Assembly: GCA_964187785.1 (NCBI GenBank)
Contig: OZ076416.1
Span: 19,964,001 to 20,028,000 of the forward strand
DNA: 64,000 bases
From: Amphiscolops sp. MND2022
Lineage: Eukaryota
Direction: 5' to 3'
The notes beneath the pieces are model-generated. The model was not told the DNA's origin, ran no database searches, and was given only the letters and a program-made list of their open reading frames with translations. A program made the position numbers and the translations under genes. Below, in pieces: positions 1-64,000 of this stretch. The stretch's first letter is position 1. Every line of letters begins with the position of its first letter.

Positions 1-427
1 TTCAATATTAAATAAATGTACATTCTAGAACATTCTATAAACATCTAAATACTAGTGGTTGATAATGTAGGTTAGTACAGAATATAGGGGATCAAAGATG
101 AAAAAAACTCGAAACTTGCGTTTTTTCAAAACTTTTGCAAAAAAAGCTTATGAAGCCGATATTTTCGTTTTTTGGCGAAAATGTAGACTAGGATCTTGCG
201 CAAATTTTTGCGAAAACATAGTATCCATATCTATTCTCGGTTTTGAGAAATTTGCCACACAAAATTGAAAAGTTGGCAGATGTCACGAAATCTACGAAAA
301 AATAACGAAACTCTACCATATGGGCACCTCGCAGAGCTTGAGCCCCAAATATAAAACTGAAACAAAAAATTGATTCATGAGGCGTTCTTGGTCGGCGCTT
401 CATGAAGTGAAACGCGACTATTATAGT

Positions 428-840
428 GATTTTTTTTCAATCCACACGAACTGACCAAAATAGTTCTACAAAGTTCCACAAAATTTTGTGGTGTCAAATT
501 GAACTTTTTGGCCTAGCGAACTGAACCAAAGTTTTTCCTGTTTTTCGGCGTAAGATACAGTACCGGGCGAGACTAAAGGGTCCCCTTTTCAGTTTTTCCG
601 GCCTTGTGAGACTTTTTTTCGAACAAAAATAGTCCCCAAAAAGCCCCCTTCAATTTTTTTGATATTTTGCAACATTGGTTGTTACAAAATCCGAAAGGTT
701 CCCTGTTTTAGCGCGCCCATCTGCTCCAAATTTTGGGTTTTTCAGGTACTGTAAAAAATACTTGACACTTTGAAGTCCTTTTGCTACTTTTGAGCCTTAG
801 ATGTGGCGCAGACTTATGCCGTTCCCGGCATGTTCTAACT
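428..840. repeat. Dispersed repeat; diverged second copy split at ~3420-3660 and ~4087-4222
   Basis: Shared blocks such as tgaccaaaatagttctac, gaactgaaccaaa, taccgg(g/a)cgagac and gacacttt(g/a)aa..ccttt.gcta.ttttgagccttagat occur in the same order in both places. Confidence 0.6.
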
Positions 841-2189
841 TCTATGTTGGATAGAGCAATCACGAGTCGCTGCGAATGAACGACGGAAAGTAGCCTTTTA
901 CCTTATCGTAACTTATCATTTCTCGACTATCTGAAAAAAACCGACCATCTAAACAGTAGATACGTAGACAATAAAGAAGCATCCTTTGCCCAAACTCTCA
1001 TCCCGAAAGTTCTCAGCTCAACCCAACTGACGTCTTCGACGTTTGAGAGCCAAAAAGCAACTCATAAATGAAAGAATCAAACGACAGCAAAAACGACTTG
1101 TGGCATTTAAAGAATTCAAGTGAAGTGAAGGGGTCTGGTACTACATAGATGAATCTTCATTCAACTACTTCGGCAGTTCTGGTTTCGTTCCTTAGAAATG
1201 ACGCTGTGAAATTTGCACCTGATGCATGTAAAAATTGAAATAGAACTGGTGACTGGTCCCTTGGTCACTAATGGTCAGAGAGCTGTAATCGGATACGAAG
1301 TTACCGGATACTAGACATGTCACAGATTTTTCTACCAGATAATAACCAGATAGTTCTAAATACGTTTTATCAAAACTTTTTGCTTTTATGTATATTCTAG
1401 TTCGGGGAATGTTTTTCAAAATTGTTTTTTCCCAGATAAATGGATAGACGGCAAAGTTTGGATTTTTCTTTACACAGTGGAGGGTCATAAAACGCAATCC
1501 ATCCATTTCTTCCATACAGCATCCAATAATTTGATGATTTTCCAAAAATAAGATGGATATTTCTTCCAAACAGCATCCAAAAATTTGATGATTTGCCGGA
1601 TAATTACCGGGACAACTCTAGTCAGAGAAGAGTTCTTCAAAGGCAGTTCCTATCTAAATAACCATGTGCAAAACCAATCCATTGAACTTCTACAGAAACC
1701 GACTAGGAAAAAACGGTTGGAATGAGCTGGACAAAACTTGATACTTCACCCAAAAAAGTGAAAAAAGCGAACTCGAAACAGACACTTTCGAATGGGACAA
1801 TAATATGCCACTTTGAGGCCTTGGCTATGAAAGCGCCAATTTATGCTATTTAAACTTTCCTGAAACAATCTCAAAAAACTAGATTTGACAAAAAGCAAGT
1901 AATGTCAAAATGTAACAACGAACAGACGTCCGTCGAGAACTTTTTTTGATTCGAGAAGTCAAATGGTACCTCTGAGCCGAGACCGAATTAATACCAATTG
2001 AAATTAGGTTACCATCTCGAATAGACTCAATGACGAGACTGGGCGAAAATGTTCCTAATGGGTGCAGCAAAATTTACAATCATATATCCCCATAACTATT
2101 TTTAATAAGCTGAAATGTGCATTTCTTCCCGAAGTTTCAAAACCCAATTTTCGAACTACTTGGATAAATTCGAAAACATTTTGTAAAAA

Positions 2190-3145
2190 TAGGCCCCTCC
2201 GTGGCACACTACTATTTCTGCTTTAATCTTTCATTATTAATAGAATCATATCTGGAATACCAACACTCCTGTTTAATCATTATTTAGCGCACAATTAAGC
2301 ACTGTACCAGTTTAAACCGCCTTTAACCCGGAAAAGAGGTGGAATTTTCTGGATCCGTCGTAAAATCGGTTGCTTAAACTTTGAACCGCAATATCTCCTT
2401 AACTATTCAAGTCCGAAAAGCGATTTATACAGCGTTCGAAAGAGGAGCATCAGGGCTTTCAAATCATTTTTAAACAGCACTGGCTCCGGACTTTGCGCCA
2501 AAACTTTGCACGCGTTGTGTCTCTGCTTGCTTTTCAGCATGTTTCAAAACATTCTGATGCCGCTTTGACCCAATGTTGACACCAGTGGGTTAAAAGGGCC
2601 AGAAACCAAAATAGGAAAATGGAAAATCTGCTGTTTTTTAATTTTTTGTCTCATTTTCTGGATTTCGGAGACATCACGTCAATATTCCGTGAAAAGGCGC
2701 CGAATGCTATGCAACATTGTCTGAAAATCTTATTCAAGAGTTTGCTTTACCATACGGTGGGCAGGTGCCTTTAGAAGTTCGCAGATATTAAGTGGTGCAA
2801 ATACGTACCGCGATGCTAAATAGGGTTAAATCTGTTGTTTAAAAAACCTGTACATGTAACTATCATCAAGTATTTCTTTCTAGAATCAATTTCTGACTAG
2901 AATCAATTCAGTCTTTTAGTAGTAATAGTAGTAAATCTCGGACTAAAGCAAATATATATTTGAATGCAGGCGAAGCTCTCCGCGAAAGTGTAATTAACAC
3001 TCATTCGCTTCATCAATAACTCGGCACAACGAAAGCACAACTACGAACATTCGCTCGCTTCATCTCAATGACGTCAGCTTACGAATGCATAATTACCACT
3101 CGCTCGTTCCATCGCACGAGAATTGAATTGGCGTTGGCAGCTTGA
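2190..3145. repeat. Dispersed repeat (2190-2322 plus 2930-3145) interrupted by an insertion; uninterrupted copy at ~31660-32030
   Basis: aaaaataggcccctcc...ccgcctttaa runs almost directly into ctcggactaaag...gaattgaattg at 31.7-32.0 kb, whereas ~600 bp separate the two halves here. Confidence 0.7.
2327..2825. mobile_element. TTAA-bounded non-coding insertion (CCC...GGG ends, piggyBac-like geometry); inverted copy at 7640-8087 continuing at 51201-51209
   Basis: TTAA at 2323-2326 and 2826-2829 with CCC and GGG just inside. The reverse complement is recognisable at 7640-8080. No extended TIR, so the superfamily is uncertain. Confidence 0.45.
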
Positions 3146-6100
3146 GAAATTTATTTTCTTACGCTTATAGTCACTGCAATTCGACTAAATAGTCACTTGA
3201 AATTCGAGAGATATGCAAGGAAAATATGAAACTTCCACTATACTTGAATGATTCGATTGTGATTTGTCCAAAAAACTCGCTATTATATCTCCATTGAACA
3301 TCACCGAATGATCAACTACGCTAGTCCCTATTTCCACTTACTCTCAGAAGATTTTATTCAGATTTTTAGCCCCTGCTTTTCTTGAAAAGAGCCGTCTATA
3401 GTCATGGCTTTTCGTCAGTGTATTTTTTAAAAAAATTCGATACACCTGAAGTGACCAAAATAGTTCTACCAAAAGTTCTACAAAAGTTTAAATTGCCCGT
3501 TAGCCCAGGGAACTGAACCAAAAAAGTTTAGCGCGTAACACAATACCGGACGAGACCGAGGTGTCCCTTTCATTTTTTAGGCATTGCGAGACTTTCTCGG
3601 AAAAAATTTTTCCCCAACTTCAATTTTTTTGAGTTTTGCGACAGAATGGATGTTGAACAAGACGCCCACTAAGCACCGGGATATTTTCCTCCCTTTTCGC
3701 CTTCATCACTTGAGCCATAGCTATTTTGGGAGGGGAATAGGATTTAAATAAGATCTAAAATTTAGTGATTTTAGATCTTATTCCCTTTAGATCTTATTCC
3801 CGTCCTGAAATTTTAGATCTTATTCCCTTTATATCTTAATCCCATTTTTACTTTAGATATTATTCCCATCTCAGTATGAAGGCTGAGCAGGGAGACTGAG
3901 TAAGTGGAGTGGAGTTGTACAAAGTGGAGTTTTGGCAGAATTTGAAAAAAAAAACAACACAGATGATGATTTTCCTCCTCCATTGAAAATGTGGGTCGGA
4001 AAATAAAAAACGCAACACAGATGATGATTTTCGTCCCCAATTGAAAATGTGGGTCGGAAAATAAAAATCCCAAAGTGTCTCCCATTTCAATTTTTTAGGC
4101 ATTGTCAGGCTTTTTCCAAAAAAATCGGGTGCTGTAGAAGAGACTACTTCGACACTTTAAAATCCTTTTGCTATTTTTGAGCCTTAGATATGGCGCCGAC
4201 TTGGACCGGTCCCGGTTGGTTTCAATAAGATGTTAATAAATTGATCATAGGCGTACATTTTGAAAAAAACTGACAAAACCCCCTGAAAAATCAGTTCAGA
4301 CGATTGGTGGAGCTTTGGACTACGTTATCATAATCGTGATGTCATGCAACATTCTAATTTATCATCTTGCAAGATTTGAATGGCCCTGTAAGATTCTTGC
4401 AAGACAGACATCGGCTTGCAAGAAACTTGCAAGAATAACATGATTTGTGAGAAACTTGCAAGATAACTGTGTGATATCTATTTCTTCCAAACTAGAGTTT
4501 TGCTGAAAATTCGAACAAAATTCATTCTCGACGATGTCAATCCGATTTTTTTTTTCAAAAATTCCTCAAAGAACAGAAAATTGGGGAATAAGAAAACGGT
4601 ATACTCTCATATCTTGAATCAATATTTTCCACCAATAGATACAAATGATCTTTTTTGTGTTTTCGTCTTTTTGTTCCCATGGTTTTGTTCTCATTTGCAA
4701 ACTTGCTTGAAAAAAATCATCTCTCCGTTTTTCATGACTACCAGGATTTGTTGAATCTCAAAACTTAGTTTTACAAGGTCAGGAGAAAAACCCTAAAAAC
4801 GGCAACCACCCAGATATGCCAAGGGAAAAGCAATGATGACTGCTCTCTCGAAGTCAGGATGGGTTTGGGGCGTACCTCCACACCAACTCTTTTCACAATT
4901 CTTCAGGTGTTCTCATTCTTTTCATCAGTTAACTTTGGAAACGAAGTAAACTGAACTGCTATTTGCTCTACTTGTACACAAAATGCAGTAACGGTCTGAA
5001 ATAACGTCATTACATTGCTTGAAATGGCAAAAATAAAATCCAAAAATCTTGAAAATGGTTGAGGATACAAAAAACTCTACATAAAACCATTAAAATGTTT
5101 CTTCGAAAATTCAACGACTTTGTTTTGCAAAGTTGGGAAAGTTAGAAAATCCATTTTCGACGAATTTCAATTGAAATTTGATTTTTTTCCTCGAAGTTTT
5201 CAGCGACCTAAAGTCAAAGTTTTTTCAAGATCATTATCTTTCTGAGACAAGTCTTTGGGAATGTCTCAATTTTGAATTGGTTCAGGTCCAAAACGAGTAC
5301 ATCATTTTGTGCCCATGAGCACTACACTGGGTGTATTAACGCAGGTTTAAGAGCTTCGTTTAGAAAACTGATTTTCATTTGAAATCGATGTTCCACAATC
5401 AAAACAACAGCATCCTCGGTATATTCGGAGGCAAACATTTCGGCTAGATATTTTGGCAAAAGTTGACAACTTCTTGAAAAAGAGCAATTTTGATTATATT
5501 TCGTCAGAGTTTGCACTTTTTATAGCTTTGGTCGAGGGTATTTCTAACATTTTCAAAAACTACATAAGATTTCAAGAAACTTTGCTGGTTGACATTTTTT
5601 ATGTGTTCAAGTCAGTTTTCAGATTTTAAGATGGATTTTAAGCAATGGATTCGCGGTATTTTGGAGCGCTACTGTATGCCAAGAACCTCACATTAAGTTC
5701 ATCTACTGTCGTGAAACTACTTACTAATAAGTTGACAACTTCGATACTTTGAGCTGCTAAGCACTTCGAAACTGCCGGAAAGGTAGGAACATATAAAAAT
5801 AAATTAACAACATAACAAAGCCCATTTCTAGCAAGGCAAAATCAAGACCATATCAATACCAAGAAGCATTGTACAACGCAAGGCATGTCTCATCCCAAAA
5901 ATTGACTCCAAAGACTTTTTCCTTTCTTTCAAAAGGACGGAAGGCTTCTGAAAATTGTCAATGGTTTTTTTGCCAGAAAAATTTCCGAATTATATTACAC
6001 TCGAATACATTACCATTCGTTTTCTTTTTTAAAATAGAAAGGACATGCATGGCTTTTCCAGGAGGAGTTGAAGTTTTATGGAGATTTAAATACAACTATA

Positions 6101-6950
6101 ATAATTAATGGTTGTCCGTCCAGTCAAACAAGACTGGAACAGTCAAATATTTATACTGCTCCGAATATGGGGTTAATGACAAATGCTGTCGTTTTTACCA
6201 CTCTCTTTCAAAGCATTAATGAATAAAACTGAGGACCTGGATAGAACTACAAATAGTCAAGTAATCGTGATGAGCCGAAACACTTGGTTCCATTCTGGGT
6301 TCTTTTATGTTTCTTCCTTCACCACGCAAAAATTAGCAATAAAGTTCCAAAAGTGAATCAAACTTCCTTTTTGCTTCAATTTCCAAATTGACACCTTAGG
6401 ATCCAGCTACAAACTTTGTTCACACTCATTCGAACAGTCCAAATGCTTGAAAAATATTTTGTTCAAACGAAAAACTGTTCGTTTCCTTCAAAAAACTGAT
6501 GGTGGGGAAAAACAAGAAAAGAGCCCATTTTTGTGCTGTAGTATTTTGTTTTGAAAGGATTTTTGGATAGAAAATGTTGAAATTCAACTCTACTATGTAT
6601 AATGAGTATAATGGAACCTTACTCTTTTTATCATGGTTTAAAAGATACTTCAATTCATGTCTAAGACAGTTTCAACTTCAATTCCTACAGGAAAAATCGA
6701 TGTAAATTTTGTAATACTTACATAAAGCTTCAGCTCATCATGACTACATAATTATGAAACATCCAATATAGATGAATAGAAGGATTTCAACTACTGAAAA
6801 GTTCTCGGGGAACTTATCTCGTCATGGTCGAGTTTGTCGTCAGGCGGAGGAATCATCGTAAAATTAATCAGTATAAACTCTAGAAAAATAAATTGAATTC
6901 CGAGAATTTACTTCTTTCATTTGTCTACTTATATTTATGCTATCTTCATG

Positions 6951-7430
6951 TCAGCAAACTGCTTGTAATATAATTGCTTTTTGACTGAGACCAGGGATGT
7001 TAAAAATGTGTGGAACAATAATTGAAATTAAATTATTATGTACGTCTGTTTTGAAATTGCAATTAATGTGGCTTGAATTATGAATAAGCGCCAACTGAAA
7101 AGTACACAAAATTTGAGTTGAGCATTCGCTTCGGCTCAATCGCTTATGGTCAAACTCATACCTTTCAAACAGCCGGCAAAACGTTTCACTGGAAACAGAA
7201 AAAGACTTACCCATTAACATGGAAAGTATCATGTTTCTTCGATCAAACAGATCTATGGAGAAACATACGTCCAGAAACTCATTTAAATAAAAAAACATGT
7301 GGCTTTGTTTTGTGATTACCGTGTTTTTATATTTGTTTCAGCAATGAACGTAATTATCATTTGTGCGATAGAAAATGAAAGGTTTTTTAAAACGTGTATC
7401 AGACGAGTAAGTTCGTTAACCGAGTACCTA
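6951..7430 (-). pseudogene. Protein-like ORF remnant of unknown family (FCRLFERYEFDHKRL...)
   Basis: 115-aa ORF 6951-7298 with globular composition. An upstream frame (RYSVNELTRLIHVLKNL...) joins via a stop and frameshift and follows a candidate TTTCAG acceptor near 7431. Confidence 0.3.
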
Positions 7431-8087
7431 CTGAAAAATATTCTGACATTGTGTTCAGCAGTGAGCATATGCGTTAGATTCGAATTTCTAAAGCTACCGA
7501 CGACATTAGGCGAGAGCCCGACACCGCATTAATTGTTCGTTTGATATCGTTGTTCAGGTCAAGCTTTGTGTTGTTCGCTTTAACCTTAACTTGGCCAATG
7601 TGCCAAATTTGGCACATTTATTTTCTGCAAATTCTAAACGCACCAGCTGATTGTATGGTAAAGCAAACTCTTGAATAAGATTTTCAGACAATATTGCAAA
7701 GCATTCGGCGCCTTTTCACGGAATATTGACGTGATGTCTCCGAAATCACGAAAATGAGACAAAAAATTCAAAAAAAATAACTGCAGATTTTCCATTTTCA
7801 CATTTTTCGTTTCTGGCCCTTTTAACCCACTGGTGTCAACATTGGGTCAAAGCGGCCTCGGAATGTTTTGAAACATGCTGAAAAGCAAGCAGAGACACGA
7901 CGCAAGCAAAGTTTTGGCGCAAAGTCCGGACCCAGCCCAGCAGTTTAAAAATTGATTTGAAAGCACTGATGCTCCTCTTTTGAACGCTGTATAAATTGTT
8001 TTTCGGACTTGAATAGTTCAGGAGATATTGCGGTTTAAAGTTCAAACACCCGATTTTTGGATGGAACAAGAATTTTCCTGGCCAACT

Positions 8088-8232
8088 AGTAGTCATAAAA
8101 GTAGGAACCCTGGGTCACTTTTGCTCCGTTTTCGTGAATGTGAACTAATTTATACGGGGGGATTACCGTGAAATTAAGACTGTTGGTGTGGGATATAACC
8201 TTGAAATTCAGACTGGTTTAAATGGGTGTGGC
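8088..8232 (+). repeat. Left terminal inverted repeat (145 bp)
   Basis: Matches the reverse complement of 51045-51194 except for two G-run lengths (G6 vs G10, G3 vs G4). Confidence 0.95.
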
Positions 8233-8929
8233 TTTATTACTCGCGTCGTGGGCTTTTATGTGTACAGTGCCATTTTTTATTTTTACCACTTGCGCTGGGG
8301 CGAATTCTCAAGTGGTTCTTGTTTAAAAATCGTAAAGGTTTGACTTGTGTGTCAATAAAGAGGGTGCGCCGCGTCTTCTCAATATTTTCAATATCAAAGA
8401 AGTTATTATCGAGTGACTTCAAGAGCTTGGTTAAATAATTGAGTCAAGATGTTAACTAACGGCGAGAAATTCGTTTCTGAGGTTAATTTGGAATATAATT
8501 TTGAGAAACACTCAATCCATGAAAGGAGGTTTCTGGGTTTCAAAGAGATCTGTAAGTCGCTTCCGCATAAAAAGATAACGTAATTTTTCGCTTCGAGGGA
8601 CTGCCTTCAGACTCTTGTGATGGTGAAAATAAAGTGTTAACTCAATCCACGCGGGGACATAAATTCGAGAGTAATCGTGACATCGCCACCACTTTCGGTT
8701 AAAGTAAATAAAAGTAGATCCTTTTCATGAATCTCTACAGCTATTATAGTGAAGAATTTCTTCAAGTATAGTGAAAACCACTTCAAGTTATGGAATTGCA
8801 TCTGAATTCTTTGGTAAAATGTATAACAATTAATACTGTTTCCACCCTAGCACTCCCTTAATATGAGTTTTAGCAAACATTTCCGTACTTCAAATACTAT
8901 GATTTATGGAGTTGTGATTAAATGATACG

Positions 8930-10301
8930 GGAAGCTACACTCCAGGAGTTGATTGTTTCAATATATGTTCAAAAGCCAAGTGAAAACTTCAGGTTGTTAT
9001 ATCTAGTTATTACAAGAAGTGATATGTATACTTTTTCATTAACAACAAAATTACAGGTATCTTATTATATACCAACGAACAGACAGTGACAATTTCAAAG
9101 AATGCCTCGAACAATTTATGAGTAACTTTTGGATTCCAGTGGTGGTTAATTGATGTTTCTGAATTGTTTCCAAACAAAACAGGTAATTTGAAAGAACGAT
9201 TTTTTTTAAAATCTAATATTTCATTAAATTTCAACATGTTTAAGGTGCAAAACTTAAATGGACTATGGTGGAAAATGTAACAACAGGACAACCAATAAAC
9301 CCTCTTTATACAGCGTATTTGTTTCCGATAATGACGGTTTTGCTGACGAGTTGAAAGAATTGAGTGATCTAATTGCAATAATCTGTCAGAAGTTATGGAC
9401 TTTGTTGTATGAATAATCAAAGATGGAATGTTTCAAATTTGAAATGAATACCCAAGAATACTAACAAAAGAAATTATTCACAGTTTGTTATTGAAGGTTA
9501 TAGAAATTGATGATATCTGAGAGAATATTACAAGTTGTGCTTGATTGAAAGAAAAGACTAACACTGAAATATGGCCAATAGAAAGGTGTTGTCTAACAAA
9601 TATTCCAGTCATTGTAATTTTTCCCCTATACCATTTCAAGAAAGCCAACCAACTATCAGATTCACTTTATTGTTACCTAGACCGTTCTTCTTCTTCGGAA
9701 AATCCGGTTTTATTTCAAAATCTTCGAAACGCTTCAAAATGACGTTTACAAGCAACAACACAAAACTGTTTGGTCAATACCTAGTTCAAGACGAGATGGT
9801 AATGGTGGAGGGAAATATCGATGGTGGTTTAACAAGGAAGACCACACTTTTGGAAGTAAAAGAAACTATAGAAGCAACGACTATTGACTCAGATATCAAG
9901 TAAGTAAAAAACTCGATTTTTTAAACTGTTTCAAGTATCTCACCCAAGTCGCAATTTGTCTTTTACATATGTTGTTTCAGGTACTACATAATTTTTTTAT
10001 ATGGATCCTGCAGTTTTTATTCCCGATACTTTCAAGAAATTGCCAGAAAATCGAATAGTGGAGCCTTCGTTTGGACAAACGTTTTTTCTCATCCGCCCCT
10101 CCTGTTAAAGCAAAATTCGATTTTGTTGTCCCAAGATTGAACTCATCAACGACAGTAACCCCAATCCAATATTATGTGGATGGAGACAACTTACAAGGAC
10201 ACGAACAAGCTCTTTGGAGCCTATGTTTCCAGTTGGTAGAGAGTGTAAAAAGTGAATATGGAATAATCATCTATGCCATGAAGCTTGCCCTAATTACTTG
10301 A
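8930..10301 (+). pseudogene. Intron-containing gene remnant(s) in the left arm, unknown product
   Basis: Candidate introns at 9183-9244 (GTAATT...TTTAAG, in phase: NKT-G-AKLKW) and 9900-9980 (GTAAGT...TTTCAG, at the end of the 110-aa ORF 9571-9903). Downstream exons need frameshifts in T runs. Confidence 0.35.
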
Positions 10302-10967
10302 ACTCCTTGAGCGTTTCCTAAAGCATGTGTTAGATGCTTCGAAAAAATGAATCAAAAGTCTATGCCTTTGATTGGTTTTAGTGTAATAAAGCTTTCGTTC
10401 CAATTCAATCGTGAAACAAAGTGTTGAAATTCAATAATTTATGATTTATAACTAACGAAGGTATGTTGTCAATGACTTTGTTTATAACCTTCACGAGCAA
10501 ATCATGAAACTAATCAATCAAGACTCAATATTTGAATTGAATATCGCTTCTATTTCGTTTTCTATTTCAAAAGAAGATTACTTTCCTGAGGTTAAAGAAC
10601 TTCCGACAACCATCAGCAGATAGAAAATGAATGAATTGATAAATAACTCCTACAGAAGAAGTTAACGAAAACGAAAGACCTAAATTGCTGTAAAAGAATA
10701 ATATCATCAAGAAGCTCAGAATTAAAAAGAATAAGATAGATTGAAGAATAAGTTATGAGCAGAGAAGCTGGAAAACAGTTTCTAGATTCTCAGTTTTGCA
10801 TTCATAAGCATTCCATGTAGCACAGTTAAACCGTCAAACCGACAAGTAATTCTTCAGTGCATTGAAAAAGTGCATCATTTGTTTTGGAACAATTTTTACT
10901 CTCACTAATTGATAAGTTAATAACGTTCTTTTTCAGAAAATCTTCAACTCATTCAAGGAGAATTAAG

Positions 10968-10968
<1 letters not shown>

Positions 10969-11020
<52 letters not shown>
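10969..11020. repeat. (CT)n microsatellite abutting an ATG; also at 15352-15380, 16427-16496, 18838-18850, 23030-23045
   Basis: Directly visible; each run ends at ATGATGCAC of the repeated ORF. Confidence 0.95.
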
Positions 11021-11350
11021 ATGATGCACATTTTCGCAGCCAGCTCCCTGCACCGAGCAATTCAAACGCTTCCTGACGGTGTGAAAAAAAGACTGTCATT
11101 TTTGACAGTTATCCCATGTCTCCATCCCAATGAAAATTCAGCGCAAAACTTTCGTAAAGCAGTTCAATTTCAAATCAAACTCCTACAGAAGAAGTCGAAG
11201 AAAATTCCAGAAGTTGTCATTTGGAATGATGCCATCAATAATACTCTTACTCCCCATTCTTCTAACTTCTACAGCCCGCTGATCCCAAGTCAGTTGATCG
11301 CGGAGATCCAAAAACCTCCAGTCGTCATCAAGGCAGTAGTATATTGCTAG
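11021..11350 (+). CDS. Repeated 109-aa ORF of unknown function (MMHIFAASSLHRAIQTL...VVIWNDAINN...IKAVVYC); same protein at 15381-15710; broken copies near 16497, 18851, 20707, 23046, 24740
   Basis: ORF track plus direct repeats. Reading continues past a stop as RESTPEIYDLLKQHF. A diverged paralog (SSNYYNLLDIQQLILELQKLPVKIKAIVYCQREGACDIF) at ~17005-17125 conserves the protein pattern. Confidence 0.5.
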   Translation: MMHIFAASSLHRAIQTLPDGVKKRLSFLTVIPCLHPNENSAQNFRKAVQFQIKLLQKKSKKIPEVVIWNDAINNTLTPHSSNFYSPLIPSQLIAEIQKPPVVIKAVVYC

Positions 11351-11404
11351 AGAAAGTACGCCTGAAATATATGACCTACTGAAACAGCACTTCCATACGA
11401 TTCA

Positions 11405-11909
11405 CATGACTAAATTAACCAAGCGTAAGATGGTATAATTTATCGTTAGAATTACGAGGGTATCTAGTCCTCGTTCTTGATTGATAAATGATTTATATAA
11501 AAAAGACTTAGTGTGGCTTTTACGTGAAAATGAGATGAAAGATTCAGCTCGGAAATCAGTATATGTTCACCGATATCGAAACGATGTTCATCGACGCCAC
11601 GAACGGAGAAATTGCTGGTATAGCGCGATACATGAACGATGATCATCGAAAACCAAATGTCAAAGCTGTCAAATACGTCGACTCCAGTGAGATAATTTAC
11701 AAATAAAACTACCAAATCTCACTCAAATCTCATCATTTGTTCCTTCAGGAGGAGTACCACAAGTCCAATTTGTCGCCATCCGCAACATTTGCAAAGATGA
11801 AGTCAGTTACGACTATAAAGGACTTGACCTCACTTGTAGGACAATTGGGTACTTCCAATCAATCAACTTCGACTCCATTTCCAAATTGATTTATATTTTT
11901 AGTCGTTGA
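11405..11909 (+). pseudogene. SET-domain lysine methyltransferase gene (SETD8/KMT5A-like or viral-SET-like); one intron, frameshifted 5' part
   Basis: LELRG at 11446-11460 (EYxG motif). Then YMFTDIETMFIDATNGEIAGIARYMNDDHRKPNVKAVKYVDS, a 62-bp intron 11687-11748 (GTGAGA...CCTTCAG), and in-frame R-GVPQVQFVAIRNICKDEVSYDYKG. This matches the SET IDA / RxxNHxxxPN / AxRxIxxxEELxYDY motifs. Confidence 0.8.
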
Positions 11910-12120
11910 AGCATGTGTTGTTTTGAACAGGAACAAGAAAGTCAAAATTTTTGTCAAAATTCAACAAGAAATTAATTACCATTAATTACAATAAAATATT
12001 GCATGGTTATGTCAGGTTAATAAACAAACATATTCACAAAATGTACAATTCACCGACAGAATTTGAGTAAAGATCGAAGGCATGTTAATATGTGGCGGCA
12101 TAAGATTAAAGATATATAAA

Positions 12121-13587
12121 ACTGGAACTTTTTGGGAGTAAAAAATTGTTCTAAAGCACATGGTGCACTTTTTCAATGCCTATAGCGTTGATTCAAGCTG
12201 TGAGTAGGCCCCCTTGGGTCCTGTGGCGATCACAGGAATCGCTGCCATAATTGATGGAAAAATATCTGTTTTTTCCTTCAAAACGCTTCTTGGCTAGTGG
12301 AAATTCATTATTGGAGCCTAAGACGAAACTAATTCACACTGACGCAACCTATGGGACCTGTGAAATTTGAAATTATGCTTTAGAAAAATATCAAAAGGTT
12401 TTAGGATGTCTGAGGGTACATAAAATTGTTTTTACGAAAGTTGCTATAAGCGAAGTGAACTTCTCGCACCGTCCGAAAATCGCCATACTGTGAGTTGGTC
12501 CAAATTGCAAATTCTTTTCGTCAATTACTTTAAGTACAGCTTACGTGGTGTCTTTTTGGTGCCTCTACGACCACTAGAAAAAATTTCGGACCCCCAGAAG
12601 TGTGTCTTTAAAACAGTGCTACAGGACGACTTTTTTCAGGCAGTATTTTGCCGATTTACTGGAACTTTTTGGGAGTAAAAAATTGTTCTAAAGCACATGG
12701 TGCACTTTTTCAATGCCTATAGCGTTGATTCAAGCTGTGAGTAGGGCCCCTTGGGTCCTGTGGCGATCACAGGAATCGCTGCCATAATTGATGGAAAAAT
12801 ATCTGTTTTTTCCTTCAAAACGCTTCTTGGCTAGCGGAAATTCATTATTGGAGCCCAAGACCGAACTAATTCACACTGACGCAACCTATGGGACCTGTGA
12901 TATGTGAAATTATGCTTTAGAAAGATATCAAAAGGTTTTAGGATGTCTGAGGGTACATAAAAATGTTTCTACGAAAGTTGCTATAAGCGAAGTGAACTTC
13001 TCGCACCGTCCGAAAATCGCCATAAAGGGGGGTTGGTCCAAATTGCACCCATTTTCGTTAATTACTGTAGGTACAGCTTACGTGGTGGTGTGACTTTGGT
13101 GCCTATACGACCACTAGAAAAAATTTCGGACCCCCAGAAGTGTTCCTTAAAACAGTGCTATGGGACGACTTTTTTCAGGCAGTACTTTGCCGATTTACTG
13201 GAAACTTTTTGCTGTAAAAAATTGTTCTAAAGCACATGGTGCACTTTTTCAGTGCCTATAGCTTTGATTTAGGCTATAGTTAGGGCCCACCGAGTCCTGT
13301 ATTGGTCACATGAACCGCTGCCATATTTGGTGTTTGCATAGCCAAAACTAACCTTTGCTCAACCCTTATATCGGTCTTGGCTAGCGGAATATCTTTTTTG
13401 GTCCCCAAGAACCAACTAATGCACACTGACGCAACCTATGGGACCTGTGATCTGTGAAATTATGCTTTAGAATGATATCAAGTGGTTTTAGGATGTCTGA
13501 GGGTATATAAGAATAATTTTACGAAAGTTGCTATAAACGAAGTGAACTTCTCGCACCGTCCGAAAAGCGCCATACTGTGAGTTGGTC
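12121..13587. repeat. Tandem array, ~538-bp unit, ~2.7 copies; related fragments at 19080-19765, 23270-23777 and inverted at ~37390-38040
   Basis: actggaac(t)ttttg recurs at 12121, 12658 and 13197. Confidence 0.9.
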
Positions 13588-14300
13588 CGCGAATCAAGAT
13601 TTTTTTCACTCTCAACCAGCAAAATAAAAATACTGATTGAGACGTTAGTCCGTTATTCAGGTCCCCCACATAATTTGAATTATCAATGTACGAGAATGAA
13701 GACAATCCAAATAAATATTGACGACTACAAAGGAAAACAATTCATCAAGTGGAAAAACCAGCATGAAATCAAAATAAATTCATAATCGATAGTGTTTCAA
13801 ACCAAAACAAAAAAAGTTCTATATTCAACGAACCGTTGTTTCTTCAAGGAAAACAAAGTGGCGACGTCCATGAAAAAGGCCCAGAAACTGCTGTTAAATT
13901 CAAGAAGCTCAGAATAAAAAAGAAAGAGATAGACTGAATAAGTAGGTATATTTCGTTCAGAACTGCTCTCTGAGATCCAACTTTGAGCTTTTTAAACTCA
14001 CATGAGCTAATTTGCTAATTTTGCTTGATAAAAATTTTTCTTCGAGGAAAACGTTGCTACAGGTCCCCACTGAAACGCCAAGTTTGGAAAGAAAAAATCC
14101 AATTTTTATTTTGCATAGCTATTCAAGGTTGCCGAGACATAGGGAAGATTTGCTATTTTTAATGAGAAATCAACTTTTGACTTTTTTATTGTTTCTCAAG
14201 TGACGAAGGGAAGTTTTCTGATCAAAAGCTCCGAACTGTTCTGAAATCTGTAAAGCAACCACACCTGATGACCTAGTTGTCTTTTTCTTATTTATAATTA
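13588..14300 (+). repeat. Block repeated at ~30950-31650 and ~38650-39170, carrying a stop-interrupted frame (…LIETLVRYSGPPHNLNYQCT…KWKNQHEIK…)
   Basis: ORFs 14012 and 31368 are nearly identical, and ORF 13478 matches the start of ORF 30748; the sequence identity is visible directly. Confidence 0.8.
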
Positions 14301-14460
14301 TAATAAAACAATAAGAAACAGTAATAAATTGTAATATTCGTAAAACATTAAGTGTCATGAGGGAGCTCAGAATGAAAAAGAACAAAATAGCATCCCCGAA
14401 AGAATTTATGTCACATAATATTCAGCACAGTTAAACCGTCAATCCGACAAGTATTTCTTC

Positions 14461-15237
14461 AGAACTTCCGACAACCATCAGCAGATAGAAAATGAATGAA
14501 TTGATAAATAACTCCTACAGAAGAAGTTAACGAAAACGAAAGACCTAAATTGCTGTAAAAGAATAATATCAAGAAGCTCAGAATGAAAAAGAATAAGATA
14601 GATTGAAGAATAAGTTATGAGCAAAGAAGCTGGAAAACAGTTTCTAGATTCTCAGTTTTGCATTCATAAGCATTCCATGTAGCACAGTTAAACCGTCAAT
14701 CCGACAAGTAATTCTTCAGAACTTCCGACAACCATCAGCAGATAGAAAATGAATGAATTGATAAATAACTCCTACAGAAGAAGTTAACGAAAACGAAAGA
14801 CCTAAACTGCTGTAAAAGAATAATATCATCAAGAAGCTCAGAATGAAAAAGAATAAGATAGATTGAAGAATAAGTTATGAGCAAAGAAGCTGGAAAACAG
14901 TTTCTAGATTCTCAGTTTTGCATTCATAAGCATTCCATGTAGCAGAGTTAAACTGTCAATCCGACAAGTAATTCTTCAGAACTTCCGACAACCATCAGCA
15001 GATAGAAAATGAATGAATTGATAAATAACTCCTACAGAAGAAGTTAACGAAAACGAAAGACCTAAATTGCTGTAAAAGAATAATATCATCAAGAAGCTCA
15101 GAATGAAAAAGAATAAGATAGATTGAAGAATAAGTTATGAGCAAAGAAGCTGGAAAACAGTTTCTAGATTCTCAGTTTTGCATTCATAAGCATTCCATGT
15201 AGCACAGTTAAACCGTCAATCCGACAAGTAATTCTTC
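14461..15237. repeat. Tandem array, ~260-bp unit, 3 copies; further units at ~10595-10860, 17720-18145, 21915-22340, 25950-26460
   Basis: agaacttccgacaacc at 14461, 14718 and 14978. Confidence 0.9.
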
Positions 15238-16422
15238 AGTGCATTGAAAAAGTGCATCATTTGTTTTGGAACAATTTTTACTCTCACTAATTGATAAGTT
15301 AATAAAGTTCTTTTTCAGAAAATCTTCAACTCATTCAAGGAGAATTAAGTCTTCTCTCTCTCTCTCTCTGTCTCTCTCTCATGATGCACATTTTCGCAGC
15401 CAGCTCCCTGCACCGAGCAATTCAAACGCTTCCTGACGGTGTGAAAAAAAGACTGTCATTTTTGACAGTTATCCCATGTCTCCATCCCAATGAAAATTCA
15501 GCGCAAAACTTTCGTAAAGCAGTTCAATTTCAAATCAAACTCCTACAGAAGAAGTCGAAGAAAATTCCAGAAGTTGTCATTTGGAATGATGCCATCAATA
15601 ATACTCTTACTCCCCATTCTTCTAACTTCTACAGCCCGCTGATCCCAAGTCAGTTGATCGCGGAGATCCAAAAACCTCCAGTCGTCATCAAGGCAGTAGT
15701 ATATTGCTAAAGAAAGTACGTCTGAAATATATGACCTACTGAAACAGCACTTCCAGACGATTCACATGACTAAATTAACCAAGCGTAAGATGGTATAACT
15801 TAAGGTTAGAATTACGAGGGTATCTAGTCCTTGTTCTTGATTGATCAATGATTTATATAAAAAAGACTTAGTGTGGCTTTTACGTGAAAATGAGATGAAA
15901 GATTCAGCTCGGAAATCAGTACACGTTCACCGATATCGAAACTATGTTCATCGACGCCACGAACGGAGAAATTGCTGGTCTAGCGCGATACATGAGTCAA
16001 AATTCTTGTCAAAATTCAACAAGAAATTAATTACCAATAATTATAATAAAATATTGCATGGTTATGTTATGTTAATAAACATACATATTCACAAAATGTA
16101 CAATTCACCGACAGAATTTGAGTAAAGATCAAAGAAGTTCAGAAAAAAGAAGAACAAGATAGACTGAGTAAGTTATGAGCAAGGACCGTCCTAGAGACGA
16201 CCGGAGCAGGACATCCAAGACTCCTAAAACAACGGGCTTTGTGATCGGCAGCGGTCTTTGTGATCGGCAGAGGACTTGAAGTGCCCAGATTACAACCTAA
16301 ATCAACGATATAGGCATTGAAAAAGTGCATCATTTGCTTTAGAACAATTTGTACTCTCACTAATTGATAAGTTAATAACGTTCTTTTCCAGAAAATCTTC
16401 AACTCATTCAAGGAGAATTAAG

Positions 16423-16474
<52 letters not shown>

Positions 16475-17564
16475 CTCTCTGTCTCTCTCTCTCTCATGAT
16501 GCACATTTTCGCAGCCAGCTCCCTGCACCGAGCAATTCAAACGCTTCCTGACGGTGTGAAAAAAGACGGTCTTTTTTGACAGTTATCACAGGTCTCCATC
16601 CCAATGAAAATTCAGCGCAAAACTTTCGTAAAGCAGTTCAATTCAAATCAAACTCCTACAGAAGAAAATTTAAGAAGTTGTCATTTGGCATGATGCCATC
16701 AATACTCTTACTCCCCATTCTTCTAACTTCTACAGCCCGCTGATCCCAAGTCAGTTGATCGCGGAGATCCAAAAACTGCCAGGCGTCATCAAGGCAGTAG
16801 TATATTATGACTAAATTGACCAAGCGTAATATGGTATATTTTAAGGTTAGAATTATGAAGTTATCTAGTCTTCGTTCTTGATTGATAAATATTTTATAAA
16901 AAAGACTTAGTGTGGTTTTTACGTGAAAATGAGATGAATGATTTAGCTCGGAAATCAGTACTTGTTCACCGATATCAAAACGATGTTCATCGATGCCAAT
17001 ATATCATCCAACTATTATAACCTCTTGGACATCCAGCAACTGATTTTGGAACTCCAAAAACTTCCAGTGAAAATTAAGGCAATCGTTTACTGCCAGAGAG
17101 AAGGCGCCTGTGACATCTTCATTAAATGAATAGTTACTATTGGACGATATGTTGGGTAACAGCTGTGGCGGCTGTGACTCGTCCATAGAATCTCTTTAAT
17201 AAGTTTATCAATCGCACCAGAGAGGCCAGATCTTCCAGACAGAGTTCCATAATGGACAGGTTTCGCAAAATCTCCACCTCCCGCGTGATGATGACGTCAA
17301 ATGTAGTACCAACACACTTCTCATTTTTCCGTTGCGAGGTCAATTTCTTTGAAACAAAGAACAAATAACAGAACTGATGAAGGTGTAGCATCACCAGCAA
17401 CATGATAATGTATTCGTAGTAACAAAAGTTTTGGTAATACCATTTTATAGAATCAAAATCAATTGTGTCATGTGAGATGAAAATAAATAAAAAATTGAAA
17501 TAACTAAAAAAATAATTAATGAAGCATTTTTTCATCCTGTTTAGGGACGATTTAGCTATGTTAA

Positions 17565-17670
17565 ACATTTTTATAATACACGTATAAACTACTGCAAACG
17601 ATGTGGCGCTACTGCTATTGTATTTCTAGCACCACTCCCGGTAGGAGAGGGTGGTATACCTTGGCTTGTC
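17565..17670 (-). promoter_or_regulatory. Candidate promoter cassette (TACGTGTATTATAAA...ATG); copies at ~21765-21862, 25802-25890 and a diverged one at ~37163-37258
   Basis: A ~100-bp block with a TATAAA motif lies immediately 5' of the ATG of the 143-aa ORF (17568) and of a dissimilar ORF (37149). Confidence 0.4.
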
Positions 17671-20576
17671 TTTTTTCACTCTGCAAGAGTTGGGTCCAAA
17701 TATAAAAGAGCGCCAAATTGCTGTAAAAGAATAATATCATCAAGAAGCTCAGAATGAAAAAGAATAAGCTAGATTGAAGAATAAGTTATGAGTAAAGAAG
17801 CTGGAAAACAGTTTCTAGATTCTCAGTTTTGCATTCATAAGCATTCCATGTAGCACAGTTAAACCGTCAATCCGACAAGTAATTCTTCAGAACTTCCGAC
17901 AACCATCAGCAGATAGAAAATGAATGAATTGATAAATAACTCCTACAGAAGAAGTTAACGAAAACGAAAGACCTAAATTGCTGTAAAAGAATAATATCAT
18001 CAAGAAGCTCAGAATGAAAAAGAATAGGATAGATTGAAGAATAAGTTATGAGCCAAGAAGCTGGAAAACAGTTTCTAGATTCTCAGTTTTGCATTCATAA
18101 GCATTCCATGTAGCACAGTTAAACCGTCAATCCGACAAGTAATTCTTGTCATTATAAAGTAAATCATTATATTTCTAGTCGTTGAAGCATGTGTTGTTTT
18201 GAACAGGAACAAGAAAGTCAAAATTCTTGTCAAAATTCAACAAGAAATAAATTACCATTAATTACAATAAAATATTGCATGGTTATGTCATGTTAATAAA
18301 CAAACATATTCACAAAATGTACAATTCACCGACAGAATTTGAGTAAAGATCGAAGGCATGTTAATATGTGGCGGCATAAGATTAAAGATGTATTAAAAAT
18401 GTTTTATATAAATATTATTCTGATTGACAAAATTGGTGGTCATGCATAAAAACTTGAGCCACCAAAACATCCTCATGAGTTTTATCTTTGATTATGGCGG
18501 CCTTTTCCGTAAAAAAACACAAATTGCTGTAAAACAAATTCATCAAGAAGCTCAAAATAAAGAAGAACAAGATAGACTGAGTAAGTTATGAGCAAGGTTC
18601 GTCCTAGAGACGACCGGAGCAGGACATCCAAGACCCCTAAAACAACGGTCTTTGTGATCGACAGCGGTCTTTGTGATCGGCAGAGGACTTGAAGTGCCCA
18701 AATTACAACTTAAATCAACGGTATAGGCATTGAAAAAGTACATCATTCGCTTTAGAACAATTTTTACTCTCACTAATTGATAAGTTAATAACGTTCTTTT
18801 CCAGAAAATCTTAAACTCATCCAAGGAGAATTAAGTCTTCTCTCTCTCTCATGATGCACATTTTCGCAGCCAGCTCCCTGCACCGAGCAATTCAAACGCT
18901 TCCTGGCGGTGTGAAAAAAGACTGTCATTTTTGACAGTTATCCCATATCTCCATCCCAATGAAAATTCAGCGCAAAACTTTCGTAAAGCAGTTCAATTTC
19001 AAATCAAACTCCTACAGAAGAAGTCGAAGAAATAATTCCAGAATTTGTCATTTGGAATGATGCCATCAAGCCCAGCGCGTTGATTCAGGCTGTAATTAGG
19101 ACACTTCAAGTCCTTTGCCAATCACAAAGACCGATGCCGTCATACCTTTTTTTAGACCCAAAAGCGTGCATCAAAACAATGCTATAGGACGATTTTTCTC
19201 AGGCCTTATTTTGCTGAATTACTGGAACTTTTGGCAGTGAAAATGTTCTAAAGCATATGCTGCACTTTTTCATTGCCTATCGCTGATTTAAGCTGTAATT
19301 AGGACACTTCAAGTCCTCTGCTGTTTTTGGTGTCTTGAATATCCTGCTCCGGCTGTCTCTAGGCGTTCTCTGTTTCTGCAGCACCGTCCGAAAATCGCTT
19401 CACTATAAGTTGGTCCCAATTGCACCCATTTTCGTCAATTACTACGGTTACAGCTTACGTGGTGTGATTTTAGCGCCTCTGCAACCACTAGAAAACATTT
19501 TAGACCCCCAAAAGCGTACATCAAAACAATGCTATAGGACGATTTTTCTCAGGCCTTATTTTGCTGAATTACTGGAAACTTTTGGCAGTGAAAATGTTCT
19601 AAAGCATATGGTGCACTTTTTCATTGCCTATCGCTGATTTAAGCTGTAATTAGGACACTTCAAGTCCTCTGCTGTTTTTGGGGTGCTGAACATCCTGCTC
19701 CGGCTGTCTCTAGGCGTTCCTGGTTTCTCTAGCATCGTCCGAAAATTGCTTTACTAAAAGTTGGTCCCAATAATACTCTTACTCCCCATTCTTCTAACTT
19801 CTACAGCCCGCTGATCCCAAGTCAGTTGATCGCGGAGATCCTAAAACTTCCAGTCGTCATCAAGGCAGTAGTATATTGCTAGAGAAAGTACGCCTGAAAT
19901 ATATGACCTACTGAAACAGCACTTCCATACGATTCACATGACTAAATTAACCAAGCGTAAGATGGTATAATTTAAGGTTAGAATTACGAGGGTATCTAGT
20001 CCTTGTTCTTGATTGATAAATGATTTATATAAAAAAGACTTAGTGTGGCTTTTACGTGAAAATGAGATGAAAGATTCAGCTCGGAAATCAGTATACGTTC
20101 ACCGATATCGAAACTATGTTCATCGACGCCACGAACGGAGAAATTGCTGGTCTAGCGCGATACATGAGTCAAAATTCTTGTCAAAATTCAACAAGAAATT
20201 AATTACCATTAATTACAATAAAATATTGCATGGTTATGTTATGTTAATAAACATACATATTCACAAAATGTACAATTCACCGACAGAATTTGAGTAAAGA
20301 TCAAAGAAGTTCAGAATAAAGAAGAACAAGATAGACTGAGTAAGTTATGAGCAAGGACCGTCCTAGAGACGACCGGAGCAGGACATCCAAGACCCCTAAA
20401 ACAACGGGCTTTGTGATCGGCAGCGGTCTTTGTGATCGGCAGAGGACTTGAAGTGCCCAGATTACAACCTAAATCAACGCTATAGGCATTGAAAAAGTGC
20501 ATCATTTGCTTTAGAACAATTTGTACTCTCACTAATTGATAAGTTAATAACGTTCTTTTCCAGAAAATCTTCAACT

Positions 20577-20706
20577 NNNNNNNNNNNNNNNNNNNNNNNN
20601 NNNNNNNNNNNNNNNNNNNNNNNNNNNNNNNNNNNNNNNNNNNNNNNNNNNNNNNNNNNNNNNNNNNNNNNNNNNNNNNNNNNNNNNNNNNNNNNNNNNN
20701 NNNNNN
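20577..20706. other. Assembly gap (130 N)
   Basis: N run at the position occupied by the (CT)n tract in the first unit. Confidence 1.
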
Positions 20707-23700
20707 GCAGCCAGCTCCCTGCACCGAGCAATTCAAACGCTTCCTGACGGTGTGAAAAAAGACGGTCTTTTTTGACAGTTATCACAGGTCTCCATCCCAA
20801 TGAAAATTCAGCGCAAAACTTTCGTAAAGCAGTTCAATTCAAATCAAACTCCTACAGAAGAAAATTTAAGAAGTTGTCATTTGGCATGATGCCATCAATA
20901 CTCTTACTCCCCATTCTTCTAACTTCTACAGCCCGCTGATCCCAAGTCAGTTGATCGCGGAGATCCAAAAACTGCCAGGCGTCATCAAGGCAGTAGTATA
21001 TTATGACTAAATTGACCAAGCGTAATATGGTATAATTTAAGGTTAGAAGTATGAGGTTATCTAGTCTTCGCTCTTGATTGATAAATAATTTATAAAAAAG
21101 ACTTAGTGTGGTTTTTACGTGAAAATGAGATGAATGATTTAGCTCGGAAATCAGTACTTGTTCACCGATATCAAAACGATGTTCATCGACGCCAATATAT
21201 CATCCAACTATTATAACTCCTTGGACATCCAGCAACTGATTTTGGAACTCCAAAAACTTCCAGTGAAAATTAAGGCAATCGTTTACTGCCAGAGAGAAGG
21301 CGCCTGTGACATCTTCATTAAATGAATAGTTACTATTGGACGATATGTTGGGTAACAGCTGTGGCGGCTGTGACTCGTCCATAGAATCTCTTTAATAAGT
21401 TTATCAATCGCACCAGAGAGGCCAGATCTTCCAGACAGAGTTCCATAATGGACAGGTTTCGCAAAATCTCCACCTCCCGCGTGATGATGACGTCAAATGT
21501 AGTACCAACACACTTCTCATTTTTCCGTTGCGAGGTCAATTTCTTTGAAACAAAGAACAAATAACAGAACTGATGAAGGTGTAGCATCCCCAGCAACATG
21601 ATAATGTATTCGTAGAAACAAAAGTTTTGGTAATACCATTTTATAGAATCAAAATCAATTGTGTCATGTGAGATGAAAATAAATAAAAAATTAAAATAAC
21701 TAAAAAAATAATTAATGAAGCATTTTTTCATCCTGTTTAGGGACGATTTAGCTATGTTAAACATTTTTATAATACACGTATAAACTACTGCAAACGATGT
21801 GGCGCTACTGCTATTGTATTTCTAGCACCACTCCGGGTAGGAGAGGGTGGTATACCTTGGCTTGTCTTTTTTCACTCTGCAAGAGTTGGGTCCAAATATA
21901 AAAGAGAGCGCCAAATTGCTGTAAAAGAATAATATCATCAAGAAGCTCAGAATGAAAAAGAAGAGGCTAGATTGAAGAAAAAGTTATGAGCAAAGAAGCT
22001 GGAAAACAGTTTCTAGATTCTCAGTTTTGCATTCATAAGCATTCCATGTAGCACAGTTAAACCGTCAATCCGACAAGTTATTCTTCAGAACTTCCGACAA
22101 CCATCAGCAGATAGAAAATGAATGAATTGATAAATAACTCCTACAGAAGAAGTTAACGAAAACGAAAGACCTAAATTGCTGTAAAAGAATAATATCAAGA
22201 AGCTCAGAATGAAAAAGAATAAGATAGATTGAAGAATAAGTTATGAGCAAAGAAGCTGGAAAACAGTTTCTAGATTCTGTTTTGCATTCACAAGCATTCC
22301 ATGTAGCACAGTTAAACCGTCAATCCGACAAGTAATTCTTGTCATTATAAAGTAAATCATTATATTTCTAGTCGTTGAAGCATGTGTTGTTTTGAACAGG
22401 AACAAGAAAGTCAAAATTCTTGTCAAAATTCAACAAGAAATAAATTACCATTAATTACAATAAAATATTGCATGGTTATGTCATGTTAATAAACAAACAT
22501 ATTCACAAAATGTACAATTCACCGACAGAATTTGAGTAAAGATCGAAGGTATGTTAATATGTGGCGGCATAAGATTAAAGATGTATTAAAAATGTTTTAT
22601 ATAAATATTATTCTGATTGACAAAATTGGTGGTCCTGCATAAAAAATTGAGCCACCAAAACATCCTCATGAGTTTTATCTTTGATTATGGCGGCCTTTTC
22701 CGTAAAAAAACACAAATTGCTGTAAAACAAATTCATCAAGAAGCTCAAAATAAAGAAGAACAAGATAGACTGAGTAAGTTATGAGCAAGGTTCGTCCTAG
22801 AGACGACCGGAGCAGGACATCCAAGACCCCTAAAACAACGGTCTTTGTGATCGACAGCGGTCTTTGTGATCGGCAGAGGACTTGAAGTGCCCATATTACA
22901 ACCTAAATCAACGCTATAGGCATTGAAAAAGTGCATCATTTGCTTTAGAACAATTTGTACTCTCACTAATTGATAAGTTAATAACGTTCTTTTCCAGAAA
23001 ATCTTAAACTCATCCAAGGAGAATTAAGTCTTCTCTCTCTCTCTCATGATGCACATTTTCGCAGCCAGCTCCCTGCACCGAGCAATTCAAACGCTTCCTG
23101 GCGGTGTGAAAAAAAGACTGTCATTTTTGACAGTTATCCCATATCTCCATCCCAATGAAAATTCAGCGCAAAACTTTCGTAAAACAGTGCAATTTCAAAT
23201 CAAACTCCTACAGAAGAAATCGAAGAAATAATTCCAGAAGTTGTCATTTGGAATGATGCCATCAAGCCCAGCGCGTTGATTCAGGCTGTAACTAGGACAC
23301 TTCAAGTCCTTTGCCAATCACAAAGGCCGATGCCGTTTTTGGTGTCTTGAATATCCTGCTCCGGCTGTCTCTAGGCGTTCTCTGTTTCTGCAGCACCGTC
23401 CGAAAATCGCTTCACTATAAGTTGGTCCCAATTACACCCATTTTCGTCAATTACTACGGTTACAGCTTACGTGGTGTGATTTTATCGCCTCTGCAACCAC
23501 TAGAAAACATTTTAGACCCAAAAGCGTGCATCAAAACAATGCTATAGGACGATTTTTCTCAGGCCTTATTTTGCTGAATTACTGGAACTTTTGGCAGTGA
23601 AAATGTTCTAAAGCATATGCTGCACTTTTTCATTGCCTATCGCTGATTTAAGCTGTAATTAGGACACTTCAAGTCCTCTGCTGTTTTTGGGGTGCTGAAC

Positions 23701-24566
23701 ATCCTGCTCCGGCTGTCTCTAGGCGTTCCTGGTTTCTCTAGCATCGTCCGAAAATTGCTTTACTAAAAGTTGGTCCCAATAATACTCTTACTCCCCATTC
23801 TTCTAACTTCTACAGCCCGCTGATCCCAAGTCAGTTGATCGCGGAGATCCAAAAACTTCCAGTCGTCATCAAGGCAGTAGTATATTGCTAGAGAAAGTAC
23901 GCCTGAAATATATGACCTACTGAAACAGCACTTCCATACGATTCACATGACTAAATTAACCAAGCGTAAGATGGTATAATTTATCGTTAGAATTACGAGG
24001 GTATCTAGTCCTTGTTCTTGATTGATAAATGATTTATATAAAAAAGACTTAGTGTGGCTTTTACGTGAAAATGAGATGAAAGATTCAGCTCGGAAATCAG
24101 TATACGTTCACCGATATCGAAACTATGTTCATCGACGCCACGAACGGAGAAATTGTTGGTCTAGCGCAATACATGAGTCAAAATTCTTGTCAAAATTCAA
24201 CAAGAAATTAATTACCATTAATTACAATAAAATATTGCATGGTTATGTTATGTTAATAAACATACATATTCACAAAATGTACAATTCACCGACAGAATTT
24301 GAGTAAAGATCAAAGAAGTTCAGAAAAAAGAAGAACAAGATAGACTGAGTAAGTTATGAGCAAGGACCGTCCTAGAGACGACCGAAGCAGGACATCCAAG
24401 ACCCCTAAAACAACGGTCTTTGTGATCGGCAGAGGACTTGAAGTGCCCAGATTACAACCTAAATCAACGCTATAGGCATTGAAAAAGTGCATCATTTGCT
24501 TTAGAACAATTTGTACTCTCACTAATTGATAAGTTAATAACGTTCTTTTCCAGAAAATCTTCAACC

Positions 24567-24739
24567 NNNNNNNNNNNNNNNNNNNNNNNNNNNNNNNNNN
24601 NNNNNNNNNNNNNNNNNNNNNNNNNNNNNNNNNNNNNNNNNNNNNNNNNNNNNNNNNNNNNNNNNNNNNNNNNNNNNNNNNNNNNNNNNNNNNNNNNNNN
24701 NNNNNNNNNNNNNNNNNNNNNNNNNNNNNNNNNNNNNNN
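24567..24739. other. Assembly gap (173 N)
   Basis: N run at the equivalent (CT)n position. Confidence 1.
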
Positions 24740-26536
24740 TTCGCAGCCAGCTCCCTGCACCGAGCAATTCAAACGCTTCCTGACGGTGTGAAAAAAGACG
24801 GTCTTTTTTGACAGTTATCACAGGTCTCCATCCCAATGAAAATTCAGCGCAAAACTTTCGTAAAACAGTTCAATTCAAATCAAACTCCTACAGAAGAAAA
24901 TTTAAGAAGTTGTCATTTGGCATGATGCCATCAATACTCTTACTCCCCATTCTTCTAACTTCTACAGCCCGCTGATCCCAAGTCAGTTGATCGCGGAGAT
25001 CCAAAAACTGCCAGGCGTCATCAAGGCAGTAGTATATTATGACTAAATTGACCAAGCGTAATATGGTATAATTTAAGGTTAGAATTATGAGGTTATCTAG
25101 TCTTCGTTCTTGATTGATAAATAATTTATAAAAAAGACTTAGTGTGGTTTTTACGTGAAAATGAGATGAATGATTTAGCTCGGAAATCAGTACTTGTTCA
25201 CCGATATCAAAACGATGTTCATCGACGCCAATATATCATCCAACTATTATAACCCCTTGGACATCCAGCAACTGATTTTGGAACTCCCAAAACTTCCAGT
25301 GAAAACTAAGGCAATCGTTTACTGCCAGAGAGAAGGCGCCTGTGACATCTTCATTAAATGAATAGTTACTATTGGACGATATGTTGGGTAACAGCTGTCG
25401 CGGCTGTGACTCGTCCATAGAATCTCTTTAATAAGTTTATCAATCGCACCAGAGAGGCCAGATCTTCCAGACAGAGTTCCATAATGGACAGGTTTCGCAA
25501 AATCTCCACCTCCCGCGTGATGATGACGTCAAATGTAGTACCAACACACTTCTCATTTTTCCGTTGCGAGGTCAATTTCTTTGAAACAAAGAACAAATAA
25601 CAGAACTGATGAAGGTGTAGCATCACCAGCAACATGATAATGTATTCGTAGAAACAAAAGTTTTGGTAATACCATTTTATAGAATCAAAATCAATTGTGT
25701 CATGTGAGATGAAAATAAATAAAAAACTGAAATAACTAAAAAAAATAATTAATGAAGCATTTTTTCATCCTGTTTAGGGACGATTTAGCTATGTTAAACA
25801 TTTTTATAATACACGTATAAACTACTGCAAACGATGTGGCGCTACTGCTATTGTATTTCTAGCACCACTCCGGGTAGGAGAGGGTGGTATACCTTGGCTT
25901 GTCTTTTTTCACTCTGCAAGAGTTGGGTCCAAATATAAAAGAGAGCGCCAAATTGCTGTAAAAGAATAATATCATCAAGAAGCTCAGAATGAAAAAGAAT
26001 AGGCTAGATTGAAGAATAAGTTATGAGCAAAGAAGCTGGAAAACAGTTTCTAGATTCTCAGTTTTGCATTCATAAGCATTCCATGTAGCACAGTTAAACT
26101 GTCAATCCGACAAGTAATTCTTCAGAACTTCCGACAACCATCAGCAGATAGAAAATGAATGAATTGATAAATAACTCCTACAGAAGAAGTTAACGAAAAC
26201 GAAAGACCTAAATTGCTGTAAAAGAATAATATCATCAAGAAGCTCAGAATGAAAAAGAATAAGATAGATTGAAGAATAAGCTATGAGCAAAGAAGCTGGA
26301 AAAGTTTCTAGATTCTCAGTTTTGCATTCATAAGCATTCCATGTAGCACAGTTAAACCGTCAATCCGACAAGTAATTTTCAGAGCTTCCGACAACCATCA
26401 GCAGATAGAAAATGAATGAATTGATGAATAACTCCTACAGAAGAAGTTAACGAAAACGAAAAGACCTGAAGTTGTCATCTGTCACGACGTTTTGAATTCA
26501 CTTCAGGGTTGTTATCGTGTAACGTTTTAGAGATGA

Positions 26537-27136
26537 AAGCAGGAGCCAGGCCATTCAAAGGCTCACAGCCAAAAAAGCAAGAAGCAACAAAAATTTCGAT
26601 CGTCACTGTTTCAAAACGACGATCGTGAATTGGTAAGAGAAGGAACTCTCCGAAAGAACAATTACAATAAAGAAGCTCTCCAAGATCTGCTGCAGTGGCT
26701 ACTTTTCAATGACCGCGACAAGCGCCAAAACGATTTCCCCAGTTATGACGTTTTAAAAAACTGGGTCCGTCATTTAAAACGTGTCTTGGGTGTAAATTTT
26801 GATTTCAACAGCAATCGGCACCGAAAAAGAATGTGTTCATCATTTGACCACAAAGTGTCGGAACCAAGTCATGTGCGGGCAATTGACGAGGACCTTGGCC
26901 ACAGCAGAGAAGATTCGTATGAGGAGTTTTCGTGGAGAAAAGAACATATCATTTTTCGTAAAAACATTCGTAGGAGCCCCCACGCATCCTTAGACCACTT
27001 GATATCAATCTTAGCCACCGACTTGGTACCTGACAAATATCTTCGTGAACGCGGAGATGAGTACTGGTCGTTTCGATGCCAGATAAAACACTTGCGAAAA
27101 TGGGCTAAACCTGGATACCCCAATTTTCGTTACTGA
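26537..27136 (+). CDS. Tyrosine-recombinase-like C-terminal catalytic region, 5'-truncated
   Basis: 200-codon stop-free frame containing LF...LKNWVRHLKRVLGVNFDFNSNRHRKRMCS...IDEDLGHSREDSYEEF, resembling the YR helix-G-x(n)-HxxR...LGH...Y arrangement. The expected Tyr position is Phe, with a Tyr three residues earlier. Confidence 0.45.
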   Translation, partial: KQEPGHSKAHSQKSKKQQKFRSSLFQNDDRELVREGTLRKNNYNKEALQDLLQWLLFNDRDKRQNDFPSYDVLKNWVRHLKRVLGVNFDFNSNRHRKRMCSSFDHKVSEPSHVRAIDEDLGHSREDSYEEFSWRKEHIIFRKNIRRSPHASLDHLISILATDLVPDKYLRERGDEYWSFRCQIKHLRKWAKPGYPNFRY

Positions 27137-27164
27137 TTTTGCTTCTTTTGTTGCGATGGTGGAA

Positions 27165-27250
27165 GATGAGGAAGTCAGTTACGACTATAATGGACTTGAC
27201 CTCACTTGCAGGACAAATGGGTACTTTCAATCAAACAACTTCGACTGTCA
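27165..27250 (+). pseudogene. Second SET C-terminal fragment (EDEEVSYDYNGLDLTCR)
   Basis: Paralogous to 11800-11875 and retains the EE before xxYDY. Confidence 0.7.
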
Positions 27251-27379
27251 TGGTGATAAACATATTCACAAAATGTACAATTCACCGACAGAATTTGAGT
27301 AAAGGTTAAATGGAAGTTAATATGGAGTGGCATAAGAAAAAAGATGTATATAAAAGTTGTATATAAATAATATTCTGTA

Positions 27380-27655
27380 TGACAACATGAAATTGGTGCT
27401 CATGCATCAAAAATTGAGCCACCAAAACATCCTCATGAGTTTCATCTTTGATTCTGGCGGCCCTTTCCGTAGCTATCTTAACAGATTCCAGTCTACTTTC
27501 GCTGAACCAAATTCGTTTCAGTTCCTGAACCCGGTGATGTTAAAACAGAAAGTACTAGTCTTTCAAATGGAAGTTTTCTGATCAAAAGCTCCGTACTGTT
27601 CTGAAATCTGTATAGCAACCACTCCTGGTGTCCTCCTAGTTGTCTTTTTCTTCAT
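27380..27655 (-). pseudogene. Divergent histone H3-like gene, frameshifted
   Basis: MKKKTTRRTPGVVAIQ, frameshift, FQNSTELLIRKLPFERLV, frameshift, IWFSESRLESVKIATE. These align with H3 KKPHRYRPGTVALRE / YQKSTELLIRKLPFQRLV / LRFQSSAVMALQEASE. Confidence 0.8.
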
Positions 27656-27965
27656 CGTCTGCTGGCGTTCCACCGGTTTTGAGCTTGATATTGGCCAATT
27701 CAGCCACTGTTGGAGCCACCGATATGGGTCATGGTAAAGATACCATAGCTTCAAAAGCAAAGATTTTTCTAGAATGGTTACATGAGTTTCATCTTTGATT
27801 ATGGTGGCCTTTTCCGTAAAACAATAATAATTGTAAATGATAAATAATAATAAAACAATAAAAAACAATAATAAATTGTAATAATTGTAATTTCTATAAA
27901 AGAATAATATCATGAAGAAGCTCAGAATGAAAAAGAACAAGATAGATTGAAGAATAAGTTATCAG

Positions 27966-28921
27966 ATTTTCGTAGAACTGTTCACTAAGGTTTGGGTGAA
28001 TTGAAGCCGGAGAGTTCCAAGAAACAATATATCTCGTTGGAGTTACAGTGCCTTGTCTCACGTGCTGGCTTTTATCTGACGGTTCACATGACTAAATTGA
28101 CCAAGCGTAAGTTGGTATAGTTTAAGGTTAGAATTACGAGAGTATCTAGTCTTCGTTCTTGAAAATTCAGCGCAAAATTTTCGTAAAACTGTTCACTAAG
28201 GTTTGGGTGAATTGAAGCCGGAGAGTTCCCAGAAACAACATATCTCGTTGGAGTTACAGTGCCTTGTCTCACGTGCTGGCTTTTATCTGACGGTTCACAT
28301 GACTAAATTGACCAAGCGTAAGTTGGTATAGTTTAAGGTTAGAATTACGAGAGTATCTAGTCTTCGTTCTTGAAAATTCAGCGCAAAATTTTCGTAAAAC
28401 TGTTCACTAAGGTTTGGGTGAATTGAAGCCGGAGAGTACCCAGAAACAACATATCTCGTTGGAGTTACAGTGCCTTGTCTCACGTGCTGGCTTTTATTTG
28501 ACGGTTCACATGACTAAATTGACCAAGCGTAAGTTGGTATAGTTTAAGGTTAGAATTACGAGAGTATTTAGTCTTCGTTCTTGAAACTTCAGCGCAAAAT
28601 TTTCGTAGAACTGTTCACTAAGGTTTGGGTGAACTGAAGCCGCAGAGTTCCAAGAAACAATATATCTCGTTGGAGTTACAGTGCCTTGTCTCACGTGCTG
28701 GCTTTTATCTGACGGTTCACATGACTAAATTGACCAAGCGTAAGTTGGTATAGTTTAAGGTTAGAATTACGAGAGTATCTAGTCTTCGTTCTTGAAACTT
28801 CAGCGCAAAATTTTCGTAGAACTGTTCACTAAGGTTTGGGTGAACTGAAGCCGGAGAGTTCCAAGAAACAATATATCTCGTTGGAGTTACAGTGCCTTGT
28901 CTCACGTGCTGGCTTTTATCT
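27966..28921. repeat. Tandem array, 211-bp unit, ~4.5 copies; chimera of the SET 5' fragment and the repeated-ORF fragment
   Basis: ORFs at 28084, 28295, 28506 and 28717 are spaced 211 bp. The unit contains cacatgactaaatt...ttagaattacgag and gaaaattcagcgcaaaa. Confidence 0.9.
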
Positions 28922-29539
28922 GAGTGTATTGCCAAAGAGAAAGTGCCCCAGAAATATATGACCCATTGAAACAACACTTCCCGACCAGTTACAAAATGGA
29001 AGCTTCCATACCTCAGTTCCTTCCTGAATTCCTTGATGAACTTAATGCAATTTGGCAAATGCTTATATTTGATGAACACCCTTTAGGCCTCTGGAGAGGA
29101 AACTGAGTTTGCAATTCTTTGTATTCTTTAGGTCCGTCTCGCCAGATGAAGCCACGCCACGTTTAGTTTTCATCACGTTTAGTAACGTTTTAGCTATGTA
29201 CGATAAGAAACATGGTCCGTGATTTGTTTCGACATGACATGACTTTCCTTGGTTACATCGTATCGAAAACTGTGGGAAGCAGAACCTTGAGTTCAAAAAT
29301 TGTCGAACATATGGTATTAAAGTGTTAGGTAATAATATGGGAAACACTAACGAGGATGAGTTCGTTTGCATTTCTCCATGTGACTTCAGTTTTTGGGCGT
29401 ACTCTTTCTTCTGAATGTAAAACAATTCGGGACCCTTGGAGTAACAGATTCTGGTGAAAAATTCACTCTTCCGAGATTTGGAATAAGGATGGAAGCGAAG
29501 GACCTGTGTCGTAGATGAATATCAGCGGCGAGGGTTTCA

Positions 29540-30760
29540 CGTAAATTTTAGGACATCTACATATGTATACACATGATGTCAGAGCAAAAAGCTTAAATAG
29601 CTTTGGGCGTACTCTTTCTTCTGAATGTAAAACAATTCGGGACCCTTGGAGTAACAGATTCTGGTGGAAAAATCACTCTTCCGAGATTTGGAATAAGGAT
29701 GGAAGCGAAGGACCTGTGTCGTAGATGAATATCAGCGGCGAGGGTTTCACGTACGAAGAAGATTCTACACTGTGTTGCTCTGCATGGCATGACTCAGTTT
29801 CGGTAGTTATCCGCTCAGGTTCAGTGTGCGGCTTCCTTGGGTTTGGTTTCACGTTGCTTCTTCCGTGGGGAAGACAATCTGGGGTTTGAAGGTCTCTGTT
29901 CAACAGCAGCTGCGTCTCCCAGAAGATTCAACAAATCATCTGACCGAGTTTTGGTAGTTGTCCGCTCAGGTTCAGTGCGCGGCTTCTTGGTATAGTTTAA
30001 GGTTAGAACTACGCGACAAGGTTTCAAAACGATGGTCCTCAATTGGGAAGAGAAGGAACTTGTGTCGTTTGCCTTCTATCCGTTCGCCGGGATAGCTTGA
30101 CGAGGCACATCAAGCGACAACACGGCCACTTGAGTGGCAATGAAGCAGCGCTGGAGCTGGTCAGGAAGCTGTCCATCTTACTGACAAAAAACAGTAGGAA
30201 AAAGAAGTACTTGTGTAACCTGGAAGACTCTCTCAGGCTATATGAAAAAAAATCGAGGCATGGAAGTCACGAAGAACATGTGACAAGTTAAACGGACTCG
30301 GCATGCCTCTCCATATACAACGGCTGCTGGTTAGATTTCAGTCAGTTTTTTATACTCCAAATGTTTTCGTAAAGCCACTGCATTGAACGCTTTTCATGTT
30401 CCCATTTTTTTTCTGGTGAACGTAGAGGCGTCAAAGTCACAGTAAATGAGCTGTACTTGTAGTATTTACCCAAAATGGGTGTAACTTGTACCAACTTGCA
30501 CCCTAACCCTAATTAGCTACATAATTATAAATAAGCAGTAAAAATTTGACATTTCAGTCAATAATTGGCAATACTTGTACCAAAAACACATTAAAAATAT
30601 GCATTGGTATCTCAAACAAGCGAAGCTTATGATGTGCTCTGGACATATCAATTGCTCACTTGTTTAGTGATATAGTAATTTTAATAAAAATAAACGACAA
30701 ATGCCTACAGAATTATAGATAGCTGCATCTGGAACATGAGCCGGAACTCAAAACCTACCT
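29540..30760. repeat. Block duplicated at ~34035-35280 (offset ~4495)
   Basis: ORF pairs 29593/34088, 29673/34168 and 30043/34538. Confidence 0.9.
30043..30291 (+). CDS. Small C2H2 zinc-finger protein; second copy 34538-34777
   Basis: CVVCLLSVRRDSLTRHIKRQH fits C-x2-C-x12-H-x4-H. The ORF-track start is a TTG, so the true start is uncertain. Confidence 0.55.
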   Translation: MGREGTCVVCLLSVRRDSLTRHIKRQHGHLSGNEAALELVRKLSILLTKNSRKKKYLCNLEDSLRLYEKKSRHGSHEEHVTS

Positions 30761-32129
30761 TCTGATTCAAGAAAAACAAAGTGGCGTCGTCCAGACTGGT
30801 CGATTTTATTGGGGAGTCTTTTTGCCTCACAAACTACCCTCGTCTTTTCAGACCAATGTCTTTCCGGATTCGCTAAACAGCACTCTCTGTGTTGCAAAAT
30901 TATGTCGGGACGATGAATGGTCTGAAATAATTGCAAAATATGGGTGACGCGAATCAAGATTTTTTTCAATCTCAACCAGCAAAATAAAAATACTGATTGA
31001 GACGTTAGTCCGTTATTCAGGTCCCCCACATAATTTGAATTATCAATGTACGAGAATGAAGACAATCCAAATAAATGTTGACGACTACAAAGGAAAACAA
31101 TTCATCAAGTGGAAAAACCAGCATGAAATCAAAATAAATTCATAATCGATAGTGTTTCAAACCAAAACAAAAAAGGTTCTATATTCAACGAACCATTGTT
31201 TCTTCAAGGAAAACAAAGTGGCGACGTCCATGAAAAAGGCCCAGAAACTGCTGTTAAACAAATTCAAGAAGCTCAGAATAAAGAGATAGACTGAATAAGT
31301 AGGTAAGTTTCGTTCAGAACTGCTCTCTGAGATCCAACTTTGAGCTTTTAAACTCACATGAGCTAATTTGCTAATTTTGCTTGATAAAAATTTTTCTTCG
31401 AGGAAAACGTTGCTACAGGTCCCCACTGAAACGCCAAGTTTGGAAAGAAAAAATCCAATTTTTATTTTGCATAGCTATTCAAGGTTGCCGAGACATAGGG
31501 AAGATTTGATATTTTTAATGAGAAATCAACTTTTGACTTTTTTATTGTTTCTCAAGTGACGAAGGGAAGTTTTCTGATCAAAAGCTCCGAACTGTTCTGA
31601 AATCTGTAAAGCAACCACTCCTGATGACCCCCTAGTTGTCTTTTTCTTATTTATAATTATAAAAATAGGCCCCTCCGGGGCTCAGTACTATTTCTGCTTT
31701 AATCTTTATTTTTTTAAAACAAAAAATCATTAATAAAAGAATCATATCTGGAATACCAATACACTCCTGTTTAATCATTACTTAGAGCACAATTAATCAC
31801 TGTACAAGTTTACACCGCCTTTAATTCTTCTCGGACTAAAGAAAATATAACTAAGCGTAGACGAAGTTTCGCATTCGCATTTGAATGCAGGCGAAGCTCT
31901 CAACGAACGAATAATTAACACTCATTCGCTTCATCTCAATGACGTCAGCATACGAATGGATAATTACCACTCGCTCGTTCTATCGCACTAGAATTGAATT
32001 GTTGTCGGCAGCTTTCCCACGCTTACACTCACTGCCGAACAAAATATCTGAATTATTCAGTAGGACGAAATTTGACGACTGAAAAAAAAAAGGACCAACT
32101 TTGAGGTTACAATAACATTCCTGCTAAAG

Positions 32130-32950
32130 CAGAAATATTAATAAAACAATAAGAAACAGTAATAAATTGTAAAAATCGTACTTTCTGTAAAACATTAGTG
32201 TCATGAGGGAGCTCAGAATGAAAAAGAACAAAATAGCATCCCCGAAAGAACTTATGTCACATAATATTTAGGACATCTACATATGTAAACACATGATGTC
32301 AGAGCAAAAAGCTTAACTAGCACACAAATGAAACATACTTGAGAATTGGAATCAAAAGCATCAATAATTAGTGAAAAAAAACTTCAAAGGTAACTTCTTT
32401 AAAAAAACAAGTAAATTTGGAATCAGTATGATAATACATGCACATATCACGTCACATTTTGACTTACATCTAATAATGCTTGAATCGAAATCGATCATAA
32501 GATTGTTAATCAGATGCGAAAACCAAGTAATAATTATTACAAGTACGTTATCAATTATTGATAATAGTAAAAAGAAAAAACCATTCAATAAAAAAGAAAA
32601 ACAAAACTAATTGAATGCTTAAATGAATGATCACGGGGTGATAAGAAAATGGAGCACCGAAAAAGGATTGTCGGATGAAGCACCGAAGAGCTCTCTCAAA
32701 TGAAGCACAAAAATGGATTGTCATGTATCTAGGACGGCCTACCCTCTTACACGATTGCGCCTATTGATGATTCTTCAATAGGGTGACTGCGGCGTAGATC
32801 TTTGAATTCCCTAAAGCAACCACTCCTGAGGACCTCCTAGTTGTCTTTTTCTTATTTATAATTATAATAAAACAATAAGAAACAATAATAAATTGTAATA
32901 ATCGTACTTTCTGTAAAACATTAGTACCATGAGGAAGCTCAGAATGAAAA
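32130..32950. repeat. Block duplicated at ~40540-41220
   Basis: ORFs 32371 and 40831 share IIHAHITS...KKKPF; the flanking sequence is colinear. Confidence 0.8.
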
Positions 32951-32991
32951 GAACAAAATAGCATCCCCGAAAGAATTTATATCACATAAAT

Positions 32992-34248
32992 TATAGGACA
33001 TCTACATATGTAAACACATGATGTCAGAGCAAAAAGCTCAAATAGCTTTGGGCGTACTCTTTCTTCTGAATGTAAAACAATTCGGGACCCTTGGAGTAAC
33101 AGATTCTGGTGGAAAATTCACTCTTCCGAGATTTGGAATAAGGATGGAAGCGAAGGACCTGTGTCGTAGATGAATATCAGCGGCGAGGGTTTCACGTAAA
33201 TTTTAGGACATCTACATATGTAAACACATGATGTCAGAGCAAAAAGCTTAAATAGCTTCGGGCGTACTCTTTCTTCTGAATGTAAAACAATTCGGGACCC
33301 TTGGAGTAACAGATTCTGGTGGAAAATTCACTCTTCCGAGATTTGGAATAAGGATGGAAGCGAAGGACCTGTGTCGTAGATGAATATCAGCGGCGAGGGT
33401 TTCACGTAAATTTTAGGACATCTACATATGTAAACACATGATGTCAGAGCAAAAAGCTTAAATAGCTTTGGGCGTACTCTTTCTTCTGAATGTAAAACAA
33501 TTCGGTACCCTTGGAGTAACAGATTCTGGTGGAAAATTCACTCTTCCGAGATTTGGAATAAGGATGGAAGCGAAGGACCTGTGTCGTAGATGAATATCAG
33601 CAGCGAGGGTTTCACGTAAATTTTAGGACATCTGCATATGTAAACACATGATGTCAGAGCAAAAAGCTTAAATAGCTTTGGGCGTACTCTTTCTTCTGAG
33701 TGTAAAACAATTCGGGACCCTTGGAGTAACAGATTCTGGTGGAAAATTCACTCTTCCGAGATTTGGAATAAGGATGGAACCGAAGGACCTGTGTCGTAGA
33801 TGAATATCAGCGGCGAGGGTTTCACGTAAGTTTTAGGACATCTACATATGTAAACACATGATGTCAGAGCAAAAAGCTTAAATAGCTTTGGGCGTACTCT
33901 TTCTTCTGAATGTAAAACAATTCGGGACCCTTGGAGTAACAGATTCTGGTGGAAAATTCACTCTTCCGAGATTTGGAATAAGGATGGAAGCGAAGGACCT
34001 GTGTCGTAGATGAATATCAGCGGCGAGGGTTTCACGTAAATTTTAGGACATCTACATATGTAAACACATGATGTCAGAGCAAAAAGCTTAAATAGCTTCG
34101 GGCGTACTCTTTCTTCTGAATGTAAAACAATTCAGGACCCTTGGAGTAACAGATTCTGGTGGAAAATTCACTCTTCCGAGATTTGGAATAAGGATGGAAG
34201 CGAAGGACCTGTGTCGTAGATGAATATCAGCGGCGAGGGTTTCACGTA
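32992..34248. repeat. Tandem array, 210-bp unit, 6 copies; ~1.7 more copies at 29390-29750
   Basis: The ggacatct marker recurs at 32996, 33206, 33416, 33626, 33836 and 34046. Confidence 0.95.
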
Positions 34249-35894
34249 CGAAGAAGATTCTACACTGTGTTGCTCTGCATGGCATGACTCAGTTTCGGTA
34301 GTTATCCGCTCAGGTTCAGTGTGCGGCTTCCTTGGGTTTGGTTTCACGTTGCTTCTTCCGTGGGGAAGACAATCTGGGGTTTGAAGGTCTCTGTTCAACA
34401 GCAGCTGCGTCTCCCAGAAGATTCAACAAATCATCTGACCCAGTTTTGGTAGTTGTCCGCTCAGGTTCAGTGCGCGGCTTCTTGGTATATTTTAAGGTTA
34501 GAAATACGCGACAAGGTTTCAAAACGATGGTCCTGAATTGGGAAGAGAAGGAAATTGTGTCGTTTGCCTTCTATCCGTTCGCCGGGATAGCTTGACGAGG
34601 CACATCAAGCGACAACACGGCCACTTGAGTGGCAATGAAGCAGCGATGAAGCTGGTCAGGAAGCTGTCCGTCTTCCTGACAAAAACAGTAGGAAAAAGAA
34701 GTACTTGTGTAACCTGGAAGACTGTCTCAGGCTATATGAAAAAAAATCGAGGCATGGAAGTCACGAAGAACGTGTGACAAGTTAAACGGAGACTCGGCAT
34801 GCCTCTCCATATATAACGGCTGCTGTTTAATCAAGCTGCTGGTTAGATTTCAGTCAGTTTTTTATACTCCAAATGTTTTCGTAGAGCCACTGCATTGAAC
34901 GCTTTTCATGTTCCCAATTTTTTTCTGGTGAACGTAGAGGCGTCAAAGTCACAGTAAATGAGCTGTACTTGTAGTATTCACCCAAAATGGCTGTAACTTG
35001 TACCAACTGGCACCCTAACACTAATCAGCTACTTAATTATAAATAAGCAGTAAAAATTTGACATTTCAGTCAATAATTGGCATTATTTGTACCAATAAAC
35101 ACATTAAAAATATGCATGGGTCTCTCAAACAAGCGAAGCTTATGATGTGCTTTGGACATATCAATTGCTCAGTTGTTTAGTGAAATATTAATTTTAATAA
35201 AAATAAACGACGAACACCTTCTACAGAATTATAGATAGCTGCATCTGGAACATAAGCCGGAACTCAAAACCTACCTTCTGATTGCGAATTATATCTCCAA
35301 CCTATCAGCCCTCTAAAGCAAAAAGAAAAGACCTCATAACAAACGAAGAAAAACACTTTACCGTAGATATTTGAATTCTTCAATTTAAACTCTATCTCGT
35401 TATCCTTCTATATTGTTGCCCAGGTAAATTGAACACTGAAGTATAGTATTTGGTTTCTACACGCACAGCCCTATTTCAGTTTTCATATACTTATGGGGAA
35501 AACTTATCCACTAAGGTTATTAAAAACACAAATTGCTGTAAAACAATATCATCAAGAAGCTCAGAATGAAAAGACACAAGATAGATTGAAAGTTAAGTTA
35601 TGAGCAAAGCTGGAAAACAATTTCTAAATTCTTAAATGAATGTTTTGCCTTCATAAGCATTCTGTGTAACACGTTGTTTGCTCTGTTGACATCTGTTTCA
35701 GATCGAAGCAGACAGTGTTCCTCCAGAATTTGAGTAAAGAATAAATGGATTTTAATATGGGAGCATAAGATTAAAGGTGTTAAAAAAGTTGTATAAAAAT
35801 AATATTCTGATTGACAACATAAAATTGGTAAGAGAGGAAAGATCAGCGACCAGTTTTCAAGAAGACTAAAAAATTCAACAGGCAGTAGTGTCAT

Positions 35895-36266
35895 TTTCAC
35901 GATAAGAAAGCTGAAAACTGCCCTTCCATCCCTAAAAGCTTAAATCCCTAGAATGCTCAAAAGTCACGTAGTCTATCAAATAAAGTGTCCTGGATGCCAA
36001 TCCAGCTACGTCGGGCAAACTACACGCCACCTGTCTACGAGGATTAGAGAGCACTCGAGGAAATCTAGTAATGTGGGAGAACACCTGTCTCACTGTGGGG
36101 TGGCACTGACAGAAGATAATGTGAAGATAATGTGGAGATAATAGACAGCAGCAGCAGCAGCTACAGCAAACTTTTGACCTTAGAGGCCCTTCACATATCA
36201 AAAGAGAAGCCTAAAATCAACACAAAGGAAGAATACAGATCACGCGAACTTACCTTGAGGGTCTAA
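35895..36266 (+). mobile_element. Penelope-like retroelement 3' fragment (GIY-YIG endonuclease)
   Basis: KSHVVYQIKCPGCQSSYVGQTTRHLSTRIREH followed by LLTLEALHI...KPKINTKEEYRSRELTLRV*, the typical PLE GIY-YIG C-terminus; internal stop and frameshift. Confidence 0.85.
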
Positions 36267-36414
36267 TAAACATCTTCTTTGTCGCAATTTAGTTGCCTAG
36301 ATAAATGATAACTGTATAGTCTTTCCGTTGATTGTGATTGATTGTTTTAGAATATTTTAAGATCTGATGATGACACATTGTGTCGAAAACGTTCATTGAT
36401 AATAAAAAGTTTTC

Positions 36415-36687
36415 TATAAAATTGGTACTCTTCATCAAAAATTGAGCCACAAAAACGTACTCATGAGTTCCATCTTTGATTGTGGCGGCCCTTTCCGCAG
36501 CTATAATGACAGGTTTCCAGTCTAATTTCACTGAACCAATTTCGGTTTAGTTTCTCAACCCGGTAATGGTGAAAAAGAAAGTACTAGTCTTTCAAAAGGA
36601 AGTTTTCTAATCAAAAGCTCCGTACTGTTCTGAAATCTCCTGCAAAGCAACCACTCCTGGTGTCCTCCTAGTTTTCTTTTTCTTCAT
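36415..36687 (-). pseudogene. Second near-complete histone H3-like copy
   Basis: MKKKKTRRTPGVVALQEI, frameshift, STELLIRKLPFERLV ... WFSEIRLE-PVIIAAE. Partial copies at 14208-14290, 31565-31648, 32813-32852, 40441-40528, 43183-43277, 45269-45362. Confidence 0.8.
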
Positions 36688-39600
36688 CGTGTGCTGGCGA
36701 TCCACCGGTTTTGAGCTCGGTCGTGGCCATTTTAACCACTGTAGGAGCCACCGACATGGTTCCTGACAAATATCTTCGTGAATAAGTTCTAAGTCCCACA
36801 ACGTTTCGCCCAGGAATACTAGAACGCTGAAACTTCGTATTCAGGGCCAAATGTTTTTTCAACAGGAGTTGAAATTGATGGTGCACATCTCGTGCCTGAG
36901 GTTGATTCTTGCCAGCAAATCTCACGAGCCGAGTGGGAAAAACTCATCAGTCAAGCAAACCCAATGTTTTTGAACAATCCCCAGAAGCAAACCTTCTATT
37001 TGGAACAGGTTTGATTTTCGAAAAAATTGAGCGTCACGTCTACTTTTGTTCAGACCAAATAAAAAGACGCCAATAAAAAAACTCGGAGTCATCATATGAT
37101 GGTGAATATAGTGCGACAGAGACAGTTTTGTCTCGGCGGTAAGGAACATTTTTTGTAAAACGTTTATAATACACGTAGAAACTACTGTAAACTAACTGGC
37201 GCTACTGCTACTGTCTTTCTAGCACCACACCGGGTAGGATAGGGTGGTTTTTCTTGGCATTTTGCGGGAACATTATCATCTCCCACGGAGGGGAGATTTA
37301 ATGTACTTAACTGTTTTGTACTTTCGGATGGATAAGACACTGTCAAATCTTATAAAAATGGGTCATTTGGCCTTGAAGGGTGTAACTGACATTAATGTTA
37401 CTGTGCAATTATGCTTTAGTCCAACTTTTTTCTCAAAAATTTCCCAGTAATTCAGCAGTATATAATGCCTGAGAAAAGTCGTCCCACAGCATTTTTTTTG
37501 ATGAACGCTTTTGGGGGTCTGAGAATTTTTCTAGTGGTCGTAGACGCGCTGAATTCATACCACGTAAGCTGTACCCATAGTACTTGACAAAAATGAGTGC
37601 AATTTGGACCAACTCTTAGTGGAGCGATTTTCGGAGGGTGCTAGAGAAACCAGGAACGCCTAGAGACAGCCGGAGCATGACATCCAAGACCCCAAGAGAT
37701 CTAGAATAACGTAGATAAACGCCAGGAAGTAAAACAATCAGTCAATGAGTGGGATTTCTGACGTAGAAAACAATGGTAATCTTTTGTTTTGTCAAAAACC
37801 TACAAAAACCATTGAAACCGTCGACGCCCTAGAGACAGGTGGATCAGGACATCCAAGACCCCAAAAACAACAGCGGCCTTTGTGATCGGCAGAGGACTTG
37901 AAGTGCCCTAATTACAACCTCAATCCACGCTATAGGTATTGAAAAAGTGCATCATATGCTTTAAAAGAATTTTCACTCCCAAAGGTTTCCAGTAATTCAG
38001 CAAATAAATGCCTGAGAAAAGTCGTCCCAAAGCACTGTTTTGAGTTGTTCCAAAAATAGGTAAAGCTACATCCTGGCACTTTTTTGACGCCCTACAATTT
38101 CTATAGGAATTTTTGCAATAACCACTCAGTTAATCAGTGACCCTTCTTTGTTTTCCCAAAGACCACTGATGATGTTATCTGTTCTCTCTCAGGAGTAATG
38201 CATACCGGAAATGTATTTACGAATTAACAACAGAACGCTCGGAGCCATGTAAAATCAATTTCTAGATTCTCAATTGAATGTTTTGCATTCATAAGCATTC
38301 CATGTAGCACGTTGTTTGCTCTAATGACATATCATTTGTTTCAAATCGAAGCAGACAGTGTTCCTCCAGAAATGGTTACCTCAAAAGTGTTACTGATTTT
38401 TGTATCTTGCGGTTTTTAGTTTCTCAACGGAATCCTTATCAGGACCGCTGTTTCTCTGTGAGGTTTGACATTTCAGTCAATGATTGGCATTATTTATACC
38501 ATTAATTACAATAAAATTTTGCATGGTTATGTCATGGTAATAAACATATTCACAAAATGTACAATTCACCGACAGAATTTGAGTAAAAATTAAATGGATG
38601 TTAATATGTGGCGGCATAAGATTGAAGATGTATAAAAAGTTGAATATAAGTAATACGAGAATGAAGACAATTCAAATAAATGATGACGACTACAAAGGGA
38701 AACAATTCAAGTGGAAAAACCAGCTTGAAATCAAAATAAATTCATAATCGATAGTGTTTCAAACCAAAACAAAAAAGGTTCTATATTCAACTAACCATTG
38801 TTTCTTCAAGAAAAACAAAGTGGCGACATCCATGAAAAAGGATCAGAAATTGCTGTTAAACAAATTCAAGAAGCTCAGAATAAAGAAGAACGAGATAGAG
38901 TGAATAAGTAGGTATGTTTCGTTCAGAACTGCTCTCTGAGATCCAACTTTGAGCTTTTTAAACTCACATGAGCTAATTTGCTAATTTTGCTTGATAAAAA
39001 TTTTTCTTCGAGGAAAACGTTGCTACAGGTCCCCACTGAAACGCCAAGTTTGGAAAGAAAAAATCCAATTTTTATTTTGCATAGCTATTCAAGGTTGCCG
39101 AGACATAAGGAAGATTTGCTATTTTAAATGAGAAATCTCAAATTTTGACTTTTTTTATTGTTTCTCAAGTGACGAAGAAACCTTGGAAGTGGTGAGCTGT
39201 GGGCTTAGGTGAGTTATTTGAATAAGCATTGGACTGCAGTTAGCTCTATTTCCACTACACCCCTTCGGTGCATTTTTAATACCCAAATTTGTTATTTGAG
39301 TTTTCACAAAAAAAATTGAAAACAGCACGCTTTCGAACGTATATTCTCCCACAGACAGCGCGAAAAAAAATTTTTTTTACAAAATTATCCTAGAAGTAAA
39401 TTGATTGGTTTTTTGGCGTCACTATCGCTCACGAATGTTTTTCGATCTTACATTCGGAGACCCTGTGTACTTTTGTTCGAGTTGAAATAGCCTTTTTGTA
39501 GGTCCGAGTTGTGACAAAAACTGCTAAAACTACATCTTGGCACTTTTTTCACACCATACAATTTTTTTCGGAGTTATTTCAATAATAACCACTCGGTTGA

Positions 39601-41659
39601 TCAGTGGCCCTTGTTTGTTTTCCAAAAGACCACTGATGATGTTATCTGTACTCTCTCAGGAGTAATGCATACAGGAAATCTATTTACGAATTAACAACAG
39701 AACGTTCGGACCCATGTAAAAACAATTCTGTTTCTAAAGTTTCCTACCGGTGTCCTAATGGGTTTTTTGGTAGTCATCATGGCACATGGTGTCATCATGG
39801 TGTAGTAATGCTGTGACCTAAGAAGGGCACTGCCTTGACCACTCTGTTTTTTTGAGACCAGAAGGAGGCCACGGTCTAGTCGTGGGTGTCCCCAAGTGTG
39901 GTACTGTGTATCCCACGAGCTGAGAGCCTCCCCAAAAATACAGCATAAGGACTTCTACAACCAATTTCTCTAAACTTTGTTTACAGGTGGTTGTTACGTC
40001 CGACATTCAGATATGTCTTACATAGTTTTCAATAGTTTTCTCTATTACCATGCATTTTTCCTGCACTATACTTTGTGACCTCGTTTTCTTGTGAAACTCG
40101 TGTTCTTGACCTTATGAATGTATGAGTAATTTGAGGGTGCTTTGGGAAGTGTACTGCAAGCTGAAACGCTCTTTACTACATATAATCTATCGCATATGAA
40201 ACCCAGCTCAAGCAACGGTTACAATAACAATTGAGAAATGGGAAATTTGAAGTCACGGATTTTCCTATTAGGCCATGGAAACCAGCATGAAATCAAATTA
40301 ATTTCGTAATCGATAGTTTCAAACCAAAACAAAAAAGGTTATATTCAACGAACCATTGTTTCTTCAAGAAAAACAAAGTGGCGACGTCCAAGAAAAAGGC
40401 CCAGAAAGTGCTGTAAGACAAATTCATCAAGAAAGTCTATCAAATGGAAGTTTTCTGAGCAAAAACTCCGTACTGTTCTGAAATCTGTAAAGCAACTACT
40501 CCTGGTGACCTCCTAGTTGTCTTTTTTTATATATAATTATAATAAAACAATAAAAAACAATAATAAATTGTAATATTCGTACTTTCTGTAAAACATTAGT
40601 ATCATGAGGAAGCTCAGAATGAAAAAGAACAAAATAGCATCCCCGAAAGAATTTGTCACATAGATTTTAGGACATCTACATATGCAAACACATGATGTCT
40701 GAGCAAAAAGCTTAAATAGCACACAAATGAAACATACTTGAGAATTAGAATCAAAAGCATCAATAATTAGTGAAAACAACTTCGAAGGTAACTTCTTATT
40801 TAGAAAAAAACAAGTAAATTAGGAATCAGTATGATAATACATGCACATATCACGTCATGTTTTGACTTACATCTAATAATGCTTGAATCGAAATCGATCA
40901 TAAGATTGTTAATCAGATGCGGAAACCAAGTAATAATTATTACAAGTACGATATCAATTATTGATAATAGTAAAAAGAAAAAACCATTCGATAAAAAAAG
41001 AAAAACAAAACTAATTGAATGCTTAGTTCGGTGATCACGGGGGAATAAGAAAATGGAGCACCAAAAAACGATTGTCGGATGAAGCACCGAAGAGCTCCCT
41101 CAAATGAAGCACCAAAAACGGATTGTCATGTATCTAGGACGGCCTCCCTCTTGCACGATTGCGCCCATTGATGATTCTTCAATAGGGTGACTACGGCGTA
41201 GATCTTTGAATTCTTCAAAATAAACTCTATCTCGTTAGCTTTTTATATCGTTGCCCAGGTAAATTGAATCATTGTGTGAGTGCTTTTTGGAAAAATTCGA
41301 AGTCAATCAATTTGCGCCATGAACATATTGGGACGATGAATGGTCTGACTTTGTCATGCCTTCAGCGCCAAAAAAAGACATCAGACATCGTCACGGTTTC
41401 AAAAAACCCAATAATTGTGCGGTCCAGAAGCGTGTTCCCAGGAAGAACAGCGATGTTAAAAGGAAGAGTGTATTTGATTGAAATACAGGGGATATCGCTG
41501 CGAGAAATTCCGCGGTGATTTTCGACTCTGTCCGTTGCGTTTGTCAGTTGAGTAGTCATGGATCCAATACTTTGGGGGTACTCTTTCTTCTGAATGTAAA
41601 ACAATTCGGGACCCTTGGAGTAACAGATTCTGGTGGAAAATTCACTCTTCCGAGATTTG

Positions 41660-44600
41660 GAATAAGGAGGGAAGCGGAGGACCTGTGTCGTAGATGAATA
41701 TCAGCGGCAAGGGTTTCACGTACGAAGAAGATTCTACACTGTGTTGCTCTGCATGGCATGACTCAGTTTCGGTAGTTATCCGCTCAGGTTCAGTGTGCGG
41801 CTTCCTTGGGTTTGGTTTCACGTTGTTTTTTCCGTGGGGAAGACAATCTGGGGTTTGAAGGTCTCTGTTCAACAGCAGCTGCGTCTCCCAGAAGATTCAA
41901 CAAATCATCTGACCCAGTTTTGGTAGTTGTCCGCTCAGGTTCAGTGTGCGGCTTCTTGGTATAGTTTAAGGTTAGAAATACGCGACAAGGTTCGGTGGTG
42001 TTCTTAGGAAACAGGCTCTAATTAGGGCCTTTTTAACACCCAAATTTGCTATATTTGAGTATTCACAAAAAAACTTTTTTTGAGGAAAACAGCACGCTTT
42101 CGAACGTATATTCTCCCACAGACAGCGCGAAAAAACAAATTTTTTTTACAAAATTATCCTACAAGTAAATTGATTGGTTTTTTGGCGTCACCATCGCTCA
42201 CGAATGTTTTTCGATGTTACATTCGGAGACCGTGTGTACTTTTGTTCGAGTTGAAACAGCCTTTTTGTAGGTCCGAGCTGTGACAAAAACTGCTAAAACT
42301 ACATCTTGGCACTTTTTTCACACCATACAATTTTTTTCGGAAATATTTCAATAACCACTCGGTTGATCAGTGGCCCTTTTTTGTTTTCCAAAAGACCACT
42401 GATGATGTTATCTGTACTCTCTCAGGAGTAATGCATACAGGAAATGTATTTACGAATTAAGAACAGAACGTTCGGACACATGTAAAAACAATTGTTTCTA
42501 AAGTTTCCTACCGGTGTACTAATGGGTTTTTGGTAGTCATCATGGCACATGGTGTCATCATGGTGTCGTAATGCTGTGACCTAAGAAGGGCACTGCCTTG
42601 ACCACTCTGTTTTTTGAGACCCGAAGGAGGCCACGTTCTAGTCGTGGGTGTCCTCAAGTGTGGTACTATGTATCTCACGAGCTGAGAGCCTCCCCAAAAA
42701 TACAGCAAAAAGACTTCTACAACCAATTTCTCTAAACTTCTGTTACGTCCGACAATCAGATATGTCTTACATTGTTTTCAATAGTTTTTTATATTACCAT
42801 GCATTTTTCCTGCACTATACTTTTTTGTGACTTCGTTTTCTTGTGAAACTCGTGTTCTTGACCGTATGAATGTATAAGTTGAGGGTGCTTTGGAAAGTGT
42901 ACTGCAAGCTGAAACGCTCTTTACTACATACAATCTACCGCATATGAAACCCAGCTCAAGCAACGGTTACAATAACAATTAAGAAATGGGAAATTTGAAG
43001 TCACGGATTTTCCTATTAAGCCATGGAAACCAGCATGAAATCAAAATAATTTCATAATCGATAGTTTCAAACCAAAACAAAAAAGGTTATATTCAACGAA
43101 CCATTGTTTCTTCAAGAAAAACAAAGTGGCGACGTCCAAGAAAAAGGCCCAGAAAGTGCTGTAAGACAAATTCATCAAGAAAGTCTTTCAAATAGAAGTT
43201 TTCTGATCAAAAGCTCCGAACTGTTCTCAAATCTGTAAAGCAACCACTCCTGGTGACCTCCTAGTTGTCTTTTTCTTATTTATAATTATAATAAAACAAT
43301 AAAAAACAATAATAAACTGTAATAATTGTACTTTCTGTAAAACATTAAATCATAAGCGAAGCTTATGATGTGCTCTGGACATATTAATTGCTCAGTTGTT
43401 TAGTGATATATTTATTTTAATAAAAATAAACGACAAACACCTTCTACAGAATTAAAGATAGCTGCATCTGGAACATAAGCCGGAACTCAAAACCTACCTT
43501 CTGATTCAGGAAAACAAAGTGGCGTCGTCCAAACTGGTTGATTTTATTGGGCAGTCTTTTTTGCCTCACAAACTACCCTCGTCTTTTCAGACCAATGTCT
43601 TTCCGGATTCGCTAAGCAGCACTCTCCGTGTTGCAAAATTATGTCGGGACGATGAATGGTCTTTGTCATGCCTTTAGCGCCATGGCAGGTATGTTTCGTT
43701 CAGAGCTGCTCTCTGAGATCCAACTATGAGCTTCTTAAACGAAGATTTGGAATAAGGAGGGAAGCGAAGGACCTGTGTCGTAGATGAATATCAGCGGCAA
43801 GGGTTTCACGTACGAAGAAGATTCTACACTGTGTTGTTCTGCATGGCATGACTCAGTTTCGGTAGTTATCCGCTCAGGTTCAGTGTGCGGCTTCCTTGGG
43901 TTTGGTTTCACGTTGTTTTTTCCGTGGGGAAGACAATCTGGGGTTTGAAGGTCTCTGTTCAACAGCAGCTGCGTCTCCCAGAAGATTCAACAAATCATCT
44001 GACCCAGTTTTGGTAGTTGTCCGCTCAGGTTCAGTGTGCGGCTTCTTGGTATAGTTTAAGGTTCGAAATACGTGACAAGGTTCGGTGGTGTTCTTAGGAA
44101 ACAGACTCTAATTAGGGCCTTTTTAATACCCAAATTTGCTATATTTGAGTATTCACAAAAAAACTTTTTTTGAGGAAAACAGCACGCTTTCGAACGTATA
44201 TTCTCCCACAGACAGCGCGAAAAAACAATTTTTTTTACAAAATTATCCTACAAGTAAATTGATTGGTTTTTTGGCGTCACCATCGCTCACGAATGTTTTT
44301 CGATCTTACATTCGGAGACCGTGTGTACTTTTGTTCGAGTTGAAACAGCCTTTTTGTAGGTCCGAGCTGTGACCAAAACTGCTAAAACTACATCTTGGCA
44401 CTTTTTTCACACCATACAATTTTTTTCGGATTTATTTCAATAACCACTCGGTTGATCAGTGGCCCTTTTTTGTTTTCCAAAAGACCACTGATGATGTTAT
44501 CTGTACTCTCTCAGGAGTAATGCATACAGGAAATGTATTTACGAATTAAGAACAGAACGTTCGGACACATGTAAAAACAATTGTTTCTAGTTTCCTACCG

Positions 44601-45420
44601 GTGTACTAATGGGTTTTTGGTAGTCATCATGGCACATGGTGTCATCATGTTGTCGTAATGCTGTGACCTAAGAAGGGCACTGCCTTGACCACTCTGTTTT
44701 TTTGAGACCCGAAGGAGGCCACGTTCTAGTCGTGGGTGTCCTCAAGTGTGGTACTATGTATCTCACGAGCTGAGAGCCTCCCCAAAAATACAGCAAAAAG
44801 ACTTCTACAACCAATTTCTCTAAACTTCTGTTACGTCCGACAATCAGATATGTCTTACATTGTTTTCAATAGTTTTTATATTACCATGCATTTTTCCTGC
44901 ACTATACTTTTTTGTGACTTCGTTTTCTTGTGAAACTCGTGTTCTTGACCGTATGAATGTATAAGTTGAGGGTGCTTTGGAAAGTGTACTGCAAGCTGAA
45001 ACGCTCTTTACTACATACAATCTACCGCATATGAAACCCAGCTCAAGCAACGGTTACAATAACAATTAAGAAATGGGAAATTTGAAGTCACGGATTTTCC
45101 TATTAAGCCATGGAAACCAGCATGAAATCAAAATAATTTCATAATCGATAGTTTCAAACCAAAACAAAAAAGGTTATATTCAACGAACCATTGTTTCTTC
45201 AAGAAAAACAAAGTGGCGACGTCCAAAAAAAGGCCCAGAAAGTGCTGTAAGACAAATTCATCAAGAAAGTCTTTCAAATAGAAGTTTTCTGATCAAAAGC
45301 TCCGAACTGTTCTGAAATCTGTAAAGCAACCACTCCTGGTGACCTCCTAGTTGTCTTTTTCTTATTTATAATTATATTAAAACAATAAAAAACAATAATA
45401 AATTGTAATAATCGTACTTT
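41660..45420. repeat. Tandem duplication, offset ~2090 bp (41660-43340 vs 43745-45420); older copy at ~39260-40530
   Basis: ORF pairs 41642/43735 and 42648/44736. Confidence 0.9.
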
Positions 45421-45763
45421 CAATTGAAAATGCGGGAGCCAGAAAACAACTTTATGAGATCCAATTGAAAATGCGGGAGCCAGAAAACAACTTTATGAGA
45501 TCCAATTGAAAATGCGGGAGCCAGAAAACAACTTTATGAGATCCAATTGAAAATGCGGGAGCCAGAAAACAACTTTATGAGATCCAATTGAAAATGCTGC
45601 TTTTTTTGATGATGCACTGATGAAATTTGTTTAATTTTTGCTATTTTTCAGATTTTCTTGATAATGTCAACAGAAGTTGACGAAACGTCGAATTTATGAA
45701 GTTTTTATTCTGCCACTCTTTTCTCATAAAGTTGTTTTCTGGCTCCCGCATTTTCAATTGGAT
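45421..45763. repeat. 41-bp minisatellite (4.3 copies, 45421-45597) with one inverted copy at 45722-45763; MITE-like
   Basis: caattgaaaatgcgggagccagaaaacaactttatgagatc at 45421, 45462, 45503 and 45544; its reverse complement follows ~125 bp after the array. Confidence 0.85.
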
Positions 45764-47119
45764 ACTTGTTCCACCACGAAATTTCAAAAATTTTCAAATT
45801 GAAACCATGGAAATAAAGTAAAAGCTAATTTATTTACCTTGATTCAACCGTGGAGAAGTAGAGTGCATAAGGATTGCATTCAACCATTCCAAATCAAAAG
45901 CAACCGAACAATAAAAAAAACATCGACAGTCAGCCTGCTATTTAATACGTTACATAATTCTACTATTTGGTGCTTTGAGTATTGCGGAAAGGTCCGTTTT
46001 CCACAAAAAAAGTAATCTCTGATTTGCCTCCAAAAGTAATAACTGAAAGATGAAGCAACACTCACATTGGTATATTCTCTTCATTGCAACAGTACAGTCA
46101 AAATTCAGTTAAAATTCATACACTAGTGCCTCGCGCGCAACTTCAAGGTTGACAATAAAAAAACAATCCTGTCTATTCCTGTCTATACCAACAAACAATG
46201 CATAGACATTGTCAAAAACGCCCATGATGGAGCAAAGCATGAAATTGATGACGTTTATCGGATGCAGTACTTGATTGTTCGCAATTGAGATTATGTTCGT
46301 CTGTTCCAAAAATGAATATCATCAGTCAAACTGCTGTCTATTACAAAATTTCAATAATTAATAACCTCTCCTGCTAATGTTGCGAAGTGTCTTCAAATGA
46401 AGAGTTTGAGTTCCACGTCACATAGTGAAGAGCTGGGAGCTAATTCAAGTGGGAAAAAGTTGAAAGATATTGAGTAGTAGTCTGTTACTACTCAACAGAA
46501 CAAGTTCAACCTGTACAGCTGAAAAGTCTGGTTTTACTCGATATCTGTTCACTTTTAGGAAGTTTCGTCTAGAAAATCAAAGATGAGGTTGAAAAACATC
46601 AATAATCACAGTGGTATCTATTCCAACGCGAAAATGCAACAATCTGCATAAGTTGGTAATTGAGGATAAAGTAAAAACAAAGCTAAGTACACTAATTGAT
46701 CTCAAAAGTTTTCCGGAATCAAGTTGCAGATGCTGAAAACACCAACAATCAAATTGATTCAATTGAAATACGAAATTGAAACAATACCTGAGATAGAAAA
46801 CTCGACATAATTCACTCCAACGCAATACAACAATTATTACAGCGAGATATTAGCATCACATCCTGGAGAGGGAGGGCTGAATTTTTCTAGTTGAAGTACA
46901 ATTCAACAGAAACCAGACAGAGGACTACTCGTTCCTGTAGAGCGAAGGGTCCTTGAATTCTTTGTATAGTCCATCGAATTTCGAAACGACAGTTGTACAA
47001 TAAGTCCTAGAAATTTTGAAACGGAAACAAGAAGACTGTAAGAAGCTCCAAAAAAAGAGCTAAAGTATACAGGTCGTATTACTTTGAAAATACGACCTTG
47101 GCTGTATTCTCGTTTATTA

Positions 47120-48995
47120 AGTGTCTACCGGAGTCTCTTTGGTTAATCTCAACCCAACCATGGAGAGTAGAATTTGCTCAATCTACCTGCTCCAAGAGAG
47201 GTTAACCAATACTAAGACCCCAGTAGACACTCGTACTGTGCAGGCTGGGTTAGGCCCGTCTTACCCAGTACATTGTGTCTACATCATGGGAGTAGTGAAA
47301 TTACCAAATAGCAAATGAGAGGAAGACAAAATTTGCACAAGGAATCGGAAGAAAAATCGACAAAAACGGAAGTATACTAAACAAAACCATTTTATGCGAC
47401 AAAGACAAACTATTCACCAAAATGTCACAAATAAACAATATTTTTTTCAATCGAACTTAGAAGATCCCTTAAAATATTACTCAAAACATTTGAAAAACAA
47501 AAATGGTGAATATAATCAACAATTTTTCAAACCGACAGAACTTATCCCCTATGGAAGTACACTAAAGTAAGCCATTTTGAGTTAAAGACATTTAAAAAGC
47601 AAAAATGCTGGATATAATCAACAATTTTTCAAACCGACAGAAGTTGTCCCCATGAAAGTACACTAAAGTAAGTCATTTTGAGAGTTAAAGACAAATGAAA
47701 CACTAAAATGCTGGACATAATCAACAATTTTTCAAACCGACAGAACTTATCCCCTATGGAAGTACAACAGGACACATGATTTCAAAGAAACAATTTTCAA
47801 AATCTCAAGCTCTCCACTACGAAAAAAGAAGACATTCCATGCCACGTAGAGAAATTGCATAATTTACATGTGATACCGCCATATAGTCTGTGTAGAGGTA
47901 TTTAAACTGAAGAGGAAGAAAAGTAAAGATTTGAATCGAATCGAATCGAATCAGTACTTGTGCAGGAGATTTCGAGTGCCTACTGGAGTCTTTGATTAAC
48001 CTCAACCCGTTTCTTGAAGAGTAGAGCACTAACGGTCTACCTGCTCCAAGAGAGGTTAACCAATACTAAGACCCAGTAGACACTCGTACTGTGCAGGCTG
48101 GGTTAGGCCCGTCTTACCCAGTACATTGTGCCTACATCATGGGAGTAGTGAAATTACCAAATAGCAAATGAGAGGAAGACAAAATTTGCACAAGGAATCG
48201 GAAGAAAAATCGACAAAAACGGAAGTATACTAAACAAAACCATTTTATGCGACAAAGACAAACTATTCACCAAAATGTCACAAATAAACAATATTTTTTT
48301 CAATCGAACTTAGAAGATCCCTTAAAATATTATTCAAAACATTTAAAAAACAAAAATGGTGGATATAATCAACAATTTTTCAAACCGACAGAACTTATCC
48401 CCTATGGAAGTACACTAAAGTAAGCCATTTTGAGTTAAAGACATTTAAAAAGCAAAAATGCTGGATATAATCAACAATTTTTCAAACCGACAGAAGTTGT
48501 CCCCATGAAAGTACACTAAAGTAAGTCATTTTGAGAGTTAAAGACAAATAAAACACTAAAATGCTGGACATAATCAACAATTTTTCAAACCGACAGAACT
48601 TATCCCCTATGGAAGTACAACAGGACATATGATTTCAAAGAAACAATTTTCAAAATCTCAAGCTCTCCACTACCAAAAAAAGACATTCCATGCCACGTAG
48701 AGAAATTGCATAATTTACATGTGATACCGCCATATAGTCTGTGTAGAGGTATTTAAACTGAAGAGGAAGAAAAGTAAAGATTTGAATCGAATCGAATCGA
48801 ATCAGTACTTGTGCAGGAGATTTCGAGTGCCTACTGGAGTCTTTGATTAACCTCAACCCGTTTCTTGAAGAGTAGAGCACTAACAGTCTACCTGCTCCAA
48901 GAGAGGTTAACCAATACTAAGACCCAGTAGACACTCGTACTGTGCAGGCTGGGTTAGGCCCGTCTTACCCAGTACATTGTGTCTACTCTATGGGA
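47120..48995. repeat. ~852-bp tandem duplication (2.2 copies) with an internal ~100-bp triplet and a SINE-like block ending in (GATTC)4 on the minus strand
   Basis: ctacctgctccaag at 47183, 48037 and 48888; gaatcgaatcgaatc at ~47933 and ~48784. Confidence 0.85.
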
Positions 48996-49080
48996 GCTTT
49001 TTTTTTAAAAAAAAAAGGTGAACATTTCGATAAATTAATGAAATACAAAGAACAAAACTTTAGCTCACTAAGCTGAAAGC

Positions 49081-50045
49081 AAAGACGAGTTAAAGAAATA
49101 ATATAGCTCTAAAATGACGGAAATTTAGACCAAATTGTCAATTGGACAGAGGTTACCCAAGGTATGTTGCACTGGAATGCTGCCATTTTTACTCAAAGAC
49201 AAGTTAAAGAAATATTATAGCTCTAAAATGACGGAAATTTAGACCAAATTTTCAATTGGACAGAGGTTACCCAAGGTATGTTGCACTGGAATGCTGCCAT
49301 TTTTACTCAAAGACAAGTTAAAGAAATATTATAGCTCTAAAATGACGGAAACTTAGACCAAATTGTCAATTGGACAGAGGTTACCCAAGGTATGTTGCAC
49401 TGGAATGCTACCATTTTTACTCAAAGACAAGTTAAAGAAATATTATAGCTCTAAAATGACGGAAATTTAGACCAAATTGTCAATTGGACAGAGGTTACCC
49501 AAGGTATGTTGCACTGTAATGCTGCCATTTTTACTCAAAGACAAGTTAAAGAAATATTAAAGCTCTAAAATGACGGAAATTTAGACCAAATTTCAATTGG
49601 ACAGAGGTTACCCAAGGTATGTTGCACTGGAATGCTACCATTTTTACTCAAAGACAAGTTAAAGAAATATTAAAGCTCTGAAATGACGGAAATTTAGACC
49701 AAATTTTCAATTGGACAGAGGTTACCCAAGGTATGTTGCACTGGAATGCTACCATTTTTACTCAAAGACAAGTTAAAGAAATATTATAGCTCTAAAATGA
49801 CGGAAATTTAGACTAAATTTTGACATAGACAGAGGTTACCCAAGGTATGTTGCACTGGAATGCTACCATTTTTACTCAAAGACAAGTTAAAGAAATACTA
49901 AAGCTCTGAAATGACGGAAATTTAGACCAAATTTTCAATTGGACAGAGGTTACCCAAAGTATGTTGCACTGGAATGCTGCCATTTTTACTCAAAGACAAA
50001 GAAATTTTATAGCTCTATAAATATTATGGAAATTTAGACTTTTAG
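49081..50045. repeat. Tandem array, 114-bp unit, ~8.4 copies
   Basis: aaagac marker at 49081, 49195, 49309, 49423, 49537, 49650, 49764, 49878 and 49992. Confidence 0.95.
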
Positions 50046-50359
50046 ACCAACGTAATTATCAATTAGACTTTCAGTTTTGCGTGTGTGTGGATACGAAATA
50101 TATATTCTGATAAATGTATGCAGGAGATATAGCTCTAAATGCAGTGTTTGCTCAAAGTTTTCTTTGACTTAACTGGAGAGTAGTAGCGTCTCATAGTTGT
50201 CAGGTTCATTGTATTCCTTGACCATTCTTTGATGTTGAACAGTGGCGATGATCTGTAAACATGAAAGTCATTGAAAGCACTGGGAGCAAGGTTTTTCGTA
50301 TTGGTTTTTTTTGGTTACTCTAGTTAATAAATCATGAATTTAGACAAAGCAAATAACCA

Positions 50360-50902
50360 ACCTGTATTAGTTTTGCTTGAGTTGTTGCTGGTTTTTTTTG
50401 GTTGCTGCTTCTTGTCCGTTTCGCTTTCTCATTCATTGTACTGATTGTTGGAATTTTGAATTGGAATAGAAATCACAATAATCTTCGATGTTTGGCTATC
50501 TCTGAAACATTCAGAATCAGGAAATTCAGGATTGAAAAGAATTGGTGTACTTAATTCGTTTCAAAATCACTTGAATTGTGAAGATCGGTCAATTCGCAGA
50601 ATGTCCAGTTTTTTTAAAATAATAAGTTAAACACTTACCAAGCAATTGTTGTTTTTGCTCCAGGTAAAATGGCTGCTGGATTTTCTGGAGTTTTGATCGC
50701 TGTGATTGCTATTTGAAAGTATCTGAAAAATTATCTGCACATGGGCGAAACAACTCTTGGGCTTTTGTGCAATGACATGAAAGCTGTAACAAATTAAATA
50801 AGAAAGAAGCTGTCGACTTGGTTTATATCAAAAGATGAGACCTCACCCAGTTGCCTGACACACAATTCAAGATCACTTGAGAATTGCAAACAATAACCAC
50901 AT
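50360..50902 (-). pseudogene. Possible spliced gene remnant in the right arm, transcribed inward
   Basis: Minus-strand donors GTGAG (50846) and GTAAG (50638) and acceptor TTTTCAG (50723) frame an open 84-bp exon. A hydrophobic start MWLLFAIL lies at 50902. Stops and a frameshift are present. Confidence 0.25.
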
Positions 50903-51044
50903 GAGATTTGTAAACAAAAACCACTTGAAATATTTCCGCGGAGAGCAACTTTACAATCACCATATGCTCGCAGTACATAAAACTAATCAACCATAAAACC
51001 ACCAGCGTCTAGATTTTCCATATTAAGCGCCGTAACTAATGAAT

Positions 51045-51194
51045 GCCACACCCATTTAAACCAGTCTGAATTTCAAGGTTATATCCCCACACCAACAGTC
51101 TTAATTTCACGGTAATCCCCCCCCCCGTATAAATTAGTTCACATTCACGAAAACGGAGCAAAAGTGACCCAGGGTTCCTACTTTTATGACTACT
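51045..51194 (-). repeat. Right terminal inverted repeat (150 bp)
   Basis: Reverse complement of 8088-8232. Confidence 0.95.
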
Positions 51195-51310
51195 CCAACT
51201 TAAGGTTAAATTTCATTCCTGTTTTTAACGAAGCGAATCCTCGAGAACTTTTACCACCGGTTCAGTGTCTCTCGTTGCTTTCCTCTAGTGTGTTTCACTT
51301 GCCTTTGAAA

Positions 51311-51556
51311 TGTTGATGCATCACAAACAAAAACATTTGTGAATTCAAATTTTCAAATAATCATTTCATTGAGTTTTATATCGCACTAGTTAAAGACACG
51401 TGCTATTCATTGACATTATAATCTTGTTCACGTATTTATTATATTCATTTTTCCTCTTTCTTTTTTGCAATCAGTTGCCGTGAATCTACAAAAATAATAC
51501 AAACTTCATTTCGCAAAAACAAATTGCTCTCCCCTAAAACAAAGCAAGTCACAACA
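51311..51556 (+). mobile_element. Candidate 5' LTR of a BEL/Pao element
   Basis: TGTTG...CAACA termini, followed after 5 nt by TGGTGCCG. No second LTR was found, so the left boundary is unconfirmed. Confidence 0.5.
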
Positions 51557-51561
51557 TTAAT

Positions 51562-51579
51562 TGGTGCCGCGTAACCCAG
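51562..51579 (+). promoter_or_regulatory. Degenerate primer-binding site (tRNA-His-like)
   Basis: TGGTGCCGCGTAACCCAGGA resembles TGGTGCCGTGACC, the complement of the tRNA-His 3' end, and lies between the LTR and the gag ATG. Confidence 0.55.
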
Positions 51580-51598
51580 GAACTATCAGCGAAGCAGC

Positions 51599-52900
51599 AT
51601 GTCGTCAACCTATGAAGGGAAAACACATGACCAGCTGAAACGTTCACGTTCAGCAATTCCTGGTATGACCACCAAACCTGTTATGACCACCAAACCTAAT
51701 TGACAGGTTAGCAGTTCCTGGTATGAATTGAAACCATGACCTCTTTTCGACAAAGAGAAGGAAAACGTCACAGCTGACGATCTAAGCTATCTGCGAGCAG
51801 TTGAGAAACAATTGGAAAAGAGACTTGAAAACGCTGTTTCTTTGAATGCTGCAGCACTGCAAATCACTCCAGATACAGACAACGAAATGGAAAAAGAAAT
51901 CGAGGACGCAGACGACTTTGAAAACAAGAACACAGCTGGAGAGAATCAGTGGTTTTCTCGAACAGTTTGAAATCCAAGATCCAGCTCTAAACGCAGCATT
52001 CACAGCGCCAACTTCCACATCAACCAGTTCTCCTACCACGGGACATTTGAAAATGCCAAAATTTGACCTCCCCAAAGTCAATGGTCAATCCAAAGGTTGG
52101 AGTCCTTTTTATGAACAATTTTTGGCATCAGTGGATAGCAGTACAATTATTCCCGACATTCAAAACTTCAGTTACCTCAAAGCAACGCTCACGGGCGAAG
52201 CCTTACAGTTAGTCTCACATTTACCTTTGTCCAATTCAAATTACTAAATCGCTTTGAAATCTTTGATCGTTATAACAACGCAAGGCTCATTGTCAACTCT
52301 CACTTGGATGCAATTTTGCAATTGAAACCTTTACGAAGTGAGTCAGCTCCGGAATTACGACAACTTTTTGTTAGTTTTGAAAAAAGCTTGATGGCCGTTG
52401 AAACACTCAATGTCGATACAAAAGCCAGTAGTTTCAATTGGGTGAGAGTCATTTCTGAAAAACTTGACCACGAATCTAGAAGGCAATGGGAACTCGATTA
52501 CCCCGGAAAAAAGTTGCAAACACTTGACCAATTACGAGACTTCATCAACAAGCGTTTGAAAGCATATCCAATTCCACGAAGAAAGAACGAGCTGTGGGTC
52601 AAGGTAACAGGTTTGTGAGAAAACGGGAATAAAAACAACAAGTTTCTCAGAATTACCAGACGTCTGCAGAAACGTGCCGGGGTTATAATGAAACTCACAA
52701 AATATACGCTTGCAGCAAATTCTGTAAATTAGATCTGAAGGCAAAGAAGAGTCTAGTCTATTCGTCAAAGCTATGTTTCAATTGTTTGAATTCACGACAC
52801 GTGACAAAGGATTGCAAGTCAAAGCATACCTGCAAAACGTGTCACGGCAAACAATACTCTACTTCATGCAGATCAAACAGAAGGGCGAAGTCACAGGATC
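51599..52900 (+). pseudogene. gag: BEL/Pao gag (DUF1759-type) with Cys-His knuckles
   Basis: LKMPKFDLPKVNG...WSPFYEQF...YLKATLTGEALQLVSHLPLSNSNY; ISEKLDHESRRQWE; CFNCLNSRHVTKDC and CKTCHGK; multiple stops and frameshifts. Confidence 0.9.
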
Positions 52901-53400
52901 ACTTATTGCACATCAATCGCTCAACTTTTCTTCAACTGGTGTCATACCGACTGCGTTGGTGCCGATTGAAGATGATTCCTCCACCATTACCATTTGCCGA
53001 GCCATGATCGATAGTGGCTCTCAACTAAGTCTCATAACCGAGTCGGCAGTGCAGATGATGCAACTGAAACGGAGAAGGCAATCACTGACAGTCAACGATA
53101 TTGGCAATGTTGCAAAAACCTACAACTCTGGAAGTGTTGTCTTACGTCCCAAACCAAAATCTGGGCCCAAAATCCTTGAAGTACGCTCTCATTCTTCCTA
53201 GTCTGATACAACTCTTACCAAATCGTTCTTTTGACATGTCAACACAGTCTCAGATGCGAACTGTCGAATTAGCAGATCCAGTTTCAACGTCTCCGATGCA
53301 ATTGACCTCATTTTGGGAGCAGATGTTGCCGAAGAAATCATTCTTGAAGGCAAATTCTCGGAAAACAATTTATAGCATTTCAAAATACATAAAAAGCATA
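52900..53400 (+). pseudogene. BEL/Pao aspartic protease
   Basis: CRAMIDSGSQLSLITE (DSG motif), then LADP and, in another frame, IDLILGADVAEEII. RT, RNase H and integrase were not found downstream. Confidence 0.85.
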
Positions 53401-53703
53401 TAGCACCATATAGTACACAACAAAAAAAGCTCCAAAATGATTTGATGTATTCAAAGTCTTCCTGTTTCAGAAACTCCTCTTTCTCATCCCATTCGTTGTT
53501 GCCTCCTTGTCTTACTACACCGACCACCATATCGTTTCATCAGATTCTTTCTCAATCTTCTTCAGCCACTTACTCCACTTCCTTCTATCAGGATTATCCA
53601 ATTGCCTCTGTTCTTAAGTTCACTTCCAATGGCAACTCTAGAACATAGAAAGTCATTTCCAGTTACCAATGCCAATAGCCTATAAGCCGCTTTTTTCCAC
53701 ACA

Positions 53704-54220
53704 ATGGCGTTCAAGCTGTCATTAGAAATTGATAATGACAACGTAACTCTATCCGCGAAAAAAGGATTCCTTAAAGTGCTTTACAACGTTTGCCGCATCA
53801 AGAAAAAACATATAGACTTTGAACAATATGCCCGACTCCATATTGACGGTCCAAAAATCACCATCTGTGAAACGACGTCTGATACTCTGTTCATAGTTGA
53901 CACATCCTTCACTACTAAGGATGACTACTTCCGGCATGCTTTAGCTGAAGTCTGCGATGCGCTTAACGCGACCTTACGCGATTTTGCCTATACACAAAAG
54001 TTGGAGCGATATGATCCAAGACAACACCAATACCATGAACCGCAGAAACATCCATTTCACGGATGAAAAATTAATGTCAGTTACTTTACTCATGTCTTCT
54101 CTTCTTGCCCTCCTTCTTGATGTCTCCGTCATGATGCAAGCAGAGATTGAATTCACTCCTCTACTTGACCTCCACACACGCCTCAACATCAGTGCCTGGC
54201 TGACACTACAACTTACCTAG
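53704..54220 (+). CDS. Unknown ORF (120 aa, extendable by a frameshift to ~170 aa) downstream of the BEL protease
   Basis: ATG start and globular composition; overlaps a second open frame 53957-54220. Confidence 0.35.
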
Positions 54221-54233
54221 CTTCACCACACAG

Positions 54234-54655
54234 CATCGTCACTTCTGGTCAACTTCGCATCGTCACTTCCGGCCAACTTCACATCGTCACTTCTGGTCAA
54301 CTTCACATCGTCACTTCTGGTCAACTTCACAGCATCGTCACTTCTGGTCCACCTTCCTACCCACGTCACTTCTCGCCAACATGTAACAGGCTTTACACTT
54401 TCAGTATTCATCTTTTAGTTTAGTTCTGTAACCCATATTTAATCTTCAAATTAGAGCTATTACCCAGTATATTCTTATAATCAACCTTCTTGGTGCTACG
54501 GTAACTTTATGTACTCCTATAGCCCATGTACTCGTATTGCCCATATTTAAATGTAACTTTATGAACTCTTATAGGACATATTTAAATTTAACTTTATGTA
54601 CTCTTAAAGCCCATATTTAAAAGTAACTTTATGTACTCCTATAGCCCATATTCAA
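54234..54655. repeat. 24-bp minisatellite (54234-54375, ~5.5 copies) and ~35-bp AT-rich repeats (54500-54655)
   Basis: catcgtcacttctggtcaacttca at 54234, 54258, 54282, 54306 and 54333; gtaactttatgtactc..agcccatatt about four times. Confidence 0.85.
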
Positions 54656-55849
54656 ATCCTATTAGTGCAATATTATTCTTCATGGTAATCTTGTACTGTA
54701 TAATCTTGCATTTTATTATGTTACATAGTGTATAGTACAAACTATAACATACATAACACATAATACGTTCTTGTGTAGTTTTCTTTTTATGATACAAAAA
54801 CTTTCAGAACACTTCAAAACTTCAAACAAAATGATCGTTGTTTTTCCTTCCGTTTAAGGCTTCAAACACTTTTTCAACGCTAACTCTTGTTCTTCACTTT
54901 CGTTGAAAATGAAATAGAACGTTGGCTTTCACTAACTTCTTCAATTTTTGTTCACTACCCGCCAATGTTGGTTCACAACTTTGTCATACTTCTTCAACTC
55001 CAAACAATTTTCACTAGTGAATGCTCACTTGAAGAACTTCACTTTGTTTTTCCAAAGGCCGATGAAAGGATACTTACAAGGATACTTACATATTAAAAAT
55101 ATTTACGTTTCATGCTCAAAAATTCAAAAGAAAAGAGAAGTTGTCAAACAATAACTTGGACGAAACTGTCAGTCAAACTCTGACCTCAAAAACTTTGCAC
55201 CAAAGTGAACCGTCTAAAAACATAAGACGTTAAACCGTCCTAGGTTGTTCTCATTCCTTAAGTATAATACATGCTCTTATGAACAAGAACATGAAACTCT
55301 AAAACCATCCCAAACAGAAACAAAACCTTGTAGAACACACCACTCCAAACGTGCAGATAATTTTTCTTTTTTAAAAATTCCGGGTTGATTGTGATGCCAT
55401 GATGCATGTCCTCAATTATTTTCATATTCTTGAAATATATCTAAACTCTTGACCTAATAACTTGACAGCTGTCACTTCATTTAGAAGTTAATACTTCATT
55501 ATTAGATTGCTGACATTTGGTGACTATATCATTATAGATCTAATCTTACTGTTGTCATCTTAGACTTATTTGAATTATATCTAATCTTAATATGCAATGA
55601 TGTAATTATTGTAACTAACCCATCAGAAGAATAACTCGAATCTTGTATTCTAGAAGCCTTCTCACTTAAGAAGAGAAAGATAGAAAATCTGAGATAACAG
55701 TCCTTCAGTTACTTAGTTTCTTAGTGAAATAGTTCTAGTGAAACTTGAAAAAAAAGATAACTCGACGACGGCTTAGCTTATGACTTAAGAACTTCTTATG
55801 TATACTTTGAAAGATCGACAAAATAACATAACACAAGTAATAAGCAGTA

Positions 55850-56855
55850 CAGCGAATGTTAATTTCAAGCTATTCGTTGGAGAATGAACACTAATAAACA
55901 TCTGTTACTCTTTTATTTGAGCTTGGGGCTTGTATGTGAAAAGATTTATCGATTTGTTCAGCATACCCCAACTATATGTTTCATCAAATTTGTCCAGTTC
56001 GCAGTCGATGCAAGAACGGAAGATGAGAACCCCAACTTGTAGCAGAGACAATCAAGCAGCCTGGAAACAGTTCTACGGCTATCAAAATATGGAGCGAACC
56101 CGTCACACTGTCACCAACCATTTATGGGACGAAAAGGTGCACGCAGCTATTAACAAAATGTTTAAAAGACTGAACATCATCAACGAGAAACTGTACGAGG
56201 TAGAATTTGTAAAGTCTGAGATTGACCACAGGGAACCAATCATTGTTGGATTCTTCATTCTGCAATACGCCGAATTGAGAATGTTGGAGCTCTATTACAA
56301 TTCTTTGATCAAGTATTTTAACATTACCAAATTCGAGGAGCTTGAAATGGAAACAGACTCATTTCACCTTGCATCAGGCGAAGAAGAATGATATGACTGT
56401 ATTCGTTCTAAGAAACAAGAGTGGGTATCTCCCCGATCCTCTAATTGTACAGAGAACTTCATTGCCAATGCAACGACTACTTTCTTCGCGCGTACTTGCT
56501 GCACAAAACACGAAACATGACAAGCGCGAACCGGGCCTCTTCAAGGGAGAATTTCGTTGCTCATAGATGTTGTGTTTGTGCGGTAAGACATACTGCTATG
56601 ATTCCTAATCACAAAAATTCATGTTTAGCAGCAAAGGGTTAAACAAGAGGACACTGGAAAGCAGCGGTGACAGCCCAATGTACAATTACAGAAAAGTATT
56701 GGAAGAGACGGTCAACGTGACCAACTAATCGTGGTTTTCGTACAATTGATCACAATAAGGGAATTTACGAACAGACAAAAAAGGGACTCTCCTATTTTTA
56801 TCATAAGACTATTGTTCAAGACGACGAGATTCATACCCGACCACTGACTATTTGA
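55850..56855 (+). pseudogene. pPolB: Polinton/Maverick protein-primed family B DNA polymerase, C-terminal part
   Basis: RMLISSYSLEN; K-x3-NS(x)YGY across a 1-nt deletion; EPIIVGFFILQYAELRMLELYYN; METDS (degenerate DTDS); KREPGLFK; KTYC; SKGLNK; TNRGFRT; KKGLSYFY, ending at TGA 56853-56855. Confidence 0.9.
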
Positions 56856-57384
56856 CACCTTTGTGAAAGTTTTATACAATTTTAATACATTTAATTACAA
56901 AAATTTATTTGTTTCTGTTCAAACATGATTTTGTTCCTCAACACGGAGTAATCAAGTAATTAGCTCAACCTTTATGACGGATATATTATTCCCGTGGCGA
57001 ATAAAATAGTCCTCAAGCGGATGAAACATTCCGCGGGCGGATAAAATATTCAAGGGCAGCGGCATGCACCCAAAAATATAATTTTGCACAATCTCACAGT
57101 GCCAAAAAACCCTATCACCGATCCTAACACAATGCCGAAGCTATTCCCTATCTTTATACGTCATCGGCACATTTTTATACCGTAGCAAACAATCGGCTTC
57201 ATACCTTTGTGAATTGAGTCAAGTTGTCAGCAAATCACAATCGAGCACAACCCGAGTCGTCAGCCAATCAGAATATAGTACGAGACGAGCCGAAGCGCGT
57301 CGTGAGGGAGCAAGACCTTTTTTGGCTCTTTGGCTCGAGTCGGGTCGCTATAGCCTATCTTAAAACATAGGGTCTGCGACCGTC

Positions 57385-57419
57385 CACCCCCCCCCCCCCC
57401 CTGATCAGCTCCTACTACT
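57385..57419 (-). repeat. Probable right terminus of a second Polinton
   Basis: C-run then TGATCAGCTCCTACTACT, which reads AGTAGTAGGAGC on the minus strand, ~560 bp after the polymerase stop. The partner TIR is not in view. Confidence 0.5.
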
Positions 57420-57479
57420 CTTACAACTGAAGTGTTTTCATCGACTCCACCAAGAAGATAGGTGAAATATTGAAAACGA

Positions 57480-60400
57480 TAGAGGATGACGATTATAAAT
57501 GTTCACTGATGATCACCTTGATCGTTATTCAAAACTTCTGCGACAGACCGACTAAAGCTGCAGTTTTCGGTTGGTTAACAGACCTTGAAAAACACCCCAA
57601 ACGAAGAGGGAAATCCACAAAAACAATCTTTAGGAAAAAGCTCATATCAAAAGCCGGATGGGATTGGAAAAACGTCGACGACAAAGCGAAAGATAGACCT
57701 TTATGGAAGAAACTAGTAAAAGAAAGAATGAGTCATCTCGAAACCTGGGAGCGTAAAAAGGGAAATGAAGGCCCGACAACAACGATGGAAAGAAACGCTG
57801 CACCATAAGCATCAAAAGCATTAAATAACAGCACCTGCGAGGAATGCGGAAAAAGGTGTGAAACTGCAGCAGGCCTAGGAATCCACACGAAAGGAATGCA
57901 CGAAGAATCAGTAGTAACCTTTGAATGTGGAAAATGTAAACAAAGTTTTAAAACCGAGAAACACCTGGAAAAACCACGAGAAAAATTGCAAGAACTCACA
58001 ACCGCCTACCGAGGAAACGAGAAAAACTTGTGAAATATGCAACAAGACCACCACAAAATCAAACTTCGCAAGACATTGGAAAACCTGTAACGAAAGAAGG
58101 AACATCGGGAGTAATGAACGAAAAACAACGAAACCGAAAATCGAAAACTAGAGCCACGAAAATACAAACCAGCCTATGCAGAATGCCCCTACTGCGGACA
58201 GCAACGCAGCAAGACCAATATGGCTAGACACCAAAAATCCTGCAAACCCAATCAATAGACCCAGGAGAGGAGGGCATACCCTTTATCAATGAGGGTGAAC
58301 ACCTCACAGGGACAAGGATCACCTTGATCGTTATTCAGAACTTCCTATGTGTTTAGAAGACATTTGCCTGATTGAAAAACGGACGTTGATAATTTGACTC
58401 GCAATCAGACGGATGAAATCGTTTCAAGAATTCCGTTTCAGATACTGATACGGATTCCCACAGATTGAACACAGATGACTGTAACTTCTGATGACATTTT
58501 GCCTGAAACAGTCGACCTGAGGCCCAGTTGGCTCCACGAGAATGAATGCTGAGATCTAATAACGTCTTAATGACCAGCAAACTTTTGCATGTTGCAAGGG
58601 ATGTCCAAAGCCGCAACAAAATGTGGATTTTCCTCCGATGGTGCTCAGTCAGGCAGGCGCAGGCAAATCTCATGCCATCAACGCACTCCCAAATATTAGA
58701 CAAAATTCGTGGATCTTGATGCCTGTCCAGACGATGAAAGTTTGCTTCCGCTTGCACCAATAGACAAGGCCGCCACACATCGATGCTTGCACAATTCAAT
58801 CCAAAATTTGTATAGATTTGGATGGACGAAATGTCAGCATGTATACTTTACAACAGCTCCAACAGAAAGATTTGCGTGTAAGTGTGTGATAATTGACTGA
58901 ACATTTCTAGCAGTTACTCGTTCTTTCAGTTCTACTGACCTCCGTTTGCAGCAGTACCAGTCCGACGCTTCCTGCATCGATGGCAATTGTGTTGAATCAT
59001 TCCGATCGAGGTAACCGGTCAATTAAGGATACTTCGTGGGAACTATATCAACTGTTTTGTAATTTCACGGACACCAACGCCTCCGAGGTCAAACTGACTC
59101 CTCGCGGCTTGTTTGATTCGAAGCTCGCAAAGAAATGAAAACTTGAACAACCAGCTGCAAAAACTGTTGGATTAGCGGTACATCAACCGCAAGGGCAGCA
59201 CAGCTGGTAATTTTTCAACTTCAAAGCATGATTAAAGGTAAACCAACCGACCGTTTAGTCTGTACTTAGTCGATAGTTGAAACCGTGAAAAGCGACGGAG
59301 GATGACAATTATGTGTTCGCTGATGAACACCTTGATCGTTATTTAGAACTTCCTAGGTATTCAGAAGACATTTGCCTCATGAATGGATGGTATGTTTCGA
59401 TTCGAGCTTTGCGCTGAAGGTGACACAAAGCTTCGATTAAAAAACGGAAGTTGATAATTTGACTCCCATTGAGACGGATGGAACTCGAATCGAGAATTTC
59501 GTTTCAGATTCTGATACGGACTTCCGCAGATTGAACACAGATGGCAGTAACTTGTTGACATTTTGCCTGAAACAGTCGACATGAGGCCCATTTGGCTCGA
59601 CGAGAATGAATGCCGAGATCTAATAAATCTTAAAGACAAGCAAACTTTTGCATGTTGCAAGTAATGTCCAAAGCCGCAACATAATGTCCAAATGAGGATT
59701 TTTCTCCGATGGTGCTCGGCTAGACAGGCAGGCAGGCACAGGCAAATCTCATGCCATCAATGCACTCTGAAACGTTAGACAAAATTCGTTGATTTTGAAG
59801 CCTGTCCAGACGATGAAAGTTTGCTTCTGCTTGCACCAACAGGCATGTCCCGCATCACACATCGATGCTTGCACAATTCATTCCAAGCTTTGTATGAGAA
59901 TTGGAGGAGGCTTGGATGGACGAAATGTCAGCCTGTAAATTTTACAACAGCTTCAACGGAAATGTTTGCATATAACTGCGTGATAAGTGACTGAATATCT
60001 CTAGCAGACACTCGTTCTAACAGTTCTATTGACCTCCGGTTGCAGCAGTACCAGTCCGTCGCTTCCTGCGTCAATAGCAATTCTCTTGAATCTTTTCGAT
60101 CGAGGTAATCGGTTATTTCGGGATATTTCGCGGGAACTATTTCAAATGTTTTGTAATTCCACGGACACCAACGTCAGGGTCGAACTGACTCCTCGCAGCT
60201 TGTTCGGTTCAAAGCTCGCAAAGAAAAGAAAACTTGAACAACCAGCTGCAAATACTGTTGAACTAGCGGTACATCAGCCGCAAGGGCAGCACAGCTAGTA
60301 ATTTTATACCTTCAAAGCATGATTAAAGGTACCAACCGATCGTTTAGTGTGTACTTAGTCGATAGTTGAAACCGTGAAAAGCGACGGAGGATGACGATTA

Positions 60401-63400
60401 TGTGTTCGCTGATGAACACCTTGATCGTTATTTAGAACTTCCTAGGTGTTCAGAAGACATTTGCCTCATGAATGGATGGTATGTTTCGAGCTTTGCGCGG
60501 CTTGTTTGGTTCAAAGCTCGCAAAGAAACGAAAACTTGAACAACCAGCTGCAAATACTGTTGGATTAGCCGTACATCAGCCGCAAGGGCAGCACAACTAT
60601 TAAATTTTTCACTTCAATGCATGGTTAAAGGTACCAATCGGTCGTTTAGTCTGTACTTAGTCGATAGTTGAAACCGTGAAATGCGACGGAGGATGACAAT
60701 TATGTGTTCGCTGATGAACACCTTGATCGTTATTTAGAACTTCCTAGGTGTTCAGAAGACATTTGCCTCATGAATGGATGGTATGTTTCGATTCGAGCTT
60801 TGCGCTGAAGGTGACACAAAGCTTCGATTAAAAAACGGAAGTTGATAATTTGACTCCCATTGAGACGGATGGAACTCGAATCGAGAATTTCGTTTCAGAT
60901 TCTGATACGGATTCCCACAGATTGAACACAGATGACAGTAACTTCTGTTGACATTTTGCCTGAAACAGTCGACCTGAGGCCCATTTGGCTCGACGAGAAT
61001 GAATGCCGAGATCAAATAAATCTTAATGACAAGCAAACTTTTGCATGTTGCAAGGAATGTCCAAAGCCGCAACAAAATGAGGATTTTTCTCCGATGGTGC
61101 TCGGCCAGGCAGGCAGGCAGGCAAATCTCATGCCATCAATGCACTCTGAAACGTTAGACAAAATTCGTTGATTTTGAAGCCTGTCCAGACGATGAAAGTT
61201 TGCTTCTGCTTGCACCAACAGGCATGTCCCGCATCACACATCGATGCTTGCACAATTCATTCCAAGCTTTGTATGACAATTGGAGGAGGCTTGGATGGAT
61301 GAAATGTCAGCTTGTAAACTTTACAACAGCTCCAACGGAAATATTTGCAATTAACTGCGTGATAAGTGACTGAATATCTCTAGCAGACACTCGTTCCTTC
61401 AGTTTTATTGACCTCCGGTTGCAGCAGTACCAGTCTGTCGCTTCCTGTATCAATTGCAATTCTCTTGAATCCTTTTTATCGAGGTAATCGGTTATTTCGG
61501 GATATTTCGCGGGAACTATATCAACTGTTTTGTAATTCCACGGACACCAACGTCAGGGTCGAACTGACTCCTCGCAGCTTGTTCGACTCAAAGCTCGCAA
61601 AGAAATGAAAACTTGAACAACCAGCTGCAAATACTGTTGGATTAGCGGTACATCAGCCGCAAGGGCAGCACAGCTAGTAATTTTATACCTTCAAAGCATG
61701 ATTAAAGGTACCAACCGACCGTTTAGTCTGTACTTAATCGATATTTGAAACCGTGAAAAGCGACGGAGGATGACGATTATGTGTTCGCTGATGAACACCT
61801 TGATCGTTATTTAGAACTTCCTAGGTGTTCAGAAGACATTTGCCTCATGAATGGATGGTATGTTTCGAGCTTTGCGCGGCTTGTTTGGTTCAAAGCTCGC
61901 AAAGAAACGAAAACTTGAACAACCAGCTGCAAATACTGTTGGATTAGCCGTACATCAGCCGCAAGGGCAGCACAACTATTAAATTTTTCACTTCAATGCA
62001 TGGTTAAAGGTACCAATCGGTCGTTTAGTCTGTACTTAGTCGATAGTTGAAACCGTGAAATGCGACGGAGGATGACAATTATGTGTTCGCTGATGAACAC
62101 CTTGATCGTTATTTAGAACTTCCTAGGTGTTCAGAAGACATTTGCCTCATGAATGGATGGTATGTTTCGATTCGAGCTTTGCGCTGAAGGTGACACAAAG
62201 CTTCGATTAAAAAACGGAAGTTGATAATTTGACTCCCATTGAGACGGATGGAACTCGAATCGAGAATTTCGTTTCAGATTCTGATACGGATTCCCACAGA
62301 TTGAACACAGATGACAGTAACTTCTGTTGACATTTTGCCTGAAACAGTCGACCTGAGGCCCATTTGGCTCGACGAGAATGAATGCCGAGATCAAATAAAT
62401 CTTAATGACAAGCAAACTTTTGCATGTTGCAAGGAATGTCCAAAGCCGCAACAAAATGAGGATTTTTCTCCGATGGTGCTCGGCCAGGCAGGCAGGCAGG
62501 CAAATCTCATGCCATCAATGCACTCTGAAACGTTAGACAAAATTCGTTCATTTTGAAGCCTGTCCAGACGATGAAAGTTTGCTTCTGCTTGCACCAACAG
62601 GCATGTCCCGCATCACACATCGATGCTTGCACAATTCATTCCAAGCTTTGTATGACAATTGGAGGAGGCTTGGATGGATGAAATGTCAGCTTGTAAATTT
62701 TACAACAGCTCCAACGGAAATATTTGCAATTAACTGCGTGATAAGTGACTGAATATCTCTAGCAGACACTCGTTCCTTCAGTTTTATTGACCTCCGGTTG
62801 CAGCAGTACCAGTCTGTCGCTTCCTGTATCAATTGCAATTCTCTTGAATCCTTTTTATCGAGGTAATCGGTTATTTCGGGATATTTCGCGGGAACTATAT
62901 CAACTGTTTTGTAATTCCACGGACACCAACGTCAGGGTCGAACTGACTCCTCGCAGCTTGTTCGACTCAAAGCTCGCAAAGAAATGAAAACTTGAACAAC
63001 CAGCTGCAAATACTGTTGGATTAGCGGTACATCAGCCGCAAGGGCAGCACAGCTAGTAATTTTATACCTTCAAAGCATGATTAAAGGTACCAACCGACCG
63101 TTTAGTCTGTACTTAATCGATATTTGAAACCGTGAAAAGCGACGGAGGATGACGATTATGTGTTCGCTGATGAACACCTTGATCGTTATTTAGAACTTCC
63201 TAGGTGTTCAGAAGACATTTGCCTCATGAATGGATGGTATGTTTCGAGCTTTGCGCGGCTTGTTTGGTTCAAAGCTCGCAAAGAAACGAAAACTTGAACA
63301 ACCAGCTGCAAATACTGTTGGATTAGCGGTACATCAGCCGCAAGGGCAGCACAACTATTAAATTTTTCACTTCAAGGCATGGTTAAAGGTACCAATCGGT

Positions 63401-64000
63401 CGTTCAGTCTGTACTCAGTCGATAGTTGAAACCGTGAAAAGCGACGGAGGATGACAATTATGTGTTCGCTGATGAACACCTTGATCGTTATTTAGAACTT
63501 CCTAGGTGTTCAGAAGACATTTGCCTCATGAATGGATGGTATGTTTCGATTCGAGCTTTGCGCTGAAGGTGACACAGAGCTTCGATTGAAAAACAGAAGT
63601 TGAAAATTTGACTTCCATTGAGACGGATGGAACTCGAATCGAGAATTTCGTTTCAGATTCTGATACGGACTCCCACAGATAGAACACAGATGACAGTAAC
63701 TTCTGTTGACATTTTGCCTGAAACAGTCGACCTGAGGCCCATTTGGCTCGACGAGAATGAATGCCGAGATCTAAATAAATCTTAATGAGAACCAATCTTT
63801 TGCATGTTGCAAGGAATGTCCAAAGCCGCAACAAAATGAGGATTTTTCTCCGACGGTGCTCGGCCAGGCAGGCAAATCTCATGCCATCATGCACTCTGAA
63901 ACGTTAGACAGATTTCGTTGATTTTGAAGCCTGTTCAGACGATGAAAGTTTGATTCTGCTTGCACCAACAGGCATGTGCCGCATCACACATCGATGCTTG
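57480..64000 (+). repeat. Higher-order tandem array (1078 + 301 = 1379 bp) derived from a PIF1-family helicase fragment
   Basis: The gaggatgac marker recurs with spacings of about 1089, 301, 1078, 301, 1078, 302. Long units encode AGTGKSHAINAL, LLAPTGM..SHIDACTIHSKL, VI(I/S)D*, IDLRLQQ and VELT across frameshifts. Confidence 0.85.
57539..58316 (+). mobile_element. 5'-truncated non-LTR retrotransposon (RTE-like ORF2 C-terminus with zinc fingers)
   Basis: WKNVDDKAKDRPLWKKLVKE post-RT helix; CEECGK...IHTKGMH, CEICNK...ARHWKTC, CPYCG...ARHQKSC. Flanked by a 28-bp direct repeat (57511-57538 and 58317-58344, 1 mismatch). Confidence 0.75.

What the first reader, a model, noticed from the sequence alone, without database searches (positions are those of the whole stretch)
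8082..51200. A 43-kb element with intact Polinton ends but no recognisable core genes
Seen: 145/150-bp TIRs starting AGTAGT with no substitutions, and a perfect CCAACT duplication. Known: Polintons are usually ~15-25 kb, make 6-bp TSDs and encode pPolB, rve integrase, capsids, ATPase and protease. I found none of these inside. Inference: this is an oversized non-autonomous derivative integrated by an autonomous partner.
Basis: partly seen in the sequence, partly recalled or inferred. Interest (0 to 1): 0.85.

Follow-up and report, generated by a model that had tools for sequence, protein, structure and literature searches.

The report
Polymerase-less giant copy of Polinton-derived transposon
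The 43-kb stretch is a real transposon insertion: a copy of a roughly 14-kb Polinton-related family whose only gene (a self-priming DNA polymerase) has been replaced by 35 kb of repetitive host DNA. The family itself is odd, because it carries no integrase or capsid genes.

Summary
TIRs of 145 and 150 bp (8088-8232, 51045-51194) show no substitutions and two G-run indels. They are flanked by a perfect CCAACT duplication. No Polinton gene lies inside.

Six to seven relatives with the same ends occur in the same assembly (ENA ERZ25074608). Complete copies are 13.5-15.8 kb, and three of four have perfect 6-bp TSDs. Each carries one long gene, a 1266-aa protein-primed PolB with a His-Me (Endonuclease VII-like) insertion.

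The window copy keeps only the left arm (8088-10598) and the right arm (45761-51194), at 98-99% identity. The 5.6-kb polymerase segment is replaced by 35.2 kb of complex direct tandem repeats (10599-45760). These repeats also exist elsewhere in the genome.

The partners are not classical Polintons. They have no integrase, capsid, ATPase or protease gene, although a 38%-identical polymerase sits in a canonical Polinton in another assembly. Two further polymerase-only families in this genome also start AGTAGT.

One copy cannot show whether the 35 kb was present when the element integrated. The N runs lie at one register of a 4-kb tandem unit, and the public record is continuous there.

The parts
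8082..8087 (.). Left copy of the 6-bp target-site duplication, CCAACT
8088..8232 (+). Left terminal inverted repeat, 145 bp, starts AGTAGT
8088..10598 (+). Left arm shared with the family (98.2-98.6% to L003-L007). Non-coding; it lies upstream of the polymerase gene in full-length copies.
10599..45760 (.). Replacement segment of 35,162 bp, standing where relatives have 5.64 kb with the pPolB gene. It is a mosaic of direct tandem and segmental repeats (median identity 96.6%). The same modules occur in another order on contig ctg185806 (L011).
15596..26377 (+). Array of about 2.6 units of a 4.0-4.2-kb tandem repeat (98.3-98.6% between units). Both N runs lie at unit junctions.
20577..20706 (.). 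N run 1 (130 N), at the junction of tandem units. Its flanks are in register with the ungapped junction 16404/16508.
24567..24739 (.). N run 2 (173 N), at the same register as N run 1
31659..32146 (+). 488-bp dispersed repeat with an A-rich 3' end. The same sequence (99.4%) is a private insertion in the left arm of family copy L004.
35944..36266 (+). Fragment of a GIY-YIG endonuclease domain. I read it as the end of a Penelope-like retroelement (from general knowledge). The score is borderline.
45761..51194 (+). Right arm shared with the family (98-99%). It holds the family's own tandem arrays: an approximately 853-bp unit at 47182-48996 and a 114-bp unit at 49080-49999. Their copy numbers vary between copies.
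51045..51194 (-). Right terminal inverted repeat, 150 bp
51195..51200 (.). Right copy of the target-site duplication, CCAACT

Best explanation
Window 8088-51194 is one insertion of a member of a young, multi-copy family ('family A') of Polinton-derived TIR elements. Full-length members are 13.5-15.8 kb and carry a single gene. [quoted passage not shown]

In the window copy the central 5.64 kb, which holds that gene, is gone. In its place are 35.2 kb of a complex tandem-repeat DNA that also exists elsewhere in the genome. What remains of the element are the two arms with the TIRs. These are the cis signals for protein-primed end replication and for integration.

The 6-bp CCAACT duplication records one integration by the machinery that integrates the whole family. 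That machinery is not encoded by the element or by its polymerase-bearing relatives. I infer that an rve integrase supplied in trans by a complete Polinton is the most likely source.

Shown: the ends, the TSD, the family relationship, the sharp breakpoints, the loss of the polymerase gene, the polymerase fold, and the repeat nature of the filler together with its second genomic location.

Inferred: trans supply of polymerase and integrase, and the time of the replacement. My estimate is about 0.55 that a full-length copy integrated here and was then remodelled in place by break repair or recombination with a tandem-repeat locus. I put about 0.4 on the remodelled 43-kb form being what integrated.
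For: Ends and TSD.

Relatives in the same assembly share 8088-10598 and 45761-51194 at 98-99%, with sharp breakpoints at 10598|10599 and 45760|45761.

Complete copies:
- L006: 15,811 bp, TSD CACGTG.
- L007: 14,182 bp, TSD AACCTG.
- L010: 14,680 bp, TSD AATATT.
- L005: 13,455 bp, no TSD.

Gene content: full-length copies hold only one long ORF. Their 23 other ORFs have no Pfam hit, and no tblastn hit comes from the integrase, ATPase or capsid genes of a canonical Polinton.

Polymerase identity:
- The invariant Exo I-III, A, B, C (D-T-D-S) and K-x-Y columns are present, plus a C-x-x-C...H-x-H...H-x-x-C-N block, across 41 homologues.
- Homologues hit DNA_pol_B_2 at E 1e-20 and Endonuclease_7.
- The AF2 model has pLDDT 84.9.
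- Its best PDB match is phi29 polymerase at E 6e-19, TM 0.70.
- Its best viral matches are adintovirus/MELD/bidnavirus-type PolB at E 1e-50 to 1e-55.

A 38%-identical polymerase (P0134) lies beside an rve-chromo integrase, a Pox_A32 ATPase and a DJR capsid gene in L008.

The interior modules recur in another order at L011, without family arms. The family is young: polymerase dS between copies is 0.008-0.012.
Against: No complete Polinton or Polinton-type integrase was seen in this assembly, so the trans-integrase step has no direct support. My look-ups were few and could not search the assembly by DNA.

One complete family copy (L005) has no matching TSD.

The window copy is the only one known with these internal junctions, so neither timing scenario is demonstrated.

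Complex tandem arrays are the hardest thing to assemble. The copy number of the 4-kb units, and therefore the 43-kb length, may be inexact.
Confidence: 0.8

Rival explanations
1. The 43-kb polymerase-less form already existed elsewhere, or as free DNA. It was replicated and integrated here in trans by partner-encoded proteins, as a true oversized non-autonomous transposon.
For: Both TIRs are intact and mutually identical, and the TSD is perfect. Polymerase-bearing partners of the same age are abundant: 56 sequences in the 90% cluster and dS about 0.01. Phi29-type polymerases are known to be highly processive (general knowledge), so the length alone is no bar.
Against: No second copy with the same junctions was found. 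The only other place carrying the filler modules (L011) has them in a different order and shows no arms within 10 kb either side. If movement needs a capsid, 43 kb would exceed the usual 13-25 kb Polinton size (10.1101/2023.08.22.554363). A single copy is what an in-place remodelling predicts.
Confidence: 0.4
2. Assembly artefact. The two ends are not on one molecule, and two truncated elements were joined through a collapsed tandem array.
For: 78% of the interior is repeated within itself. The window shows two N runs at repeat-unit junctions.
Against: The flanks on the two outer sides carry the same 6-bp duplication, with a chance of 1/4096. The public record is a single contig with no N in the stretch covering both N runs, and its coordinates stay in step to within 8 bp. 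The arm/filler junctions lie in unique, non-repeated sequence.
Confidence: 0.05
3. The TIRs belong to a cut-and-paste superfamily with 6-bp TSDs (for example Dada or IS3EU, recalled from memory) and have nothing to do with Polintons.
For: On their own, a 6-bp TSD and 150-bp TIRs are not unique to Polintons.
Against: Every gene-bearing relative with these TIRs carries a pPolB and no DDE transposase. Two further families with pPolB genes 66% and 73% identical also start AGTAGT.
Confidence: 0.02

Closest known systems
Polinton / Maverick (polintovirus) elements
   Same: They share long TIRs and a 6-bp TSD. They also share a protein-primed PolB of the same structural clade: adintovirus/MELD PolB is the best viral fold match. 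A 38%-identical polymerase sits in a canonical Polinton gene set. A nuclease insertion in Polinton pPolB has been described: HNH or VSR in pPolB2 (10.1101/2023.08.22.554363).
   Different: Polintons by definition encode both pPolB and an rve integrase (PMC5499653), and usually capsid, ATPase and protease genes as well. The family here has only the polymerase, and the window copy has no gene at all. At 43 kb the window copy is also outside the usual 13-25 kb range.
Internally deleted non-autonomous DNA transposons with filler DNA (for example the hAT, Mariner and Helitron derivatives described in Anolis, PMC3014272)
   Same: Both ends are retained, the coding core is lost, and unrelated DNA is incorporated between sharp breakpoints.
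   Different: The parent here is a self-synthesizing element rather than a cut-and-paste element. The filler is 35 kb of tandem repeats, so the derivative is three times longer than its parent instead of shorter.
Linear plasmids and other pPolB-plus-TIR replicons of mitochondria and cytoplasm (general knowledge; PMC10583447)
   Same: A minimal TIR plus pPolB architecture, with the terminal-protein function presumed to lie in the N-terminal part of the polymerase ORF.
   Different: Those replicons are extrachromosomal. The family here is integrated in nuclear-type contigs with target-site duplications.
Casposons and pipolins (the other self-synthesizing transposons; PMC4046053, PMC5695915)
   Same: A mobile element built around its own family-B polymerase, with TIRs and TSDs.
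   Different: Those are prokaryotic and carry their own integrase (Cas1 or a tyrosine recombinase). No integrase gene is present here.

Membership tests
Polinton/Maverick | [quoted passage not shown] | tested here: not met
   Nothing is found in window 8088-51194. The feature is met in the full-length relatives L006, L007 and L010.
Polinton/Maverick | Encodes a retrovirus-like (rve) integrase | tested here: not met
   Absent from the window element. Also absent from six full-length elements of three families. The N-terminal polymerase model shows no RNase H-like fold.
Polinton/Maverick | Morphogenetic module: DJR major and minor capsid proteins, A32-type ATPase and adenain-type protease | tested here: not met
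   There is no Pfam hit and no tblastn hit with the corresponding genes of L008, either in the window element or in the relatives.
Polinton/Maverick | TIRs of 100-1500 bp | tested here: met
   The TIRs are 145/150 bp in the window and 152-158 bp in other family A copies. They are about 340-365 bp in families B and C.
Polinton/Maverick | Target-site duplication of 6 bp (5-8 bp) | tested here: met
   The TSDs are CCAACT (window), CACGTG, AACCTG and AATATT in family A, and CATTTG in family C. One family A copy and the family B copy show none.
Polinton/Maverick | Termini 5'-AG ... CT-3' (recalled from Kapitonov and Jurka 2006; that paper is not held here) | tested here: inconclusive
   All three families start AGTAGT and end ACTACT. 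I could not read the defining statement, and I could not see the ends of the canonical Polinton L008.
Polinton/Maverick | Length of about 13-25 kb | tested here: not met
   The window element is 43,107 bp. Its relatives are 13.5-15.8 kb.
Family A (polymerase-only Polinton-derived elements of assembly ERZ25074608) | Shares the TIR and both sub-terminal arms at near-identity and is flanked by a 6-bp TSD | tested here: met
   The arms are 98-99% identical over 2,511 + 5,434 bp. The TSD is confirmed.

The most novel reading that the evidence does not exclude
The three AGTAGT-ended families may be a persistent lineage of capsid-less, integrase-less Polinton descendants that keep only a polymerase under strong purifying selection. 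They would still integrate with 6-bp duplications in one of two ways. Either they use the His-Me nuclease built into their own polymerase, or they act as the replicative half of a split system whose integrase and capsid half resides on other elements. The 43-kb copy would then show that such ends can frame more than 35 kb of foreign DNA.
Probability: 0.15. Interest if true: 0.85.

Novelty: new variant of a known kind. Interest (0 to 1): 0.6.

Why it matters
Polintons are defined by carrying both a self-priming polymerase and an integrase, and non-autonomous relatives are rarely documented. Here one genome holds three diverged families that keep only the polymerase. The gene is intact, with dN/dS of about 0.06 between families, and the copies are recent. 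One derivative has lost even the polymerase and is three times the normal size.

This raises a question that can be tested directly: which functions of a polintovirus-like element must act in cis (the ends) and which can be borrowed (polymerase, integrase, capsid). It also shows how tandem-repeat DNA can come to sit between transposon ends.

For annotation it is a caution. Polymerase hits of this type do not imply a complete Polinton, and TIR/TSD pairs without genes can still belong to this class.

Tried and rejected
- Rfam and tRNA scans of the window found nothing.
- The TIR terminal 24- to 27-mer was not found in IMG/VR or in JGI metagenome contigs.
- Sequence searches of the polymerase and of its 41-sequence profile against PDB sequences gave no hit. 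Only the fold comparison worked.
- Pfam on P0246 itself reports only Endonuclease_7. The DNA_pol_B_2 call rests on homologues, on the invariant columns and on the fold.
- The longest interior ORF (26537-27133) has only 6 weak or partial relatives among 1.84 billion representatives, and none has a Pfam domain. I treat it as non-coding or decayed.
- I could not identify the host. Cluster look-ups returned no names. Only the BEL/Pao remnant suggests an animal.
- I considered a different TIR superfamily with 6-bp TSDs and rejected it, because every gene-bearing relative carries pPolB and no transposase.
- I considered that the His-Me insertion replaces the integrase. This is weakened because the same insertion is present in the polymerase of a canonical, integrase-bearing Polinton.
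- Literature searches for polymerase-only Polinton derivatives found nothing. Kapitonov and Jurka 2006 and Krupovic and Koonin 2015 are not held.
- One contig look-up failed for lack of a slot and was repeated later.
Full report
**1. The observation**

The two ends are as described. Window 8088-8232 and the reverse complement of 51045-51194 align over 145/150 bp with no substitution and two indels, both in G runs. Both start AGTAGT. CCAACT lies directly outside each end, at 8082-8087 and 51195-51200. The terminal 31-mer occurs nowhere else in the window, and shuffles give none. The element is 43,107 bp long.

**2. The N runs, tested first**

The two runs (20577-20706 and 24567-24739) lie at the same point of a 4.0-4.2-kb tandem unit.
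- The 500 bp on each side of each run are collinear, at 95-99% identity, with the ungapped junction 16404->16508 of the preceding unit. About 103 bp lie between those points in that unit.
- The only ORFs read across the runs are mechanical, X-containing ones (one such gene call). None is a recognisable gene, so no frame question arises.
- The window is part of ENA ERZ25074608 contig ctg184212_95x_l, which is 290,418 bp long.
- The stretch of that record fetched as L002 spans both runs and holds no N. Window-to-record offsets measured on either side differ by 8 bp.
- The record is therefore continuous there, and the runs in the window are of estimated length. I did not read, print or use the letters.

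**3. The interior**

*Coding content*
- The longest stop-to-stop ORF is 199 aa.
- I scanned 40 distinct ORFs of 80 aa or more, and 65 more of 60-80 aa, against Pfam. They gave no pPolB, rve, capsid, A32 or adenain hit. The only notable hit is a borderline GIY-YIG fragment at 35944-36138.
- tblastn with the family polymerase and with all genes of a canonical Polinton (L008) finds nothing inside.

*Repeat content*
- 78% of the interior is repeated within itself.
- The repeats are almost all in direct orientation: 142.7 kb of direct HSPs against 8.1 kb of inverted HSPs.

**4. Relatives**

*How they were found*
- An ORF in the unique left sub-terminal part (9010-9420, minus strand) has 100%-identical relatives on two other contigs of the same assembly.
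- Those loci led to a 1160-aa ORF absent from the window.
- That ORF in turn led to a 56-member 90% cluster with 1266-aa full-length forms, and to more loci.

*What they share with the window*
- Only 8088-10598 (left arm, 98.2-98.6%) and 45761-51194 (right arm, 98-99%) are shared, with sharp breakpoints.
- Between those points the relatives have 5.64 kb holding the long ORF. The window has 35,162 bp instead.

*Complete copies*

| Copy | Length | Flanking 6 bp |
|---|---|---|
| L006 | 15,811 bp | CACGTG / CACGTG |
| L007 | 14,182 bp | AACCTG / AACCTG |
| L010 | 14,680 bp | AATATT / AATATT |
| L005 | 13,455 bp | do not match |

Length differences come from variable copy numbers of the tandem arrays native to the right arm. 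The 6-bp duplication is thus a family property.

*State of the polymerase gene in the copies*
- It is intact in L006, L007 and L010.
- It is broken once in L005.
- It is in three pieces (at least two breaks) in L003.
- It is N-terminally shorter in L004.

I give counts only.

**5. The gene of the relatives**

*Sequence evidence*
- An alignment of 41 homologues has invariant columns at the exonuclease and polymerase motif positions. These include D-T-D-S at 677-680 and K742/Y744 in P0123 numbering.
- It also has an invariant Cys/His block (C110, C113, H125, H127, H137, C140, N141) between the first two exonuclease motifs.
- Homologues at 38% identity hit Pfam DNA_pol_B_2 (E 1e-20), Endonuclease_7 and N-terminal C2H2 fingers. 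P0246 itself hits only Endonuclease_7.

*Structural evidence*
- An AlphaFold2 model of P0123 has pLDDT 84.9 and pTM 0.84.
- Its best PDB match is phi29 DNA polymerase at E 6e-19 and TM 0.70. That is far ahead of the RNA-primed B polymerases at about 1e-7.
- In the viral library the best matches are adintovirus, 'MELD virus' and bidnavirus-type PolBs at E 1e-50 to 1e-55. Adenovirus polymerases come in at 1e-26.
- A model of the N-terminal 668 aa (pLDDT 76.6) shows no integrase-like fold. It gives only weak likeness (E about 1e-3) to the little-finger domain of Y-family polymerases.

The protein is a protein-primed PolB of the Polinton/adintovirus kind.

**6. The relatives are not classical Polintons**

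- Each full-length element has one long ORF. All others are 136 aa or shorter, without Pfam hits.
- The integrase, ATPase, capsid and other genes of L008 find nothing in them by tblastn.
- By contrast P0134, at 38% identity and from another assembly, lies next to an rve-chromo integrase, a Pox_A32 ATPase and a DJR protein. The polymerase type, including its nuclease insertion, is therefore that of complete Polintons.
- Two more polymerase-only families occur in the same assembly. Family B (L009; polymerase 66% identical; 14.7 kb) has TIRs of about 340 bp at lower identity and no matching TSD. Family C (L012; polymerase 73% identical; 14.3 kb) has TIRs of about 365 bp and the TSD CATTTG. Both start AGTAGT.
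- Between families, synonymous sites are saturated (pS 0.74-0.83) while pN is 0.16-0.23, giving dN/dS of about 0.06. Within family A, dS is 0.008-0.012. The polymerase has been kept by selection, and family A spread recently.

**7. The filler**

- A 98%-identical piece of the longest interior ORF led to L011, on another contig of the same assembly.
- 84% of its 20 kb matches modules of window 10596-45416 at 93-98% identity. The modules are in a different order, and no family arms lie within reach.
- The filler is therefore a genomic complex tandem-repeat family, not something peculiar to the element.
- It also contains a 488-bp dispersed repeat (31659-32146). The same sequence is a private insertion in copy L004.
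- It also contains the GIY-YIG fragment mentioned above.

**8. How it most likely works**

*Shown*
- One integration event with family-type ends.
- Loss of the only gene.
- Retention of both arms.

*Inferred*
- The ends are the cis signals for protein-primed replication and for integration.
- Polymerase could come from the many intact family copies.
- The integrase must come from outside the family, most simply from a complete Polinton. I found none in my few look-ups.

*Timing of the replacement*
- The timing is open. Internal-deletion derivatives of DNA transposons are commonly born at the donor locus by faulty repair (general knowledge; compare PMC3014272).
- This form is known from one locus only.
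- I therefore lean to remodelling in place (about 0.55) over trans-mobilisation of the 43-kb form (about 0.4). I put assembly error at about 0.05.

**9. Comparison with the known**

- Polintons are 13-25 kb, with TIRs of 100-1500 bp and TSDs of 5-8 bp (10.1101/2023.08.22.554363).
- By definition they encode pPolB and rve integrase (PMC5499653). Their core also includes protease, ATPase and two capsid proteins (PMC5718144, PMC6431247).
- The family meets the end features and the polymerase feature. It fails the integrase and capsid features. The window copy fails all gene features and the size range.
- Nuclease insertions in Polinton pPolB are known (10.1101/2023.08.22.554363).
- I found no paper describing polymerase-only Polinton derivatives or a satellite-filled one. 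The library is incomplete and Repbase is not searchable here, so 'new variant of a known kind' is the fair label.

- When I first saw the flank ORF at 55921-56388, I recalled short pPolB motif-like strings from memory in my reasoning. The likeness was then tested with tool-derived sequences.
- The approximate places of breaks could be inferred from these. I noticed this later and have deleted nothing. This report gives only counts.
- The consensus lines printed by the alignment tool were not used. Motif statements rest on the lists of invariant columns.

Noticed in passing
window 2341-8078: A separate element of about 5.7 kb has TIRs of about 440-460 bp at 87-92% identity (arms 2341-2802 and 7607-8078). 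It ends 3 bp from the CCAACT target of the 43-kb element. Eight of its ORFs have no Pfam hit. It contains a 58-bp tandem repeat at 3947-4067 whose motif resembles the 41-bp repeat at 45421-45597.
   Followed up: partly
window 51846-54063 (+): A decayed BEL/Pao-type LTR retrotransposon: gag (DUF1759, E 8e-12 and 2e-9) and a weak aspartic protease match, spread over several reading frames. From general knowledge this suggests an animal host.
   Followed up: partly
window 55921-56650 (+): A relic of a different pPolB gene lies outside the element, spread over at least three frames. tblastn gives E 1e-6 to the motif-C region of P0235. The family has 1479 fragment-length homologues, one of them with PF03175. 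It is only weakly similar to the family A polymerase.
   Followed up: partly
window 58370-64000: A tandem array of an approximately 1.39-kb unit (87-97% between units), containing 302-bp sub-repeats and running off the window end.
   Followed up: no
window 31659-32146; L004 10199-10686; window 2231-2326 and 3046-3143: A 488-bp dispersed repeat with an A-rich 3' end, inserted next to A runs. It is 99.4% identical between the filler and a private insertion in family copy L004. Related pieces flank part of the left neighbour. It may be a short retroposon, but I did not classify it.
   Followed up: partly
window 35944-36266 (+): A GIY-YIG endonuclease fragment (E 1.4e-4, 22.5 bits against a cut-off of 22.6) that continues in a second frame. 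It looks like the 3' end of a Penelope-like retroelement.
   Followed up: partly
L009 7086-21747 and L012 7485-21786: Two further polymerase-only TIR families occur in the same assembly, with polymerases 66% and 73% identical to family A. Both start AGTAGT. L012 has a perfect 6-bp TSD (CATTTG) and TIRs that are 97% identical.
   Followed up: yes
L005 5843-19297: This complete family A copy has non-matching 6-bp flanks, and its polymerase is broken once. Its contig carries about twice the coverage label of the others (208x against about 100x). That could mean a collapsed duplicate or a recombinant between two copies.
   Followed up: no
L008 (ENA ERZ25066855, ctg1091): A canonical Polinton gene set from another assembly: the polymerase with its nuclease insertion, an rve-chromo integrase, a Pox_A32 ATPase, a DJR protein and a phospholipase A2-like ORF. 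No TIR lies within the 23.5 kb fetched.
   Followed up: partly
L010 5865-6932 (-): A 355-aa ORF just outside a family A copy belongs to a 189-member 90% cluster, with full forms of 492 aa. This is another abundant repeat of this genome. I did not identify it.
   Followed up: no
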